Source: Candidatus Poribacteria bacterium (lineage in GTDB: Bacteria > Poribacteria > WGA-4E > JAJDTR01). Taken from it: a stretch of 64,000 nucleotides of DNA. Below are positions 1-64,000 of this stretch, piece after piece. Position 1 is the stretch's first letter, and each line of letters starts with the position of its first letter. Both the position numbers and the translations under genes were made by a program. The DNA lies in NCBI GenBank assembly GCA_965220415.1, contig OZ244829.1:2283337-2347336 (forward strand), in the 5' to 3' direction. The notes under the pieces were generated by a model. The model saw nothing but the letters and a program-made list of their open reading frames with translations, did not search any database and was not told the origin of the DNA.

Positions 1-122
1 ATTTGGCAATCCACTGTAAGCGGTAATTAACGCGATTCAACTAGCATTCTTGCGATTTAAAACGCCTGCTGCGATTGACGGGGGCATAGTCGCCAAAGTA
101 TTGTGCTTCTTGCAAAATCGAG

Positions 123-1136
123 CTAATACCCTTCCCTTGGAATGCCTGCGTCGGGCACAGGGGATGACCGCGGATCGAAGATTTCCTCCACGCCGTAATA
201 TTGGATGCCGTCTCTTCCCGTTCCGCGCTCGACTACGTCTACCCCAGCCTCGTTGTTGCCGCGAAGAAAATTGTCGCGTAGCCGACCACCTTCGTACACA
301 GCCCACCCGCGATTCATGATGATGTTGTTTGCGATAATCTCCGGAGAGGCAGTGGAGTAACACAGGATCGCGTCTCGGTAATTGGCGATAATCTCGTTAC
401 GCTGAATCTTTGGTCTGGAATCGTCGTCGCAACTGATTCCGTACTCATTCGCCCTAATCTCGTTGTGCGCCAAATCTGGAGCGGCATTACCCAGACACCT
501 GATTGCGGTGCCGTTCGTATCAATTTGATTCCGGCTGGCAATTGGCGAGGCGTTGTCACAGATTATGGCAACTTCGTTATTGCTCAATAGGCAGTCTTCG
601 ATCTGTGCCGCATCCGACCGGCAAATGATGCCATTTATGGCGTCCCGTATGCGGCAGTAACCGAGGCGGGCATTCTGACTTGCGACATCAATGAAGATGC
701 CCGCCCAATCCCCCGGTTTCGGCTCTTCATCCGCCGTACCGAGAGAACCGAACGTGATGAAATTGTCGGGTTCCCCTTCGGCATACAGCGTGCCTTGAAC
801 AATCAACTGGTAGGGCGGATCAGCGGGCTCAAAACCAACGACCGTCCCGGATTGGATGGTTAATGTCACGCCTTCCGATATAAGAACATCTCCGGAAACC
901 AGAACTTTACCCGCCCAAACCTCGTCCGTTATCAATTCGCCCGATTTGACAAGCGGATTCGCGCTCGTGCCAATATCCGCAATATTGAGAGTGGTTGTTT
1001 GACAACCAAGCCCGAGAGCAAGGAGTGGAATTAAGAGGAATACAGCATTACTCAGAGTTTTCACGTTATGAATTGCGGCGACCGGTGCGTTGTTCCCGGC
1101 GCCGATGATATTCGCTTCACATTGATGCTTCGACAT
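123..1136 (-). CDS. Right-handed beta-helix repeat (NosD/pectin-lyase-like) putative lipoprotein
   Basis: Repeated IxCxxxAxPxIxxNxIxxN motifs; hydrophobic stretch ending LGLGC (lipobox-like); true start may lie downstream of the ORF start. Confidence 0.7.
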   Translation of the reverse strand: MSKHQCEANIIGAGNNAPVAAIHNVKTLSNAVFLLIPLLALGLGCQTTTLNIADIGTSANPLVKSGELITDEVWAGKVLVSGDVLISEGVTLTIQSGTVVGFEPADPPYQLIVQGTLYAEGEPDNFITFGSLGTADEEPKPGDWAGIFIDVASQNARLGYCRIRDAINGIICRSDAAQIEDCLLSNNEVAIICDNASPIASRNQIDTNGTAIRCLGNAAPDLAHNEIRANEYGISCDDDSRPKIQRNEIIANYRDAILCYSTASPEIIANNIIMNRGWAVYEGGRLRDNFLRGNNEAGVDVVERGTGRDGIQYYGVEEIFDPRSSPVPDAGIPREGY

Positions 1137-1203
1137 GAGTTCCTTATGTTTGGCTTATTTCTGCAATAGTCTTTCGGTTATGAATGCAGGCGCATGAAAT
1201 CTG

Positions 1204-1896
1204 TTACGACAAAATTAGATACTGTTTGACAAGATGATTAAGCGCGTCCTTGTAGACTTCAAACATAATCGATAACCTGAAAAAGACTTCGTCCAGCTCA
1301 TACTCCCGTGCGATTGTGTGCCCGGAAGCCTGTTCATAGTATTCGCGTCCGAAATCGATGTAAAATTGCGCCCCCAACGGGCGGTTTTTGTATCGCTGCC
1401 TGTATTCGATTGATCCCGGAAAAAGTCCCGTTACATAAAGGGAATAATTTCCGATATGAGAGTATATCAGGAACTGGCGGCGGGAATCGGCGTTTTGTGC
1501 CTCGGCAATCATATCGGTCAGATAGTTGACGGCCTGTTGATCGTGCTGATCGATTCGATAGAGCCGATTTGTCTGGACGAAAATGCTTAGCAGATTGGAG
1601 ATATAGTTAATCACGCGCCGGTCACCCAGGATACGGCAATCGGTAAGGCTACGCCGCAACAATACGCTGAAAAATAGGAACGGAGAAATCTGTAGTATTC
1701 GCTCGCTCGGGTCGCAAATTCTGTCGAATAGGGATTCACTCTGCAACCTTGATTCCAATGTCGCCGGGAGATCGTGAATCAACGAGGCAATCTCCTCGTA
1801 GCTGCGTCCCGGCTTGGGGAAATTCTCAACGAGGAACTGTACATCTCGGTCTGTCAAACCGTTAAAATCTGTGCGGGCAAAATCGGGGGTTGGCAT
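1204..1896 (-). CDS. Conserved hypothetical protein
   Basis: 230-aa ORF with GGAGG RBS upstream; no function recognised. Confidence 0.7.
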   Translation of the reverse strand: MPTPDFARTDFNGLTDRDVQFLVENFPKPGRSYEEIASLIHDLPATLESRLQSESLFDRICDPSERILQISPFLFFSVLLRRSLTDCRILGDRRVINYISNLLSIFVQTNRLYRIDQHDQQAVNYLTDMIAEAQNADSRRQFLIYSHIGNYSLYVTGLFPGSIEYRQRYKNRPLGAQFYIDFGREYYEQASGHTIAREYELDEVFFRLSIMFEVYKDALNHLVKQYLILS

Positions 1897-2123
1897 TGTG
1901 GGTTCCTCCTTGGATTAGATAAATCATAGCATATCGAAAAAATTCGTGTCAACGGGTTTTCCCCGTTGGACCGGGTTAATCGCGCGCAATCTCGACGCTG
2001 GTCGGAACATTGGGAAGGACGGATGGGAGAAATTGTTATAGGTATAGACATGCCGCTCCGCTGGATCGGAAGAGGAAGGTGCGTCTTTACTACAGACATT
2101 GCACTCCGATGGAGAAACATAGC

Positions 2124-2151
2124 GGTAGGGGACGCAGATCTGCGTCCCCTA
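2124..2151 (+). repeat. GTAG-type REP-like perfect palindrome
   Basis: gtaggggacgcagatctgcgtcccctac. Confidence 0.75.
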
Positions 2152-2444
2152 CGAAGAGCGAAAGGCGATCATCCGGCGGACTCGGCGTCAACACGGGCAC
2201 GAATATTCGATTTGCGCCTGCCGGGTTAGGACCATATTCCGCTTGAAGTCGTACCGGGATCGTGATAGAATGCGGTTAATTGCGCATCGCGACAACGTCT
2301 TTCCCCATCGCACTCGCCGTACGCACCAAACATGAAAATCTCGCCGGTTGATGCCGCGCATCCGCCGTTAGCTGCAACGTTCGGTCACCTACCGAGGATT
2401 ACCGTTTAACGGGGTTAGTGGTCAAGAAGGAGAGGTACAGCAGC

Positions 2445-3170
2445 ATGAAAACCGTAGGAGTCATCCCCGCACGGTACGCGTCAAGTCGATTTGAAGGCAA
2501 ACCGTTGGTGGATATCCGTGGCAAACCGATGATTCAACACGTGTATGAGCGCGCCTCGCGCGCCGAGGCGATGGACGTGACCGTAGTCGCCACCGATGAT
2601 TCGCGTATCTACGACGCCGTAAAGGGCTTTGGCGGGGACGTGATTATGACGCCGGAGTTTTCTACCGGGACGGATCGGGTTGCGTTCGTCGCGGAAAAGG
2701 TGGAGTGCGAGGTGGTTGCCAATATCCAAGGCGATGAGCCGCTGCTTGAACCGAAGATGCTCGATCAGATGATTCAACCGTTACACGAGGATCCGGAGGT
2801 GCAGGTCTGTACACTAAAGCAGCGCGTCGATAGTGAGGAGGACTATCGGGATGTCAATGTCGTGAAGGTTGTCACCGATTTGGATGGGTTCGCGCTGTAC
2901 TTCTCCAGAGCGTCCGTTCCCGGCAACCTCTCGAACGCCTGGATAGAAACAAACCCAATCTACCGGCACGTCGGATTATACGCCTATCGGAAAGAGTGCC
3001 TGCTCGCTTTCACGAAGTGGGAGCGCGCACCGTATGAGAGTTCGGAGGGATTGGAACAGTTGCGATTCATGGAACAGGGCGTGAGGATCCGCGTCGTCGA
3101 GACGGAACACCGGTTGGTCGGAGTGGATGTGCCGGCAGATTTGGAGCGTGTTCTTGCGATTATGGGGTGA
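2445..3170 (+). CDS. kdsB: 3-deoxy-manno-octulosonate cytidylyltransferase
   Basis: IPARYASSRFEGKPL, NIQGDEP and EGLEQLR motifs. Confidence 0.95.
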   Translation: MKTVGVIPARYASSRFEGKPLVDIRGKPMIQHVYERASRAEAMDVTVVATDDSRIYDAVKGFGGDVIMTPEFSTGTDRVAFVAEKVECEVVANIQGDEPLLEPKMLDQMIQPLHEDPEVQVCTLKQRVDSEEDYRDVNVVKVVTDLDGFALYFSRASVPGNLSNAWIETNPIYRHVGLYAYRKECLLAFTKWERAPYESSEGLEQLRFMEQGVRIRVVETEHRLVGVDVPADLERVLAIMG

Positions 3171-3239
3171 ATCGGATTATGTGGAAACCGTCTGAAATTT
3201 AAATAGGTTAGGTTAAACGAAGAATTGAATTTCCAAGGA

Positions 3240-3743
3240 ATCCTACAAGGCATCAATGATGCAGGCGCAACCCTTGTCGGCGGTAAAACTCGACGCGGTA
3301 ATAAACGGATGACGACGAAAAAACCGACCAAGACCAGAATTGGTCGAAGAAGACGCCGGTACTGGGATTCGCTCGACGGGGCGGAAAGCTGTTGACCAAA
3401 GCGGTATCTAACGTTACGACTGGCAAAGTGCTCAATTTTGTGCTGGACAAAATGAATCCTGATGGGTCAGCATTGATGATGGACGAAAATAACGTCTACT
3501 CGGCAGTCGAACGTTATATGAGTCACAAGACCTCCCAAACATTAGGAGCAATATGTGGACGGCGAGTTTCATACCAACACGCTGGAAGGGTTCTGGTCCC
3601 TACTCAAACGTGCTTGGTACGGACAACACCACAAGTACAAAGTCAAATTCCTGCCATTATACGTGGCCGAAGCAGTTTGGAAGTATAACAATTGGAAACG
3701 GAAAGATATTTTCGACTACTTCATTAAGAATTGCTTTACGTGA
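3240..3743 (+). pseudogene. IS1595-family (ISXO2-like) transposase remnant, frameshifted and lacking its N-terminus
   Basis: Fragments LVGGK..., KTPVLG..RGG, LMMDE..VY and HTNTLEGFWSLLKR...YVAEAVWKYN lie in different frames. Confidence 0.8.
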
Positions 3744-3872
3744 AGAGTGTATGGATAGAAAAAGGACATTCTAGCCTGAAAGTCGAAGGTCCTTATTCAG
3801 GCGCTACCTGAAAATTATAGCTATGATAGCGACTAAGGCTATCAGTGCTAACATATCCATTAAGCACCTCCT

Positions 3873-4157
3873 TTGATGCCGGACTTGGATTTACGCGGGC
3901 TCCGGCATCAAGGTGGTACTATCAAGAATGATTTTGGAGATGTCATGCTTGTTAAAATAAGCGATGAGGTGTTTATAAATGCCGACTCCATTGAGGAAAT
4001 ACAAGTTGTTCAGATACAAGGCATATGGAAGGTCATTTTGAAGAAAAAAGAAAGCACCAGTATTATCGTCTTGGCTGAATGCGAAAACAAGGATGAAACT
4101 ATACGAGAAATGAGTAATATCCAATTTAGATTGGATAAGATTAACCGTATAGCCTGA
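3873..4157 (+). CDS. Hypothetical protein in AT-rich island
   Basis: Short AT-rich ORF; likely start at MLVKIS after GGAG. Confidence 0.5.
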   Translation: MMPDLDLRGLRHQGGTIKNDFGDVMLVKISDEVFINADSIEEIQVVQIQGIWKVILKKKESTSIIVLAECENKDETIREMSNIQFRLDKINRIA

Positions 4158-4162
4158 AGGCA

Positions 4163-4822
4163 TCAGTATGGAAATGGGTTTCCAGTAACCTCAACGAAAG
4201 CATATTTGACACGCATTAGGTCATCAGTATAGTAATACTTTGAAGATTCCAAGATTTTGGTAAATTGTGGCAACTGTGAGAATGGCAGATGTCCTAATAC
4301 CACCAAATTGCCTATCATGACTTTAGCATCACGATCTGACACCATAGATTTAGCTTCGGAAAGTCTATCTGCGTAAGATGTATCATTGTCGTCGTTAGAA
4401 TTACCAATTTTGATGAGAAATGCAACAAACAAGACGCATATCGTGATTGCACCGAATATCCAAAACCCACCTAATCTAATGGATTTCTCAGATTTATCAT
4501 TCGACGCTGGCACCTTGATACGTTCCGTGGGATCAATTCCTGCTTTTTGAAGTCCGTGGCGTATAATGTACTGAGGATTAGTATCCGACGAGTATTCAAC
4601 ACCATAAAGTTTGGCGCGTCCTCGGGTATTAGATATCATATCTGCTAATTGCATGTTGTATATGGCAAGATATGAAGAACATTCTATTCGCTTAATTTCT
4701 AGCGCAGTCCAAGCCGAGGTTTTCCGCTTCAATTTGTTTTGATGCTCGATGAGTTTTACTTCTTGTTCAGCCAAACGACGTATTTCAGATTCAAGTTTTT
4801 CACGATCCGTCATCGGACACAC
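4163..4822 (-). CDS. Hypothetical membrane protein (coiled coil plus one TM helix)
   Basis: 219-aa AT-rich ORF with hydrophobic segment FWIFGAITICVLFVAFLI. Confidence 0.6.
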   Translation of the reverse strand: MCPMTDREKLESEIRRLAEQEVKLIEHQNKLKRKTSAWTALEIKRIECSSYLAIYNMQLADMISNTRGRAKLYGVEYSSDTNPQYIIRHGLQKAGIDPTERIKVPASNDKSEKSIRLGGFWIFGAITICVLFVAFLIKIGNSNDDNDTSYADRLSEAKSMVSDRDAKVMIGNLVVLGHLPFSQLPQFTKILESSKYYYTDDLMRVKYAFVEVTGNPFPY

Positions 4823-5118
4823 CTTTGTTAGTTTCCGTGTGCGTATGCACCAACCTTTCTATTTCTCTAATATTGAGAAACTGACGCAGTTACCAGACGA
4901 TCAAAATCATTTACTGGTTGCAGTTATTTTCGATAATTATTGAAAATAATATTGGGAGAGCAGATGCTAACTTTTGGGGCGAATGTTTATAGTATCGGGG
5001 ATGGCAACCGTGTGATTCCCTTGTCAAAGGTGACAACGTTAGTATACCCCACAACCCCCAAACCCGTCAACCCTATATCTTGTTGCCAAAACCCGCATCT
5101 ACTCATTGCGTTTTTCTC

Positions 5119-5147
5119 TTGCACTTCATCGGATGATGGGGTACAAT
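5119..5147 (+). promoter_or_regulatory. Sigma70-like promoter of tRNA-Ala
   Basis: TTGCAC-N17-TACAAT just upstream of the tRNA. Confidence 0.6.
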
Positions 5148-5158
5148 ATCCGCAAGGT

Positions 5159-5234
<76 letters not shown>

Positions 5235-5263
5235 TTTTTTTGCCCGCTATTTCTGATTGTCTT

Positions 5264-5740
5264 CTACTCCTTGCCGCTCTCCCGAACGCCGCCTGCCTTC
5301 GTCTTTAACTCCTCGCTCCCAGCCCGTCCCCGTCCGATTCGACGCGTTAAACCGTTGTCCAATACGCCCAAGATGGTGAGATGAAGTTGTGCGCGAATGG
5401 GCAAGGTCTCAATGAGTTCGTCTTCAGCAGACTGTATCCCCTGTTTCAGTATTAGCCGCCGCTGACGGAGTTCTTCGAGCGTTGCTCCAATTTTGTCATC
5501 GGAGGCAACCTTGTCCCGGGCTAACCGGTTCAGGATTTTCAGATCGTTGAGCGCCTGAATATGGGCTTGACGTTTGAGTTCCCAAAGCGCTTTTACTTGG
5601 GTTTTTTGGGCTTCCGTTACGCCGAGTTTGGCTAGAGTGACGTTACCTTCAGTCGCCGCATCGTCCTTCTGCGCCATCAACCCGAACACGATGGCGAACA
5701 CCGCCAGCGAACACACCACACCAACACTTAGCTTTCGCAT
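5264..5740 (-). CDS. Exported helical protein, Spy/CpxP/heavy-metal-sensor-like
   Basis: Signal peptide, LGVTEAQK motif (LTxxQ-like), helical composition. Confidence 0.55.
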   Translation of the reverse strand: MRKLSVGVVCSLAVFAIVFGLMAQKDDAATEGNVTLAKLGVTEAQKTQVKALWELKRQAHIQALNDLKILNRLARDKVASDDKIGATLEELRQRRLILKQGIQSAEDELIETLPIRAQLHLTILGVLDNGLTRRIGRGRAGSEELKTKAGGVRESGKE

Positions 5741-5846
5741 ATCTTATCCTTTTGCGACGGTAAGAGAGTTTCATGGCTTCACCGGGAGCCGTTCTCGTAC
5801 AGTCTCCACTGCAAATCAGAGTCGCGATTTAGCGGAATCTTTATCG

Positions 5847-5917
5847 ATTAACCGATCGGATGGATTAAATGATCGAATTGCGAATGCGATAGAGATTCGG
5901 GTGCGATAGGAAATCCC
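5847..5917 (+). mobile_element. Two nested, degenerate 36-nt hairpin elements
   Basis: attaa-cc-ga-tc-ggatg[attaa-at-ga-tc-gaatt-gc-ga-at-gcgatagagattc]...gcgataggaaatccc. Confidence 0.6.
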
Positions 5918-5944
5918 GATTGTTGTCCTCTCGTTCGATCGTTT

Positions 5945-7567
5945 CTAAAGCGCTCCCTCTGTTTCACCAGCCTTCGCTTTGTAGGACTCCCGGATCCAGC
6001 TCTCAAGCACTTCATCGGGATTTTCTACCACCTCTTTGGTGAAAGTGAACTCTTTCCGTCCCGTATTCTGTTTAATCAGATTGAGACCGTGCTGGCAACT
6101 CTGAAGTATCTCTTCGCAGATCTCTCCGGGGAGGCACTCGCGATCCTCCGCTTTTTTGCAGACAAGTTCAGTCGCCTCATCGTCAAAAGAGACCTGCATC
6201 TTGTGTTCGTCCTTGAACCGCGCTTCGTATTGGCGAACATGCTCGCGCATCACAATTTGGCGGTTGTAAGCGGCATCCCCCATAATTCGTTTTAATTCTC
6301 CAGCCGGATCATCAACCACCTTTTCAGCGACGACAAACTCCCTGACCGGAGTAGAGGGGAGTTCAAATTTATAGTCACGGAGCACCTTCTCGCACACGGT
6401 CATCAGTGCACGTGCTCCAGTTTTCTGAACATGCGCCTTTTCAGCGATTTGACGCAGCCCTCTGTCTGAGAACATCACATTGATTCCGTAGGCGCGGAAC
6501 GCCTGTTCATACTGACGGATGATTGAGCCTTCGGAGTGATTCAAAATATAGTGCAGGTCGTCGACCGACAGATTCTGACAGATGACGTGCACCGGTAAGC
6601 GTCCGATAAATTCGGGCTCAAAACCGTACTCGATAAAATCCTGCGGTGTCACAAACTGATGGTAATCTTCTTCCTCTGCATCGCTTTGCACCAATGCGTT
6701 AAATCCCAGTTTTCGTTGGTTCAAGCGTTTTTTGATAATATCAGCCAGGCCCGTGAACGCGCCGCTGATGATGAAAAGAATGTGGCGAGTGTTGACAATC
6801 TGTTTATCGACTTTGCCTTTCTGCTGAAACTCCATCATCGCTTGCATCTGAGAGGCGACATCGTGCCCGCTCCGAAGATCCACCTCGGTTTCTTCCATCA
6901 ACTTTAGCAGCCCGATTTGAACGCCTCGCCCGCTGACATCACGTCCGATAATATTCGGAGGAGTAGCAATCTTGTCCGCTTCGTCGAGGTAGATGATACC
7001 GTATTGTGCGAGCTCCACATCGTCATCCGCTTGAGTGACCAGATCGCGTATCATGTCGTCGACGTTTGCTCCCACATACCCGGTTTCGCTGAAACGGGTG
7101 GCATCCGCCTTGACAAACGGCACGCCGATCAGTTTTGCAATATGACGGATGAGATACGTCTTACCTACCCCGGTCGGACCAAGCATAACGATATTCTGTT
7201 TCGAATAATCGGTATCCGCAAGTTTCGGATCCTCATGGCATTCACGCACATGGTTATAGTGATCGCATACCGCGATTGCCAGTGCTTTCTTCGCCTCGTC
7301 CTGTTGAATCACATAGCGGTCGAGATACTGTTTAATCTCTCTGGGCTTCAGATCGAATTTCGGATCGAAGGTGCGCTTGGGTTCGGGCGGCTCTTCGTCT
7401 GTTGTCTCGGCCGTGGTTGGTTGGGCACCCGCCATGACGAGGCGCACGTTTCCGCCGTATTTTTGTTTGACTAAATCCTCAAACTCCTTCTGAAGTTCCT
7501 CCGGAGTCGGAATTTTCTTGTTGTTCGTTTGATTTGACATGTTTTTACTTACCTTCCGCATTATCAA
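5945..7567 (-). CDS. ClpX-like AAA+ ATPase without the N-terminal zinc finger, with a C-terminal extension
   Basis: GPTGVGKT Walker A, IIYLDEADK Walker B, RDVSGRGVQ, LGF loop, PEFIGRLP, TGARAL. Confidence 0.85.
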   Translation of the reverse strand: MIMRKVSKNMSNQTNNKKIPTPEELQKEFEDLVKQKYGGNVRLVMAGAQPTTAETTDEEPPEPKRTFDPKFDLKPREIKQYLDRYVIQQDEAKKALAIAVCDHYNHVRECHEDPKLADTDYSKQNIVMLGPTGVGKTYLIRHIAKLIGVPFVKADATRFSETGYVGANVDDMIRDLVTQADDDVELAQYGIIYLDEADKIATPPNIIGRDVSGRGVQIGLLKLMEETEVDLRSGHDVASQMQAMMEFQQKGKVDKQIVNTRHILFIISGAFTGLADIIKKRLNQRKLGFNALVQSDAEEEDYHQFVTPQDFIEYGFEPEFIGRLPVHVICQNLSVDDLHYILNHSEGSIIRQYEQAFRAYGINVMFSDRGLRQIAEKAHVQKTGARALMTVCEKVLRDYKFELPSTPVREFVVAEKVVDDPAGELKRIMGDAAYNRQIVMREHVRQYEARFKDEHKMQVSFDDEATELVCKKAEDRECLPGEICEEILQSCQHGLNLIKQNTGRKEFTFTKEVVENPDEVLESWIRESYKAKAGETEGAL

Positions 7568-7619
7568 GCGCCTAAAAGTTTAATTTCTCAGTTGGCCGTA
7601 TCCCGCATCATAATTGACA

Positions 7620-8042
7620 GCACGCCATCATCCCTGGCGGAATAATTCATTCAGCAACCAACACTTATTTTTCGCTCTATGACAGGTTTTGAAAAAGCGT
7701 TCCTTCGTAGAATGGTTTCACTCCAGATGATCAAGCGAACGAATAGTGAGTGCGATAGTAGATCCTGTGAGATGTTAATAGAACATGATTCCTCCCCGCG
7801 TCTGCACTCCAGAGGATCAACGGAGTGAATAACGACGGCGATAGTAGATCCCGTGCAATGTCAATAGAATCGTGATGCGTCCAACCTCCGCGCTCCAGCG
7901 GAGCGCAATGTGGTGTGTTACTTGGTAGCGCGCCATTATCCCTGTCGGAATAATTCTTTCCGCAAGTAACACCTACTAGTCAGAGTCCCTTTCCTCGATC
8001 CAGAGGATTAAGCGAGTGAATAGCAAGCGCGATAGAGATCTT
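7620..8042 (+). repeat. Composite intergenic repeat (CTCCAGAGGAG-type hairpins) with three 36-nt elements at 7730, 7816 and 8007
   Basis: 7929-8007 matches 30485-30563; REP-like gcactcc-aga-ggagtgc is interrupted by the element; an empty copy lies at 7890-7906. Confidence 0.8.
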
Positions 8043-8201
8043 ACAGGTGTACAACAAGTCACGGTAGAAAGATGAAAAACCGTTCATCAAATGGCAAAAA
8101 ATGGCATTGGCACCTATTATTCAAACAGGATCTAACAGAAACCGAGTTTTGAAGAAAAAACTCGATTCCAAGGAAGGCGTGCGGCTATTTAAATCGCCAA
8201 T

Positions 8202-8492
8202 CTAGCCCTTTTCGTCGACGATCGACGACTCGACTTTGTACAACTTAAGGTCATCCATTTGAATAACCACCGTCCTCAAATCAGTTTTGATTTCATCGAG
8301 ATCAGTGCGCATGGTTGAGATTGCATCACGAAGCTCGGCTAGCTCGTCTTTGCTCACGGTTTTGGACTTGGTATGGGTTTTGAACAGAGATTTTACAAGT
8401 TCCGCGGAAATCCCAAGAATCGCAACAATCACAATCGCGTCCCATATTCCCATTCTAACTCCTCCTTCTTCCGATGTCGAGATCGCAGCCAT
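8202..8492 (-). CDS. Small membrane-anchored coiled-coil protein
   Basis: N-terminal TM helix plus coiled coil; probable start at MGIWD after GGAGG. Confidence 0.6.
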   Translation of the reverse strand: MAAISTSEEGGVRMGIWDAIVIVAILGISAELVKSLFKTHTKSKTVSKDELAELRDAISTMRTDLDEIKTDLRTVVIQMDDLKLYKVESSIVDEKG

Positions 8493-8534
8493 CAGCCGAG
8501 GTTGAATACTAGGGGTCCGGCTGCCTTCAAACTA

Positions 8535-10082
8535 CTATTGGACATTTACATAGATGAATGGCGGCATTGTCAACGCCACCACATCATCTTCACCAGATAC
8601 TTCCCTCGCCATACCGAGGGCGTCATTCAAATTCCTCGCCCAATCTACGCCTAGCCGCTTGGCAACGCGGTCATCTTTGGGACCAACGAGGACAATCTTG
8701 GACAGATACTTCAAGGCGTAGGTTGCCCAATACCAAACCGTAAATGGATGAAACCCGTGATACGCGAATTTGTCCCGATAACAGTCGATCAGGAAAGGGT
8801 CGCGAGCGTATTTCTCTTGAAAATTGTTCCGCATTTCAAACGGGTCGGCGGTCTCGCTGAGCACCTCCTCGTAGAATTTCCGGTAGGGCACATGATACTC
8901 CTCGTGGAAGATCTCGAACGTCGGATTCATGATAATCACGACACCACCTTCCTTGATAAGCGGCTTGTTGTAGAACCAGTTGAAGATATAGCCGAGGATG
9001 TCGCTGACGACCAAGATGGGGTTGATGCGCGCCCCGATGGCGTACGGCGTCAGATCGGGAAGTCCGAAGACCAACGTGCTGTATTGCCGCGGCACATCAA
9101 TCATCAACTGGTCTTTCATGACCTGCAGGGTTTTCGGGTGAACACCATCAATAGAACCGACGTTGATTTCGACGGGGTCATAATCGGTGCGGATACTCTT
9201 GAAAATCTTCGACCTCAATCCCTCCGGCAGCATTGACATCGTCCCCGGAGTGCAGGCTTTTATGATACGTTCGAAAAGGTTGCATTGGTCGTTCGGCTTG
9301 CCGAGATAGCGCAAGTGCGCCGGATAGATGGCGTCATTCATGGCGGCTTCCAGCACCATAATCTTGCTGCTCCGTTCAATGACGCGGCTCATCCGCTCAA
9401 TGCTATCGTGCATATTCGAATGCTCCGGCTGCATGACGTGCGGGTTTTCCGCCGTCATGTGCGGCGAGTGGTGCGGCGCGATGGAATTGTAGGTGCCCAT
9501 TCCCACGGCAACCGACTTGTGACCGCCGTTGAGCGGAATCTGAATGGTATCCACATAGATAACCAAGTCGCTCTCCACAACGGCGCGATCCGTTTCAACG
9601 ATTTCATCGTGCTCCGTTTTTCCCAAACTGACGATATTGTCGGGGTCTTCGGCGTCGTAGTTCCTCAGTTGAGAGGGAAAAAACTCGTTCATGATGTTCT
9701 TGCCCAGCATATACGCCAACTCGGGCGTCTTCATCTTGCGGTGCAGCCCGCCCGCACACACGAGTTGGATGTTCGCCTTCTCGGCGCCGTAGGAGTAGAG
9801 CATTGATAGCAGGGGTTCAATCATGACTTGGCGAAGGTCGGGCTTTTTCGTCATTGGAAACGGTTGGCAATTGTTGTCAAAAGCAATTAGTATCTTGGTG
9901 TTTCCGTCAACGAGCTCGCGAAGCGGCGGCATTCCCAACGGATTTTCAAATGCCTCCTCCACGCGGGCGGGAATGTCGGCGCGCTTTATGCCGGCGATTG
10001 GCGGTTTCGCATAGTAAATCTGTGAGTTATCAGGCAATTCCGCGTTGATTAGGTGATTGCCAAAATAGGTCAAGTATTTCAT
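8535..10082 (-). CDS. Lactate racemase (LarA/DUF2088) domain protein
   Basis: NPLGMPPLRELV, GGLHRKM and GGHKS motifs. Confidence 0.8.
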   Translation of the reverse strand: MKYLTYFGNHLINAELPDNSQIYYAKPPIAGIKRADIPARVEEAFENPLGMPPLRELVDGNTKILIAFDNNCQPFPMTKKPDLRQVMIEPLLSMLYSYGAEKANIQLVCAGGLHRKMKTPELAYMLGKNIMNEFFPSQLRNYDAEDPDNIVSLGKTEHDEIVETDRAVVESDLVIYVDTIQIPLNGGHKSVAVGMGTYNSIAPHHSPHMTAENPHVMQPEHSNMHDSIERMSRVIERSSKIMVLEAAMNDAIYPAHLRYLGKPNDQCNLFERIIKACTPGTMSMLPEGLRSKIFKSIRTDYDPVEINVGSIDGVHPKTLQVMKDQLMIDVPRQYSTLVFGLPDLTPYAIGARINPILVVSDILGYIFNWFYNKPLIKEGGVVIIMNPTFEIFHEEYHVPYRKFYEEVLSETADPFEMRNNFQEKYARDPFLIDCYRDKFAYHGFHPFTVWYWATYALKYLSKIVLVGPKDDRVAKRLGVDWARNLNDALGMAREVSGEDDVVALTMPPFIYVNVQ

Positions 10083-10144
10083 AGGCTGTTTTCCTTCGCA
10101 CGCTTACCATATTTTGTGCACCGGAACGTTATTCCGCCCAATGC

Positions 10145-11380
10145 TCAACTCCGGACGTCAAAAAGTGTTTTCACCGTTCCTGAACGACCCGTGTGGAGTG
10201 CTGCCTCAATTGCGCCACGGTAATCTTGCAGCGAAAATCGATCTCCAATCAAGGGCAGTAGCTGTTTTCCCGTCTGTCCCAAAAGCTGAATTCCAAGTTC
10301 AAAAGTCCGTATTTGCCTGCCACCATAGTTTTCCACTCCGTATGTGTAAGCCCCGCTGACCTTCAGTTCCTTGTACCAGATTGATGTCCAATCGATATTT
10401 TTGGGGATAGCCGGCATTCCGACGAGAAGAACGCGCCCTTGTGCCCGGGTAAAGCGCAGAGCATCGTCAATCGTGGTGGCGGAGGCGACACAGTCGAATG
10501 TAACATCGGCGCCACCAAGCAGAACAGGTTTGCCCAGTTCCGGTTGATGAGCTTCCGCCCCTGTCAAGCGGCAGAAATTGGCGTAAAGATTTTTATCGTG
10601 TGGAACAATCTCGTCTGCGCCAAGTTCGCGTGCGAGTTTCTGTTGGTGTGGGTATTTGGCGACTATCAAGATCCGGTTCTTTTTTTCAAGTGCGCGGATG
10701 GCTGCCACCGTGAGCAATCCCATGGTCCCCGCGCCGATAATCAGGATTTCGGCGCTATCATCCAAGTCTGCTTCGAGGACGCCGTGCAGCGCACAAGCGA
10801 ACGGCTCGGCAAGCACTGCAATCTCATCGGACAATTCTGCCGGAACATGATGAAGTTGGTCTTGATGCGCGACAAAGTATTCGCTCCAGCCACCGCCCGT
10901 ATCTCGACAGTAACCGGTCTGGATTCCCGAGGAGATGTCTCCCTTCGTGATGTTTTCGCAGTTGGCAAACCGCCCGCGCTGACACTGGTAGCAAAACGGC
11001 TGAATCCCTCGGATGGCGCAGGATAACACGGGCTCAATGACAATTCGATCGCCGATGTCGTACCCCTCAACCTCGGCGCCGACCTCCGCGATCTCTCCAA
11101 CGACCTCGTGCCCCAACACAAATGGGGTTGAGGTGAAAGGTGAGAAGTATGGACTTCCTTTCGCGGTAATCGTCGCAAGATCGGAGCCGCAGATTCCGCT
11201 CAAGCATGTTTTAATCTTTACCCACTCTGCGCCGATTATTTGCGGCTCTTTTATTTCAGCCAGACGAATGCAGGAGACGCCAGAGGTGTACAATTCGCCG
11301 ATGTGTTTGCCCAGTAGTCGTACAGCCAAATACCGCGGGATGCTTTTGACGTATTGGATTGCCTGCATGATAGTTGCCAA
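10145..11380 (-). CDS. Zinc-dependent alcohol/polyol dehydrogenase (MDR family)
   Basis: GICGSD, GHEVVG, structural-Zn cysteines, GAGTMG Rossmann motif. Confidence 0.9.
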   Translation of the reverse strand: MATIMQAIQYVKSIPRYLAVRLLGKHIGELYTSGVSCIRLAEIKEPQIIGAEWVKIKTCLSGICGSDLATITAKGSPYFSPFTSTPFVLGHEVVGEIAEVGAEVEGYDIGDRIVIEPVLSCAIRGIQPFCYQCQRGRFANCENITKGDISSGIQTGYCRDTGGGWSEYFVAHQDQLHHVPAELSDEIAVLAEPFACALHGVLEADLDDSAEILIIGAGTMGLLTVAAIRALEKKNRILIVAKYPHQQKLARELGADEIVPHDKNLYANFCRLTGAEAHQPELGKPVLLGGADVTFDCVASATTIDDALRFTRAQGRVLLVGMPAIPKNIDWTSIWYKELKVSGAYTYGVENYGGRQIRTFELGIQLLGQTGKQLLPLIGDRFSLQDYRGAIEAALHTGRSGTVKTLFDVRS

Positions 11381-11457
11381 ACTTGTTGCGCGGAAAAATA
11401 TTACTAGCGCATCGTGATGGAACCGACTCCCCGTGCCTGGTAATTCATCGCCGTGTT

Positions 11458-12654
11458 TTAGGTGCCCTCTTCCTCTTGGTAATACCGCATCAGGATCTCG
11501 GCGACTTCCGGACGCGAAAATTCTTCGGGCAACTTCTCACCAGCCGCCAACATCTCCCTGACCTTTGTGCCTGACAGGAAGAGATAGTCCTCGGGCCCGT
11601 GCGGACAGTCGCGCATCATGACAATCTTGCCACACGTGTTGCTCCAGACGGTGTGGTCGCCGCGAAAGATTTCGATTTCAAGCGCATTTTCGGGGATCTC
11701 GTCAAAAATTGTCTGCGCGTCAAAGGGACCGTAGTAATCGCCAACACCCGCATGATCTCGCCCGACAATGAGGTCCGTGCAGCCGCAATTCTGGCGGAAT
11801 ACGGCGTGCAGCAGCGCCTCGCGCGGTCCGGCGTAAAGCATGTCGAAGCCGTACCCGGTGACGGAAACGGTGTTTTCGGGAAAATAGATTTCCACCATCT
11901 TCCGAATCGATGCATCGCGCACATGAGCCGGAATGTCCCCCTGTTTTAATTTGCCGAGCAGCATGTGAATCAGGATTCCGTCGGCGCCGACCGCCTTCTG
12001 GGCAATACGGCACAACTCTTCGTGCGCTCGGTGCATGGGGTTGCGCGTCTGAAAAGCGACAACCCTGTTCCATCCTCGCTTCGCTATGTCTTCACGAATC
12101 TCGGGGGCGGTCCGAAATGTATCGGCAAAATCGGACTTGAAATAAGAATAGCTGAGCACTTGGATTTGCCCCGATATTACTCGATCCCCCATAGCGCTGA
12201 AAGCGGCGACTCCCGGATGCTCCGGATCCGTCGTACGAAACGTATGTTCAATGAGCACCCCTTTTTGCGCATCGGTAAGGACTTCAACTTCGGAAACATC
12301 CATGATTGCAATAACAGGATAGCCATCCATGTTTGGATCCCGCAACGCAATCCGACTGGCATCCCCGACTGCCGTTGTAAGTTGGTCCGCCTTGACGATG
12401 TTCATAATTGGCACGGGCCAGAACAGCCCATCCATGGTCGTCATTTTCTCGGCGACGCTTATGGCGTCGGGGATGTTCATATACCCGGTAAGCGGATTAA
12501 AATAACCTGAACCGAGCATTACAGCGGATGATGCCGCGCCCGAGGATATGATGATACTCGGCATCTCTTGCGCCTCTTCCATTAGTTCCGCACGCCGGGC
12601 ATCATCCGCAACATAGAGCGGATTAAGTTTATCGGATCCATGTGGTGCAATCAT
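11458..12654 (-). CDS. sat: Sulfate adenylyltransferase
   Basis: VAFQTRNPMHRAHEEL, YAGPREA, GRDHAGVG, LSGTKVREML. Confidence 0.95.
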   Translation of the reverse strand: MIAPHGSDKLNPLYVADDARRAELMEEAQEMPSIIISSGAASSAVMLGSGYFNPLTGYMNIPDAISVAEKMTTMDGLFWPVPIMNIVKADQLTTAVGDASRIALRDPNMDGYPVIAIMDVSEVEVLTDAQKGVLIEHTFRTTDPEHPGVAAFSAMGDRVISGQIQVLSYSYFKSDFADTFRTAPEIREDIAKRGWNRVVAFQTRNPMHRAHEELCRIAQKAVGADGILIHMLLGKLKQGDIPAHVRDASIRKMVEIYFPENTVSVTGYGFDMLYAGPREALLHAVFRQNCGCTDLIVGRDHAGVGDYYGPFDAQTIFDEIPENALEIEIFRGDHTVWSNTCGKIVMMRDCPHGPEDYLFLSGTKVREMLAAGEKLPEEFSRPEVAEILMRYYQEEEGT

Positions 12655-12740
12655 TCAATTCTCCTTAAGCTTCGTCAACTTGTGAGCGGAATTGCTGTGC
12701 TCCAAGAATTTCCATAACGTGTCGATTTACATACTACTCT

Positions 12741-13403
12741 TCATAGCTTTCCTTTGAAATACAGGCAGTGCTCCGTCAAGGCGCACACATCGCACTTTGG
12801 TTTTCGGGCATTACAAATCTGTCGTCCAAACTGAATCAGGTTCATGTGGAAAGGGAATGCTCTTCCCCTGGGAACGATTTCTCCCATTAACTCGTGCGCT
12901 TTGTCCGCAGTGCAGGTTGGCGGGATGAACCCAAGTCGCTTGCTGATTCGCAACACATGGGTATCCACAGGGAACACGTCATGACCGCAAACAAAGGCGA
13001 GAGTCACGGAAGCCGTCTTGATGCCAATCCCCTTGTGTTGACAGAGGTATTGTCGGGCTGCTTCGGTCTCCATCTCGCAGACGAACTCCAAATCCAACTT
13101 CCCGCGTTCCGTCTTTAGCCACGTCAGAAAGTCCTTAATGGTGCGGCTTTTTTGCGTGTGCAGCCCCGCAATCTTGATAGTCTCGCCGATAGCTTGGACA
13201 TCGGCTTTGCATACATCTTCCCATGTGGGGAACCTATCCCTAAGAGCTGCATACCCCTTGTCACGGTTGACATCGTTCGTGTTTTGGGAGAGAACGGTGC
13301 GCATCAAACAATCCAAGACGTTGTCTTCGGCTTGGTCTTCATAGACGCCAAGCGCCTCTTCCAGTGTGTCGGCAACGAACTCTGTTTTCAGCTTAAGATT
13401 CAA
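12741..13403 (-). CDS. Endonuclease III-like HhH-GPD glycosylase
   Basis: LSQNT, HhH GIGIKTA, FPVDTH and a C-X6-C-X2-C-X5-C FeS motif. Confidence 0.9.
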   Translation of the reverse strand: MNLKLKTEFVADTLEEALGVYEDQAEDNVLDCLMRTVLSQNTNDVNRDKGYAALRDRFPTWEDVCKADVQAIGETIKIAGLHTQKSRTIKDFLTWLKTERGKLDLEFVCEMETEAARQYLCQHKGIGIKTASVTLAFVCGHDVFPVDTHVLRISKRLGFIPPTCTADKAHELMGEIVPRGRAFPFHMNLIQFGRQICNARKPKCDVCALTEHCLYFKGKL

Positions 13404-13462
13404 CGGTACCTCCGTATAAAATGATAGAGGTGTTCACACGCTAGTCCGTTGCTGTTTCTCTA

Positions 13463-14536
13463 TCATGTCTCGTAGAATTGCCGGTCGATTTCTTCGGTAG
13501 CGTCGTCGTCCATTGAAACGTCTAGCTTCTCGGCGCACTGACCAATCTGCCGGTATATTGTGTCCGGCAGGTCAATTCCGTGAACGAGACGATGAGTTCG
13601 GGTACGGTATTCGAAGTCACCAGGTACCAAGACCTCGTCAAATCCCGGCGCCGGTGGTGTCCGCTTCATTCCGTCGAGAAAGGCACGCACCCCCTGTTGG
13701 TATTCCTCCAGAGGGGTGTAAGACTCTATATTGATTGCCTGCATAAAGTATCCCTGCATCGATCCCCTCTCAATATTGAAGTTCCCGGACAAACCTCCGA
13801 GCATACAGACTAGCAACGACAGCGCGTATCCTTTGTGACTGCCGAACGGTAAGATGGAACCGCCGTCATAGAAATCCGCCGTTTTCACCGATGGGTTACC
13901 GTGTTTATCCAAGATGGAGCCTTCAGGCAGATCCGTACCCTTACTCTGCGCCACTTGGATCTTACCCTCGGCAATCATGCTCGTCGCGTAATCAATGATG
14001 AACGGTGAGTCATCGCCAGTCGGAACACCCACGGCGATGGGATTTGTACCGAGACCGCCCTCGGCACCGCCAAATGGGACGACCGCACCCGCCTGTCCAC
14101 AACCGCCGCCAGTCGTGGCAATCCCAATGCACCCCTCTCGAGCCGCAGCCTCCGCATATTCTCCCAATCGCCCAATATGGCCCGTACTGGCGAGGGTTAG
14201 GCCGCAAAGATTCGCCTTCTTCGCCTTGGCAATCGTCCACTTCATCGCCTGCCGTGCAGCGAAATGACCGAGGCAGCTTCCCCCATCCACTATCAACGTG
14301 GTATCGGTTTCTTTTATAATCAAAGGTTCGGCAGTAGGATTTAAACCACCACTTTCGATGCCTTGCAAATAACCGGGAATTCGGAGCACGCCGTGTGAGT
14401 CGTGTCCGGCGAGGTTGGCATTCACCAAGATTTCGGCCACGTCCTGAGCAATATGGAGCGGGGTGCCGGCAGAAACAAACAGCCGGCGAACAATCGAATG
14501 AAGATGACTGGCTTGAAGGTTCTGGCTCTCTGCCAT
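13463..14536 (-). CDS. Ldh_2-family oxidoreductase (malate/L-lactate/ureidoglycolate dehydrogenase type)
   Basis: GHDSHG, HIGRLG, GTNP and HKGYAL motifs. Confidence 0.9.
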   Translation of the reverse strand: MAESQNLQASHLHSIVRRLFVSAGTPLHIAQDVAEILVNANLAGHDSHGVLRIPGYLQGIESGGLNPTAEPLIIKETDTTLIVDGGSCLGHFAARQAMKWTIAKAKKANLCGLTLASTGHIGRLGEYAEAAAREGCIGIATTGGGCGQAGAVVPFGGAEGGLGTNPIAVGVPTGDDSPFIIDYATSMIAEGKIQVAQSKGTDLPEGSILDKHGNPSVKTADFYDGGSILPFGSHKGYALSLLVCMLGGLSGNFNIERGSMQGYFMQAINIESYTPLEEYQQGVRAFLDGMKRTPPAPGFDEVLVPGDFEYRTRTHRLVHGIDLPDTIYRQIGQCAEKLDVSMDDDATEEIDRQFYET

Positions 14537-14881
14537 AGTTGTTACTCCTTAACGTGGAGGTGGATTATTAGAACCGCCCGATTCCTCAAAAACAAGTTTT
14601 GGCATTGAAGCCATCTGCCGAAACGACTTGGAAGATTGAAAGAGCGGAAGTTTGGAGACCGTCTTCTGCGTCTCGGTTAAAATGTAAAGAATCTCCACCA
14701 TTGACGGAAACCGAGAAATGGCGATGGTACTAAAAGCATTGAGTATAACATAGGACAGCGCAAAACGGAAAGGATTTATGATTTCAAACCATGGGGATTG
14801 TCCTGTTTCGCCACGACTTTGGGCTTGACCGATTTCGGAAGGCTACGTATAATGCGACTGATTTCGAGGCGAAAATAGGAC

Positions 14882-15150
14882 GGCTCTTCAGAGTTAAGTG
14901 TGGAAAGTGAAATTAACTTAGGACTTACGCAGTCGAGCACTCAAATCCGTCCAATCCGGCAGTAGGGAATAACGATCGTTATTCCCTACAAAAGCCTTGT
15001 CGCAACATCAAATCATTGCCGAAATCATCAAAAGCGCATTGATTGGGGGCTCCAGAACCATATTGGGAACTAGTGCAATCAATTTGAACTCATAAGGCAA
15101 ACGCGTCTTCCCGTAGCAAGTTTCATTCCCACACTTAACCCTGAAGAACC
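14882..15150. mobile_element. ISL3-like MITE with ~30-bp TIRs and an 8-bp TSD
   Basis: ggctcttcagagttaagtgtggaaagtgaaa ... tttcattcccacacttaaccctgaagaacc, flanked by aataggac on both sides; contains REP gtagggaataacgatcgttattccctac. Confidence 0.8.
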
Positions 15151-15272
15151 AATAGGACTTACAGCGAAAGCAAAAGTTATCTTTAATCCGTAATTGAAAG
15201 ACCGATGTTTCAATCCCGAACTCGACCTGCTGATGGTTTAGTTTCATAGTGGGGGTGACATCCTGAACGGCA

Positions 15273-16103
15273 GTGGAGGAAAATGTGGTGGATTCGGAAT
15301 ACACGGAGCCTGTGGCACAACTATTAGCCTATGGAGATCCTCGCGGAGAAACGGAATGGCCGAATTATCTGTCACTTGGGTTCACGGAGGAACATGTCCC
15401 TGAACTCGTGAAAATGGTGCTCGACGATGAACTCAATCGAGGCAGCGGCGAGACCTTGAAAATCTGGGCTCCAGTGCACGCTTGGCGCACGCTGGCGCAA
15501 CTTCAAGCAGAAGATGCAATCGAGCCGTTGTTGGCGCTGTTTGATTTTGACGAAGATTTCGATGATGATTGGGCTATATCGGAGCTTCCGACTATTTACG
15601 GCATGATAGGGCAAAAAGCCGTTCCAGCGCTAGCAGGATATTTGGCTGACGCTTCTGCCGAACCCTTGTCTCTCTATTCGGTCGTAGACTGTATTAAAGA
15701 GATCGGTAAGACTCATCCGGATGCCAAGTTGGAGTGTGCTCAGGCGTTAAGCACACAACTAGAACAGTTCCATCACAATCCTACAGACTTGAACGGATTC
15801 TTGATCAGCGGTCTTGTCGGATTGCAAGCGGTAGATTTTCTGCCTTTGATGCGAGAAGCGTTCGATAGCGAGCGGGTCGATCTGTCGATAGCGGGAGATA
15901 TTGAAGATGTAGAGATTGAGTTGGGTTTGAGAAAAAAGCGTTCAACTCCTCGTCCGTCGCCATTTGGGGAGGGAGAGGAGTTTCCATTTATGTTTGAAAG
16001 CGCCGGTTCAAACCGGGAGCCGCAAACACCAAAGATTGGTAGAAATGATCCGTGCCCTTGCGGTAGCGGGCGGAAGTACAAGAAATGTTGTCTCAACAAA
16101 TGA
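15273..16103 (+). CDS. DUF1186-like HEAT-repeat protein with C-terminal SEC-C motif
   Basis: [13 protein letters not shown]; [20 protein letters not shown]. Confidence 0.85.
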
Positions 16104-16369
16104 ATAGTCGTACTGGAGGGACGCGCAAGTAGGTTTAAATAAGCACCAGCGGCAAGTCTTATTCGGGACATTCACGGCCGTAGTCGGATGAGCAACAGAT
16201 ACTATCCTTACATTTGGAGAATTGACTTCCTAGCCGCTGAAATTTGACTTGACTTTACGGTAGATTAATGTGTACCATTAACGTGTGCCTCCTATTCCAG
16301 AATATGTGGGCTCGTAACGTCGTTTACGGTTCCAACCACAAATACTTAATGAAAGCAGGAATATACCGA

Positions 16370-16720
16370 ATGTCGATGGTTTACCTTGAGGACATACTAA
16401 AAGTGGTTGACAACAAGTATTTGGCAGTGAACATGGCAGCTCAACGCGCCCGTCAATTGAATGAAAGGGAGTTTGCGCTTCTCAGTTCAACGACGCGAAA
16501 ACCGGCGTCAGTCGCCACATCGGAACTCATTGAAGGCAAGATCGGCTACAAAAATGCGGATTCATCTGCACAGGATTCCGATGAGTTGTTGATCTTCAGT
16601 ACCGATCCTAATGAGGCCGCGGAAAATGACGAAGATTTGACTGAGATCGCTCAGCCAGAGTATTACGCTGAAGAAACAGACGCGGTAGTAGATCCGGAGG
16701 AGCGTGAAGAGGGGCTTTAG
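16370..16720 (+). CDS. rpoZ: RNA polymerase omega subunit with acidic tail
   Basis: VDNKYLAVNMAAQRARQL...KPASVATSELIEGKI. Confidence 0.85.
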   Translation: MSMVYLEDILKVVDNKYLAVNMAAQRARQLNEREFALLSSTTRKPASVATSELIEGKIGYKNADSSAQDSDELLIFSTDPNEAAENDEDLTEIAQPEYYAEETDAVVDPEEREEGL

Positions 16721-16743
16721 GCATAGGATTCGATTACCAGATT

Positions 16744-16777
16744 AAAAAGCCCCGTGCATAAATGCACGGGGCTTTTC
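16744..16777 (+). terminator. Intrinsic terminator (possibly bidirectional)
   Basis: aaaaagccccgtgca-taaa-tgcacggggcttttc after rpoZ. Confidence 0.85.
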
Positions 16778-16931
16778 TGTTTTTCCAATATTCAGGATGC
16801 CTCAATAAACCACAAACTCATCGCCAATACGGAATCCACCAATTTGGTTAAAGATTGGAGGGATGGAAAATCCTCTTCCACTCCACGTTAATACCATTTC
16901 AAAATCTAAATGTTACAGTTGATTCGAGACG

Positions 16932-16967
16932 ATCAAGGAAGCGGGTAGCGACCGCGATAGAGATCTT
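16932..16967 (+). mobile_element. 36-nt hairpin element
   Basis: atcaa-gg-aa-gc-gggta-gc-ga-cc-gcgatagagatctt. Confidence 0.75.
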
Positions 16968-17020
16968 CAATGAATTGCACTACTACGAACCCTCGGTTTT
17001 GTAACTTATGGATTACGAAT

Positions 17021-17219
17021 TATACTCCGCACTGTCAGAAATTGCGTCTTCTGTAGGATCAAACGAGCGTATAGCGAGTGCGATAGAGATCCCGCGATCT
17101 CCAGGTCGCGACCCTTGTACGAAGGAACTCCGATTCCCGACCTGATGGTGCTACATAAGTCCTATTAGAAACAATTATCACTGGAAAAGAAAGCGCAATA
17201 ATACCCAACGCAGAGTATA
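17021..17219 (+). mobile_element. TA-flanked MITE family A (IS630-like), copy 1, carrying a 36-nt element at 17058-17093
   Basis: TA-TACTCCG...CAGAGTA-TA; near-identical to copies at 24130, 35818, 43311 and 53340. Confidence 0.88.
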
Positions 17220-17232
17220 AGAAATAAAATTT

Positions 17233-17619
17233 CTATCTTTCCAGCAGTTCAACTTCATAACCATCCGGATCGGTGATAAACGCCATCTTCATTCCACCCG
17301 AAGTAAATTGTTCACGCCAGCCATCGGGCCAAATTTCAAGCCCCGCCTTTTCCAATTTGTCGCAGAACGCCACGAGGTCCGGAACACCGATGGCAAAGTG
17401 CATTAAATCCTCCGGAACATTGAGGTCGTAATCGGAGGAATAGGTAAACTCAAGCGTGTGCAGGTTCCCAGGTAATTCCATGTGCACAATCTGGTTGCCA
17501 GCAGGCGACTTGTCGCTCCGGCTTTTCACCACGAAGCCGAGGTGGTCGGCGTACCATTGGATTGACTGATCCAAATCACTCACACGGACACGAGTGTGTA
17601 GAAATTCTGCCATTTTCAT
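17233..17619 (-). CDS. VOC/glyoxalase family protein
   Basis: FLHTRVRVSDL, HFAIGV, FITDPDGYEVEL. Confidence 0.9.
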   Translation of the reverse strand: MKMAEFLHTRVRVSDLDQSIQWYADHLGFVVKSRSDKSPAGNQIVHMELPGNLHTLEFTYSSDYDLNVPEDLMHFAIGVPDLVAFCDKLEKAGLEIWPDGWREQFTSGGMKMAFITDPDGYEVELLER

Positions 17620-17792
17620 CTCCTTGTATTAACTGGTTTGTGCCAAAATCGGTTTAGTAAGTTGCGCATTGAAGTCAATCTTTCTCACCAAGAAGAATGG
17701 GGGGAAAGTTCCAAGATTCCAAAGTTGGGATGACTAGAAGCTATCGGATTACACTTTTTCAACTCAACCGTCGGACTGAAGATCGGTATTAC

Positions 17793-20030
17793 TCAGAAAC
17801 GCCGCACCAATTCGAGGCTCCAATATCGCGGTTCATTGACATAGCCTGTCAGATTGTTGAAATCAATGCCCCCGGTGGGAGACGTATCGTTGAGGATGTT
17901 GCGCATTGAAAGCGCTACCTCTACGTCGTCATTCGGCAATAAATAGCTCAGTCGAACACCACCCTCCAGAAGCCAATCGTCGGCGTATTCCACGGAGTCG
18001 TAGAGGAAGAACCACACTCGGCTTCGGTAAGCCCAGTCCGTAGACGCGATGAGATGCGCCCCGGCGGGAAGCGCCATAATATAGCGCGCAGTTACATCTG
18101 CAATCCACCCCGGCGCTTGCGGCAGACTGTTACCGTCAATAGAAAAAGTTCCCGCTGTGGCGGAAGTGGGCGGGTCAAGAACCGTGCACGGTGCACCGCA
18201 GCCCTGCACCGCCAAATGCGAATCGTCAATACGCGTTCGATTGTAACTGATTCCCGCTGAAACCTCGAATGACGTAATTGGTAAGAGGGTAAATTCCGCT
18301 TCAATCCCGCGTCCAATCGTACTCTCCGCGTTCACTAACCGATTGAAATTTGTTTCGCCGCCCACCGCGGTGAGTTGTTGATCCTGCATAAAGTATTGGA
18401 ACGCCGCCATATTCAGGTGCAAACGTTGTCCCCACAGCCGTAATTTCGTGCCTCCCTCAACCGAAAGGATGGTCTCCGTGTCCGCCAACGTGACCGCGTC
18501 GCCAAACAGCAAGCGCCCCTGAATGCTGGGTGTCCGGAATCCTCGCGCCGCGCGCAAATACGTCTGTACTCCGGGCGCCGCACGATAGCGCAGACTCAAA
18601 TCGCCGCTCCATACCGTATCTTGAGGGTTCTGATGAATGGGACCTAGTGGACCTGCGCCCGTTACAGCAGGCGCTGCGTCTCGCCATGCCGTATACTCCT
18701 TTGCGTCATCAGAAAATCGTAGCCCCGCACTCAACTCCAAATCGTCAAGCCACTCGAACGTCATCGCCCCAAATGCCGCCCGTGCGGTAGCTGTCTGTTC
18801 TTGGCGTACCATCCCGTCCAAGGTACCTCCAGCCAAGGTATTGTAGTTAAAATCCTCCATTTCCACGAACTCTCGGAAATAATACAACCCGAGTTGATAG
18901 GCAAGACGGGATGCTCCCGTACTCATCAGGCGGACTTCTTGGCTAAATTGGCGCAGCGTGGGAATGCCGGACGCGGTTTCAGACGGAAAGGGAATCTCGC
19001 CGGGGCCACTGGGCTGACTAAACACAGCACCGTAGCCGCCGTCAATGTCTCCACGCGAAAAAGTGGTGAGCCGCTCCAGTCCCGTCAACGAAACCAGTTG
19101 GAAGTTCCCGATGTCGTACCGCACCTCAACTGCCAAACCGTGCGTTCTCAGCGTTTGCTCATTGCGTCCGTCGTGTGCGATGCTGTTACGGGCAAAGTCC
19201 TGAACCAGATCGCCCTCATCTTGCAACAGGATATTGGCACGAAACAGGCGTGCGGTGCCGTCAAGATCGCGAGCATGGAGCTTGAACCATGACTCCAGCT
19301 CAGGCATAGGTGTCCACAGCAATTGTAGGCGTCCAGCCAGGTCGCGATGTCCTCCCAGGACATTTGCTTCTCCCGTATGCTCGTTATCCACCCAGTCTCC
19401 CCGCCGCTGGGTGAGCAGCGAAAGCCGCGCGGAAAGCGCAGATGGGATAACCTGACCCGATACGGCTCCTTCAAAATTAACGCTGTTGAACCGCCCATAA
19501 CTCAGGCGTCCGTATCCCTCTAAGTTCTGGGTGGGACGCGCCGACTCAATCTTTACGGTGCCCGCGGGCGTGTTGCGTCCAAAAAGCGTGCCTTGCGGTC
19601 CTCGCAGCACCTCAATGCGATCCACGTCGAAGGCGGGAAATCCTTTCAACAAGGCGTTTTCTAGCACAACTCCGTCGTGGAGAACCGAAACCGGTTGCGA
19701 AGCGTTGAGGTCAAAGTCCGTATTGCCGAGACCGCGGATATAAAAGCGTGGAAAGACACGTCCAAACGACGATTCCATTTGAAAACTAGGTGTGCGGTTT
19801 GACAAAAAACGGACATCCATGCCCGATGAGCGCAAGGCGTCGAATTTTTCGCCTCGGACGGTGGAAACGGAGAGCGGCACCTCAAAAGACCGCTGTTCCC
19901 GCTTTCGGGCGGTAACCACGACCTCTTCCATCACAATACTCTCTTCTGCTTGCTCGTCAGCAACGACTGCTAAAGACATCGACAGTGTTATTGAGAAAGC
20001 GAGAACACACAACTGCTTAGCAAGGTTCAT
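17793..20030 (-). CDS. TonB-dependent receptor
   Basis: Signal peptide, EEVVVTARKRE TonB box, IEVLRGPQGTLFGRN plug motif, C-terminal F. Confidence 0.93.
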   Translation of the reverse strand: MNLAKQLCVLAFSITLSMSLAVVADEQAEESIVMEEVVVTARKREQRSFEVPLSVSTVRGEKFDALRSSGMDVRFLSNRTPSFQMESSFGRVFPRFYIRGLGNTDFDLNASQPVSVLHDGVVLENALLKGFPAFDVDRIEVLRGPQGTLFGRNTPAGTVKIESARPTQNLEGYGRLSYGRFNSVNFEGAVSGQVIPSALSARLSLLTQRRGDWVDNEHTGEANVLGGHRDLAGRLQLLWTPMPELESWFKLHARDLDGTARLFRANILLQDEGDLVQDFARNSIAHDGRNEQTLRTHGLAVEVRYDIGNFQLVSLTGLERLTTFSRGDIDGGYGAVFSQPSGPGEIPFPSETASGIPTLRQFSQEVRLMSTGASRLAYQLGLYYFREFVEMEDFNYNTLAGGTLDGMVRQEQTATARAAFGAMTFEWLDDLELSAGLRFSDDAKEYTAWRDAAPAVTGAGPLGPIHQNPQDTVWSGDLSLRYRAAPGVQTYLRAARGFRTPSIQGRLLFGDAVTLADTETILSVEGGTKLRLWGQRLHLNMAAFQYFMQDQQLTAVGGETNFNRLVNAESTIGRGIEAEFTLLPITSFEVSAGISYNRTRIDDSHLAVQGCGAPCTVLDPPTSATAGTFSIDGNSLPQAPGWIADVTARYIMALPAGAHLIASTDWAYRSRVWFFLYDSVEYADDWLLEGGVRLSYLLPNDDVEVALSMRNILNDTSPTGGIDFNNLTGYVNEPRYWSLELVRRF

Positions 20031-20351
20031 ATTTTCTGTCCAAAAAATTCGAAAAGATTTTGCGTAAAATAATTTAATTGTAGAGGAAAACCCCAAATCC
20101 AAGATTCAGTATACGATTGACATTATACCATATTCTGGCAACTCTATTCCGAAAAATCAAATGGATTCCGCTGCAATTTTCTGTGGATTTGCCATCATAG
20201 GATTTTTTGTCGTGATGCGTAGATTTCCCGCCCTAGCTTCGCGTCTCACCATCATCTCTAGCCACTGTTTTCACCTTGACATCCACCCCAGTTCATGATA
20301 CTTTTTTGGGGTGTTGACAACCGAAGAATGACAACATCGTTTAGGTACACT

Positions 20352-21434
20352 ATGAACCCCAAACCCGGCATTGAAACTATACACCCCTACCAAGGCGGCA
20401 AGCCGATTGAAGAGGTTCAACGCGAGTTTGGCATTGACGACATTATAAAACTAGCCTCCAATGAAAACCCGCTCGGCCCCTCACCCTTGGCGAAGGAGGC
20501 AATCAAGCGAGCAGCCGCGGAGGTCAACTTATACCCCGATGGGAACGCATACTACTTCAAAAACGAACTCGCCGAACATTTGGGTGTTTCTCCGGATTAT
20601 CTCATTTTCGGGAACGGTTCCAACGATGTACTCCAGATTGTCGGTGAAACGTACATCTCGCCGAGTGATGAGGTCATCTATTCCGAAAGCGCCTTCGTCG
20701 TCTATATGCTGGTTTCTAAAATCTGCGGCGCTAAATCGGTTGTGACACCGAGGCGCGATTACGCCCATGATTTGGATGCCATGGCTGATGCAATCACAGA
20801 TGCCACGAAGGTGATTTTCATTGCCAATCCGAACAACCCTACCGGCACGATGGTCGCGAAGGACGAGACCGAGCGCTTGATGGAACGCGTTCCGGACGAT
20901 GTCCTTGTTGTATTCGACGAAGCCTACTACGAATACGTCGAGCGTCCCGATTACCCGCAAACACTCCCGTATGTGGAAGAAGGGCGCAATGTGATTATCA
21001 CTCGTACGTTCTCGAAAATATACGGACTTGCCGGACTGAGAATAGGCTATGGAATAGCAAAGCCGGCGACCATTGAAATGATGAACCGGGTACGCCAACC
21101 GTTCAACTGCAATCTTATCGCCCAAGCAGCGGGACGCGCCGCACTGAATGATGCGGATCATGTTCGCCGCAGTTTGAAGTTGAATGCCGCAGGGAAAGTC
21201 TACCTGTATGAGGCGTTGGAACAGTTCGGTCTAGAATATATCGAAACAGAAGGAAATTTCATCTTGGTTCAGCTAGGGAGATCAGGACAAGAGGTGGCTG
21301 ACGCACTTATGCGAAAAGGCGTAATCGTGCGGCCCATGGCGGCTTACGGCTTTCCCAACGCCGTCAGGGTAACGATCGGGAAACCCGACGACAACAAGCG
21401 ATTCATAACCTCGTTGCGGGAAGTATTGAACTGA
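20352..21434 (+). CDS. hisC: Histidinol-phosphate aminotransferase
   Basis: KLASNENP, NPNNPTG, DEAY, RTFSKIYGLAGLRIGY. Confidence 0.93.
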   Translation: MNPKPGIETIHPYQGGKPIEEVQREFGIDDIIKLASNENPLGPSPLAKEAIKRAAAEVNLYPDGNAYYFKNELAEHLGVSPDYLIFGNGSNDVLQIVGETYISPSDEVIYSESAFVVYMLVSKICGAKSVVTPRRDYAHDLDAMADAITDATKVIFIANPNNPTGTMVAKDETERLMERVPDDVLVVFDEAYYEYVERPDYPQTLPYVEEGRNVIITRTFSKIYGLAGLRIGYGIAKPATIEMMNRVRQPFNCNLIAQAAGRAALNDADHVRRSLKLNAAGKVYLYEALEQFGLEYIETEGNFILVQLGRSGQEVADALMRKGVIVRPMAAYGFPNAVRVTIGKPDDNKRFITSLREVLN

Positions 21435-21492
21435 TGAAGCTCGAAACCGAGTTTTTCTTCAAAACTCGGTTTCTTAACGGCCGAGGTAGCTA

Positions 21493-22623
21493 TTGATGAA
21501 TCAACTGCTTCAACTTGACAATCGAAAACTAACAAAACAGATCAATGTTGGCGGCGTGCCCATTGGCGGGCTGCGGCCGATTTCGATTCAGACGATGACG
21601 ACTACCCTCACGCACGACACGGACGCGACCATGCGCCAGATTGACCGCTGCGTGGAGGCAGGCGCTCAAATCGTCCGCGTCGCCGTGCCCGAAGAACGGG
21701 ACGCAAAGGCCCTTTCTACGCTTGTCGAGCGTGCCCCCGTTCCGATTGTTTCCGACATTCATTTCAACTACCGCTATGCACTTGACGCGATTGACGCTGA
21801 TGTCGCCAAGGTACGCATTAACCCGGGCAACATCGGGAATGAGGAGCGAATCGCACAAGTACTGAATACTGCAAAATCGGCGAACATACCCATACGTATC
21901 GGCGTCAATGAAGGCTCCTTGGAAAAAGATTTACTTGATAAATATCCCTCTCCAACGGCGGAAGCCCTAGTGGAAAGCGCCATGCGCCACGTCAAAATCT
22001 GCGAAGACCACGATTTCACCGATATCGCCATATCCGTCAAATCAAGCGACCCATTGCGCATGATTGAAGCCAACCGCATGCTCTCCGCGAAGGTACACTA
22101 TCCATTGCATCTGGGAGTTACGGAAGCGGGCACGCCGCGCAGATCTCATGTGAAATCGACGCTTGGCATCGGCACGCTGCTGATGGACGGCATCGGAGAC
22201 ACCATCCGCATCTCGATCACCGGCGATCCGGTTGAGGAAGTTCTCACGGCAAAAGAACTGCTGCGCACGTTAGGGATGACGGAGAATATACTTGACGTAG
22301 TTTCCTGTCCGTTTTGCGGCAGAGGGGATCCGGAAGCTGATTACGAAGGCATTGTCGCCGCTGCCGAAGAACTATTGGAGAAGCACGGGATAAAGATTCC
22401 GGTCGCTGTGATGGGATGCGAGGTAAATGGCCCCGGCGAAACCCGTAACGCGGAAGTGGGCATCCATCTCGGCGGCAAGGAGCTCGCCGTCCTGAAGATC
22501 CGCGGCGAGAAAGTCAAGACATTTCGCGGCAGAGACGAAGTAAATCCGCAGTTCCTTGCAAACGCGCTCTTGGAAGCAGCCATGCAAGTCCAGAGCCAAC
22601 CGGGCACTACAGAAACTCACTGA
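21493..22623 (+). CDS. ispG: 4-hydroxy-3-methylbut-2-en-1-yl diphosphate synthase
   Basis: DIHF, RINPGN, HLGVTEAG, SCPFCGR, MGCEVNGPGE. Confidence 0.95.
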   Translation: MMNQLLQLDNRKLTKQINVGGVPIGGLRPISIQTMTTTLTHDTDATMRQIDRCVEAGAQIVRVAVPEERDAKALSTLVERAPVPIVSDIHFNYRYALDAIDADVAKVRINPGNIGNEERIAQVLNTAKSANIPIRIGVNEGSLEKDLLDKYPSPTAEALVESAMRHVKICEDHDFTDIAISVKSSDPLRMIEANRMLSAKVHYPLHLGVTEAGTPRRSHVKSTLGIGTLLMDGIGDTIRISITGDPVEEVLTAKELLRTLGMTENILDVVSCPFCGRGDPEADYEGIVAAAEELLEKHGIKIPVAVMGCEVNGPGETRNAEVGIHLGGKELAVLKIRGEKVKTFRGRDEVNPQFLANALLEAAMQVQSQPGTTETH

Positions 22624-22853
22624 GGCGACATTTACGCGAATTGTCTTCCCCAATAATAAACATAAATCCTTCGTCGACTTTTCACTTATTCACGTCACGT
22701 TGAATCTCGATCCTAAGGAGTTACACGAATCTAATTCCTCCCTTGTAAAGCCTGTTCTAATCCAAAATCGTGGTGATTCTAACTAAAGGTAAAAGGTACA
22801 TCGCACATGCATTCTAAAACTATAATCTACTCTTGTAAGAGGCATCATAACGT

Positions 22854-24029
22854 ATGAAGATAACCAACATTGAAACATTTATTGTGGATGCGGGGTGGCG
22901 CCCGTGGACATTTGTAAAGATTGAGACGGACGAGGGGGTGACCGGGTACGGTGAATGCAGCGATGGTTCGTCGCCCCACGGGGTTGTGGGAACAATCCAG
23001 GACTTGAAACCGAGGTTAATCGGCACAGATCCGAGGGCATTCGAGATGCGTTTCTGGGACATGATTCGCCGCACACGGCAGAGTCCCGGCGGTATCGCCG
23101 CCAAAGCCATCGCAGGCATCGACTGTGCACTTATCGACATCAAGGCGAAGGCGCTCGGTGTTTCTGTCGTAGAACTCTTCGGCGGACCTACCCGCGATAA
23201 CGTCCGCGTGTATTGGTCGCATTGCGGCACATCGCGCGCAAGGAATTATGAACTCATCGGCGTGCCGCCGCTTAGAACAATGGAGGATATCGCTGATCTC
23301 GGGCGTGAAGTTGTTAACCGGGGGTTTACGGCGCTTAAAACCAACATCGTGTTTCCGGGGGACCCCGCGTCGCTGTATTGGAGCGGGTTTGACAGCGGTG
23401 CAGGAACAACCGACCAAGTTGCCAGTCCACAACTCCTGCGGCACATCGAAACGCTGCTCGGCACATTTCGGGATGCCATAGGTCCGGATATCGGGCTATG
23501 TTTGGACCTCAATTTTAACTTCAAAACAGAAAGTTGCCTGCGAATTGCCAAGGTAGTGGAACAGTTTGACCTCCAATGGCTTGAGATTGACATGTACGAT
23601 CCCGAAGCTATTCTGCAAATCAAGGAGTCAACGACGACACGCATCTGTACCGGGGAAAACCTGTTCTACATGCGCGAGTTTATCCCGTATTTGGAGTTGC
23701 ATGCCGCGGATGTATTGATGATTGATGTGCCGTGGAACGGATTCTCACAGTCCAAGAAGATGGGCGATCTCGCCGAAGTTTACCAAACGAACATTGCCCC
23801 TCACAACTACTATAGTCATCTCGCCTCATACATTAGCGCGAGCCTATGCGCGGTCTTGCCGAATGTCCGCATAATGGAAATTGACATTGACGATGTCCCA
23901 TGGAAGGATGACCTCGTAACCGACCCTCCCGAGATTATTGACGGTTACATGACGGTGCCAACGAAACCGGGCTGGGGAACGGATTTAAATGAGGCCGAGG
24001 TCGCCAAGCATCTATGGGAAAACCGGTGA
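22854..24029 (+). CDS. Mandelate racemase/enolase-superfamily acid-sugar dehydratase-like enzyme
   Basis: MKITNIET, ETDEGVTGYGE, TGEN, APHN, PGWG motifs. Confidence 0.88.
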   Translation: MKITNIETFIVDAGWRPWTFVKIETDEGVTGYGECSDGSSPHGVVGTIQDLKPRLIGTDPRAFEMRFWDMIRRTRQSPGGIAAKAIAGIDCALIDIKAKALGVSVVELFGGPTRDNVRVYWSHCGTSRARNYELIGVPPLRTMEDIADLGREVVNRGFTALKTNIVFPGDPASLYWSGFDSGAGTTDQVASPQLLRHIETLLGTFRDAIGPDIGLCLDLNFNFKTESCLRIAKVVEQFDLQWLEIDMYDPEAILQIKESTTTRICTGENLFYMREFIPYLELHAADVLMIDVPWNGFSQSKKMGDLAEVYQTNIAPHNYYSHLASYISASLCAVLPNVRIMEIDIDDVPWKDDLVTDPPEIIDGYMTVPTKPGWGTDLNEAEVAKHLWENR

Positions 24030-24129
24030 ATGAAACCATAGAAATCAAGGTTTGTGGATAGTCAAAGAAACACCTCAGGGATGATCCCAATCGCGTTAAG
24101 CGCAAGATTATGTAAATCTCAATCGAATC

Positions 24130-24293
24130 TATACTCCGCACTGTCAGAAATTGCGTCGTCTGTAGGAGCGATCTCCAGGTCGCGACCCTTGTACGAGGGA
24201 ACTCCGATTCCCGACCTGCTGGCGCTACGTAAGTCCTATTAGAAACAATTATCACTGGAAAAGAAAGCGCAGTAATACCCAACGCGGAGTATA
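24130..24293 (+). mobile_element. MITE family A, copy 2 (empty allele, 164 bp including TA flanks)
   Basis: TA-TACTCCG...CGGAGTA-TA; uninterrupted gtaggagcgatctcc. Confidence 0.9.
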
Positions 24294-24322
24294 GAACCAA
24301 AACCCATTGTGGAGCACCACGA

Positions 24323-24637
24323 ATGAAAGCGCCAGATAAATGCGCGAATATGGAGGACATTCGCGCGGAGATTGACCGCATTGATCGAGAAGTCATAGCG
24401 TTAATAGGCAAACGTCTTCAATATGTGCAAGCGGCGGCACGATTCAAAACCAGCACCGAGGGTGCGAAAGATACGAGCGTACGAGATATGCACCGGGTAG
24501 AATCCATGCTGAAACAGCGCAGGCTTTGGTCAGAAGAGGAAGGGTTATCTCCGGATGCAATTGAGAAGATTTACAGCGACCTCGTGGAATACTTCATCAA
24601 TGAAGAGATGACGAAGTGGAAAGCGGAAAAAGGTTAG
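24323..24637 (+). CDS. Chorismate mutase type II / isochorismate-pyruvate lyase (PchB-like)
   Basis: CANMEDIRAEIDRIDREVIALIGKR. Confidence 0.85.
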   Translation: MKAPDKCANMEDIRAEIDRIDREVIALIGKRLQYVQAAARFKTSTEGAKDTSVRDMHRVESMLKQRRLWSEEEGLSPDAIEKIYSDLVEYFINEEMTKWKAEKG

Positions 24638-24748
24638 GAGACGGGATTCCATTGAAACACTCGTTTCTCAAGGGCATCACGGCGGTCAAGTGATGTGTCC
24701 TTTGGTCCCTTTCTCCGTAAATCTTTGCCGTGTTGCGAAAGGAACAAG

Positions 24749-26029
24749 ATGAATGTTTTAGTTGTCGGTGGGAATGGGCGAGAACATGCGTTGGTATGGA
24801 AGATTGTTCAGAGCCACCTTGTCGATAAAGTATATTGCGTGCCGGGAAACGCCGGAATCGCCGAACTTGCCAAATGCCGATTGATGCCGTGGGAAGATGA
24901 ATTTGGTGAACTTGCGGATTTTGCGGAATCCGTCAAAATCGACTTGACCGTCGTTGGTCCCGAAGCGCCGCTGGCGAATGGAATTGTCGATGCCTTCGAG
25001 GAGCGCGGACTTCGTGTTTTCGGACCAAAACGGAACGCGGCGATACTTGAAGCCAGTAAAGACTTCGCCAAGAATCTAATGGTCGAAAACGGCATCCCGA
25101 CAGCCGATCACCGCACGTTCAAGAACCCGCACGAAGCGATCGCTTACATCCAAGAGATCGATTCTCCCGTTTTCGTTAAAGCGGATGGGCTTGCCGCAGG
25201 CAAAGGCGCAGTTCCCGGCAGGACAGTGGAGGCGGCTATTCAGGCGGTAAAGACAATCATGATCGACCGCGAGTTCGATGATGCCGGAGATCAAGTCGTT
25301 ATCGAAGAGGAGTTAATCGGTGAGGAAGCCTCATTCTTTGTCTTCACTGACGGGAACTACTGTTTCCCCTTGGCGAGTTCGCAAGACCACAAGATGTCGT
25401 TAGACGGCGACAAGGGCAAAAACACGGGAGGAATGGGTGCGTATTCGCCTGCACCGGTGCTAACCCCTAAAATCCGAGATTACGTAATGAATCGGATTGT
25501 TTATCCGACAATTAACGGCATGCGTTCGCAGGGGCGGATCTTCAAAGGTGTACTGTATGTCGGCTTGATGATAACCGACGACGGACCGAAGGTCGTCGAA
25601 TTTAATTGTCGCTTTGGCGATCCGGAGGCACAAGTCCTTTTGCCACGGATGGAAACCGATCTTGTCCCTGTGCTGGAAGCGTGTATTGATGGAACTTTAG
25701 CCGATGTTGAAGTGACTTGGAAACCGGGATCAGCGGTGTGTGTGGTAATGGCGTCGGGCGGATATCCGGACGCTTACGAAAAAGGAAAAGTCATTATGGG
25801 GCTGAATGAAGCCAATGTGCTGAAAGATGTTGCGGTCTTTCACGCGGCTACCAAAGCGAAAAACGGCCGGACCGTGACCGATGGCGGGCGCATCCTCGGA
25901 GTGACGGCGCTTGCAAGCGACCTTGAATCGGCGGTAGACCGTGCATATCAAGGGATAGACGAGATTCACTTCGATCAAGCACACTTTCGAACGGACATCG
26001 GTCATCGGTCACTCGCTCGTTCAAGTTAG
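24749..26029 (+). CDS. purD: Phosphoribosylamine-glycine ligase
   Basis: GGNGREHAL, KADGLAAGKG, NTGGMGAYSP, EFNCRFGDPE. Confidence 0.96.
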   Translation: MNVLVVGGNGREHALVWKIVQSHLVDKVYCVPGNAGIAELAKCRLMPWEDEFGELADFAESVKIDLTVVGPEAPLANGIVDAFEERGLRVFGPKRNAAILEASKDFAKNLMVENGIPTADHRTFKNPHEAIAYIQEIDSPVFVKADGLAAGKGAVPGRTVEAAIQAVKTIMIDREFDDAGDQVVIEEELIGEEASFFVFTDGNYCFPLASSQDHKMSLDGDKGKNTGGMGAYSPAPVLTPKIRDYVMNRIVYPTINGMRSQGRIFKGVLYVGLMITDDGPKVVEFNCRFGDPEAQVLLPRMETDLVPVLEACIDGTLADVEVTWKPGSAVCVVMASGGYPDAYEKGKVIMGLNEANVLKDVAVFHAATKAKNGRTVTDGGRILGVTALASDLESAVDRAYQGIDEIHFDQAHFRTDIGHRSLARSS

Positions 26030-26191
26030 AGGGCAATCCATTGTACACTTGAGTGAGTGCGCTGAAGTTTCCATAAAACGCCAATAGAAAATCCCTGTTT
26101 CCTATTCAACTCCTTGATCGGCTTTTTTCTTCCTCAATCCAAATTCTTGATTAGCAAATCAAGATGATATTTCTCCTTGGGGGAAAGCTAG

Positions 26192-26392
26192 ATGGAGCAT
26201 GCGAACATGACCGTTGAAGAACTACGCGAACTCATCGATCAAGGGGAAGATTCGATGACGCAACTGAAGCGTCAGTTCAATGGCGTTGATGCCGTGGCAT
26301 CGGAAATCGCCGCCATGGCGAAGCCCTGTGCGGTTAGAAAGAGATTTCTACCGCGCGAAGATCTCTATCGCACTCGCTATTCACTCGCTTGA
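26192..26392 (+). pseudogene. Truncated Schlafen/AlbA_2-domain gene fragment
   Basis: ELIDQGEDSMTQLKR...ASEIAAMA, then runs into REP/hairpin sequence that supplies the stop codon. Confidence 0.6.
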
Positions 26393-26411
26393 TCCTATTC
26401 GGTCACTTGAT
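26341..26411 (-). mobile_element. Two nested 36-nt hairpin elements inside a GTAGGTGCG...AACCGCAC REP
   Basis: Minus strand: gtaggtgcg[atcaagtgaccgaatagg[atcaagcgagtgaatagcgagtgcgatagagatctt]cgcgcggtagaaatctc]tttctaaccgcac. Confidence 0.8.
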
Positions 26412-26509
26412 CGCACCTACCGGGCCCGGGGAGAATTGGGTTATCTTACTCGTTTGTCTCTCCTCTATGATTCAGGCAACTTTGCGTAAGTTCTAACCTT
26501 GAAAATTGC

Positions 26510-28186
26510 TCAATATTCGTCTTCATATCGAATCGTGTAACGATATCCTTGCTCAGTGAGGAACAGTTGCCGATTGAGAGCAAATTCTTGATCCCGCGAA
26601 TCTCGCGTGACAATCGAGTAAAAATGGGCGATGGAGCCATCCGATTTGGGACGCAAGATTCGACCAAGTCGCTGCGCTTCCTCTTGGCGCGATCCGAAGG
26701 TGCCAGATATCTGTATCGCGACATTGGCGTCCGGAAGGTCTATGGCGAAATTCGCGACTTTGGACACAACAAGTAGCCCAATTTCACCGCGTCGAAACTG
26801 TTCGTACAGTTTAGCACGATCGGTGTTGGCTGTCTGTCCCGTAATCAACGGAGCATTTAATCGCGTAGAAATCTCATTGAGTTGATTTATGTATTGACCG
26901 ATGATAAGTACCTGATTATCTCTATGCTGCTCGATTAGCCTGAGCACAATCTGAAATTTGCGCGGATTTTCAGAAGCGACCCGGAATTTCTGTCGGGAAC
27001 CCGAGATCGCGTACTCCATGCGCAGATCGTCCGGCAAATCCACGCGAATCTCCGTACACTCTGCAGTGGCAATCCATCCCTGCGCTTCCAACTCCTTCCA
27101 TGGCACATCATACTTCTTGGGTCCAATCAGGCTGAACACATCATCCTCCTGCCCGTCTTCACGTACAAGCGTCGCTGTCAATCCAAGCCGTCGTCGCGCC
27201 TGAATCTCGGCGGTCATGCGAAACACCGGTGCTGGCAAGAGATGTACCTCATCGTAAATAATCAGCCCCCAATCCATCTCCGAAAACAGACCAAGATGCA
27301 CAAAGTTGTCGGATTTGTTTTTGCGATACGTGAGGATCTGATACGTGGTCACGGTTATCGGTCGAATTTCTTTGCGCTCACCGGTATATTCGCCAATAGC
27401 GTCCCGAGAAACGGTCGTCTTGTCGAGAAGTTCATCAATCCACTGGCGCACCGCGATTGTGGTGGTTGAAAGAATCAGCGTGTAGCACTTCGTGTTGAAC
27501 ATGCTACCAAGCCCAACAATGGTCTTGCCGGCGCCGCACGGCAGGACGATAACACCGCTTCCCCCGCGACTGTCACCGCCCGCGTAGAAAATCTCCGCCG
27601 CTTCACGTTGGTAGTCTCGGAGCCTAAAATCAAGGCCGGTTTGAGTAACTTCTCGTGGAGTAATCTCCAGAAATTTGCCTTGAACATAACCTGCCAGGTC
27701 TTCGACTGGAAATCCAATCTTTATCAACGCCTGCTTGAGATGCCCGCGAAGATGACCTGGAACTCTCACAGTATGGGGATCCAATTGCTCGCCCAAGAGA
27801 CTCTTTACCGGCTTACTGTGTGTTATTTCAGTAATAAGCGCCGGTTCATCTGCAGTCAAGACCAGACCGTCGTTCTGTTCAGCCAATTTAACGCGCCCAT
27901 ACCGAGAAACATAATCATTGATTTCCGCAATGATGTTCTGCGGCACATCATATTTTGTGTGTCGTTCGAGCGCATCCAAAATGTACTCTGCCTGCACTCC
28001 CGAAGCAGCGGCATTCCACAGCGAAAGTGCCGTAATTCGGTAGGTGTGGATGTGTTCGGGGCTCTTTTCTAACTCCGCGAAACGTGCCAATTCATCACGC
28101 GCGGACTCGTAAGTCGGATTATCGACCTCCAAGAGAACAGTCCGATCGCTCTGGACAATCATGGGATTTTGGGGATTGTATCGCAT
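26510..28186 (-). CDS. XPB/Rad25-like DNA repair helicase
   Basis: AELEKSPEHIHTY N-domain, LPCGAGKT, DEVH, LGLTAT, QRLGRILRPK. Confidence 0.93.
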   Translation of the reverse strand: MRYNPQNPMIVQSDRTVLLEVDNPTYESARDELARFAELEKSPEHIHTYRITALSLWNAAASGVQAEYILDALERHTKYDVPQNIIAEINDYVSRYGRVKLAEQNDGLVLTADEPALITEITHSKPVKSLLGEQLDPHTVRVPGHLRGHLKQALIKIGFPVEDLAGYVQGKFLEITPREVTQTGLDFRLRDYQREAAEIFYAGGDSRGGSGVIVLPCGAGKTIVGLGSMFNTKCYTLILSTTTIAVRQWIDELLDKTTVSRDAIGEYTGERKEIRPITVTTYQILTYRKNKSDNFVHLGLFSEMDWGLIIYDEVHLLPAPVFRMTAEIQARRRLGLTATLVREDGQEDDVFSLIGPKKYDVPWKELEAQGWIATAECTEIRVDLPDDLRMEYAISGSRQKFRVASENPRKFQIVLRLIEQHRDNQVLIIGQYINQLNEISTRLNAPLITGQTANTDRAKLYEQFRRGEIGLLVVSKVANFAIDLPDANVAIQISGTFGSRQEEAQRLGRILRPKSDGSIAHFYSIVTRDSRDQEFALNRQLFLTEQGYRYTIRYEDEY

Positions 28187-28369
28187 CTGTTTTTTGAAAG
28201 TGTTGGCGAAATAGTGATTGGTAGCAACCCTGTGGGCGCACAGACAGGCAATGAATGCGAACCTAGCTGAGGGAGAAAATCGGCGATTTGACGATTACCA
28301 AACCGCGTTGTCGATTGTAGAAACAGAAGTAATCGTCAAGTTTCAGGGAGGCGCCACTAGCCGGAGAAA

Positions 28370-28882
28370 TCAACATACAGTGCCGATTGTCGGCGGAGGA
28401 GAGAACACGCGCACAATTGCCCAAGTCATCTCTCTACGGAGTAAACTATCTATTCGTTCCTGAAAGATTGGATGGATTACATCCGGTGCAATCTCCGCAA
28501 AGGGCTCAAGCACGAATCGGCGCTGATGCATCTCCGGGTGGGGAATAACTAGTCTCGGTGAGTTGACACAGAATTGATCGTAAATGAGGATGTCAAGATC
28601 TATTTCCCGTGGTCCCCAGTGCATGCGCTGCTGCCGCCCAATCTTCTTCTCGATCTCTTGCAATTCCGCCAGTAATCTTCGTGGCAGCAAATCCGTTTCC
28701 ACCCTAACAACGCCATTTAGGAACCACTCTTGTTCATCGTTGCCTACAGGTTCAGTTTCGTAGATGGACGAAACTTGTACCACTGACGTGCATTCTTCAC
28801 CAGATAGGCTGTCCAAAGCTTGGCGGATATACGATTGACGATCCCCAACATTAGATCCAAATCCGATGTATGCGTATGGCAT
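28370..28882 (-). CDS. folK: 2-amino-4-hydroxy-6-hydroxymethyldihydropteridine diphosphokinase
   Basis: YIGFGSNVGDR, WGPREIDLDIL, PHP..RRFVL. Confidence 0.95.
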   Translation of the reverse strand: MPYAYIGFGSNVGDRQSYIRQALDSLSGEECTSVVQVSSIYETEPVGNDEQEWFLNGVVRVETDLLPRRLLAELQEIEKKIGRQQRMHWGPREIDLDILIYDQFCVNSPRLVIPHPEMHQRRFVLEPFAEIAPDVIHPIFQERIDSLLRREMTWAIVRVFSPPPTIGTVC

Positions 28883-28963
28883 GATGCTAGTTTGAGGCGC
28901 GAGAAATTCTCCCGCCAGAAACGTGGAAAACCAAGAAATTGGATTGTAAGGCAGCAGATAACA

Positions 28964-29980
28964 TTATGAACCTGCAGCACCATGTTCGGTTGAAGCGTGC
29001 AAATCAGTTATCAAATTCATCTGGATGTATGATTTTTCACTAGCATTAATAACAGAACCGCTTGGCGCTTCGGGCGGCATTTCTTTCAGGTAACGAAGGA
29101 CAACCGACGCACCATCGCGTGGATTCAGCTTGTGACCACCCAAACGAATCAAATCAGAATTTCCCTGCGGTGGCACTACAAAGTATTCCGGATCGACGAC
29201 AAATACAGGGAGTTTCATTTCAAGCGCTGTCTTCCCGGTATTGAACGTACCGCTCATTTTCCCTATCGCGTTTTGCTCGGGCGCCGATTCAATCACGACA
29301 ACTGCTTTCGATAGCGCACAAATCAATTCGTTCCGCATCATCGCGTGGCGTGCCAGCCACTTGGAATCGGGCGCAAATTGCGACACAGCGAGCACATTGC
29401 GCTCCCAGTTGAAATTCCTGAATTCTCTTTTCTGCCGCAATCCGGTAATGCCGTGCGGAAGCACAAGTGTCGTTGTCCCGCCTGACGCCAACGCGGCTGA
29501 ATGCGCTTCTGAATCCACTCCCTTGGCGTAACCGGATACGACATTTATCCCTTCTCTCGCAAGCCCGCCAGCAATCGTTCGTGCAACACGGACTCCCTCG
29601 TCTGAAACATTCCGTGATCCAACAATTGCAACACTATCAGATGTCAGGAGTTTGTGCTGTCCTTTGATAAACAGAATCGGCGAAATCTCGAGCAGGTGAC
29701 GCGGAAAATTCGGATCCGACGGATGCAGCATGGTGATTCCCGCATTCTTAAGTCGTAGATATTCGGTATAGATTGCTTGGCTATCCTCCACGCGAATTTT
29801 GCCATTGAGGATATTGGCTAATCTTGGAAATTGAGACAATAACTCGGTCGGATTCAGTGGGAGTGTCTCGGGTTGGCGCTGATGCTCATGCAGAATTTTC
29901 GCGATGGAAGCCAGTTTTTTGGGGCCAATTCCATGCGTTTTGCATAACCACATCCAGAAATAAGGGGCTTTTACTTTCAT
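28964..29980 (-). CDS. dprA: DNA-processing protein DprA/Smf family
   Basis: VAIVGSR, VVSGYAKGVD..AH, MRNELI. Confidence 0.8.
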   Translation of the reverse strand: MKVKAPYFWMWLCKTHGIGPKKLASIAKILHEHQRQPETLPLNPTELLSQFPRLANILNGKIRVEDSQAIYTEYLRLKNAGITMLHPSDPNFPRHLLEISPILFIKGQHKLLTSDSVAIVGSRNVSDEGVRVARTIAGGLAREGINVVSGYAKGVDSEAHSAALASGGTTTLVLPHGITGLRQKREFRNFNWERNVLAVSQFAPDSKWLARHAMMRNELICALSKAVVVIESAPEQNAIGKMSGTFNTGKTALEMKLPVFVVDPEYFVVPPQGNSDLIRLGGHKLNPRDGASVVLRYLKEMPPEAPSGSVINASEKSYIQMNLITDLHASTEHGAAGS

Positions 29981-30484
29981 TTTCACGTCCCCGTTTGTGT
30001 GAGTGCCAAGAGGAGCATCCGGGAAAATCGATCCATGGCACAGAGACCATGGTGGCTTGGAATACGGTCTTTCCGAATTCGGACAGACCGCAATGATCAA
30101 CACTCAACTTCGGTTCCCGTGCGAGATTGGATTTCAAATGTTAACTGGAGGTGTTCCCGTTTACTCTTGTGACTCACAAAATTACTACTAAATGGTGAAC
30201 TTGACCTCACTCCAGGTGAAATGCTGGCAGAGGACATTCACGATTAAACAAAACGATGGTTTTGATGCAGCGTTTCATCTGCTCTATGCCATCACATGGA
30301 AAAACGGACAGAATGTTTGCGCCCAAACAGATTGGACCGACTTGGGGAGATGAGGTTTTTTGCCATCGACACAGAAAGACTTCCTCGGTTGTTGAAATCA
30401 GCCTGTAGGTTGGATTGAGCGACGAGTGACCGAATAAGGAGTGGTATCTTGTACATCTTCCCTGTTCCGTCAGTTGATTGATAG

Positions 30485-30710
30485 CGCACCATTATCCCTG
30501 TCGGAATAATTCTTTCAGCAAGTAACACGTTCTGGTCGGAGTCCCTTTCCTCGATCCAGATGATCAAACGAGTGAATAGCGAGTGCGATAGAGATCTTCA
30601 GTGTCAATAGAATACGATCCCTCCCCACGTCTGCGCTCCAGAGGATCAAGCGAGTGAATAGCGAGTGCGATAGCAAATCCTGTGCAATGTGGAGTATTAC
30701 TTGGTAGAGA
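30485..30710 (+). repeat. Composite repeat homologous to 7620-8042, with 36-nt elements at 30563-30598 and 30645-30681
   Basis: Shares ccattatccctgtcggaataattc..., gtcaatagaa and ttacttggtag segments. Confidence 0.8.
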
Positions 30711-30946
30711 TTTCACCGGGATACGGGTTTTATGGAAATCGCTCGTCATTCCCTACAACGGAACGACAAGCAATGTGAAATCATCGCAGGAAGGTATCAA
30801 TTCAGTTTCTCGTGCAGAAAATGAGTTTACTTGGACTCTGTTTTGCGAAGGAAATATTTTGCACGTTTTGCAGCGGTACGGCTTGTGCTCCCGGTCAATT
30901 AGGGGACACGAACCTGTGTCACAATGGTGAGGAGGCGTCTCCGGAA

Positions 30947-32188
30947 TCACGCACCGTTATATTTACGAATGGCGATTGACGTGTTGTGACCTCCAAAACC
31001 GAAAGCGTTGGACAACGCAACTTGAATATCGGCAGGACGTCCCTCATTGGGGACATAATCCAGATCGCAGTCAGGATCGGGGGTTTCGTAGTTTATGGTG
31101 GGAGGGACATAGCCTTTCTCAAGCGCGCGCACGGTAGCAATCAGCTCAACCGCCCCAGCGGCTCCTAGCAGGTGCCCCATCATTGATTTGGTTGAACTCA
31201 CGGCAATCCGTTTCGCGTGAGAGCCGAACAAGCTCTTAATTGCGAGGGTTTCAGCAACATCTCCCGCTGGTGTCGAGGTGCCATGCGCATTGATGTAGTC
31301 AACCTCCTCCAACTCGGCAGCGCCATCCTTCAAAGCGAATTCCATCGCCTTCGAAGCGCCCTCGCCATCTTCGCCGGGATGCACCATGTCATAGGCATCA
31401 GAACTCATGCCGTAGCCCACAACTTCCGCGTAGATACGCGCGTCACGATTCAGCGCGTGAGTCAGGGATTCCAGCACCAATACCCCCGCGCCTTCCCCCA
31501 TCACGAAACCGTCCCGATCTTTATCGAACGGACGACTCGCGCGCTCTGGATCGCCGTTGCGCACCGACATCGCACGCATGCTGCAAAACCCCGCAAAACT
31601 TAGCGGCGTAACCGCGGCTTCCGTGCCACCGGTGAACATCACATCGGCATCTCCACGCTGAACGATTCGATACGCCTCGCCAATCGAATTGTTGGCTGTG
31701 GCACATGCAGTGACCGACGCGAAGTTGGGTCCCTTGAGTTTCAGGTGGATGGAGATTTGTCCCGCCGCCATGTTGATAATCTCGTACGGCACAAAGAAAG
31801 GGCTGACACGGCTAGGGCCCTTTTCTAACAGAGCGCGGGCATTGTCTTCAAGGACGCTAATGCCCCCGATGCCGGAGCCCACGCCAACACCCGCACGGTA
31901 CGGATCAGAATCGGACAGATCCAAATCTGCATCCTGTTGCGCCATCATTGCCGCAACAAGAGCATACTGGATGACTAAGGGGAAACGCTTCGCAGCTTTC
32001 GGCGACAGGTATGCTTCCGGTTCAAACCCTTTAACCTCGCCGCCTATTTGTGTCCGAAAGTCCTCAGGATCGAAATAGGTGACGCGGTTTATGCCGCTCT
32101 TTCCCGCTGCGAGTGACGCCCAAAATTCCTCCTTCGAGTTTCCAACAGGGCTAATAACGCCAAGTCCGGTAATAACTACGCGCTCCAC
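30947..32188 (-). CDS. fabF: 3-oxoacyl-ACP synthase II
   Basis: [25 protein letters not shown]. Confidence 0.96.
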
Positions 32189-32276
32189 AGGCTACACCCC
32201 TTCTTCAATCGACAGATGCCAATTCAACGTTTCGCGTTTTAGAGGGTGCCCACAAGGGGCAAATCAACGCACTTCG

Positions 32277-32513
32277 CTATTCAGTGTGTGATTCCATGTA
32301 ATCAAGTGCATCCTGAACGGTCCGAATCTTCTCGGCTTCGCTGTCGGGGATTTCCATGTCAAATTCCTCCTCAAGCGCCATAATCAATTCGACCGTGTCC
32401 AGAGAATCAGCTCCGAGATCATCCATGAACGATGCATCGGGAGTGACCTGATCCTCGTCAATCTGCAATTGTTCAGCAATAATCGTGACAATTTTATCCT
32501 TATCTAATGCCAT
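32277..32513 (-). CDS. acpP: Acyl carrier protein
   Basis: [20 protein letters not shown]. Confidence 0.97.
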
Positions 32514-32593
32514 GAGTTCTATTTAACCTCCTAGGGTATTGAGAATTACGGCTTTAAAACCGATTTCAAATTCCCGATTGTTAGACAACCGGT

Positions 32594-33334
32594 TTACATA
32601 ACCATTCCGCCATCAACTTGGATGGCTTGACCTGTGATATATCGAGACGCATCAGAAGCAAGGAACAGCGCCAATTCCGCTACATCTTCCGGTGTACCGA
32701 ATGTGGCTAACGGAATCATGGCTCGGATACGCTCCTGATCCGTCTCTGAAAAAGCGGCAGTCATGTCCGTAGTAATGAAGCCGGGGGCGATCGCGTTCAC
32801 AGTGATGCCCCGACTGCCAATCTCCTTCGCCATTGATTTTGTTAGACCAATAATGCCGGCTTTGGATGCCGCATAGTTGGCTTGACCCGCATTGCCCATC
32901 AGTCCAATGACCGAGGACACATTGATAATTCTACCACTTTTCTGACGCATCATTGTCCGAAGTACCGCCCGAGCGCAGTACATCGTGCCTGTCAGGTTGG
33001 CATGGAGGACGGTTTCCCAGTCCTCATCCTTCATGCGCATCAGCAGAGTATCCCGGGTAATGCCCGCATTATTTACCAAAATGTCTATGCGTGAGAACTC
33101 CTTAAGTGTTAAATCTACCAACGTTTCGACATCGCTTTTCTGTGACACGTCCGCCTGCGCGAACTTCGCACTAAAACCTTTCTCCACCAATGCGTCCGCA
33201 ACCCCGGCAACCGATGCCTCGGAACGCGAGCAAAGCATTACACTTGCTCCTTCCTCACAAAACTTCCCGGAAATTGCGGCGCCAATGCCACGCGAGGCAC
33301 CAGTAACTATTGCGACCTTTTTATGAAGTTGCAT
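32594..33334 (-). CDS. fabG: 3-oxoacyl-ACP reductase
   Basis: TGASRGIG, NNAGITRD, YAASK; operon context. Confidence 0.95.
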   Translation of the reverse strand: MQLHKKVAIVTGASRGIGAAISGKFCEEGASVMLCSRSEASVAGVADALVEKGFSAKFAQADVSQKSDVETLVDLTLKEFSRIDILVNNAGITRDTLLMRMKDEDWETVLHANLTGTMYCARAVLRTMMRQKSGRIINVSSVIGLMGNAGQANYAASKAGIIGLTKSMAKEIGSRGITVNAIAPGFITTDMTAAFSETDQERIRAMIPLATFGTPEDVAELALFLASDASRYITGQAIQVDGGMVM

Positions 33335-33339
33335 TTGGA

Positions 33340-34281
33340 TTAGTTGGATTTGATTGATTCTACAGTTTTCTTGAGGCTCTTCACATCCTCTACATTTAAA
33401 CAAATTGCATCGTCAAGGATGCGGCGAACCATTCCACAAAGGATTTTGCCAGGACCAAGTTCCACAAAATGCGAAACGCCGGAACCGCCAATCAATCGAA
33501 TCGATTTTTCCCACTGAACCGGGCTGGTGACTTGAGTAACCAGCAGTTGGCGAATCTCATCGGGCGTGGACACGTAACCGCCTGTGACATTTGCGACGAA
33601 TTCCGTCCGCGGGGGCTGAAATTCGAAATCGTCAATTACCGAGTGGAGTTGTATAGATGCCGGTTTCATCAGTGCCGAATGAAACGCACCACTGACGGCG
33701 AGCAAGCGACAGCGTTTGGCGCCTACCGCTTCCGCACCCCTCTCGACAACTTTCTCCACCGCCGCCGCGTCGCCCGAAATGATTAACTGCCCCGGGCAAT
33801 TGTAATTCGCAACTTGTACGACACCGACCGACTGCGCTTCCTCGCAGAATTTATTAAGCGTCCCCTCATCCAGTCCCAGGACCGCTGCCATGGCGCATGC
33901 TTGACGTCCGGAGGCTTCAGCCATGAAACGTGAGCGGTACTGCACAAGCTCCAATGCCTCTTCGAAGCTGATCGCGTTCGCTGCGACCAATGCGGAATAC
34001 TCTCCCAAACTGTGGCCTGCCGCAACGCGTGGGGACATGCCGAGTTCCTGTACGACCCTCAACGCCGCGATGCTGCACGTCAGAACGGCAAGCTGCGTGT
34101 TTTCGGTTTGCCGTAGTGCTTCCTCAGGTCCCTCAAAGCAGAGTTGGCTTAATTTCCGGTTTAGAACCGCGTCTGCTTCATCAAACGTAGCGCGCGCCGC
34201 AGGATAGGCTCTTGCGAGTTCCAATCCCATACCTACCTGCTGCGACCCTTGACCTGGAAAAATAAAGGCAAGTTCAGGCAT
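33340..34281 (-). CDS. fabD: Malonyl-CoA:ACP transacylase
   Basis: FPGQGSQ, GHSLGE, GAFHS. Confidence 0.96.
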   Translation of the reverse strand: MPELAFIFPGQGSQQVGMGLELARAYPAARATFDEADAVLNRKLSQLCFEGPEEALRQTENTQLAVLTCSIAALRVVQELGMSPRVAAGHSLGEYSALVAANAISFEEALELVQYRSRFMAEASGRQACAMAAVLGLDEGTLNKFCEEAQSVGVVQVANYNCPGQLIISGDAAAVEKVVERGAEAVGAKRCRLLAVSGAFHSALMKPASIQLHSVIDDFEFQPPRTEFVANVTGGYVSTPDEIRQLLVTQVTSPVQWEKSIRLIGGSGVSHFVELGPGKILCGMVRRILDDAICLNVEDVKSLKKTVESIKSN

Positions 34282-34358
34282 ATAACCATATAGACGTGGG
34301 CGAAAAGTCAATTAGTCCAGAGCAAAACTGGTAGAATCACGGGCTCCGACGTCGCGTC

Positions 34359-35348
34359 CTAAAGTTTCAGCAGCGTACTTCCCCACGTAAGTCCTGCCCC
34401 AAATGTAACTAGAAGGATGTTGTCTCCCGGTTTTGCCCGTCCCTCGCGTATGGCTTCATCAAGCGCGATTATCACCGTTGCCGCGGAGGTATTCCCGTAT
34501 CTGTCGACATTGACGTACACCTTTTCGCGAGGAAAACCGAGTCGCTCCCCGACTGCTTCAATAATCCGTAGGTTCGCCTGATGCGGAATCAACAGATCGA
34601 TATCGTCTATCGTGAGTCCCGCCTGCTTCAAGACACGTTGAGCAGATTCGGGCATGATGCGTACTCCAAGCTTGAAAACTTCTCGACCGCTCATCTTTAT
34701 CGCATGCAGGTTTTGATCTATTGTCTCATGCGACGGAGGCAAACGAGACCCGCCGGCTGGTATGCCCAGTAAATCGATATCCGCATTGTCGCCGTCCGAT
34801 CCGATATACGATGCAATGATTCCTCTCGGCTCATCCGTCCCACGCAGCACTGCGGCACCGGCGCCATCGCCAAAAAGTACACAAGTACCTCGATCTGTCC
34901 AGTCAAGAATTTTACTGAAGACCTCACCACCAATTATTAGAACGGTGTTGTAGCGCCCCGACTTAATCATACCATCCGCAAGGTCAAGTCCATAGACAAA
35001 ACCGGCGCATGCCGCGGAAAGGTCGAAAGCACACGCATTCTTCGCGCCGATTCCTTGTTGGACATAGCAACTTGTCGCCGGAAAGAGGGTATCGGGCGTC
35101 ACTGTCCCAACAATTATCATCTCAATGTCGAGGGGGTCTACTTCAGCCGTTTTGATGGCTTGTCGAGCAGCGTGAACCGCCAGATCGGACGTAGCCATGT
35201 CGTTGTCGGAAATACGTCGCTCCACTATCCCCGTTCGTTTGCGAATCCATTCATCGCTCGTATCGACAATCTTTTCAAGGTCGAAGTTCGTCAAAACTGT
35301 CTCCGGGACATACGAACCGGTCCCGGCAATTGCAGCATATCGAGCCAT
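34359..35348 (-). CDS. fabH: 3-oxoacyl-ACP synthase III
   Basis: AACAGF, PHQAN, GNTSAA, GAGLTWG. Confidence 0.96.
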   Translation of the reverse strand: MARYAAIAGTGSYVPETVLTNFDLEKIVDTSDEWIRKRTGIVERRISDNDMATSDLAVHAARQAIKTAEVDPLDIEMIIVGTVTPDTLFPATSCYVQQGIGAKNACAFDLSAACAGFVYGLDLADGMIKSGRYNTVLIIGGEVFSKILDWTDRGTCVLFGDGAGAAVLRGTDEPRGIIASYIGSDGDNADIDLLGIPAGGSRLPPSHETIDQNLHAIKMSGREVFKLGVRIMPESAQRVLKQAGLTIDDIDLLIPHQANLRIIEAVGERLGFPREKVYVNVDRYGNTSAATVIIALDEAIREGRAKPGDNILLVTFGAGLTWGSTLLKL

Positions 35349-35476
35349 TCTGATTCCTTATCCTAATCCTATATTGTTACTCTGTTATCTGTAGATGGTT
35401 GCAATGCGGGGTTAGTGTTTTGCGTCAGTACTCGACCTTTACTCTGGCTGCGAGCAATCAGCAACCCTTCGGCTAC

Positions 35477-35677
35477 CTATGCTGACTCCTCAACGGTTTC
35501 CTCAACGATGGGTCTACCGTTGTAATAGCCGCAACTCGGGCACATACGATGGGACATGATTGTTTCTGCACAGTTTGGGCACGTCGGAAATCTGAAGAAT
35601 GGGAAACCTCGCAAGGCGTAATGGCTCCTTCGCATTTTTTTCTTTGACTTTGAAGTTCGGCGTTTTGGATGTGCCAT
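35477..35677 (-). CDS. rpmF: 50S ribosomal protein L32
   Basis: MAHPKRRTSKSKKKMRR, CPNC...CPSCGYY. Confidence 0.95.
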   Translation of the reverse strand: MAHPKRRTSKSKKKMRRSHYALRGFPFFRFPTCPNCAETIMSHRMCPSCGYYNGRPIVEETVEESA

Positions 35678-35817
35678 TTCTTTATGGGTTCAAGAATGAA
35701 CCGATTTACCTCCTTTACATAAAACTCATGGTTGCTACATTCTGAATGTAATTACTACACAACGTCAATAGGGCAAACAATTAACTACCGAGAGTATTCA
35801 CATATTAAATAACCTGT

Positions 35818-36047
35818 TATGCTCCGCGCTGTCAGAAATAGCGTCTTCTGTAGGATCAAGCACGCGAATAGCACGCGCGATAGAGATCCCCGCGATAGTA
35901 GACCCCGTGCGATAGAGATTCCGCGATCTCCAGGTCGCGAACCCTTGTACGACGGAACTCCGATTCCCGACATGCTGGTGCTACGTAAGTCCTATTAGAA
36001 ACAATTATCACTGAAAAAAAGCGTAATAATACCCAACGCAAAGTATA
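35818..36047 (+). mobile_element. MITE family A, copy 3, with one 36-nt element plus two extra 3' tails (35855-35922)
   Basis: Same body as 24130; gtagg[atcaagcacgcg...gatccc cgcgatagtagacccc gtgcgatagagattcc]gcgatctcc; lies between yceD and rpmF. Confidence 0.88.
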
Positions 36048-36107
36048 TATCTCGTCCTTACATTGGATAGGAAACCGGTCGCGATTCGGAGATCGCTCCT
36101 ACATCGA

Positions 36108-36656
36108 TTACAAAGGTTGTTTATCCTCCATTTTGTCGGACCACAAATCTGATAATGCTGAAAAGGGCGACGACGACTCTGCGGCATCACGGCAGTCGCA
36201 TTCATTGGTATTGAGATTTGTGCCGCAACTCGCGCACAACCCTTTACACGACTCCGAGCAGAGTGCCCACACCGGAATTTCTAATACGAGTCCTTGGCAA
36301 GCATCTTCCGACAAGTCAATCACTTCACCCGAATAGTGCCGTTCCCCGGCATCAACCAACCTCGGATCCATTTTTTCGGGGTCATCGACTTGGCAGAACT
36401 GCAACTCTACATCTGCTACAATTTCGGTTTCAAGCGATTCTATGCACCGACGGCATTCCACCACAAGTGATGTCGAAAATTGCGCTTTTGTGTAAATATT
36501 CTGATCATGGCGCAAAAACTGGATACGGCTATGCACAAGGGAAACAGTTTTGAAATCTTCGCCCATTAGACCGATTTCCGCGGGCGAAATTTGGAGTTCG
36601 CGGATGATGGGATTATCTTCGGGAATCTCCGTGACCGTGAACTCTAACCCTTTCAT
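36108..36656 (-). CDS. yceD: DUF177/YceD family protein
   Basis: CRRC and LCSESCKGLCASCGTNLN..CDC; upstream of rpmF. Confidence 0.9.
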   Translation of the reverse strand: MKGLEFTVTEIPEDNPIIRELQISPAEIGLMGEDFKTVSLVHSRIQFLRHDQNIYTKAQFSTSLVVECRRCIESLETEIVADVELQFCQVDDPEKMDPRLVDAGERHYSGEVIDLSEDACQGLVLEIPVWALCSESCKGLCASCGTNLNTNECDCRDAAESSSPFSALSDLWSDKMEDKQPL

Positions 36657-37885
36657 GATGCAATGTTTCCCAGTTCAAATTCGTCGTGCACCGCGCGCAC
36701 TGCCCGTTCCGTGTGCCGTTCATCAATCGCACAGGATATCTTAATCTCCGAAGTGCTTATCATCTGAATATTCACACCTTCCTCCCCAAGTGCGCTGAAC
36801 ATCCGCGCGGCAATGCCAACATGACTCTGCATTCCGATTCCGATTGCCGATATTTTCGCGATAGTCTTGTCGGTACTGATACTCCGAAAACCCATGTTCG
36901 ATCTCAGGCTTTCCACTATTCCGAGTGTTGGCGCCAAATCTTTTTCGGCGACCGTGAATGAAATATCAGCAGTCTCGTCTTGACCCGCATTTTGAATAAT
37001 CATGTCGATGTTGATGTTGGCATCTGCAACCTTCTGGAAGATTTGAGCGGCGATTCCCGGAGTGTCCGGCAAGCCAAGCAGCGAGATTTTTGCCTGGTCT
37101 TTGTCTGATGTCACACCACTAATAACAACCTCCTCTATCATGTCACTGTCCTTTACAACCATCGTGCCTTCATCTTCACCGAAACTGGATCGAACATGGA
37201 GCGGAACATCGAATTTTTTCGCAATTTCCACCGACCGAGAATGTAGCACTTTCGCCCCGAGCTGCGCCATTTCGAACATCTCATCATACGTAATTCGACT
37301 CAACTTCCGTGCGTTCGGGACGACACGCGGATCCGCGGTGTAGACACCGTCGACGTCCGTATAAATTTCGCATCGATCAGCGCCCAGTGTCGCTGCAACT
37401 GCGGTAGCCGTGGTGTCGGAGGCGCCACGTCCAAGCGTAGTGATTTCATTGTCAATACTGACACCCTGAAACCCAGCCAGAATAACGACTTTTCCCTGAT
37501 TGAGTTCCGAAAGGATTCGCGTGTCGTTAATATGCTGAATCCGCGCCTCGCTGTAGAAGCCGCCGGTAACTATGCCCACCTGCGTTCCTGTGAGAGATAT
37601 GGCTTGATACCCAAGTTCCGATACCGCCATGGCAAGTAGCGCAATCGAGACCTGTTCGCCCGTGGACAGGAGCATCGCTAGCTCGCGGTCAGGGGGATTG
37701 GCGGATATCTCATGCGCCAGAAAAGTCAGTCGATCGGTTGTGTCCCCCATTGCTGAAACTACGACAGCGACTTGATGCCCCTCCTCATGTGTCCGCACAA
37801 TACGCTTGGCGACGTTTTTGACTCTTGTTGCATCGGCAACAGACGTGCCGCCGAATTTCTGAACGATAATCCCCACGCCTAGCAC
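36653..37885 (-). CDS. lysC: Aspartate kinase
   Basis: VQKFGGTSV, TTLGRGASD, DVDGVYTADPR, two ACT domains. Confidence 0.93.
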   Translation of the reverse strand: MLGVGIIVQKFGGTSVADATRVKNVAKRIVRTHEEGHQVAVVVSAMGDTTDRLTFLAHEISANPPDRELAMLLSTGEQVSIALLAMAVSELGYQAISLTGTQVGIVTGGFYSEARIQHINDTRILSELNQGKVVILAGFQGVSIDNEITTLGRGASDTTATAVAATLGADRCEIYTDVDGVYTADPRVVPNARKLSRITYDEMFEMAQLGAKVLHSRSVEIAKKFDVPLHVRSSFGEDEGTMVVKDSDMIEEVVISGVTSDKDQAKISLLGLPDTPGIAAQIFQKVADANINIDMIIQNAGQDETADISFTVAEKDLAPTLGIVESLRSNMGFRSISTDKTIAKISAIGIGMQSHVGIAARMFSALGEEGVNIQMISTSEIKISCAIDERHTERAVRAVHDEFELGNIAS

Positions 37886-37945
37886 TCTCTTCCGCGGTCG
37901 GATTCCGACGTGAACCTTTTGTTCAATGCTACTACAGCGAAAATC

Positions 37946-39271
37946 TCAGAACGCGACCTCTTCCTCAATCCTGATGAGTTGACTCGCCCCTTTAACGACA
38001 TCAAGTGCGTCAATCTCTTTCATCGCAAACCGCATATTCTTCTCGGATGCCATGTGAGTAACAATAACAAGGGACGCCGTCTCATCAGTTTCATAGCGTT
38101 CTTTTTGGATAACCGATGCGATGCTGATACGATGCTCACCCAGAATACTACTAATTTGTGCCAAAACTCCCGGTTTATCTTGCACAACCAAGCGAATGTA
38201 GTAACGTGTCTCAATGTCGTCAATAGGACAAAGCGAGACTTCCGGTTTTGCATCAGTTCGCCAAGCACGTGAAACCCGTGAATCCCTGTCGCCCAAAATC
38301 GACTTCCCGGCATCAATGATATCGGCTACGACCGCGCTCGCTGTCGGCATTTCTCCTGCGCCCTGACCGTAGAACAGCGTAGGTCCAACGGCATCTCCGA
38401 TAACGCATACGGCGTTGAAAGCGCCACTGACATTTGCCAGCAGACTTTGCATCGGCAACAACGTAGGATGAACGCGAATCTCAACGCTTTTTGCCGAATT
38501 CAACTTGCCAATGGCGAGGAGTTTAATGACATAGCCGAGTTCCCGGGCATATTGAATGTCCTGCTGGGTGATTTTCGTAATTCCTTCGACGTGAATATGT
38601 TCCGATGGAGCATTCATACCGTAGGCGAGAGCGGTAAGGAGGAGGAGTTTCTGAGCGGCATCATGTCCCTCTATATCAAGTGTTGGGTCGGCTTCCGCGT
38701 ATCCTTTGGCTTGGGCCTCCTTCAGGACGACCTCGAAATCTACGCCGCCTTCATGCATTTGACTCAGTATATAATTACACGTACCGTTAATAATGCCGTA
38801 AAGCGATTGGATGCGATTAGCGGCGAAACTCTCCTTCAACGTCTTTATAATCGGGATACCGCCCGCTGTACTTGCCTCAAAATTTAGACTGACGCGATTT
38901 TCATCGGCAAGTCGAAACAACTCTCCCCCATGTTCAGCCAGCAAAGCTTTGTTTGCGGTGACGACGTGTTTGCCGTTCTGAAGGGCTCTCCCAATAAAAT
39001 CACGCGAGTCGGTTACACCTCCGATGAGTTCAACGACAATATCGATTTCCGGGTTGTCAACCACTTCGCTAGGGTCCGTGGTCAAACAGTCGTCCGGCAA
39101 TTCAACTCCGGGACGCAGGGTAGGGAGTGTACGCTTCGCGATTTTTTTCAATCGCAGTTCAACGCCTGCATTTAGTGAAATGAGACCACTTTGGCCCAAT
39201 AAAATCTTGGAGACTCCCGTTCCAACAGTTCCCCAACCAAGCAGCCCAACATTGATACTGGATTTGTCCAC
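37946..39271 (-). CDS. hom: Homoserine dehydrogenase
   Basis: GWGTVG, VTANKA, GYAEADP, C-terminal ACT domain. Confidence 0.95.
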   Translation of the reverse strand: MDKSSINVGLLGWGTVGTGVSKILLGQSGLISLNAGVELRLKKIAKRTLPTLRPGVELPDDCLTTDPSEVVDNPEIDIVVELIGGVTDSRDFIGRALQNGKHVVTANKALLAEHGGELFRLADENRVSLNFEASTAGGIPIIKTLKESFAANRIQSLYGIINGTCNYILSQMHEGGVDFEVVLKEAQAKGYAEADPTLDIEGHDAAQKLLLLTALAYGMNAPSEHIHVEGITKITQQDIQYARELGYVIKLLAIGKLNSAKSVEIRVHPTLLPMQSLLANVSGAFNAVCVIGDAVGPTLFYGQGAGEMPTASAVVADIIDAGKSILGDRDSRVSRAWRTDAKPEVSLCPIDDIETRYYIRLVVQDKPGVLAQISSILGEHRISIASVIQKERYETDETASLVIVTHMASEKNMRFAMKEIDALDVVKGASQLIRIEEEVAF

Positions 39272-39603
39272 TAATGTACGATTCCTATTTTAATTAAGTG
39301 TCGTCGGTCTTTCCCGCAAAACGGATCTGCCAATCGGCATCGTTCCCGCCACATCGGCGCCAAATACCAATTGGTATATTAACAGCGTAGCTAATCGCAT
39401 GGATTCCGATGGAAATATAGAGGTGGGGTTGGCATCGGAGATTACGCTGCCTTTGATGGAAATCAATCCATTTTTAAGGAAAACGAGCGGTCAACGTTAT
39501 AGGGCTGAACTGTCAGGAAAGAGACCTATAATCGCTATCGGATGCTTTGAGCAATCCAAAAAATTCTGGTAGTTTCAGGTTGGCGCCCCATTCGTTTCGA
39601 AAG

Positions 39604-39677
39604 TCGGGGCGACTGGATTCGAACCAGCGACCTCTTGAACCCCATTCAAGCGCGCTTCCGGACTGCGCCACGCCCCG
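39604..39677 (-). tRNA. tRNA-Pro(GGG), CCA not encoded
   Basis: CGGGGCG/CGCCCCG acceptor stem, CTTGA-ATGGGGT-TCAAG anticodon arm, GGTTCGAATCC. Confidence 0.95.
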
Positions 39678-39706
39678 TCTAATCTTCAACTCAAAAATCC
39701 GCGTGA

Positions 39707-39735
39707 ATATTAACATTCACATTGGCGCATGTCAA
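39707..39735 (-). promoter_or_regulatory. Sigma70-like promoter of tRNA-Pro
   Basis: TTGACA-N17-TAATAT on the minus strand. Confidence 0.6.
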
Positions 39736-39907
39736 GAGAAAATAACTAATCGACAGAGTAATCGTATCTTGAGAGTAGTCGTGTGAGCGTCTCTACCTCA
39801 CTCCCGACCACGTATGCATTGAATGGAAAAAGGTAACTGTTTAGTCTATCAATCTGTTTTGGGAATGTTGGTTCGTCGTGCTGCAGTTTAATTCCTGTCC
39901 CTACACC

Positions 39908-40022
39908 ATCAAGCGAACGATCAAGCGACTGAATAAGGAGCGCGATAGATGTCCCATAGAGATCCCTGAGCGTAATGTAGGAGCGATCAAGCGACTGATT
40001 AAGGAGTGCGATAGTAAATCCC
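39908..40022 (+). mobile_element. Cluster of 36-nt hairpin elements (nested pair 39908-39966; single copy 39986-40022 in a GTAGGAGCG REP)
   Basis: gtaggagcg[atcaagcgactgattaaggagtgcgatagtaaatccc]tctccaggtcgcga. Confidence 0.85.
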
Positions 40023-40490
40023 TCTCCAGGTCGCGATTTCCTGTTGGCGCGTAAATTCTGGACTGAACTAAATAACCCAAGTTGCCACCTTTGTAGCACG
40101 ATCTGTTAGATTGTGCCTTTGGTGCGTAACTGGTGCGCAAACTGAAAGTTTGCGCTACGAAATCTCCGCGATTAATGGGCCATTTTCAATAAAAAACGAT
40201 GGTACATGTCCAAAATCTTGTAAGTGGCAACTTGCGTTAAATAATTACGAAAAAAGAAATCGGTAAGAGCGGTAGCCTATGACGAGTAATAGCAGTGGTA
40301 AGCAGAGAGCAGGGAACGCAAATCTACGTGCCCTACAGTTTGAGGTGCGTAAGCCACACAGCACTGTACAGGTGTCGCTCCGAGAGGGCTTAGATTCGTT
40401 AGAAGTAGGGAATGAATCGTCTTTCTTTTCGACGGAACAGCAGGGACAACCCGATGCGTAGCCAGTCTGTCCTGTGGAATCAGTAGATTA

Positions 40491-42086
40491 TCAATCATCC
40501 GGTGTTAGCCGAATCGGAAGTTTTCCCGGCGCATCGCTTTCGCCCACCATCACTTTAACCGCCGCCAACACGGATTCGTAGTGTGAATCATAGGCGGCGA
40601 GGGAGGCCGACACGCCCGGACATCGTTGAAGAGAATATGGCGATCCGAGCGCCGCAACAACAATGGGCGTTTTTGTTTTCTTGTCGAGTTGGTGAATCAA
40701 TTCCGCCTGTCGGTGATTTGAAATTCCTGCTATGACAACATTCGCAGTATCGGCTTGAAGTGCCAATGTCGGTAAAACCGCTTCAATATTTGGTTCCACC
40801 GGAATCCTCGCGCCACTGCTATTCGCATATCGAACCCGGAGCAGGTTAAATAGCAAAGGCGACGAACTGATAACCAGCGGGGAGGCGCCTGCGTTTAACG
40901 GCAAAATCGCGGATTTGTTTTGGATAATCGTTATCGCCTGCTCGGCAATGGTTGCGGCAATCCTCCGGTGCGCTTGGCTCCCGACCAACTCAATCGCATT
41001 CGCAGAGGTAGCATTTTCCCAATCGAACACTCCAAACGCCTTCTTGTACTTCAGAATGCGTTCAACCGATTGATTGATTCTGTTTTCGGAGATTCTTTCA
41101 CTCTTTACGGCTGAAACGAGTGCGTTGAAAACCTCACGCTGATTCCGGTACCTCCAAAGCGTGAGCACCATGTCTGCTCCCGCCTCAATTGCCATCACTG
41201 CCGCTTCACCCGTTCTATACCGTGTATCAATAGCTTTCATTTCCATGTCGTCCGTAACGACTAATCCATCAAATCCGAGTTCTTCACGCAATAGATTCGT
41301 CAATATTGGTCGCGAGAGCGTCGCCGGACGATCAGCATCCAAAGTCGAATAGGCAATATGGGCAGTCATAATGGCACCGACTTTTGCCTCAATCGCCGCA
41401 TGAAATGGCTTCAGCTCAATGGCTCGAATACGTTCCACGTCGTGCCCAACAGTGGGCAAATTCGTGTGAGAGTCGACGGTCGTGTCGCCGTGTCCGGGAA
41501 AGTGTTTCGCGGTCGCAAGAACGCCAGTCTGCTGCAAGCCTTTGATATATGCACATCCAAGGCGAGAGACCAAGTCCGGACATTCGCCAAAGGAGCGGCG
41601 ATCAATCACGGGATTACGCGGGTTGTTATTGACATCAATAACCGGCGCAAAGTTTAGATTGACGCCGACAGCGGCAAGCTCGATCGCCGTAATCGTTCCC
41701 GCCTGTTCTGCCAATTCTGTCGCCCCTGCCGCGCCCAGCGCCATATTCCCCGGAAGTGCAGTTGCTCCAGTTTTCATCCGGGCGACCCATCCACCTTCCT
41801 GATCTATCGCGATAAATAGCGGGATTTGGTGTTCAGTCTGCCGCGTCAGTTTCTGGAGATCGTTGGTCAACGTAGCTATCTGTCGGGGGGATTGGATATT
41901 CCGCGCGAAAAGCGTTACTCCTCCGACACAGTGTTGGCTGATGTTTGATCGAATGTCGGCGTTGATTCGGGTACCTTCAAAGCCAACAATAATCAACTGT
42001 CCGACCTTTTGTTCAATGGACATTTGTGGGATGAGTTGGTGCATTTCTTCCTCGGTTAGGGCAAGAAACCGGGCGGGTACCGACAA
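40491..42086 (-). CDS. nagZ: GH3 beta-N-acetylhexosaminidase
   Basis: IDQEGG, KHFPGHGDTTVDSH, TDDMEM. Confidence 0.88.
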   Translation of the reverse strand: MSVPARFLALTEEEMHQLIPQMSIEQKVGQLIIVGFEGTRINADIRSNISQHCVGGVTLFARNIQSPRQIATLTNDLQKLTRQTEHQIPLFIAIDQEGGWVARMKTGATALPGNMALGAAGATELAEQAGTITAIELAAVGVNLNFAPVIDVNNNPRNPVIDRRSFGECPDLVSRLGCAYIKGLQQTGVLATAKHFPGHGDTTVDSHTNLPTVGHDVERIRAIELKPFHAAIEAKVGAIMTAHIAYSTLDADRPATLSRPILTNLLREELGFDGLVVTDDMEMKAIDTRYRTGEAAVMAIEAGADMVLTLWRYRNQREVFNALVSAVKSERISENRINQSVERILKYKKAFGVFDWENATSANAIELVGSQAHRRIAATIAEQAITIIQNKSAILPLNAGASPLVISSSPLLFNLLRVRYANSSGARIPVEPNIEAVLPTLALQADTANVVIAGISNHRQAELIHQLDKKTKTPIVVAALGSPYSLQRCPGVSASLAAYDSHYESVLAAVKVMVGESDAPGKLPIRLTPDD

Positions 42087-42233
42087 GTCAAAAATGCGGT
42101 GAAAACAAACTGACTAGGATGCGTGAAGCGCAAAATGTAAGTGCTGAAACCCGTTCGGCGAAACATGGGAACACAACCGCGTAATGCAGTCGATGATGTG
42201 TATTAACTTGTGAACAACCTATCTATCCCGGCT

Positions 42234-42665
42234 TTAAAGATCGAAGATAACGTTAGCCGTCCACTTCCCGTCGGTTGACTGGCACACGCTCAGTTGGTGA
42301 TATGTTACACTCTTAATCTCCGTGTATACAACATGCTTGGCAAAATCCATGGGTTCTCCGTAGGCACATGCAGATAGGCGCGTCTGGGAAAGTTCCACTA
42401 TTTCAACGCACTTAAAGAAGACCTCATCGACCTCATGTCTGAAAATCAACTCGTCCAGCCAAGCGACCATCAGTTCCTCGACGGATTCAGCCTTGACATT
42501 GATCTGAAACTGTGAAATGGGATCAATGGTATCGAGTACCGCAACCGTTTCAAACAAGGCGTGAGCCGCATTCGCAAAGAGGTCTTGTAACGTTTTTCCT
42601 CGTACTCGAATGCCAAGATCTCCGGTGTGATCTATGTATTCAAAGGTTCTCATAAATGGATACAA
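42234..42665 (-). CDS. Archease
   Basis: EYIDHTGDLG, EIKSVTYH, C-terminal IFDL. Confidence 0.92.
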   Translation of the reverse strand: MYPFMRTFEYIDHTGDLGIRVRGKTLQDLFANAAHALFETVAVLDTIDPISQFQINVKAESVEELMVAWLDELIFRHEVDEVFFKCVEIVELSQTRLSACAYGEPMDFAKHVVYTEIKSVTYHQLSVCQSTDGKWTANVIFDL

Positions 42666-43310
42666 CTCTCGCTTAGATCAATGCCAAAACTGTGTTCAGT
42701 TTAACAAACAACGTCATGTATGACAACAGAATAGAGATTCCATAGCGACTGCGATAAAGATCTCGCTTTATTCCCAATCCTCAGCGCAAATAAACCCCGA
42801 TTCGCAGGTTGGGTTGAGCGGAATTCCATAAGAAATCTTACACAGAAGGCGTGCTTTCGAGGTTTCATTTTGCCCAAATAGCGCCGAAATTCAAGTGAAA
42901 CCCAACACTTTATCGCAAACAATCGACAACTACCCTGCATGTAGACAATTCATATCGGATAATTCCACGCTATTGAGATAATGAATATGAAAACTCAAAA
43001 TAGCCTATTACCACATCAGTTGGCCCACAATTGTGCTATCATCATTAAGTAACGACAGAATAATGACATCTACGCATTGATATCAATGTGATACAAACGG
43101 TAAGAGATGCTAAACCGTCAACTCTGCGGCGACACCCGTTCTTTCCCGCAGGTTCATCACCCATCTCAAAATAGTCTATACTTTCGGACCGGTGAACGCG
43201 CGTTGGGAATTGCATTTACATTCGTCGAGATTCTAGTCTATAATATCACTACAAAAACCGCGACATCTGAGTTCCACCGTACGCCCAAGGCTATTTCAAC
43301 TTGTGGAACA

Positions 43311-43509
43311 TATACTCCGCGCTGTCAGAAATTGCGTCTTCTGTAGGATCAAACGAGTGGATAGCGAGTGCGATAGAGATCCCGCGATCTCCAGGTCGCG
43401 ACTCTTGTACGAGCGAACTCCGATTTCCGACCTGATGGTGCTACGTAAGTCCTATTAGAAACAACTATCACTGGAAAAGAAAGCGCAATAATACCCAACG
43501 CAAAGTATA
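43311..43509 (+). mobile_element. MITE family A, copy 4, with a 36-nt element at 43348-43383
   Basis: 199 bp = 164-bp empty allele + 35. Confidence 0.88.
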
Positions 43510-43578
43510 GTTGGGGGTAAGAGTCAAGTTAACGGGCTTACTCAAATCGGAATCTGCGGTAATCCATCACGAATCGAT

Positions 43579-43750
43579 GTAACTGTTTAGTGCATCGTTT
43601 GGTTCGTAGTATTACAATTCGGTGCACGTCCGGTCTGGGCATGTAAGCCCCCGATTAGTCGGAATTAGCATTGTACTCTCCTACTCGGCGCGTTCCCTGC
43701 CCCCGCTCGGTCTGGATTGGCAAATCCAGACCGATGGACTAAACAGTTAC
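43579..43750 (+). mobile_element. MITE family B (TIR GTAACTGTTTAGT) with 8-bp TSD GAATCGAT
   Basis: gaatcgat-gtaactgtttagt...actaaacagttac-gaatcgat; second copy at 60765-60934. Confidence 0.85.
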
Positions 43751-43778
43751 GAATCGATTATATATTTTACAGGAGATT

Positions 43779-44159
43779 GTGCCAGTGGAATACGAATTTC
43801 ATCACGTACACCTTCGTTGCGAAGATCTGGATGCGGCTGTCAACTTTTATGAGAACGTGCTAAACGGCAAGGTTACCGAACATGTGGCGCTTGGCGGCAT
43901 GCCAATTGTTCGCATGGAGGTCGGCGGTCAGAGACTTTTTCTTTCCCCAAAGTTTGGCGACATTGATGTCGAAGCCACTAGCGGAAAAGCGCGTTGGGGC
44001 GTTTACCAACTTGCGTTTCTCGTGGAGGACATTGATACCGCAGTCGAGGAACTGAAAGCGAGAGGAGCGCAAGCTCAAAATATCAAACCGTCCGGAAATC
44101 CGATTGCTTTTTTTACCGGTCCCGACAATGTACAAATCGAACTGATGCAGCGCTCCTAG
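43779..44159 (+). CDS. VOC/glyoxalase family protein
   Basis: FHHVHLR, AFLVEDID, FTGPDNVQIEL. Confidence 0.88.
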   Translation: MPVEYEFHHVHLRCEDLDAAVNFYENVLNGKVTEHVALGGMPIVRMEVGGQRLFLSPKFGDIDVEATSGKARWGVYQLAFLVEDIDTAVEELKARGAQAQNIKPSGNPIAFFTGPDNVQIELMQRS

Positions 44160-44203
44160 CTTGCACGGAGGAAATTCTCCATCTAGATGCTTCGCTCCAG
44201 AGG

Positions 44204-44380
44204 ATCAAGCGAGTGAATAGCGAGCGCGATAGAAATCCCTCAAGCGAGTGAATAGCGAGCGCGATAGAGATCCCTCAAGTGACTGGATAAGGAACGATCA
44301 ACTGAGTGGATAACGAAGAATCAAAGGAGCGGATAGCGACTGCGATAGCTAATCCCATAGTAGATCCCGATAGAGATCCT
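44204..44380 (+). mobile_element. Array of five 36-nt hairpin elements (three tandem, two more nested in the third)
   Basis: Five (a)tcaa heads and five atag..atcc tails inside a cgctccagagg..caatg host repeat. Confidence 0.88.
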
Positions 44381-44510
44381 CAATGTCAATAGACATGTGA
44401 TACCTCCAATTTTCGCGCTCCGGCGGAGCGCAATGCAACTTGTTTATTAGCCAAATGCACCGCTCAATCCGCGAAGAAACGACGAATATCAACACACCGT
44501 ACGGTTCCAC

Positions 44511-45191
44511 ATGAAATTCAGTGAACTCTTCTACACCATTCAGGGCGAAGGAAAATTCGTCGGCGTGCCATCTGTGTTTTTCAGGACAAGCTATTGCAAC
44601 CTGAGGTGTATTTGGTGCGACACCGCTTATACGAGTTGGACGCCGGAGAACAAAGACATATCTGTCGATGCAGCGGTTAAAGCAATTACGCGGTATGGGT
44701 GCAGGCACATTGTCATCACGGGCGGGGAACCGTTTATCCAGGTCAAGGAACTCACTCAACTGAGTCAAGAGTTGAATCAACGGGGGCATCACATCACCGT
44801 GGAGACAAATGCAACGGTCTTCGCGCCTATTGCCGCCGACCTAATCTCAATGAGCCCGAAACTTCGAAACTCCAACCCCGCTCCAGACAATCGGTTCTTT
44901 AAGCGTCATGAACGTGGGCGTATCTGTACCGATGTTATACGCAAATTCCTCCATCAGTATGAGTGCCAAGCCAAGTTTGTTGTCGATTCTCCCGAAGACC
45001 TTGAGGAAATCAAGGCCTTGAAAGTCGAAATCCCCATTCCGGCGGAGACAATCGTACTCATGCCCCAAGGTATAACCCCGGAAGAATTACAGCCCAAGCA
45101 GGAATGGCTCGTAGAGATATGTAAAGCGGAAGGATACCGCTATTCACCTCGGATGCACGTGGATATCTGGGGAAACAAGCGTGGCGTGTAA
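44511..45191 (+). CDS. queE: 7-carboxy-7-deazaguanine synthase (radical SAM)
   Basis: FYTIQGEG, CNLRCIWCDT, ITGGEP, ETN. Confidence 0.9.
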   Translation: MKFSELFYTIQGEGKFVGVPSVFFRTSYCNLRCIWCDTAYTSWTPENKDISVDAAVKAITRYGCRHIVITGGEPFIQVKELTQLSQELNQRGHHITVETNATVFAPIAADLISMSPKLRNSNPAPDNRFFKRHERGRICTDVIRKFLHQYECQAKFVVDSPEDLEEIKALKVEIPIPAETIVLMPQGITPEELQPKQEWLVEICKAEGYRYSPRMHVDIWGNKRGV

Positions 45192-45250
45192 CGCTAGGAT
45201 CGGATAATTATACGTCGGCTCAAATTGACAATCCGGGGAAGTTTCAAAAT

Positions 45251-45643
45251 ATGGCAGAATTCAAAAAGCTGAAGGGCTGTTATCGGAGGGTGTTACTTTT
45301 TCTGTTTGTACTCGCTGTAATTCTTCTAGCGGCGTGCTTTATCTTCTATCAGCAGGTTGGCGGGATTGACGGTGCACGATACTGGATGGCGGGACGGGCG
45401 CTAGGCAACGTGGAAGAGCATCTGTTGAAAAATCGACCCGACGGTATTTCAAAATCGGATGTCGAAAGGCAGTTTGAAACTGTGCGGAACGCAACCTCCG
45501 AATGGCGTGTGGATTTAGTGCAACTCCACGGTGTGCTCAAGGACTACCAAAACCGATTTCAGAACACAAAGCCGTCAACTCCCGAGACGGTTCAATTCCT
45601 CACGAATCTTGAGGCTACCGTTCTGCCTGAAACTAGCAACTAA
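45251..45643 (+). CDS. Hypothetical membrane-anchored protein
   Basis: N-terminal TM helix, 130 aa. Confidence 0.65.
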   Translation: MAEFKKLKGCYRRVLLFLFVLAVILLAACFIFYQQVGGIDGARYWMAGRALGNVEEHLLKNRPDGISKSDVERQFETVRNATSEWRVDLVQLHGVLKDYQNRFQNTKPSTPETVQFLTNLEATVLPETSN

Positions 45644-45672
45644 TGCCGGCATACCAAACCCCGTGGGCGGGG

Positions 45673-45708
45673 ATCAAGCGAGTGGATAACGAGTACGATA
45701 GAGATCCT
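45673..45708 (+). mobile_element. 36-nt hairpin element in a gcgggg..gccccgc REP
   Basis: gcgggg[atcaagcgagtggataacgagtacgatagagatcct]atcctgccccgc. Confidence 0.85.
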
Positions 45709-45824
45709 ATCCTGCCCCGCATCAGAAAGTGTTTATTGGCGCTAGTAATTCACTGCAAATATAGGAAAATGGTGTAGATTTCGTTTTCTTAATCTTGCGA
45801 GAAACGAGGTTGGGTTAAAGTTAC

Positions 45825-46541
45825 TTGATTGACAAAATTCTACACGCCGCATCACGTTGTTTTGGCAAGGGCCCGTTAACACGCCAAGATTTTCAGTACA
45901 TAACCGACCTCTATTCCTCCCTACCCCAAACCACACGCATGCAGGTATGGGCGCGCCTTATCTGTTTACAACCTGTACTGAAAGCGATTGAGCAGCATGT
46001 CCCTCACACCGCCGAACGGCTGGTTGATCTGGGAAGTGGATACGGACTGGTAAGCGCCCTCACCGCACTGCGGCGAAAGACCACGGTTCTGGGGATTGAA
46101 GCCTCGCCCTCAAGACTTGCGATTGCGCGGCAAGCCACAACCGGACATATCCCGAATGTATCCTTTCAGCAGGGGGATATCGCCCAAATCTCACTTCCCC
46201 CGAGCGACGCCATCCTGTTAATCGACGTGCTATGCCTTTTTGCCGATGACACCCAAGCGCATGTTCTAGAGAATTGCGCGGATTCACTGTGTTTGGGCGG
46301 CGTTCTGCTTATCAAGGACAATACGACGACCTCGCGGTGGAAATACCGATACACAAATCTGGAGGAAAGAATCAAGCTTTGCTTGGGAACCTATGGAGTC
46401 AGAGCGCAGATGCGACCAAACTATCGTACTCCCGAGGCATGGCGGCATCTTATTGCGAACGCAAACCTGAAAATCGAAGAGGAATGTTTCATCAGATCTA
46501 TTGCCCCCTATCCCGGCGTAATCTATCTTTGCCGAAAATAG
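45825..46541 (+). CDS. Class I SAM-dependent methyltransferase
   Basis: LVDLGSGYG, FQQGD, L..GGVLLIKD. Confidence 0.85.
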   Translation: MIDKILHAASRCFGKGPLTRQDFQYITDLYSSLPQTTRMQVWARLICLQPVLKAIEQHVPHTAERLVDLGSGYGLVSALTALRRKTTVLGIEASPSRLAIARQATTGHIPNVSFQQGDIAQISLPPSDAILLIDVLCLFADDTQAHVLENCADSLCLGGVLLIKDNTTTSRWKYRYTNLEERIKLCLGTYGVRAQMRPNYRTPEAWRHLIANANLKIEEECFIRSIAPYPGVIYLCRK

Positions 46542-46544
46542 CAT

Positions 46545-47636
46545 CTACCCAGTTGCGGCGCCCTTGAGAAATCTCCCTATGTACTCCCGAATTCGCCGAG
46601 CACATGAATCATCACTCAGGTCGGAAGTTGCAAGAATCTCCAACGCACGATCCATTCTAGCCCGCACATCTCCCCAAGCTTTTAGCAGTGCACTGTTTTT
46701 CTCCCTTGTTGGCTGAGCAACCGCCTCCAACAACCGATGAACAACTGAAAGGTAGAAGAGGATATTGTGGTAATCAAGTTGTGCGATGATGTTTCCTACA
46801 GTGGTGCCTGGCCGGTACGCAACGGCTCGATTTGCGTAGGCGTCTATGACTTCTCGATTCAGCAAGTTGACGAAGTTTCCACCCTCGCGGTTTGCGCCTA
46901 GGCTATTGAAGAACTGAACGATGCGCCGTTCACTCCAGTCCCAACCGACGCTCCCAAAATCGACGAAGGTGCATTCGCCAGCATTAATCACGATGTTCCG
47001 CGCATTATAATCGAGCACCCCTAATGTCGCCGAATTTTTTTGGAGAGTTTTAGAGAAATTCGACCAGAACTCGTCAAAATCCGACGATAACGATTCACCA
47101 CACGACCGGGCGAGGTAACTCATCGTTTTTCGCCCCTGGGTGAGCATGTCTTTCATCGACTGGCGCAGACAGGTCGGATAGTCCTGGTGATATACATAAG
47201 GCGCGAATTCAGCGCGGAGATCGGCGAAACTTTTCTCTATATGGCAGAACTTAGCGAGAGCGCCGGTTACCGTTTCCTTCAGTGACTCAAGCGGCGTTGT
47301 TTGAGCCACATCGTCAAGCGTCGATTCGCCGCACCACTCCAACAACAGGCAGAAATTGGGAGCGGAATGCCACACGACATTCGGAACACTGCAACCGGCG
47401 TCGTGCAGCGTCGAGAGAACCGATGACTCAACTTCAAACGGCGAAAAAACCGAATCCCCAATGGGGCGTGTGATGAAGTGCTGTTTGAGCAGGTAGCTCT
47501 GACCATCAACAATCACCCGCCAGAGGTTGTTTCTTTCGACACCGCCGTGCTTTATCGGAAGAACCCGCAGACATTCCGGTGACGTACCAAAACGATTCGC
47601 AATCTTTGGAATAATTTGGAACAGTTCAGGAAACAT
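46545..47636 (-). CDS. APH/kinase-like phosphotransferase
   Basis: YLLK, LLLEWCG, DYNARN (catalytic loop), FVDFG. Confidence 0.7.
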   Translation of the reverse strand: MFPELFQIIPKIANRFGTSPECLRVLPIKHGGVERNNLWRVIVDGQSYLLKQHFITRPIGDSVFSPFEVESSVLSTLHDAGCSVPNVVWHSAPNFCLLLEWCGESTLDDVAQTTPLESLKETVTGALAKFCHIEKSFADLRAEFAPYVYHQDYPTCLRQSMKDMLTQGRKTMSYLARSCGESLSSDFDEFWSNFSKTLQKNSATLGVLDYNARNIVINAGECTFVDFGSVGWDWSERRIVQFFNSLGANREGGNFVNLLNREVIDAYANRAVAYRPGTTVGNIIAQLDYHNILFYLSVVHRLLEAVAQPTREKNSALLKAWGDVRARMDRALEILATSDLSDDSCARRIREYIGRFLKGAATG

Positions 47637-47960
47637 TGAGATTGGTACCAGGTCGGTCAATTGCGTGTGGAGCAGTATACCGCAAATCAGGCGATCATTC
47701 CAACCATATCGTGTTATAGATACCCAAACTATCCTTATTGTAGGGGACGGCCCCTGTGCCGTCCCTTTAGTTCTACCGTGCCGTCTCTTTAGCTCTAAGG
47801 TGAACACCGCCCACTATCCTTCCATTCTTCCGCCCTTCTATCCTTCCACATCCACCGCAATCCAATGTGATTGCCTACATTCGCATGTATTGTCTATCGC
47901 ATCTGGACGTTGGATGTGATATAATTAAACGCTATTTTTCGTTGAAATTGGGGGCATCGC

Positions 47961-50900
47961 GTGTCAAAAATCAAACCAATCGTCTGGCTAATCTTCCTTT
48001 TATCCGGGGCAAGCGGCCTCGTTTATGAAGTCGTCTGGACACGCCAACTCACGCTAGTTTTCGGCAGCACCGTGTTTGCGGCAAGCACGGTCTTGACGGC
48101 GTTTATGGCGGGTTTGGCGCTCGGAAGCTATTATTTCGGGCGTATGGTAGACCGCGAAAAGCGCCCATTGCGCCTTTATGCCGTCCTCGAAGCGGGAATC
48201 GGTGCCTTCGCATTGATTTGGCCGCTACTCTTAAGCGTGTTGAACGCCATCTACATACTCGCGTATCGCGGCCTGAATGCCGAATTTTACTCCCTGTCGC
48301 TGATTCGATTTGCTCTCTCATTTCTCGTGTTGCTCCTCCCATCAACCTTGATGGGAGGAACACTCCCTATCCTGAGCCGATTCTTCGTCAACCGATTGGA
48401 GAAACTCGGTCTCAATGTCGGTGCACTTTACGCGTTAAACACCTTCGGCGCCGTCGTCGGCTGTGTCGCAGCGGGGTTTTTCCTCATCCAGTATTTGGGA
48501 GTTCAAGCGTCGATTTATCTTGCCGCAGCGATAAATTTCGGGGTCGCCATCATCGCTTTTCTGTTGGACAAAATGAGCGCCCAAATCACGGAAACTGGTG
48601 AAGCTGATACCCAAGAAACACAACCCGCGTCCGATCTGACACCAGTCGATACGGATCCTGACCCGGCTCTTCGCCTCGTGCTGTGGGCTTTCGCCGTATC
48701 CGGGTTCTGTGCGCTCTCTTACGAAGTTTTCTGGACTCGCATTCTCGTCTTTTTCCTCGGTAGCACGTCCTATGCCTTCTCGACGATGCTGGCGGCGTTT
48801 CTATTTGGAATCGCGCTGGGGAGTTTCATCTTCGCGTGGATTGCCGATCGCTTGAAATCCCTTGTCAATCTGCTCGGTCTGGTTCAGATCGGAATCGGAC
48901 TGGCGGCAGTGGCGCTGATTCCCGCCTTCGGCGGACTTTATGACATCGGCAGCACGCTCCAATCCATGTTCGGAGGGGCGCGGTTTTGGTCATTCGCCGC
49001 CTGCGTTATCGTAATGAGCGTCCCAACGCTACTCATGGGGATGAGTTTTCCGATCGTCGCCCGTATCTACACGGTGAATGCCGCGAAACTCGGTCGTAGC
49101 ATCGGCAACGTTTATGCACTCAACACCGTCGGATCTATTCTTGGTGCATTCTGCGCCGGGTTCATTCTGATTCCTCTAATCGGCATACGTCCGGGCATCG
49201 TCCTGATGGCGATGCTGAACGTTATCATCGGATGTGTCCTAATCTTTCGGAACGAGAAGCGCTCGCAGTTCTTCAACGGTGCGGCGGTCGGAGGGACAAT
49301 TCTGACCATCGGGATTGCCGCAATTGTCCTCTTCGTAGCGAATAAACCGCTTTTTCTCAAGAGCGCCATCTTTCGTACACAGCGACCGGGCGATACCATC
49401 ATCGATTACCAAGAGGAGATTGACGCAACCGTCACGACGCTCAAAGACGATGAAGATGTCTTTCGGCTATACGTGGATACGAATCAGGCAGCCGACGCAT
49501 CCCGTTGGGACTCGCCATCCCATCGCGTAATCGCTCACCTCCCGCTGCTCCTGCATCCGAACCCGAAACGAGCGCTTGTGGTCGGTTTTGGCATGGGCGT
49601 GACATCCTACTCAATTACGCAACACGGCGTCCGCGTCGACGCGGTCGAGATCTCGAAAGGGGTAATCGACTCCGCGCGATCACATTTCAGCCACGTTAAC
49701 CACGACGTTCTGGATAATCCGCTGTTCAGCCATTACATCAATGACGGCCGAAACCATATTCTGATGACCGATCAGAAATACGACATGATCTCAACCGGAA
49801 TCATTCATCCATTGGTCAGCGCCGGAAGTTCAAACATCTACACGGCGGATTTCTATCGACTCTGCCAGCGAATTCTGACCGAGGACGGAATCATGTGCCA
49901 ATGGGTGCCGTTGCACCGCGTGCCCGAGGAACACTACAAGACAATCGTGAGGACATTCGTCAACGTGTTTCCGCACACAACGCTCTGGTACAAGTATACC
50001 CCGGACTTCGTTATTTTAATCGGCACGCCCCGCCCGCTCAGGATTAACTACAACGACTTTCTGGCACGTGCCCAAATTCCAAGCATTCGCAAAGGGTTGG
50101 CGCACGACAATTTGGATGGCATGTCACTGCTCGACTCATTCATGATGAGCGAGAAACGGGTACTTGAATACGTTGGAGACGGTCCCATCCACACAGATGA
50201 CCACCCGCATTTGGAATTTTTCCGAGCGCAAGACTTGACGAATACAACCGCCGCCAACGTCACCGGAATGACTAAACACCGCGAACGGGTGACACCCTAT
50301 TTGGACAACTACGGACGCACGATTGGCGAGAAAAAAGAGATTAGAGGGCAAGTTCGCCAATACTTCGATGCCACTCAGAAGTTGATTCTCGGGCAGGTTG
50401 AGTACGCCAAGGGGCAATACGACCGAGCGGTCGGCTTGCTAAATCAGGCGATTGCCATCAATCCGGAGGACGACACGATTCGATATAACCTCCGAGTTGT
50501 TGCAGATCTCTTCAACAAGGAATACCAAGGGGAACTCAAGCAACTTGAGCAACTTGTGAAACAAGCGCAGCAGAAGGATCCCAAAGACGTGGAAGGTTAT
50601 CTCCAACTGGCGGTCATCTACGAAGGGCAGGGAAAGCTGGCGGAGGCAGCCGAAGCCTTGGAGCAGGCTATCGATCTCGCGCCAAATCGCGTCGATTTCT
50701 TCCTGCTGCTTGGACCGATGTACGAGCGACAAGAGCGCTTTGACGAGGCACTACGGACGTACACACGGCTTGAAAAAGTGGATCCCAAACTGCCGGTACC
50801 GATTCTACAGGCGGTGGCGTTCATCAACCATCGCAAGAATAGGCACGACGAAGCGTTGAAATACGCCCAAAGGGCGTTGGATGAGGACGCAACTTCATGG

Positions 50901-51152
50901 CGCGCCCATTATCTCTTGGGAAGCATCTATGCCGCAAAAGAACGGATTGAAAGGGCGATTCAATCCTATCGGCGGTCAATCGAACTCGCACCCAACGAAC
51001 CGATACCGCACACCGACTTGGCTGAGATATACTTCTCGCAAAAACGGTATGATGACGCGCTGAAAGCCAATGCATCGGCAATCCGCGTCGCACCGGATGT
51101 CCCGGAGCTTGAGGAGCAGCGCCGACGCATCCAAGATGCAATGTCAAAGTAG
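47961..51152 (+). CDS. Membrane-bound spermidine-synthase-like protein (multi-TM domain + SAM-binding domain + TPR repeats)
   Basis: SGASGLVYEVVWTR repeated TM halves, LVVGFGMGVT, VEIS, DGR, C-terminal TPRs. Confidence 0.88.
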   Translation: MSKIKPIVWLIFLLSGASGLVYEVVWTRQLTLVFGSTVFAASTVLTAFMAGLALGSYYFGRMVDREKRPLRLYAVLEAGIGAFALIWPLLLSVLNAIYILAYRGLNAEFYSLSLIRFALSFLVLLLPSTLMGGTLPILSRFFVNRLEKLGLNVGALYALNTFGAVVGCVAAGFFLIQYLGVQASIYLAAAINFGVAIIAFLLDKMSAQITETGEADTQETQPASDLTPVDTDPDPALRLVLWAFAVSGFCALSYEVFWTRILVFFLGSTSYAFSTMLAAFLFGIALGSFIFAWIADRLKSLVNLLGLVQIGIGLAAVALIPAFGGLYDIGSTLQSMFGGARFWSFAACVIVMSVPTLLMGMSFPIVARIYTVNAAKLGRSIGNVYALNTVGSILGAFCAGFILIPLIGIRPGIVLMAMLNVIIGCVLIFRNEKRSQFFNGAAVGGTILTIGIAAIVLFVANKPLFLKSAIFRTQRPGDTIIDYQEEIDATVTTLKDDEDVFRLYVDTNQAADASRWDSPSHRVIAHLPLLLHPNPKRALVVGFGMGVTSYSITQHGVRVDAVEISKGVIDSARSHFSHVNHDVLDNPLFSHYINDGRNHILMTDQKYDMISTGIIHPLVSAGSSNIYTADFYRLCQRILTEDGIMCQWVPLHRVPEEHYKTIVRTFVNVFPHTTLWYKYTPDFVILIGTPRPLRINYNDFLARAQIPSIRKGLAHDNLDGMSLLDSFMMSEKRVLEYVGDGPIHTDDHPHLEFFRAQDLTNTTAANVTGMTKHRERVTPYLDNYGRTIGEKKEIRGQVRQYFDATQKLILGQVEYAKGQYDRAVGLLNQAIAINPEDDTIRYNLRVVADLFNKEYQGELKQLEQLVKQAQQKDPKDVEGYLQLAVIYEGQGKLAEAAEALEQAIDLAPNRVDFFLLLGPMYERQERFDEALRTYTRLEKVDPKLPVPILQAVAFINHRKNRHDEALKYAQRALDEDATSWRAHYLLGSIYAAKERIERAIQSYRRSIELAPNEPIPHTDLAEIYFSQKRYDDALKANASAIRVAPDVPELEEQRRRIQDAMSK

Positions 51153-51282
51153 TAGGCATACTCCGTATGCCGTAACCTAAAGAACTAACGCACCCGATGT
51201 CCCGGAACTTGAGGAGCAGCGCCGACGTATCCAAGATGCAATGCCAAAGTAGTAGGCATACTCCGGTAACCTGAAGAACTAA
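51089..51282 (+). repeat. Tandem ~100-bp duplication of the gene 3' end plus REP
   Basis: 51089-51188 resembles 51189-51282; the second copy has a 6-bp deletion in the ggcatac-tcc-gtatgcc hairpin. Confidence 0.9.
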
Positions 51283-51295
51283 GACAGGCGGTTAA

Positions 51296-51558
51296 GAGCC
51301 TGTTTGAAAAGTACAATTTGTAGGGTGCGATCAACCGACTGATTAAGGAGGGCGATAGAGATCCACTGCGCACCAGCCTCTAAAAGCCCCAGAGGGATCA
51401 AGCGAGTGGATAACGAGCGCGATAGTAGATCCCTCAACCGAGCGGATAGCGAAGGCGATAGAAATCCAACAGGTAGGTAGTAGACGACAATAAAAGCATG
51501 AAAAAGCTTCCTACAAATAACCAAAAATGGCTTTGCTACCGATTTTTCAAGCAGGCCC
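51296..51558. mobile_element. MITE family C (TIR GAGCCTGTTTGAAAA, TAA TSD) carrying three 36-nt elements (51330, 51397, 51434)
   Basis: taa-gagcctgtttgaaaa...ttttcaagcaggccc-taa. Confidence 0.75.
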
Positions 51559-51609
51559 TAAAGAAACGTCAATGAAAATCAAGAAGTGAGAAGGAGCAAT
51601 CAATAACAG

Positions 51610-52869
51610 ATGCAGATTCAATCACCAAAGGGGACCAGAGATATCCTTCCCTCAGACATCCGAACCTGGCAGTGGGTAGAGAAAGTCGCGCGATCAGTTT
51701 TCGAGACCTACGGTTATCGGGAAATTCGCACACCGATTTTCGAGAGCACGGAGCTGTTTGTGCGCGGCGTCGGCGACACCACCGACATCGTCGAAAAGGA
51801 GATGTATACTTTCGACGACAAAGCCAACCGCAGCATTACGCTTCGTCCGGAAGGCACGGCGCCGGTGGTGCGCGCAATTCTCCAGAATCGACTGCTAGAG
51901 GGAACAAATGTGCTGAAACTGTACTACAATGGTCGAATGTACCGCTATGAAAGGCCGCAGGCTGGACGTTTCCGCGAACACTGGCAGGTGGGAGTGGAAG
52001 TCTTCGGGGCTGCGGGCCCCGCAGTTGACGCGGAAGTCATTACGTTAGCCCACCACTTCTACACGACACTCGGTTTCAAAGATTTGATGTTACACCTCAA
52101 CACTATCGGCGATCGCGCGTGCCGACCAAACTATGTGGCGGAGCTCAAGGCGTTCACGAAGAGCCGCCTCAATCAGTTTTGTAAGGAGTGCCAAGGACGC
52201 TACGGGCGCAATCCGCTGCGCCTTTTCGATTGCAAGAAAGGTTGCCGTGAAATTCTTGCCGAAGGTCCTCGACTGGTGGACTACCTGAATGAAGCATGCC
52301 GTGAACATTTCGACGCTGTCAAGCGTTATTTGGAATTGTCAAACATCGACTATACCGAAAATCCCGATCTGGTGAGGGGGATGGACTACTACTCTCGCAC
52401 CACGTTTGAATTTACCGCGGGCGGCCTCGGCGCACAGAACGCCATTGGCGGTGGCGGGCGTTACGATTATCTCGTCGAAGAACTCGGCAACAAGCCGACA
52501 CCGGGAATCGGGTTCGGGCTTGGGGTTGACCGCATCATACTTGCCCTGGAGGCGCAAAAGGTTGCGATTCCTACGCAGCCCCACGTCGAAGTCTTTATCG
52601 CCGTGCTCGGGGACGAGACGATGCCGGTCGCCTTTCAGTTGGCGCAACGCCTTCGGACGGGCGACATCCGAACCGAGCTTGAGTACACCGGGCGCAGCCT
52701 GAAAGCACAGATGAAAACGGCAAACAAGTTGGATGCGCGGTATGTCGTCATTCTCGGAGAAAATGAGATCAGCACCGAAACGGCGACTGTTCGAGATATG
52801 GAAACCGGCGACCAACAATCCATCCCGTTTGATCGATTAGCAGATGAACTCAGGAAACCACAAATCTAA
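51610..52869 (+). CDS. hisS: Histidine-tRNA ligase
   Basis: LRPEGTA, RYERPQAGRFRE, LVRGMDYY, GGGRYD. Confidence 0.97.
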   Translation: MQIQSPKGTRDILPSDIRTWQWVEKVARSVFETYGYREIRTPIFESTELFVRGVGDTTDIVEKEMYTFDDKANRSITLRPEGTAPVVRAILQNRLLEGTNVLKLYYNGRMYRYERPQAGRFREHWQVGVEVFGAAGPAVDAEVITLAHHFYTTLGFKDLMLHLNTIGDRACRPNYVAELKAFTKSRLNQFCKECQGRYGRNPLRLFDCKKGCREILAEGPRLVDYLNEACREHFDAVKRYLELSNIDYTENPDLVRGMDYYSRTTFEFTAGGLGAQNAIGGGGRYDYLVEELGNKPTPGIGFGLGVDRIILALEAQKVAIPTQPHVEVFIAVLGDETMPVAFQLAQRLRTGDIRTELEYTGRSLKAQMKTANKLDARYVVILGENEISTETATVRDMETGDQQSIPFDRLADELRKPQI

Positions 52870-52952
52870 GAGGCTTTCGTAGGGTGGGATCTGCGATCAC
52901 AAATCGCAGATTTCTTCTCTTACTGCCCACCAGCCTTTGACAACGCCAACGT

Positions 52953-53375
52953 GTGATGCCTCTCATGAACAACACATTGACCTACTCATACGACAAAGCA
53001 GCCGATGTGCTGTACATCTCATTTTCCCCGGGTGAGAAAGCAACAACGGCTGTCGAGCTGAATGATAATATCCTGTTGCGTTTCAATCGTGCTGAAAAAC
53101 GTGCAGTCGGTTTAACGCTCATGGATTTCTCGGTGTTGGTACAGTTCACTGATCTGGGCCCACGGAGTTTCCCATTGGTCGGATTGGGCGAACTTGAACC
53201 GGACTGGCGCGAAACGGTTATTGAAATTATCACCAAACCGCCCATGAGCGAAATCCTCAAAGTATCCGTCTATACACCTTCGTTGGCTGAGGCAGTTCCA
53301 ATCACGCTCATAGAAAAACCTCCGATTCCGATCGCAAGTTATACTCCGAGCTGTCAGAAATTGCGTCTTCTGTAG
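52953..53375 (+). CDS. DUF2283-like protein; last 11 aa supplied by a MITE
   Basis: YSYDKAADVLYISF motif; C-terminal YTPSCQKLRLL is MITE sequence. Confidence 0.75.
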   Translation: MMPLMNNTLTYSYDKAADVLYISFSPGEKATTAVELNDNILLRFNRAEKRAVGLTLMDFSVLVQFTDLGPRSFPLVGLGELEPDWRETVIEIITKPPMSEILKVSVYTPSLAEAVPITLIEKPPIPIASYTPSCQKLRLL

Positions 53376-53503
53376 GAGCGATCTCCAGGTCGCGACCCTT
53401 GTACGAGGGAACTCCGATTCCCGACCTACTGGTGCTACGTTAGTTCTATTAGAAACAATTATCACTGGAAAAGAAAGCGCAATAATACCCAACGCAAGGT
53501 ATA
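53340..53503 (+). mobile_element. MITE family A, copy 5 (empty allele)
   Basis: TA-TACTCCG...CAAGGTA-TA, 164 bp. Confidence 0.9.
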
Positions 53504-53576
53504 AACCAATTGTTCATGATGACCAGAGTTTGCCCAAGGGCCAAATTTTACAACAAGGAGAAACGAAATACACACA

Positions 53577-55574
53577 ATGCCTGAAATGAAAAGGACGCAC
53601 TATTGCGGAGAACTACGGCTCGCCGATGCTGGCACATCTGCCCGATTAACCGGCTGGGTCGCCCGCCGCCGCGACCACGGCGGCGTCATTTTCGTCGATT
53701 TGCGGGATCGGACGGGAATCACGCAGGTCGTTTTCGATCCGGAAATCGACCCCGAGCCGCACCAACTCGCACACCAGATCCGGAACGAATTTGTGTTGTG
53801 CGTCGCCGGAAGCGTGCGTGAGCGCGTGGAAGGCGATTTGTTGGCGCTGACCGATCAGAAGCACCAAGCCGACCTTGACACCGGTCACCTTTCCGAGGAT
53901 CTCAAATCCACGTTCGAGGACGATAGACATAAACTCTCGGCGGACGTAACGGTTACCGTTAGAGAAGCCGGAAGCCGGTGGCTCATCACCGACAATGAGA
54001 GCAGCCGAACCTACGCGGCGAAAATCGTTGATGATGCGCTCCATGTCTATCAGGGCACCATCAATCCGGAACTCGACACGGGCGAAATCGAACTGGCAAC
54101 GAATCATCTTGAGATTTTAAACCGCGCCGAAACCCCGCCGTTTCCCGTGGAGGATGAAATCGACACCGACGAGGAGATTCGCATGACGTACCGCTACGTC
54201 GATCTCCGCCGTCCCAAGATGCAAGAGATGTTATCGGTTCGACACAAAGCCGTTCTCGCCGCCCGGAAGTACATGGATGAACAGGGGTTTCTTGAAATCG
54301 AAACCCCAATCCTGATGAACAGCACGCCCGAAGGTGCGCGGGACGTGCTCAGCCCAAGCCGACTCAATGCCGGCAACTTTTACGCGCTGCCGCAATCGCC
54401 GCAACAGTTCAAGCAGATTCTAATGATGAGCGGTGTCGATCGCTACTTCCAGATTCCCCGCTGTTTCCGCGATGAGGACACCCGCGCCGATCGACAGCTC
54501 GAGTTCACGCAACTCGATCTTGAGATGTCTTTCGCAACGGTAGATGAGGTCCTCGAAGTCAGCGAAGGACTGATGAAACGGATGTTCGAGGAAGCCGCTG
54601 GCACTCCCGTACCCACACCGTTTCCGCGCATCTCCTACCACGACTCCATGGCGCGGTTCGGCAACGACAAACCGGACACCCGTTTCGGAATGGAGCTGTC
54701 CGACCTCTCCGACCTCGTCGCCGACTGCGATTTCAAGGTGTTTACCGGTGCCTTGGAACAAAAGGGACAGGTGAAAGGAATCGCCGTTCCGGGTGGAGCC
54801 GCGTTTTCCCGAAAAGAGATTGAGGACCTGACCGAATTTGTCGCCATCTACAAGGCGAGAGGACTGGCGTGGATAAAAGTGACCGAGAAGGGATTCGAGT
54901 CTAGCATCGTCAAGTTCTTCAGCGAGGAAACCCTCAAAGCTGTGGCCGAGCGGATGGAAGCAAAACCGGGTGACATCATGATGTTCGTCGCCGACCGGCC
55001 GAAGACTGTCGCCGACGCCCTGTCTAACCTCCGACTTCACCTTGGACGGCAACTCGGTCTCATCGACGAGAGCCGTTTCGATTTCCTGTGGATTGTCGAT
55101 TACCCGCTATTCGACTGGAACGAAGACGAAAACCGTTACGAACCCTTCCACCATCTCTTTACCGCGCCCACCGACGACAGCATTCCGCTCTTGGAGTCCG
55201 ATCCTGGGGACGCCCAATCGCAGCACTACGATCTTGTAATCAATGGCATAGAGATCTGCAGCGGCAGCGTCCGAATCCATCGCTGGGATATTCAACAGAA
55301 GGTGCTGGAAATCCTGAACATCGGACCCGAGGAGGTCGAGAAGCGGTACGGCTACTTCATCAAAGCCTTGCAGCACGGCACGCCGCCGCACGCCGGAATT
55401 GCGCCCGGTCTGGATCGCATCGTCATGCTGATGACCGGCGAGGAAAATATCCGAGAAGTCATCGCCTTCCCCAAAACCCAAAAAGGCTTATGCCTCCTTA
55501 CCAGTGCCCCCTCCACGGTCACCGACGAGCAGTTGGAAGAGTTGTCGATCAAGGTGGATTTGGAACAGGAATAA
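53577..55574 (+). CDS. aspS: Aspartate-tRNA ligase (probably non-discriminating) with a ~74-aa insertion
   Basis: RRRDHGG, TPEGARD, LPQSPQ, CFRDED, GLDR; follows hisS. Confidence 0.96.
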   Translation: MPEMKRTHYCGELRLADAGTSARLTGWVARRRDHGGVIFVDLRDRTGITQVVFDPEIDPEPHQLAHQIRNEFVLCVAGSVRERVEGDLLALTDQKHQADLDTGHLSEDLKSTFEDDRHKLSADVTVTVREAGSRWLITDNESSRTYAAKIVDDALHVYQGTINPELDTGEIELATNHLEILNRAETPPFPVEDEIDTDEEIRMTYRYVDLRRPKMQEMLSVRHKAVLAARKYMDEQGFLEIETPILMNSTPEGARDVLSPSRLNAGNFYALPQSPQQFKQILMMSGVDRYFQIPRCFRDEDTRADRQLEFTQLDLEMSFATVDEVLEVSEGLMKRMFEEAAGTPVPTPFPRISYHDSMARFGNDKPDTRFGMELSDLSDLVADCDFKVFTGALEQKGQVKGIAVPGGAAFSRKEIEDLTEFVAIYKARGLAWIKVTEKGFESSIVKFFSEETLKAVAERMEAKPGDIMMFVADRPKTVADALSNLRLHLGRQLGLIDESRFDFLWIVDYPLFDWNEDENRYEPFHHLFTAPTDDSIPLLESDPGDAQSQHYDLVINGIEICSGSVRIHRWDIQQKVLEILNIGPEEVEKRYGYFIKALQHGTPPHAGIAPGLDRIVMLMTGEENIREVIAFPKTQKGLCLLTSAPSTVTDEQLEELSIKVDLEQE

Positions 55575-55594
55575 CCCGCGAGGTGGAAGACTTT

Positions 55595-55687
55595 GTAGGG
55601 ACAACCCCCCGTGGTTGTCCTTGCGGATTCCTTCACAACGGGATGGATTGGACGTGCCCAGTCTTGTAGGGTGGGCACTGCCCACCG
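55595..55687 (+). repeat. Pair of GTAG-type REP-like hairpins
   Basis: gtagggacaacc-cccgt-ggttgtcc and gtagggtgggca-c-tgcccacc. Confidence 0.7.
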
Positions 55688-55939
55688 CAAAGGATTTCGC
55701 AAGCGCCAAGTCGGTCTACGATCTCAAACTACGCCGTATTTTCCACTAGCCAAAATATCTAGGAAAGGGTATGATATCAAAATTGAACGCCAACCAATGC
55801 GGGAATTTGATGTCCTCGAAACTGCGTTTAACCCACGCGAATGTGGGGCCAGCGACCTACTCTTTCACTTGCTCCGACCATTTGAATTTACTTTAAATGC
55901 TGGCAGATATGGAATAGAGCTTACTATTAGGAGAGCATC

Positions 55940-57277
55940 ATGACAGCTGAAGTTGCAGTGATGAATAAACAAGCAATCGCCCTCGCAGCAGATAGCGCAG
56001 CCACATTTCGTGATGAATTAGGACAGAAAATCTTTACGTCGGCAAGCAAGATTTTTACTTTGTCCAAATATCACCCCGTGGGAGTGATGGTCTATGGTAG
56101 TGCAAGTATCATGGGCATTCCGTGGGAGACAGTCATTAAGATTTACAGAAGTCAATTGGAGAAGGAGGGATTTGACTACGTTACAGACTATGCTGAACAT
56201 TTAATCTCATTCCTGACCCAGGGAGAGCTATTGTCCTCCGAACACGAAGAAGAATATTATGTAAAATCCTCTATCTATAGCTATTTTGACCATATTGTGA
56301 CCGAGATTGACCGGAAAATAAAAAACATCATCAAAAACGAAGGAGAGCAAAAAGAGGAGAGGGTAAAAGAGATTTTTTCGGAAGTTATCCGGAGTCACTT
56401 CAATAGGTGGAAGAATGCGGACCTGCTTCAACAAGCCCCGGCAGATTGGACTGCTACTTTAAAACAGAAACATGGCAAATCAATACAAGACGCCAAGAAA
56501 CACTTTTTTAAAAATGTGTCAAATGTGACTTCAAGGCATTTAACCGAAATTGCCGTCAGTCTTTTTGTTAAATATCCCAAAGGTATGATTCTGTCCAATA
56601 CATCTGGAGTTGTAGTTGCTGGTTTTGGCACAAAAGATGTTTTTCCCGCCCTTGTTCCTTTTTCAATTGATGGTGAAGCATGTGGTTTCATGAAATACAA
56701 AAGGAACGAGGAGAAGTCTAGAGAAATAGCATTACATAATGACGCGTCAATTATTCCATTCGCTCAAGACGATATGGTTGCAACCTTCATGGAAGGTGTC
56801 GACCGAAAATATCAAATTACTCTTGAGAAAGGCCTGCATGAGTTGTTTACGTCGTATCCAGATATTCTTGTCGACAGTATCAACAAATTTAGCGTTCAAG
56901 AGAAGATCGAATGGAAGTCGAAACTGCGAGCAATCTCTGATGAGATGTTATCTGAATATCGTGATCGATTGCATGACATTCGCACGAAATTCTACGTGAA
57001 CTCTATTATGAGAGTTGTTCGTATGCTTCCCAAAGATGAACTTGCTGCAATGGCGGAATCACTCATTAACTTGACCTCCTTCAAAAGACGGGTTTCAATG
57101 GAGGAAGAAACAGTCGGCGGTCCAATTGATGTAGCTGTTATTTCCAAAGGTGATGGTTTTATTTGGATAAAACGAAAACACTATTTTGACCGTGAGTTAA
57201 ACCAACAGTTCTTTGCGAATTACTATAAGGAGATACGAGACGATGCAAGCCAAGAAGGAACAAACGAAACCGCCTGA
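55940..57277 (+). CDS. Ntn-hydrolase/proteasome-beta-like protein with large helical insertion
   Basis: N-terminus (M)T...ALAADS...KIF, later VVVAGF, C-terminal TVGGPIDVAVI; AT-rich. Confidence 0.65.
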   Translation: MTAEVAVMNKQAIALAADSAATFRDELGQKIFTSASKIFTLSKYHPVGVMVYGSASIMGIPWETVIKIYRSQLEKEGFDYVTDYAEHLISFLTQGELLSSEHEEEYYVKSSIYSYFDHIVTEIDRKIKNIIKNEGEQKEERVKEIFSEVIRSHFNRWKNADLLQQAPADWTATLKQKHGKSIQDAKKHFFKNVSNVTSRHLTEIAVSLFVKYPKGMILSNTSGVVVAGFGTKDVFPALVPFSIDGEACGFMKYKRNEEKSREIALHNDASIIPFAQDDMVATFMEGVDRKYQITLEKGLHELFTSYPDILVDSINKFSVQEKIEWKSKLRAISDEMLSEYRDRLHDIRTKFYVNSIMRVVRMLPKDELAAMAESLINLTSFKRRVSMEEETVGGPIDVAVISKGDGFIWIKRKHYFDRELNQQFFANYYKEIRDDASQEGTNETA

Positions 57278-57428
57278 AAAGGTGTTTCGCTCTATAGAGG
57301 AGATTAGGGACCACTTCTTCCCAAATTTCTATGAGAAGGAAGAACGGAGGGACCAAAATCCTGAGACTTCTGGGTTAGGTTTGGCTGAAGATATCCTGGA
57401 GCAAATTCGACACAAACTTCGTGAATGA
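57243..57428 (+). CDS. Small charged hypothetical protein overlapping the upstream gene
   Basis: MQAKKEQ... with AAGGAG upstream; about 61 aa. Confidence 0.5.
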   Translation: MQAKKEQTKPPEKVFRSIEEIRDHFFPNFYEKEERRDQNPETSGLGLAEDILEQIRHKLRE

Positions 57429-57656
57429 ACCACATATAAAATCAGAGAATTCTTTTCACCTCAGAGCAGGAGTGCGCCTCCCCTCCATCCAATGCCATCT
57501 AGCCGCATCATCGGTTCAGGCAATCTCATACCCTACATGCCGACTATGCCCTTGACCGAGACGCCTTAAATACTGACGGTTCAAATCTCTTTCGTAAATA
57601 TCAACAACGCCCCCGTACATTCAGAAATCCCAAAACACCCTCACGGAGAAACACCT

Positions 57657-60596
57657 ATGCCACGAAACAACCGCACCTCCCAATCCCCCGAAATCCAAGA
57701 CTACCGCCACGACTCCGCCACTCGAAGAAACAACCCGCCCGCCGGCATCGCCTCCCACGGCGGGCTCCGCGAAAAGCCCAAGCAAGAATACGCCTACAAC
57801 CCCCACCTGCCGCCCGTCCTCCGATTCGACGACACCGGTGACGCCGACCAGATTCCCGAACTCCTCCAAATAGCGCAACAGCGCCCCCTCACCGATGACG
57901 AGGCGAGAATCCTCGCAGACGCCTTGAAAGACCGCGCCCCGTGGCTCGAATGGGCGGGCAAACAGGAGGCGAAATCCTTCGCCGTTGACCCCGTGGCGCT
58001 GCATATCCACGAACGCCTGAGCGCCAAAGCCATCCTGAGCGTTGCGGCACGCCAAGATGTCCAACGCGACCTCTTCGCCGACCCGCAGCAGGAATACCGC
58101 GAAGCCGTGCAGTTCTACCAGCACGACGTGGATTGGTCGAACCGCCTCATCTTGGGCGATAGCCTCACCGTCATGAGTTCCCTCGCGCACCGGGAAGACC
58201 TTGCGGGCAAGGTACAGATGATATACATCGACCCGCCCTACGGCATCAACTACCATTCGAATTTTCAACCCACCGTCTTTGAGCGTGATGTAAAGGAAAA
58301 AGCGAGCGACCTAACCCGCGAGCGGGAGCAGATCAAAGCCTACCGTGACACTTGGACACTTGGTGTCCACTCCTACCTCGCCTACCTGCGTGACCGTCTG
58401 ATTGTTGCAAGGGACCTGTTGACCGACAGCGGAAGCATCTTTGTGCAAATTAGCGATGAAAATATCCATCGTGTGCGCAGCGTAATGGACGAGGTGTTTG
58501 GGCAGGAAAATTTTGTCGTGGGTATTGTCGTTACAAAAACAGGAAGTCATTCCGGCGAATTGCTTGAACCCATTAACAATCACGTTATATGGTTCGCAAA
58601 AGACAAAACTAAGATTCGAAGTAGAAAATTGTTTGTAGAGCGGGAATGGTCACCTGTAAATACAGGTGGTTTTAACAATTATTACAATGATGTCGGAAAC
58701 GTTGTTGACGCAAAGACTTCACCGCCGAAGGGTAAGAATATGCTTTTTAGAGGCGATCCTATGCTAAGTAGCGGCCACCGTGAAACAACCTCTTGTGATA
58801 TTGAACTTGACGGTAGAATATTTAGTTCTGGATATGCTTATAACTGGAAGGTAAACGTGGATGGCGTAAAAAGGCTTCACAAGAGCGGACGTACTTTAAC
58901 GAGCGGAAGATCAATTTCCTACAGAAGATATTTCGGAGATTTTCCTGTCAAATATATTTCAAATATATGGAACGATCTCGGAGGCGCATCAGGTTTGATT
59001 TATACCGTCCAAACGAACGAACTGATTATCCAGCGATGTCTCCTCATGACTACAGACCCCGGCGATCTCGTTCTCGATCCGACCTGCGGAAGTGGCACCA
59101 CCGCCTATGTTGCTGAGGGTTGGGGCAGACGCTGGATAACCATTGACACCAGCCGCGTGGCAGTTGCCTTGGCACGTCAACGCCTTTTGACGGTTAACTT
59201 CAACTACTACAAAATCAAAGACGAATCGAAAGGCGTGGCGGGCGGATTCATCAACAAGATCGTCCCGCACATCCAACTCAACAGCATCGCCCAAAACACC
59301 GCGCTTGACCCCATCTTCGCAAAGCATGAACCCATTCTTGAGGGTAAGTTGAAGACACTGAACCGCGCATTAGAACGTGTAACGTCTGAGATTCGGACGG
59401 AACTGCGCGCCAAACTCGCGGAGAAACAGCGGCGCGAGGGTAAAAAAGCCGTCACCGATGCCGACCGGAGACGCTGGGAACTCCCTAAGAGCGCGTGGAA
59501 GGAGTGGGACGTGCCGTTTGATACCGACCCCGACTGGCCTCCCGAGTTGAAGAAAGCCTTGACCGACTATCGAACCGCATGGCGGGGGAAGATGGACGAG
59601 GTGAACGAATGCATCGCCGCCGCGTCCGATAGCGAGGAACTCGTCGATCAGCCGGAGGTGGACAAAAAGAAACTGCGGGTAAGCGGTCCCTTCACCGTGG
59701 AGGCGGTGCAACCTGCCGAAGAATCGCTCCACGATGATTCGCCGCTTGGGGGTGAACCCGACGAAGAACTTGAGACTTTCGAGTCTGGGGGCAACGGGAG
59801 CGCGGCTAACGCCGAAGCCTATCTTGACGGCATGATTCGTCTGCTCCGAAACGACGGCGTCCGTTTTCCAAATAACCGTACCATGAAATTCGCGACGCTG
59901 GACGCGCTTGAAGCTGATGTTCTCCACGCTAAGGGAAGCTGGGAAGATGATGCTGCAGAACGCGAGGTTGCCGTAGCCTTCGGTCCCCAACACGGCCCTG
60001 TGACCGCGATGCAAGTCGAGGAGTGTCTGAGAATTGCATCTCGGCGCGGGGTTGATGAACTTGTATTTGCGGGATTCAGCTTCGATGGCGCCGCCCAAGC
60101 CGCTATTGGCGACGACCCGAACCCTAACGTCCGTATCCACATGGCGTACATCAACCCCGACGTGGCGATGGGTGGCTTACTCAAAGAGACGCCCACCAGT
60201 CAACTCTTCACCGTATTCGGCGAACCCCGCACAAAACTTGATACTACGGAAGATGGTGAGTACGTCGTCACAATGGAGGGTGTTGATGTCTACAATCCCG
60301 TCGACAACATGGTGACCTCCGAAGGGGCAGACAAGGTGGCAGCCTGGTTCATTGACTCCGACTACGACGGCAGAACCTTCTGCATCACGCAAGCCTTCTT
60401 CCCCGACAAGAAAGCCTGGAGCAAAATTGCCCGTGCTCTCAAAGGTGTCATTGACGAGGAGCGTTTTGAGAGTTTCAGCGAGACGGCCTCATTGCCGTTT
60501 CCTGCAGGCGAACACCAGCGCGTCGCCGTCAAAGTCATCGACCCCCGCGGAAACGAAGTCATGCGCGTCCACAACCTCGGCGACCAAACCTATTGA
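57657..60596 (+). CDS. Type III R-M adenine methyltransferase (Mod)
   Basis: IYIDPPYG (motif IV), LDPTCGSGTT (motif I), C-terminal VAVKVIDPRGNE. Confidence 0.9.
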   Translation: MPRNNRTSQSPEIQDYRHDSATRRNNPPAGIASHGGLREKPKQEYAYNPHLPPVLRFDDTGDADQIPELLQIAQQRPLTDDEARILADALKDRAPWLEWAGKQEAKSFAVDPVALHIHERLSAKAILSVAARQDVQRDLFADPQQEYREAVQFYQHDVDWSNRLILGDSLTVMSSLAHREDLAGKVQMIYIDPPYGINYHSNFQPTVFERDVKEKASDLTREREQIKAYRDTWTLGVHSYLAYLRDRLIVARDLLTDSGSIFVQISDENIHRVRSVMDEVFGQENFVVGIVVTKTGSHSGELLEPINNHVIWFAKDKTKIRSRKLFVEREWSPVNTGGFNNYYNDVGNVVDAKTSPPKGKNMLFRGDPMLSSGHRETTSCDIELDGRIFSSGYAYNWKVNVDGVKRLHKSGRTLTSGRSISYRRYFGDFPVKYISNIWNDLGGASGLIYTVQTNELIIQRCLLMTTDPGDLVLDPTCGSGTTAYVAEGWGRRWITIDTSRVAVALARQRLLTVNFNYYKIKDESKGVAGGFINKIVPHIQLNSIAQNTALDPIFAKHEPILEGKLKTLNRALERVTSEIRTELRAKLAEKQRREGKKAVTDADRRRWELPKSAWKEWDVPFDTDPDWPPELKKALTDYRTAWRGKMDEVNECIAAASDSEELVDQPEVDKKKLRVSGPFTVEAVQPAEESLHDDSPLGGEPDEELETFESGGNGSAANAEAYLDGMIRLLRNDGVRFPNNRTMKFATLDALEADVLHAKGSWEDDAAEREVAVAFGPQHGPVTAMQVEECLRIASRRGVDELVFAGFSFDGAAQAAIGDDPNPNVRIHMAYINPDVAMGGLLKETPTSQLFTVFGEPRTKLDTTEDGEYVVTMEGVDVYNPVDNMVTSEGADKVAAWFIDSDYDGRTFCITQAFFPDKKAWSKIARALKGVIDEERFESFSETASLPFPAGEHQRVAVKVIDPRGNEVMRVHNLGDQTY

Positions 60597-60690
60597 AGTA
60601 GTAGGCATACTCCGTATGCCGTAACCATCGTGCAAATGACGACACGACAGAGAGAGCAAGCGAGCGGATAGTGAGTGTGACGGAGATCTT
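60597..60690 (+). repeat. REP gtaggcatactccgtatgcc plus a degenerate 36-nt element (~60655-60690)
   Basis: REP identical to the one at 51153; caagcgagcggatagtgagtgtgacggagatctt. Confidence 0.65.
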
Positions 60691-60764
60691 CTTGCCCCGC
60701 ATTGGAGAGACTTGCTTAACGCCAATAATGCAGTACGAATCTAGAGAAATGGTATAAATACAAT

Positions 60765-60934
60765 GTAACAGTTTAGTGCACCGTTTGGTTCGTAGTAGTG
60801 CAATTCATTGCACGTCCGTTCTGGGCATGTAAGCCCCCGATTCGTCGGAGTTAGCATTGTACTTCCCCACTCGGCGCGTTCTATGCCTGCTCGGTCTGGA
60901 TTGGCAAATCCAGACCGGTGGACTAAACAATTAC
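60765..60934 (+). mobile_element. MITE family B, copy 2
   Basis: Highly similar to 43579-43750; TIR gtaacagtttagt/actaaacaattac; no clear TSD. Confidence 0.85.
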
Positions 60935-60987
60935 GATATGTCTATCCAAGCCAAACGGGAACAACAAGTAGCCACCTCGGTAAAGAT

Positions 60988-61968
60988 ATGTCTGAAGAAA
61001 AATCTCATGACTTGCACGATTTCATGCGGCAACTAAGCGACAAGATGGCTGCGAATTACAATCTTATTCGAAAGCGGACAGCCGAAGATCCTGGAACCGC
61101 CGGTGACCAAGGCGAAGAGAATTGGGCAGAATTGTTGCGTGGATGGCTTCCTCGCACTTACGAGGTTGTGACAAAAGGCAGGATTATCGGTCAAGATGGA
61201 CACACAAGTCCACAGATTGATGTACTGGTTCTAAAGAGCATATATCCTAAACAGCTAATCGCAGAAAATCAAAAAATGTATCTAGCCGCCGGCGTGGCTG
61301 CTGCCTTCGAATGTAAAACCACTCTAAAATCTGCACATATTGAGGAGGCAGTACGGACCTCCGTGGAAATTAAGGACTTGTATCCAGTTCGCGAAGGATC
61401 GCCCTACAAGGAGTTACACGCCCCTATTGTCTATGGACTGTTGGCGCATTCACATTCTTGGAAGGCGCCTAATTCAACGCCTGAAGAAAATGTTCTGGAG
61501 AACCTGAGGGTTTCCGATATGCTCTTCGTCCCACATCCGCGTTTAAGCCTTGATATGCTCTGCGTTGCCGACCTCGGAGCACGGATCTTGATGAAACTCG
61601 CGATCTCGACTTTGCCTCGTAGTATTGAATCGTACCCACCTTCGCTGCGTCGCCTATACGTACATGCGTCGACCGGGTATGGTGAGCATACACCCTTTCG
61701 CGAAAGCCCAAGGCGCAATTTCACTCCGATTGGCGCTCTCATCACCAACCTTACTGAACTACTTGCATGGGAAGATCCGACTCTGCGCGATATTGCTAGC
61801 TACTACCGTGCTACGAAGATAGGTGGTGGCGGCCAAGCTAGCCTCCGTCAATGGCCCATTTCAATATACAGTGACGCTGTCCTGAGTCAAATTAGGCGTG
61901 AGCGCCCGCTAATACGGAAGGCTGCGAGTTGGGATGAATGGAAGTTTGGGTTTGGCATTTGGGCGTGA
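60988..61968 (+). CDS. DUF6602-like protein (putative PD-(D/E)XK nuclease)
   Basis: GDQGEENWAELLRGWLP, SPQIDVLV, AFECKTTL. Confidence 0.7.
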   Translation: MSEEKSHDLHDFMRQLSDKMAANYNLIRKRTAEDPGTAGDQGEENWAELLRGWLPRTYEVVTKGRIIGQDGHTSPQIDVLVLKSIYPKQLIAENQKMYLAAGVAAAFECKTTLKSAHIEEAVRTSVEIKDLYPVREGSPYKELHAPIVYGLLAHSHSWKAPNSTPEENVLENLRVSDMLFVPHPRLSLDMLCVADLGARILMKLAISTLPRSIESYPPSLRRLYVHASTGYGEHTPFRESPRRNFTPIGALITNLTELLAWEDPTLRDIASYYRATKIGGGGQASLRQWPISIYSDAVLSQIRRERPLIRKAASWDEWKFGFGIWA

Positions 61969-62410
61969 TGAAGTATAGGCTCACCACGAATTGCAAACTG
62001 ATGAGAACGCAGTATCAAGAAAACAGTTCCATGTTCTAGAAACATTTTAACAAGGAGATCGAATCTCCGGGTTAGAGTGTATTGTCGGACGTTTCCCACT
62101 GGATCAATCAGCTTACGCGGAAGACGCGGATTAAAATCTGTTGAAACCTTCAGACGAAAAATCTGTGAAATCCAATCAAGCGAAACGGATGGTGAGTACG
62201 ATAGAGATTCCTTAATCCGCGATTTGGACAATTGCCGAAAATGCACAAGTTCCTTTTTCGGTCATTTTCATAAGACACGTTAGATTTATGCAAACGTCGC
62301 TGATTAACCCACATTTATCCGCGTCATCAGCGTAATCCGTTTAATCCGCGATTCAGACACTCCGCTAATGTCGCATTCGTTGTGAACATCTGTCAATATC
62401 CGGACGAGTC

Positions 62411-63601
62411 ATGCACATGAAACAATTCATAGCCTGCTTACTAATTAGTACGTTATTCGGAACGACACCCCATCTTGTGTCCGCACAGCAGAACCAAAGC
62501 CCGCAATATTCAGCGCAAGAATTTGAAATCCTCAAGAACCGAGTGTCGGAACTCGAAAAAAAGCTTCAAACTGTGGAAAATACCGAGAAGATGGAGTTGC
62601 AAGCGGAACTTGCTGAGGCAAGGGCTGAACTTCTCAATGCGGCGTTTGGCAAGTTTGAGAGGGAATTGCGGGATTCGAATGACAAATGGCTGAGAACGTG
62701 GAGTCATTGGTTCTTGGGCATAATCGGTTTTTTCGCGCTAACTCTCCTTGGGGTTAGTGCCGTTTTTTGGTATTGGCTAAAATCCAGAGCAGATAGATTA
62801 ATTGCGGACCAAATTGAAAAGAACCTTAACGGGTTCAAGGAATCTCTGAAAGAGTTCCAGTTATTGAAGACTCAACTAGCGGACTTAGAGGAAGCGGTTG
62901 TTGTTACTCTGTTAGAACGGACTTTTGAGCCTGACCTAGGTAGCGAAATTGGCTACCCTAGAGAAAACAAGGCACGTCGTGACGAAATCCTTAAAGGTCT
63001 TCGAGCCGAACCTCTCTTAAATGTAACTCAGAATGAAAAGTATCCCCTAGCACTAAGGCATAAGGCGGCAGAAATACTGGCTATGAGGTCGCCACCGCTA
63101 ATCGCGCCCTTGTTAGAATCCCTAAATTCTATGGTAGATACAACCTCAGAGATGGATTCTCAAGCAGAACAACGACTGCGCAACTCAGTATATATTATCG
63201 GACAAACTTATACCCAAGACTCTTACGATGGGTTAAAGCAATTCCTCACCCGTTTATTAACGGAGAATCCAAGACATAAGCGTTTGATTCTTACATGGAC
63301 AGTTTTTTCGTTGGGTTGGGTCAGCGTTAAACTGCATAAGAAAGACTCAGTGACTATTCTAAAATCAGCTATACCCCATTTGGAGGATCTCCAACCGGAA
63401 CATGGGGCTCTGATTGATTTAGTTGGGCATCTTGATATGCTCGATGCGCCCGAATGCCTAAAGCAAATGCTCCGTGTTCATAAAGAAAAAATGCCGTCCG
63501 ACGTAAAGGAAAAACTCCTGGAACTATTGGACAAGCACGACCCTGAGTTTGTAGAAAAATGGCGTGCGGAAAACACAACGGATGACACAGAATCGGAATA
63601 A
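62411..63601 (+). CDS. Hypothetical protein: signal peptide, coiled coil, TM helix, helical-repeat C-domain
   Basis: 396-aa ORF; N-terminal signal ending VSA, TM segment FLGIIGFFALTLLGVSAVFWYW. Confidence 0.7.
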   Translation: MHMKQFIACLLISTLFGTTPHLVSAQQNQSPQYSAQEFEILKNRVSELEKKLQTVENTEKMELQAELAEARAELLNAAFGKFERELRDSNDKWLRTWSHWFLGIIGFFALTLLGVSAVFWYWLKSRADRLIADQIEKNLNGFKESLKEFQLLKTQLADLEEAVVVTLLERTFEPDLGSEIGYPRENKARRDEILKGLRAEPLLNVTQNEKYPLALRHKAAEILAMRSPPLIAPLLESLNSMVDTTSEMDSQAEQRLRNSVYIIGQTYTQDSYDGLKQFLTRLLTENPRHKRLILTWTVFSLGWVSVKLHKKDSVTILKSAIPHLEDLQPEHGALIDLVGHLDMLDAPECLKQMLRVHKEKMPSDVKEKLLELLDKHDPEFVEKWRAENTTDDTESE

Positions 63602-63610
63602 GGATCCCTT

Positions 63611-64000
63611 ATGAACCAAAACCAACTCGACATCCCAATCCAACCGGTTGAACAGCCCATCCTGTGCAGCCCCTACGAAGAACCCGGCGCCCACTGGGTC
63701 TACGACACCGAAACCGGCGAAGCCAGCCAGCATCCCGGACGCCGCGAAGCCGGCTACTGGTACAAAACCCAACGAACAGGCACCGAACAAATCCAAATGC
63801 GCTTTGTTCAAGAGGAGGAACGGGACGACCTGCCTCTGGTGAATGCGTTACGCGCCGATGTCCGAAGATGGAGGGAATCGAATTACCGCAACGCGACCAA
63901 TGTCACGCGCGAACTGCTGAACCACTGGACGCGCGAGGATAAGGAGCGGCGCCTCTTCTTCTGCCAACGCGAAGCCGTTGAAACGATTATCTGGCTCGCC
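63611..64000 (+). CDS. Type III restriction endonuclease/helicase (Res), N-terminal part running off the window
   Basis: Manual translation MNQNQLDIPIQPVEQPILCSPYEEPGAHW...LVNALRADVRRWR...RLFFCQREAVETIIWLA; no stop in window, so absent from the ORF track. Confidence 0.85.
   Translation, partial: MNQNQLDIPIQPVEQPILCSPYEEPGAHWVYDTETGEASQHPGRREAGYWYKTQRTGTEQIQMRFVQEEERDDLPLVNALRADVRRWRESNYRNATNVTRELLNHWTREDKERRLFFCQREAVETIIWLA

What the first reader, a model, noticed from the sequence alone, without database searches (positions are those of the whole stretch)
5847..60690. A ~36-nt mobile hairpin element with covarying stems and tandem G.A pairs, about 25 copies in 64 kb
Seen: consensus ATCAA-N1N2-GA-N3N4-GRATA-N4'N3'-GA-N2'N1'-GCGATAG(T)AGATCCC at 5847 (x2), 7730, 7816, 8007, 16932, 17058, 26341-26411 (x2, minus strand), 30563, 30645, 35855, 39908 (x2), 39986, 43348, 44204 (x5), 45673, 51330, 51397 (x2) and 60655. 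The eight variable positions covary. Outer pair: cg/cg (7816), gg/cc (16932), ac/gt (17058), cc/gg (51330), gt/ac, ct/ag and ag/ct (44204 array). Inner pair: ac/gt, gt/ac, gc/gc, ct/ag, cc/gg. The GA/GA, loop and ends stay nearly fixed. Most imperfect pairs are G.T on this strand, and tandem sheared G.A pairs (known to stabilise DNA and RNA hairpins) can form only on this strand. Inference: a strand-specific single-stranded structure under selection, i.e. a minimal non-autonomous mobile unit, much smaller than a MITE and without TSD, whose copies must refold to propagate. No mobilising enzyme is visible in the window.
Basis: partly seen in the sequence, partly recalled or inferred. Interest (0 to 1): 0.92.

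Follow-up and report, generated by a model that had tools for sequence, protein, structure and literature searches.

The report
Tiny hairpin repeat invading REP elements
A 29-36-base DNA hairpin is present in hundreds to more than a thousand copies in some sponge-symbiont (Poribacteria) genomes and behaves like a very small jumping element that inserts into other repeats and into itself, though the enzyme that moves it was not found.

Summary
The window has 19 copies of the 29-nt core (0 expected) plus partial and nested units. The genome, a Candidatus Poribacteria MAG, has 1585. Four stem pairs covary strongly, and G.T wobbles occur almost only on one strand. The GA/GA step and the GRATA loop are nearly invariant.

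New here:
- 722 of 1585 copies have an "empty-site" paralog in the same genome.
- The element sits inside GTAG-type REP hairpins, other small palindromes and copies of itself, in nested head-head-head/tail-tail-tail arrays.
- It inserts after a G in a purine-rich run, without target duplication and usually with loss of about 2 target bases.
- Its strand matches the REP GTAG strand, and it shares a regional strand polarity with empty REPs.
- High copy numbers occur only in two genera of different families: 14 of 176 phylum genomes, plus one genome with 19 copies.

No Y1/RAYT lineage tracks the element, and no reverse transcriptase scores above the Pfam cut-off.

Best reading: a REP-like, non-autonomous single-strand hairpin insertion element mobilised in trans by an unidentified enzyme. 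It is a new variant of a known kind (REP/REPIN, cyanobacterial SDR).

The parts
5847..5917 (+). Degenerate cluster: two decayed heads/hairpins followed by two tails (GCGATAGAGATTCG, GCGATAGGAAATCCC).
   Evidence: The orthologous site in relative G026 carries four tandem copies, and other relatives carry an uninterrupted antisense REP.
7730..7766 (+). Full copy, hairpin GC-GA-AC/GT-GA-GT, tail with extra T.
   Evidence: (0 mismatches).
7816..7852 (+). Full copy inserted after ..CTCCAGAGG in the palindrome GCRCTCCAGAGGAGYGC.
   Evidence: The empty form of this palindrome is seen.
8007..8042 (+). Copy with 2 mismatches (ATTAA head), inserted after ..GATCCAGAGG.
16932..16967 (+). Copy with outer pair GG/CC.
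   Evidence: The whole repeat cluster is absent at the orthologous site in G026 and G027.
17058..17093 (+). Copy inserted at GTAGG^A of a REP-B unit inside a composite repeat of about 250 nt.
   Evidence: In this repeat family 92 copies are empty and about 63 filled.
26341..26411 (-). Nested pair. The outer copy lies in a GGTAGGTGCG...AACCGCA REP and is interrupted after its loop by a complete inner copy (26357-26393).
30563..30598 (+). Full copy with tail AGATCTT.
30645..30681 (+). Full copy after ..GCGCTCCAGAGG.
35855..35935 (+). Variant copy lacking the GA steps, at GTAGG^ of REP-B, followed by two extra tails (remains of nesting).
39908..39968 (+). Partial head, then a full copy (39920) and a second tail. 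This is a nested remnant.
39986..40022 (+). Copy inserted in REP-B at GTAGGAGCG^ATCTCC. The junction is ambiguous by 2 nt (TC).
   Evidence: A contig joint skipping 39986-40023 reflects empty paralogs elsewhere.
43348..43383 (+). Copy at GTAGG^A of the composite REP-B repeat.
44204..44380 (+). Array of two full copies in tandem, then three nested copies laid out as head-head-head followed by tail-tail-tail. It replaces AGCG of the palindrome ..CGCTCCAGAGG|AGCG|CAATGTC.
45673..45708 (+). Copy in the loop of a GGGCGGGG...CTGCCCCGC REP-C hairpin.
   Evidence: The G026 ortholog has a different, compensated hairpin, and five other relatives lack both the REP and the element.
51330..51365 (+). Copy in the loop of REP-A (GTAGGGTGCG|..|CTGCGCACCAGCC).
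   Evidence: An identical core sits at the orthologous site in G023.
51397..51468 (+). Two abutting copies at CCCCAGAGGG hairpin sites. The sequence between them, present and empty in G023, is missing here.
60655..60690 (+). Decayed copy (AGCAA head, GTGACGG in place of GCGATAG).

Best explanation
What it is. The repeat is a REP-like, non-autonomous insertion element of Candidatus Poribacteria.

Structure.
- The conserved core is 29 nt: ATCAA-NN-GA-NN-GRATA-NN-GA-NN-GCGATAG.
- In this genus a 7-8-nt tail, (T)AGATCYY, follows the core.
- One strand folds into a small hairpin: two 2-bp Watson-Crick steps of free sequence on either side of an invariant tandem G.A/A.G step.
- The loop is closed by a possible G.A pair.
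- An invariant lower stem ATC/GAT is also possible.

Shown here.
- It is hugely over-represented and almost only intergenic.
- The stems covary, with wobble on one strand only.
- The copies are insertions into pre-existing sequence. The preferred site is directly 3' of a G in a purine-rich run, often G|CG. There is no target duplication, and 0-4 (mostly 2) target bases are lost.
- Favourite targets are loops or feet of GTAG-type REP hairpins, other small palindromes, and the head/tail junction, loop or arm of resident copies. Insertion into resident copies gives the nested arrays.
- The orientation is the same as the REP GTAG strand.

Inferred.
- It moves as single-stranded DNA, coupled to replication like REP/IS200-type elements.
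- It uses an enzyme supplied in trans, most plausibly an HUH/Y1 activity. Only copies whose arms still pair are substrates, which would explain the covariation.
- The enzyme itself was not identified.
For: Abundance.
- 1585 copies at up to 3 mismatches.
- 1122 exact, fully paired cores against 1 in the reversed-genome control.

Structure.
- Covariation as.
- Pairs 7-21 and 10-18, next to the GA step, almost never wobble (2% each). Pairs 6-22 and 11-17 wobble in 20-23% of copies, on this strand only.

Location.
- 1565 of 1585 copies lie outside my crude gene calls.

Insertion.
- 722 of 1585 copies have an empty paralog.
- These fall into 111 distinct 20-nt contexts and 37 clusters, with G at -1 in about 97% of clusters.
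- Forms of the targets that lack the lost dinucleotide are absent among empties (0 for REP-A, the CCCCAG hairpin and the GCGCTCC palindrome).
- The same site type carries many different hairpins, for example 11 among 39 REP-A sites.
- Adjacent copies share a haplotype in only 26 of 440 cases.

Nesting.
- Heads and tails stack as H1H2H3-T3T2T1.
- Insertions into the loop and arm of other copies are seen.

Link to REPs.
- GTRG lies within 14 nt upstream in 487 of 1585 copies. CYAC lies upstream in 39.
- Regional strand polarity correlates with that of EMPTY REP families (Spearman 0.62-0.79 for 5 of 6 families).
- Neighbours up to 30 kb apart share strand in 64% of cases.
- RAYTs are present and typed: NF047646 at 180 and 125 bits, and PDB 4ER8 at E 1.6e-34.
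- Their REP flanks often carry the element, in this genome and in genus g7.

Turnover.
- Orthologous intergenic regions of 9 congeners differ in presence.

Background from papers.
- RAYTs act on folded single-stranded REPs and can transfer strands (PMC3479197, passages read).
Against: No Y1 lineage tracks the element.
- RAYT-X homologs occur in 90 of 176 genomes, many without the element. They are not found at E<=1e-20 in G019, G021, G026 and G033, which carry hundreds of copies.
- The IS200-like gene is in 101 of 176 genomes but not in G032 or G034.
- The cas-linked Y1 is in 13 of 176.
- The classical RAYT type was seen in only 2 of 4 g7 genomes.

Junctions and layout.
- The junctions (G^N, loss of about 2 nt) do not match the C^T cleavage rule reported for E. 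coli RAYT (PMC3479197).
- No gene family flanked by the element looks like a transposase. The recurrent flanked families are WD40, PD40, sulfatase and PhyH.
- The element lacks a GTAG foot of its own.

Stability and polarity.
- The predicted hairpin is no more stable than shuffles, so the structure rests on covariation plus assumed G.A pairs.
- Polarity correlates only weakly with GC3 skew (rho -0.27) and with gene strand (rho +0.35), so coupling to replication is not demonstrated.

Recency.
- No polymorphism or excision product could be read from public contigs.
Confidence: 0.6

Rival explanations
1. RNA-mediated spread. The hairpin is transcribed, reverse-transcribed and inserted, as I recall was proposed for the cyanobacterial SDR elements. 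The structure would then be selected at the RNA level.
For: - G.U wobble and tandem sheared G.A are common RNA features (general knowledge).
- Small target deletions instead of duplications and tail-only fragments that look 5'-truncated recall target-primed reverse transcription.
- There is a modest sense bias between co-directional genes, 677 to 420.
Against: - The genome holds only one RT-like match. It scores 25 bits, below the Pfam cut-off of 29.6, and lies in a 657-aa protein with a YVDD motif next to what I judged, from the translation alone, to be a restriction gene.
- 38% of copies between co-directional genes are antisense.
- Polarity follows the REPs rather than transcription.
- Head-only units are explained by nesting, not truncation.
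- No Rfam family matches.
Confidence: 0.15
2. Host-useful structured site. The hairpin is kept by selection where it sits, for example as a protein-binding site or as a transcript end or stabiliser. It multiplies mostly by recombination or gene conversion among REP clusters rather than by transposition.
For: - The location is strictly intergenic.
- An identical 29-nt core sits at an orthologous site in G000 and G023 although the flanking genes are about 88% identical.
- An orthologous pair, G000 and G026 at 45673, differs by a compensated pair, G-C versus A-T.
- In genus g7 inverted doublets lie between genes of a cox operon.
- Composite REP+element units do amplify, for example 16 copies with one hairpin.
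Against: - There are 37 unrelated target clusters, including insertions inside other copies.
- Orientation relative to genes is weak.
- Predicted stability is low.
- Most loci examined are species-specific.
- High copy numbers are absent from 161 of 176 genomes of the phylum.
Confidence: 0.1
3. The complementarity of the arms is maintained mechanically, by template switching within the quasi-palindrome during replication so that one arm is copied from the other. It would not be maintained by selection on folding. The element may still be mobile.
For: - There are 392 haplotypes among 1585 copies, the commonest having 53 copies, and the four pairs assort almost freely (mutual information 0.10-0.29 bits). 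This is hard to reach by stepwise double mutations.
- The possible in-situ compensated change at 45673.
Against: - Template switching would erase G.T wobbles, yet 20-23% of two pairs are wobbles on one strand only.
- It would not keep the GA/GA mismatches invariant.
- The arms are only 6 nt long.
Confidence: 0.1

Closest known systems
REP / REPIN elements with RAYT (TnpA-REP) transposases
   Same: - Short (20-40 nt) extragenic hairpins in hundreds to thousands of copies.
- They act as folded single strands.
- Subfamilies with alternative complementary stem residues and G.T pairs, and insertion inside small palindromes, are described (PMC3733652, passages read).
- Several true GTAG-REP families with their RAYTs coexist in this genome.
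- In genus g7 the element forms inverted REPIN-like doublets.
   Different: - There is no GT[AG]G foot. The conserved flanks are ATCAA and GCGATAG.
- The stem is 2+2 bp around an invariant tandem G.A step.
- In this genome neighbours are direct, not inverted: 440 against 64.
- No RAYT is flanked by it as its own REP, and no Y1 lineage tracks it.
- It inserts INTO REPs.
Small dispersed repeats (SDR1-8) of Nostoc and relatives (Elhai et al. 2008, Genome Res 18:1484)
   Same: As I recall the abstract, and as cited in PMC4390886 and PMC13756078:
- very small dispersed repeats (SDR5 is 21 nt);
- nesting inside copies of themselves and inside other repeats;
- precise insertion of SDR5 between bases 3 and 4 of GCGATCGC;
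- a shared secondary structure supported by compensatory changes;
- an unknown mobilising enzyme.
   Different: - A different phylum: Poribacteria, not cyanobacteria.
- Longer, 29-36 nt.
- The targets are REP hairpins and G|CG sites, with loss of about 2 nt.
- Sequence relatedness could not be tested.
IS200/IS605-derived non-autonomous elements (PATEs) and ssDNA transposition by TnpA-Y1
   Same: - Strand-specific, with recognition through a hairpin.
- Insertion 3' of a short specific sequence without target duplication.
- Orientation bias along the chromosome (background from the abstract of PMC6006769).
   Different: - Those elements need two different end hairpins and leave the target intact.
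- Here there is a single hairpin and usually a 2-nt target loss.
- The IS200-like gene of this genome does not track the element.
MITEs
   Same: Non-autonomous, intergenic and multi-copy.
   Different: MITEs are 70-300 bp with terminal inverted repeats and target duplications (PMC3733652 background). Neither feature is present here.

Membership tests
REP/REPIN-RAYT | Short extragenic imperfect palindrome in high copy number. | tested here: met
   1585 copies, of which 1565 lie outside the gene calls. The hairpin is supported by covariation.
REP/REPIN-RAYT | Conserved GT[AG]G (or CGTC) tag at the foot of the element's own hairpin. | tested here: not met
   Positions 1-5 are ATCAA, each 96-99% conserved. 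GTRG lies within 14 nt upstream in only 487 of 1585 copies, and there it belongs to the host REP.
REP/REPIN-RAYT | A cognate RAYT gene flanked by the repeat (REPtron) and co-distributed with it. | tested here: not met
   RAYT genes are flanked by their own GTAG REPs, and the element occurs there only as an insert. RAYT-X, the IS200-like gene and the cas-linked Y1 do not follow the element across 176 genomes.
REP/REPIN-RAYT | Inverted doublets (REPINs) as the replicating unit. | tested here: inconclusive
   In this genome, of 504 neighbour pairs within 300 nt, 440 are direct, 40 convergent and 24 divergent. In a g7-type genome, tail-to-tail doublets occur (L046).
SDR elements (Elhai 2008) | Sequence identity with one of SDR1-8. 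| not testable with these tools
   The paper is not held and no SDR sequences were available.
SDR elements (Elhai 2008) | Behaviour: very small, nested in itself and in other repeats, structure with compensatory changes (features recalled from the abstract). | tested here: met
   At 29-36 nt the size exceeds the 21 nt cited for SDR5 in PMC13756078.
IS200/IS605-type PATE | Two distinct subterminal hairpins (left and right ends) and clean insertion 3' of a fixed tetra- or pentanucleotide. | tested here: not met
   There is one hairpin. The target is G preceded by purines, with 0-4 nt lost.
MITE | Terminal inverted repeats and target-site duplication. | tested here: not met
   No duplication appears at 722 filled/empty comparisons. 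The commonest class is a 2-nt loss, with 133 copies.
Any Rfam RNA family | Match to a curated covariance model. | tested here: not met
   At gathering thresholds the whole window gives only two tRNAs. The E<=5 search of 43200-45800 gives nothing.
CRISPR array | Regularly spaced identical repeats with unique spacers. | tested here: not met
   Copies are dispersed. Tandem units abut at a 35-36-nt period without spacers, and their stems differ.

The most novel reading that the evidence does not exclude
The hairpin is a hyperparasite of the REP/RAYT world. It is a guide-less mini-substrate with no transposase of its own. It is spliced into the single-stranded loops and feet of folded REPs (and of its own copies) by whatever HUH/Y1 enzyme happens to be working on those REPs. 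Its only heritable requirement is the tandem-G.A hairpin. That would make it one of the smallest structure-defined mobile DNAs, and the first repeat known to target REPs as a niche across several RAYT classes.
Probability: 0.25. Interest if true: 0.85.

Novelty: new variant of a known kind. Interest (0 to 1): 0.63.

Why it matters
How repeats far smaller than MITEs spread is still open. REPs are tied to RAYTs, but the cyanobacterial SDRs have had no known mover since 2008.

This family offers unusually clean material:
- thousands of copies;
- hundreds of filled/empty site pairs that define the junction rule (after G, about 2 nt lost, no duplication);
- nested insertions;
- a minimal hairpin whose paired positions are free in sequence while the G.A step is fixed.

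That gives direct, cheap tests. One is oligonucleotide binding, cleavage and joining with the few Y1 proteins of these genomes. Another is melting or NMR of the 27-29-mer.

The family also shows that REP hairpins themselves can be colonised. It documents a dense repeat ecosystem and a chromosome-wide repeat polarity in uncultured sponge symbionts, which bears on genome plasticity and on assembly quality for these MAGs.

Tried and rejected
1. Cyanobacterial origin. GCGAT-like motifs suggested HIP1, but GCGATCGC occurs only 117 times. All listed genome-contig hits are Candidatus Poribacteria MAGs.

2. RAYT-X as the mobiliser. A first look at 5 handles seemed to fit. The phylum-wide search rejected it.

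3. The cas1/cas2-linked Y1 and the IS200-like Y1 as mobilisers. Both were rejected on distribution.

4. Reverse transcriptase. There is only one sub-threshold match.

5. A REPtron-like gene flanked by the element. 112 genes are flanked on both sides, against about 86 expected. The four largest of the ten recurrent flanked families were scanned and are WD40, PD40, sulfatase and PhyH.

6. The small second contig as a rolling-circle replicon. Judging from its translated frames, which I did not run through a family search, it looks like a fragment of a type I restriction-modification locus. It carries no element.

7. Public reads. All 24 runs listed are kept as contigs. Laid on 35000-54999, the contigs break at the repeats, and the joints (for example a 36-nt skip at 39986-40023) come from paralogous empty copies. 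There is no verdict on polymorphism, excision or transcription.

8. Covariance-model census. The tool scored only 150 of about 4445 first-look candidates, so copy numbers rest on pattern counts.

9. Replication-strand coupling. GC skew and GC3 skew give only weak or mixed correlations.

10. Viral contigs. No match was found.

11. A clean 'ATC' or 'GATC' target duplication model and a 33-nt clean-insert model. Each fits single copies (for example 51330) but not the set.

12. Literature. Searches found no listed paper joining Poribacteria with REP, RAYT or palindromic repeats. Supplements were not opened.

Full report
**Observation**

The 29-nt core with up to 3 mismatches occurs 19 times, 18 of them on the + strand, against a shuffle mean of 0.00.
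- The tail and the inner core are likewise far above chance.
- Reading every cited place shows good copies, head-only units, extra tails and a few decayed copies, about 25 in all.
- In a 20-row alignment of window copies the four proposed pairs are paired in 97.5% of cells. All four show changes on both sides, and 0 of 500 shuffles or any slid register comes close.

**Genome scale**

- The window is G000:C1:2283337-2347336 in a 6.15-Mb, 50% G+C genome.
- The core occurs 1585 times: 824 exact, 472 with one mismatch, 199 with two and 90 with three.
- With exact constant positions and all four pairs required there are 1122 copies, against 1 in the reversed genome. Of these, 1100 carry the ATCAA head and 888 the GCGATAG tail. 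Tails alone number 1108, against 1 in the control.
- The position profile gives G|ATCAA nn GA nn G(A/G)ATA nn GA nn GCGATAG AGATCCC.
- Covariation is very strong. Pairs 10-18, 7-21 and 6-22 are the top three of all column pairs by mutual information.
- The two pairs next to the GA step are Watson-Crick in 92-94% of copies with 2% wobble.
- The outermost and innermost pairs tolerate G.T or T.G in 20-23%. The mirror mismatches, which would be wobbles on the other strand, are about 20-fold rarer.
- So a folded single strand is the object under constraint. An invariant ATC/GAT lower stem is possible but cannot be tested because it never varies.
- Nearest-neighbour energies are weak, -0.8 to -2.2 kcal/mol with z above 0. 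Any stability must come from the G.A pairs, which are not modelled, or from a protein.

**Organism and distribution**

- Across 176 genomes of the phylum, the pattern with up to 1 mismatch is abundant in all 10 species of the window's genus (597-1296 copies).
- It is also abundant in all 4 species of a genus in another family (206-215 copies).
- One further species has 19 copies. The rest have 0-5, and the reversed control gives 0. A second pattern gave the same picture.
- In the second genus the core is the same but the tail differs (GCGATAG-TCTT/TTTT), and tail-to-tail inverted doublets occur.
- Nothing was found in 2.9 million viral contigs or in Rfam.

**What the copies sit in**

- 1565 of 1585 copies lie outside my crude gene calls.
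- Grouping by flank showed that the element has sharp ends and lies inside several other repeat families, each of which also exists without it.
- Systematically, 722 of 1585 copies have an empty paralog.
- The hosts include GTAG-type REPs:
  - REP-A: GTAGGGTGCG|CA|CTGCGCACC.
  - REP-B: GTAGG|A|GCGATCTCCAGGTCGCGA, and GTAGGAGCG^ATCTCC.
  - REP-C: GTAGGCGGGG|CA..|TTGCCCCGC.
- They also include other palindromes (CCCCAGMGGGG|CG|, GCRCTCCAGMGG|AG(C/T)G|) and the element itself, at the head/tail junction G|CG|ATAG, in the loop and in the 3' arm.
- The window array at 44275-44380 is three heads followed by three tails, as nesting predicts.
- Over 37 distinct target clusters the base before the insert is G in about 97%. 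The preceding bases are purine-rich and the next two are often CG.
- There is no duplication. The commonest class loses 2 target bases (133 copies). Clean insertions account for 44+26 copies, and 1-, 3- and 4-nt losses also occur.
- Target forms that already lack those bases do not exist as empties.
- One site type carries many hairpin variants, and neighbours are rarely identical (26 of 440, against 2% for random pairs). Most arrays are therefore independent insertions.
- Composite REP+element units and true tandem duplications also occur.

**Relation to REPs and Y1 enzymes**

- The genome has 9 PF01797 matches:
  - two IS200-like genes flanked by inverted CCCCAG-type repeats;
  - four paralogous RAYTs;
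  - a classical RAYT flanked by REP-A;
  - one more flanked by GTAGGGGACGG repeats;
  - one between cas1 and cas2.
- The four paralogs were read with their flanks. Three carry their own GTAG-REP on both sides. The fourth (3325905) shows it upstream and about 680 nt downstream.
- NCBIfam calls the classical one and the paralogs REP-associated tyrosine transposases. The classical one matches PDB 4ER8.
- The element is oriented like the REP GTAG strand, 487 to 39.
- Its strand bias runs in blocks of 100-500 kb and follows that of the empty REPs, with rho 0.62-0.79 for five of six families.
- The same layout is seen in the other genus, with the element in loops of the REPs that flank a RAYT.
- This points to handling as single-stranded DNA alongside REPs. 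Three things argue against a simple RAYT link:
  - No Y1 lineage follows the element across genomes.
  - The junctions do not fit the published C^T rule (PMC3479197).
  - No transposase-like gene is recurrently flanked by the element.
- Only one weak RT-like gene exists.

**Turnover**

- At six window loci compared with nine congeners, most REP/element clusters are species-specific.
- One core is identical at an orthologous site in G023. One orthologous pair differs by a compensated base pair. One relative has a four-unit tandem array where the window has decayed copies.
- Public contigs gave no usable polymorphism signal.

**Diversity**

- There are 392 stem haplotypes, and the commonest has 53 copies. 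The four pairs assort almost independently.
- Constant positions differ from consensus by only about 1-4%, similar to the mismatch rate at paired sites.
- This fits a model in which pairing is required when a copy is made, and copies then decay neutrally. Templated correction is not excluded.

**Comparison with known systems**

- It works like a REP or an SDR: a tiny, structured, non-autonomous, intergenic repeat.
- It fails the defining REP tests (GTAG foot, cognate RAYT) and is not a MITE, PATE, CRISPR or Rfam family.
- Covarying REP subfamilies, G.T pairs and REPs inserted in palindromes are in print (PMC3733652, passages). Atypical REPs without GTAG are noted in PMC6006769 (section 12 read).
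- SDR behaviour is known to me only from recall and from two citing papers (PMC4390886, PMC13756078).
- My four literature searches listed no paper that joins Poribacteria with such repeats.

**Verdict**

- This is a real, strongly structured, insertional mini-repeat. It is a new variant of a known kind.
- Mobility in evolutionary time is well supported. The single-stranded-DNA/Y1 mechanism is the best guess at moderate confidence, and the enzyme is unknown.

Noticed in passing
L143 (G000:C1:4706000-4708000); L101; L100; L102; L103; L105; L099: The genome carries at least five or six different REP-like families, which appear to go with separate Y1/RAYT genes: REP-A with a classical RAYT, three GTAG families with four paralogous RAYTs, GTAGGGGACGG repeats with another, and inverted CCCCAGNGGGG repeats around two IS200-like genes. 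This is a dense multi-REPtron genome in an uncultured sponge symbiont.
   Followed up: partly
L104 (G000:C1:3622726-3626061), gene at 1477-2040 (+): A Y1/RAYT-like gene (70 bits to NF047646, below the cut-off of 80) lies between genes that look like cas1 and cas2, judged from the flanking DNA. Close homologs (72-91% identity) occur in 13 of 176 phylum genomes. No REPs flank it.
   Followed up: partly
whole chromosome G000:C1, 100-kb bins: All REP-like repeat families share a strand polarity that flips in blocks of 100-500 kb, for example 0:24, 21:0 and 31:0 per 100 kb. It tracks GC skew poorly. GC3 skew switches sign sharply near 3.0 Mb. The blocks may mark old inversions or local spread.
   Followed up: partly
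window 17000-17235 and 43300-43520: A composite repeat of about 250 nt joins REP-B and a GAGGGAACTCCGATTCCCGAC hairpin, like a mosaic BIME. The 12-nt anchor GTCTTCTGTAGG (up to 1 mismatch) occurs 193 times in the genome, and about a third of the sites are invaded by the hairpin element.
   Followed up: partly
L136 (G034:C1:1595422-1598664), about 1591-1866: A RAYT-X homolog in a g7 genome is truncated to 92 aa. An element-like tail (..GTGTGCGATAGAAATC..) sits inside the reading frame, which suggests that the hairpin element can disrupt a RAYT gene.
   Followed up: no
L132 (G000:C1:5447844-5451362), 523-2496 (-): A 657-aa protein with a YVDD motif gives a sub-threshold RVT_1 match (25 bits). 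It lies next to what looks, from the translation alone, like a restriction-enzyme gene. It is probably a defence-type reverse transcriptase.
   Followed up: no
G000 contig C2 (3504 bases): The second contig looks, from its translated frames alone (no family search run), like a fragment of a type I restriction-modification locus (HsdS-like and HsdR-like) with frame breaks. It is not found in C1 and carries no element.
   Followed up: no
L046 (OZ240245.1 stretch), about 1680-1760, 5475-5555 and 6240-6365: In a 4.9-Mb Poribacteria MAG, tail-to-tail inverted doublets of the element lie exactly between genes of what looks like a cytochrome oxidase/ABC operon, judged from the translations. They extend the called ORF ends.
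   Followed up: no
L154 (G026:C1:1644478-1649158), orthologous to window 5740-5945: Four tandem 35-nt units with near-identical stems lie where the window has decayed copies. This is an example of array growth by duplication rather than insertion.
   Followed up: no
window 5159-5231 (+) and 39604-39677 (-): Two tRNA genes are the only Rfam matches in the window. Element copies lie within about 300-700 nt of each.
   Followed up: no

Follow-up and report, generated by a model that had tools for sequence, protein, structure and literature searches.

Among described repeats, the closest to the one presented here are the small dispersed repeats SDR4-6 of Nostoc punctiforme and its relatives, which, like it, are very small, gene-less and mobile, insert precisely at short sites and enter other repeats. 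They are reportedly 21-27 nt long and are said to nest in their own copies and to share a hairpin architecture, and we know of no element of this class for which the enzyme has been found. The accessible text of one source places the insertion of SDR5 after the third base of HIP1, GCG^ATCGC (PMC4390886), and that of another gives SDRs as reported only in Nostocaceae (PMC5861425). REP and REPIN repeats, with their RAYT genes (TnpA_REP, Y1), resemble the unit in being intergenic hairpins of ~35 nt that occur in hundreds to thousands of clustered copies with covarying stems. Elements of the IS200/IS605 family have a strand-specific hairpin and insert 3' of a short fixed motif, in fixed orientation to the target and without target duplication, and the GC clusters and double-hairpin elements of fungal mitochondria are very small hairpin modules, one inserting into another, that come and go from strain to strain. 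Finally, the Ssn-related motifs (NTS/SRM) of the Ssn GIY-YIG single-strand nucleases are described, in the accessible text of PMC11893778, as oriented repeats of 20-50 nt, each a hairpin with flanks that are not palindromic, which have multiplied in symbionts and are recognised in single-stranded form.

The locus studied here lies in the window, by which we mean the whole 64-kb stretch of DNA that was analysed from a sponge symbiont, Candidatus Poribacteria, in a genome of 6.15 Mb and 50% G+C. Read from the window sequence, positions 44204-44380 hold five copies of one short unit, all in the same orientation and in the order E1, E2, E3 head, E4 head, E5, E4 tail, E3 tail (Table 1), a layout that had been proposed in an initial annotation and is borne out to the base. 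The array is real, polar and built by repeated insertion, not by slippage, and we give a probability of about 0.7 to the reading that a very small mobile DNA element without genes piled up there by inserting again and again.

Table 1. The array, its host spacer and the adjoining genes, in window coordinates.
Feature	Position	Strand	Details
Upstream gene, glyoxalase/VOC-family protein	43779..44159	+	ORF; Pfam PF00903, E 1.2e-13; outside element
Host REP-like hairpin, left half (cttcgctccagagga)	44190..44204	+	ends in GA; array starts after GA
E1, complete unit, 5'-most	44205-44239	+	core TCAA..AAATCC 44205-44238, A at 44204, C at 44239
E2, complete unit, tandem with E1	44240-44274	+	core 44240-44273, C at 44274
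E3 head	44275-44296	+	TCAA, intact hairpin and G22
Junction A between E3 head and E4 head	44297
E4 head	44298-44319	+	inserted after G22 of E3; 44298-44318, then A at 44319 in place of consensus G
Junction A between E4 head and E5	44320
E5, complete 35-nt unit, innermost	44321-44355	+
E4 tail (CATAGTAGATCC)	44356-44367	+	CATAG junction type, as in 87 first-round nests
E3 tail (CGATAGAGATCC)	44368-44379	+
Second host-type hairpin, uninvaded (gcgctcc-ggcg-gagcgc)	44415..44431	+	resembles empty-site family TCCAGCGG^AGTGCAATGT
Downstream gene, radical-SAM protein, presumably 'QueE-like'	44511..45191	+	ORF; Pfam PF04055, E 1e-12; outside element

The four stem pairs are formed in each of E1-E5, and the stem letters differ among E3, E4 and E5, as the initial annotation had said in arguing against slippage. 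E5, being innermost, is the youngest of the nest. E1 and E2 differ by a single base (97% identity) and have all stem letters in common; such full sharing is seen in only 6 of 48 tandem pairs (2.1% expected), so this pair may reflect local duplication or re-insertion next door. Three entry sites were used in the array, namely the host GA, G22 of E3 and position 22 of E4, with a right junction of the CGATAG kind between E3 and E4 and of the CATAG kind between E4 and E5. Directly upstream of the glyoxalase gene, at window positions 43600-43755, lies a different, MITE-like repeat of ~150 nt, which has dozens of copies at 85-95% identity in this genome and in all nine congeners and for which no match was found among plasmids.

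The unit is 35-36 nt long and consists of (G)A, TCAA, a 17-nt mini-hairpin, GCGATAG and a lineage-specific tail, that is, a 34- or 35-nt core with one or two junction bases. Its consensus is (G)A-TCAA-n1n2-GA-n3n4-G-RAT-A-n4'n3'-GA-n2'n1'-GCGATAG-(A|TA)RATCC-(C/T), where the tail is AGATCC in the window's genus and TCTTCT in genus g4. A consensus scan allowing up to three mismatches at fixed positions found 1,519 copies in the window's genome, of which 1,335 are intergenic in a genome that is ~79% covered by ORFs; a loose regular expression gave 1,183 matches there, compared with 21 in a Markov-2 simulated genome. Within the window the tail motif has 27 matches where 12.6 are expected, a number reached in 0 of 100 shuffles. 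The left border is fixed, with A before TCAA in 778 of 809 34-nt copies and G before that A in 713 of them, and TCAA forms the hairpin's 5' foot in every copy. An Rfam scan of the 64-kb window gave no match to the unit at the gathering score and found only two tRNAs.

The hairpin is recognised by covariation. In a set of 1,122 copies, mutual information peaks at four column pairs (9-17, 6-20, 5-21 and 10-16), exactly those of the stem, and these are Watson-Crick or G.T in 95-97% of copies, over 187 stem haplotypes. Three further pairs are near-invariant: G7.A19 (1,041/1,122), A8.G18 (1,063/1,122) and, at the loop, G11.A15 (1,092/1,122). The resulting architecture has two Watson-Crick pairs, tandem G.A/A.G, two more pairs and a loop closed by G.A. 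Sheared tandem G.A pairs occur in a Py-G-A-Pu context, and the bias of n2 towards pyrimidine and n3 towards purine is consistent with it. Wobble pairs make up 21% at the outer pair and 24% at the innermost pair, compared with 1.5-1.6% beside the G.A pairs. Since G.T pairs outnumber A.C mismatches tenfold (545 G.T and T.G against 54 A.C and C.A), one strand folds, the TCAA..GATCC strand. The same pairing is found in an independent set of 73 units (48 distinct) from other Poribacteria MAGs, taken at single-match loci only from 95 stretches among the matches listed, where 96.9% of cells are paired compared with 68.0% in shuffles (0/500); double changes occur in all four pairs, and slid controls give 21-62%. 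Nearest-neighbour DNA folding is weak, at -1.6 and -2.6 kcal/mol, and because its z-scores lie above zero (+0.8 and +0.3) we reject thermodynamic support, so that it is covariation that argues for the hairpin. The stem would be kept paired by a need for hairpin competence while its letters drift.

Self-insertion was analysed by peeling, in which complete units were excised one at a time and an event was counted when the flanks rejoined into another unit. In the window's genome 374 self-insertions were recovered, up to four deep (293, 65, 14 and 2 in successive rounds). Entry lies after G22, between hairpin and tail, in at least 173 events, directly 5' of a unit, giving a tandem, in 66, after A19 in 41, at positions 15-21 in ~34 and in the loop in ~20. 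Because G22 is outside the hairpin, a nest leaves every hairpin intact, and it reads as stacked hairpins followed by tails stacked in reverse order, which is the pattern at 44275-44379. The left junction is constant and the 3' junction wobbles by about one base, the host tail after G22 resuming as CATAG (102 cases), TGATAG (57) or CGATAG (14). Split hosts form 3.61 of the 4 pairs compared with 3.87 in their inserts, which fits what is expected of older, disabled units. An identical stem in host and insert was seen in 0 of 303 nests, with 6 expected by chance; the 303 nests comprise 223 distinct host-insert combinations, the commonest recurring 11 times, and because combinations recur, some composites have also been copied as units.

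Elsewhere in the window, the further nests that the initial annotation had listed are present at 26341 (minus strand) and 39908, the one at 5847 being too degenerate for a clean parse, and its tandem pair at 51397 is confirmed, with stems that differ. Its orphan tails are two tails without heads at 35890-35922 and, at 42731-42763, remnants. The headless tails at 35890-35922 follow a complete unit inside a GTAG REP, and such stacks may result, by our inference, from deletion between the direct repeats of successive heads in a former nest. In some nests (window 39908-39965; locus L010 of the congener G006) all that remains of the host is positions 1-11 and a tail starting at CATAG, without loop or 3' arm; either the insertion replaced host positions 12-24 or a later deletion removed them. 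Stem type is also tied to landing site, with mutual information between stem letters and left flank of 0.10 bit against a null maximum of 0.015. Most CT-stem units follow ..GAG(C/T)GA, which is position 22 of other units, most GC-stem units lie in REPs, and most CC-stem units follow GTGCGA, an association in which target choice and amplification of composites are not distinguished.

The polarity noted in the initial annotation extends to the whole genome. Neighbouring complete units within 60 nt share their orientation in 262 cases and are opposed in 10. In the 48 tandem pairs, mismatches to the consensus average 0.29 for the 5' unit and 0.92 for the 3' unit; 21 pairs have the better match in the 5' unit, 4 have it in the 3' unit and 23 are tied (Wilcoxon p = 3e-4). 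Addition on the 5' side, which had been suggested from the single array, thus agrees with the tandem pairs at large: since the host GA remains at the 5' end after each entry, fresher 5' units fit arrays that grow on that side.

Comparison across related species, likewise proposed in the initial annotation, finds the same spacer filled to different degrees. The genes flanking it are 84-94% identical in nine same-genus genomes and the spacer itself differs; across 10 genomes of the genus, unit counts in the orthologous spacer are 0, 1, 3 or 5. In G001 a single uninterrupted unit stands at the same place, 34/34 identical to the joined E3 head and tail, in flanks that match at 169/198 positions (85%). 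G003 has the host hairpin without a unit, in the empty form cgctcc-tctg-gagcg, at the place of the array, while G007, G009 and G004 have a spacer without a unit and G008 has lost the whole spacer by deletion. A second version of the spacer is empty in G002 (GGGTGGG^CACTGCCCACC) and holds one unit in G005 and three in G006, and the difference between G002 and G005 is exactly a 34-nt insert between G and C. The repeated insertion claimed for this locus therefore stands, from E3 alone in G001 and from the 0, 1 and 3 units of the second spacer version; the single site claimed with it does not, three sites having been used. Because E3 is alone and unbroken in G001, it appears to have preceded E4 and E5, with E1 and E2 apparently added on its 5' side. 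As 34/34 identity is found where the flanks match at 169/198, the identity of E3 across species could instead be due to parallel insertion of a common variant; the E3 hairpin module has 7 copies in the window's genome. The spacer of G004 (locus L005), 741 nt between the same two genes, is of unrelated sequence.

Empty sites are also found within the window's genome. For 382 of the 1,519 units, the 18-mer recreated on removal of the unit occurs exactly elsewhere in the genome, and the commonest clean excision takes TCAA..ATCC with one base and leaves a host ending in GA. The site TCCAGAGGA^GTGCAATGT, of the host family of the array's left hairpin, is empty 81 times and filled 34 times, by 9 different inserts; TCTGTAGGA^GCGATCTCC is empty 82 times and filled 31 times, by 12 different inserts; and TAGGAGCGA^TCTCCAGGT is empty 179 times and filled 18 times, by 5 different inserts. 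The main hosts are GTAG-type REP hairpins, which are seen around the Y1 genes of this genome. Over 40 distinct non-self empty sites the target logo reads S at -1, G (31/40), the point of entry and A (27/40). Insertion thus takes place after S-G(A), in a single orientation, with a net gain of 34-36 nt and sometimes the loss of one or two target bases. No target duplication was found at the filled/empty pairs, and a GATC target-site duplication was rejected, the empty sites being without GATC.

The distribution of the unit in the phylum was surveyed with a strict 28-nt pattern in 176 Poribacteria genomes. There are 347-872 matches in each of the 10 genomes of the window's genus (g1) and 125-145 in each of the four genomes of g4, a genus of another family; beyond these, one g6 genome has 14 matches, one g9 genome 5 and four others 1-2, with no match to the strict pattern in 156 of the 176. 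A reversed-pattern control gave zero in every genome. Two Poribacteria genera are full of the unit family, which is missing or nearly so from the other 162 of 176 genomes; some of these have REP-type hairpins and Y1 genes. The g4 unit keeps GATCAA, the hairpin and GCGATAG and ends in TCTTCT, nests after positions 22 and 17 and sits in GTAG REPs. From this tail variant it follows that the conserved core is 28 nt and that the 3' GATC is not essential. Among IMG/VR viral contigs there were 0 matches, while at least 95 matching stretches lie in assembled-genome contigs, and all 80 titles among the matches listed are of MAGs of Candidatus Poribacteria.

Two observations concern the edges of this distribution. 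The few units of G057, G146, G125, G010 and G050 sit on few contigs each, for instance 11 of the 19 matches of G057 on contig C72, and these unit-bearing contigs may be mis-binned from a g1-type genome. The g4 genome G012 (loci L022-L031) has fewer stem types than the window's genome, CTGAGCGAATAGCGAAGG being dominant, and its low stem diversity could indicate a more recent invasion.

How the unit relates to the known systems can now be considered, beginning with SDRs. The presence of both filled and empty sites and insertion within repeats are SDR traits that the unit shares. At 35-36 nt it is longer than the 21-27 nt reported for SDRs, and its tandem G.A hairpin is not known to us from SDRs, which were compared by description. 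SDR5 is cut after a G in HIP1 according to the accessible text of PMC4390886, as the unit enters after a G, but the target there is HIP1, whereas the unit enters S-G(A) in REP hairpins and in itself; likewise, the accessible literature places SDRs in Nostocaceae cyanobacteria and the unit is found in Poribacteria. We therefore reject membership of the SDRs, as described, on size, phylum, target and structure, and regard the unit family as of the same kind as the Nostoc repeats, by that description, in a new phylum and with a new structure. A cyanobacterial origin, which the GCGAT motifs had first suggested, was rejected because the matching records bear Poribacteria titles.

The remaining systems differ from the unit in their defining features. 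The Y1 genes that accompany REPs are present in the window's genome, but the GTAG-type tetranucleotide at the 5' foot of REPs belongs to the hosts here, the foot of the unit being TCAA; units stand head-to-tail (262:10) and not as the inverted doublets of REPINs; and a RAYT gene is flanked by, and co-distributed with, its repeat, whereas Y1 genes are flanked by the unit only through their own REPs. The unit lands inside REPs, which are its prey. It resembles the IS200/IS605 family in inserting 3' of a short motif without target duplication, but miniature derivatives of that family have subterminal hairpins at both ends and a full-length IS parent, and the unit has one hairpin and no long element was found for it. 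Classical MITEs carry terminal inverted repeats and make a target-site duplication; the unit, with ATCAA at one end and GATCC at the other, does neither. Fungal GC clusters are organellar, GC-rich palindromes without the tandem G.A motif. As for Ssn motifs, the SRM search string HGTCWY..RNCYNB in the accessible text of PMC11893778 does not describe the unit, that text reports no nesting whereas the unit nests, and the small GIY-YIG ssnA gene flanked by such motifs there has no counterpart in the window's genome, which is without a small GIY-YIG gene. By defining features the unit is not a REP/REPIN, a MITE, an IS200/IS605 derivative or an Ssn motif. A literature search, short of most subscription journals, found no description of such repeats in Poribacteria.

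Under the reading we prefer, that of a gene-less mobile element, E3 arrived first, E4 entered E3 and E5 entered E4, and E2 and E1 were added 5' of E3. Entry at the 5' GA yields tandem arrays growing at the 5' end, and entry after G22 yields nests, with a hairpin stack followed by a reversed tail stack. The unit would move as a single strand, its hairpin being recognised by an enzyme acting in trans. Because one strand folds, the 5' border and the orientation to the target are fixed, no duplication is made and hairpins are the landing sites, that enzyme would recognise a folded single strand and cut after a G beside hairpins. Our best guess, a tentative one, is a hairpin-binding single-strand DNA nuclease or transposase of HUH/Y1 type (RAYT-like).

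The window's genome has nine Y1 loci, and no Y1 subfamily common to g1 and g4 yet missing from element-free genera was found. A Y1/RAYT partner was rejected for want of a specific link: close homologues occur in g6 and g3 genomes without the unit, and one Y1 with a 72% match in G021 has no match in unit-bearing G012. Units are in excess near Y1 genes because they sit inside those genes' own REPs. Y1 transposases should give exact junctions, and the 3' junction of the unit is less exact than Y1 and IS200/IS605 enzymes make. IS608 has a lagging-strand preference, and the unit differs from it, its orientation being unrelated to local GC skew (odds ratio 0.88, p = 0.32), although the skew of this MAG is noisy. 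Orientation follows local gene direction instead (odds ratio 1.83, p = 1e-6), with 562 co-oriented units between co-directional genes against 380, a modest correlation that may stem from how accessible the non-template strand is, from the way host REPs point or from an effect at the RNA level.

Other candidates for the enzyme were tried and set aside. An Ssn-type GIY-YIG partner found no support, small GIY-YIG genes being absent from the window's genome and GIY-YIG counts failing to separate the unit-bearing genera. Searches for a long autonomous copy with the unit's ends found none, heads with a tail 1.6-1.8 kb away proving to be inverted units with ordinary genes. In G012, the genes flanked by units in 10 regions, from 100 of 215 unit positions among the matches listed, encode an oxidoreductase, a protease, a TPP enzyme and ORFs of no known function, and were rejected as their homologues in the window's genome are not flanked. 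Separately, two IS200-like Y1 genes (161 aa, 96% identical) lie 3 kb apart in the same orientation at G000:C1:1635177-1638703 in the window's genome, bracketing an ATPase-like ORF of ~444 aa and an ORF of 192 aa, and each lies among gccccagaggggc-type hairpins.

The first alternative dispenses with a dedicated enzyme and has polymerase template switching (copy-choice) at stalled hairpins, through 1-2 nt of microhomology (G or GA on the left, C on the right). The enzyme searches that came back empty agree with it, as do the targets, which are hairpins (REPs or the unit itself), the lack of target duplication, the one-base variation of the 3' junction and the occasional loss of one or two target bases. 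We nevertheless think it unlikely, in view of the fixed left border (A 778/809, G 713/809) and strict orientation (262:10), of a 28-nt core whose position-specific pairing rule is kept in two genera of different families, and of the absence or near-absence of the family from 162 of 176 genomes even though some of them have REP-type hairpins and Y1 genes.

A second alternative, quite improbable in our estimation, sees the unit as a host-selected RNA or protein-binding module, for example a stabiliser of transcript ends, spread by gene conversion among REP clusters, with arrays arising from selection for copies. Units enter host sequences with nothing beyond S-G-A in common, which gene conversion cannot explain, split hosts and orphan tails are allowed to decay, congeners have 0-5 units at one locus and in G008 no spacer at all, and apart from the two tRNAs no Rfam match occurs in the window. 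Such a module would account for the co-orientation with local genes (odds ratio 1.83; 562 against 380), but that bias is weak; it would also account for G.T (G.U) being tolerated on the sense strand only and for an E3 that is identical between species whose flanks are 85% identical.

The last alternative would have the array produced by misassembly or by simple slippage of a single unit. In Logan contigs from three studies, one of whose runs may be the window's own source sample, 44277/44280-44362 (E3 head, E4 head, E5 and E4 tail) is present with 0, 0 and 1 differences, which answers the artefact concern that the initial annotation had raised. The short-read contigs end inside E1/E2, so that population variation in unit number is not readable from them, and the listed joints, with short sides of 19-24 letters, may derive from other copies. 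Those breaks and the near-identity of E1 and E2 notwithstanding, this alternative is scarcely credible, with stems that differ among E3, E4 and E5, a nested stretch recovered from three studies and the same architecture present 374 times in the genome and again in other genomes.

Returning to the mobile element, a bolder form of that reading, speculative and in our view rather unlikely, takes the unit for a near-minimal transposon whose 28-nt core comprises TCAA, the tandem-G.A hairpin and GCGATAG and which travels as single-stranded DNA, carried by a kind of enzyme new to mobile DNA that cuts after G beside hairpins, with stem variants helping to choose the target. If so, the arrays would be a natural ordered log of insertions. 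A 35-nt inserter that is hairpin-guided, single-stranded and orientation-specific would be of interest to builders of DNA recorders.

What is new here is the species-by-species history of an array, the pairing rule with its tandem G.A core and the map of entry points, together with the 5' growth test, the two-genus distribution with a tail variant and the negative results on candidate enzymes. A search for the enzyme can start from the conserved tandem-G.A hairpin, from the fixed entry points and from growth at the 5' end. The unit is among the smallest mobile DNA known, and with it near-minimal mobile DNA, known from the Nostoc SDRs, is extended to a second phylum, at ~1,500 copies per genome and with ten congeners that provide filled and empty sites. 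In preying on REPs, it forms a layered parasitism among non-coding repeats, which explains much of the variability of spacers between Poribacteria species.
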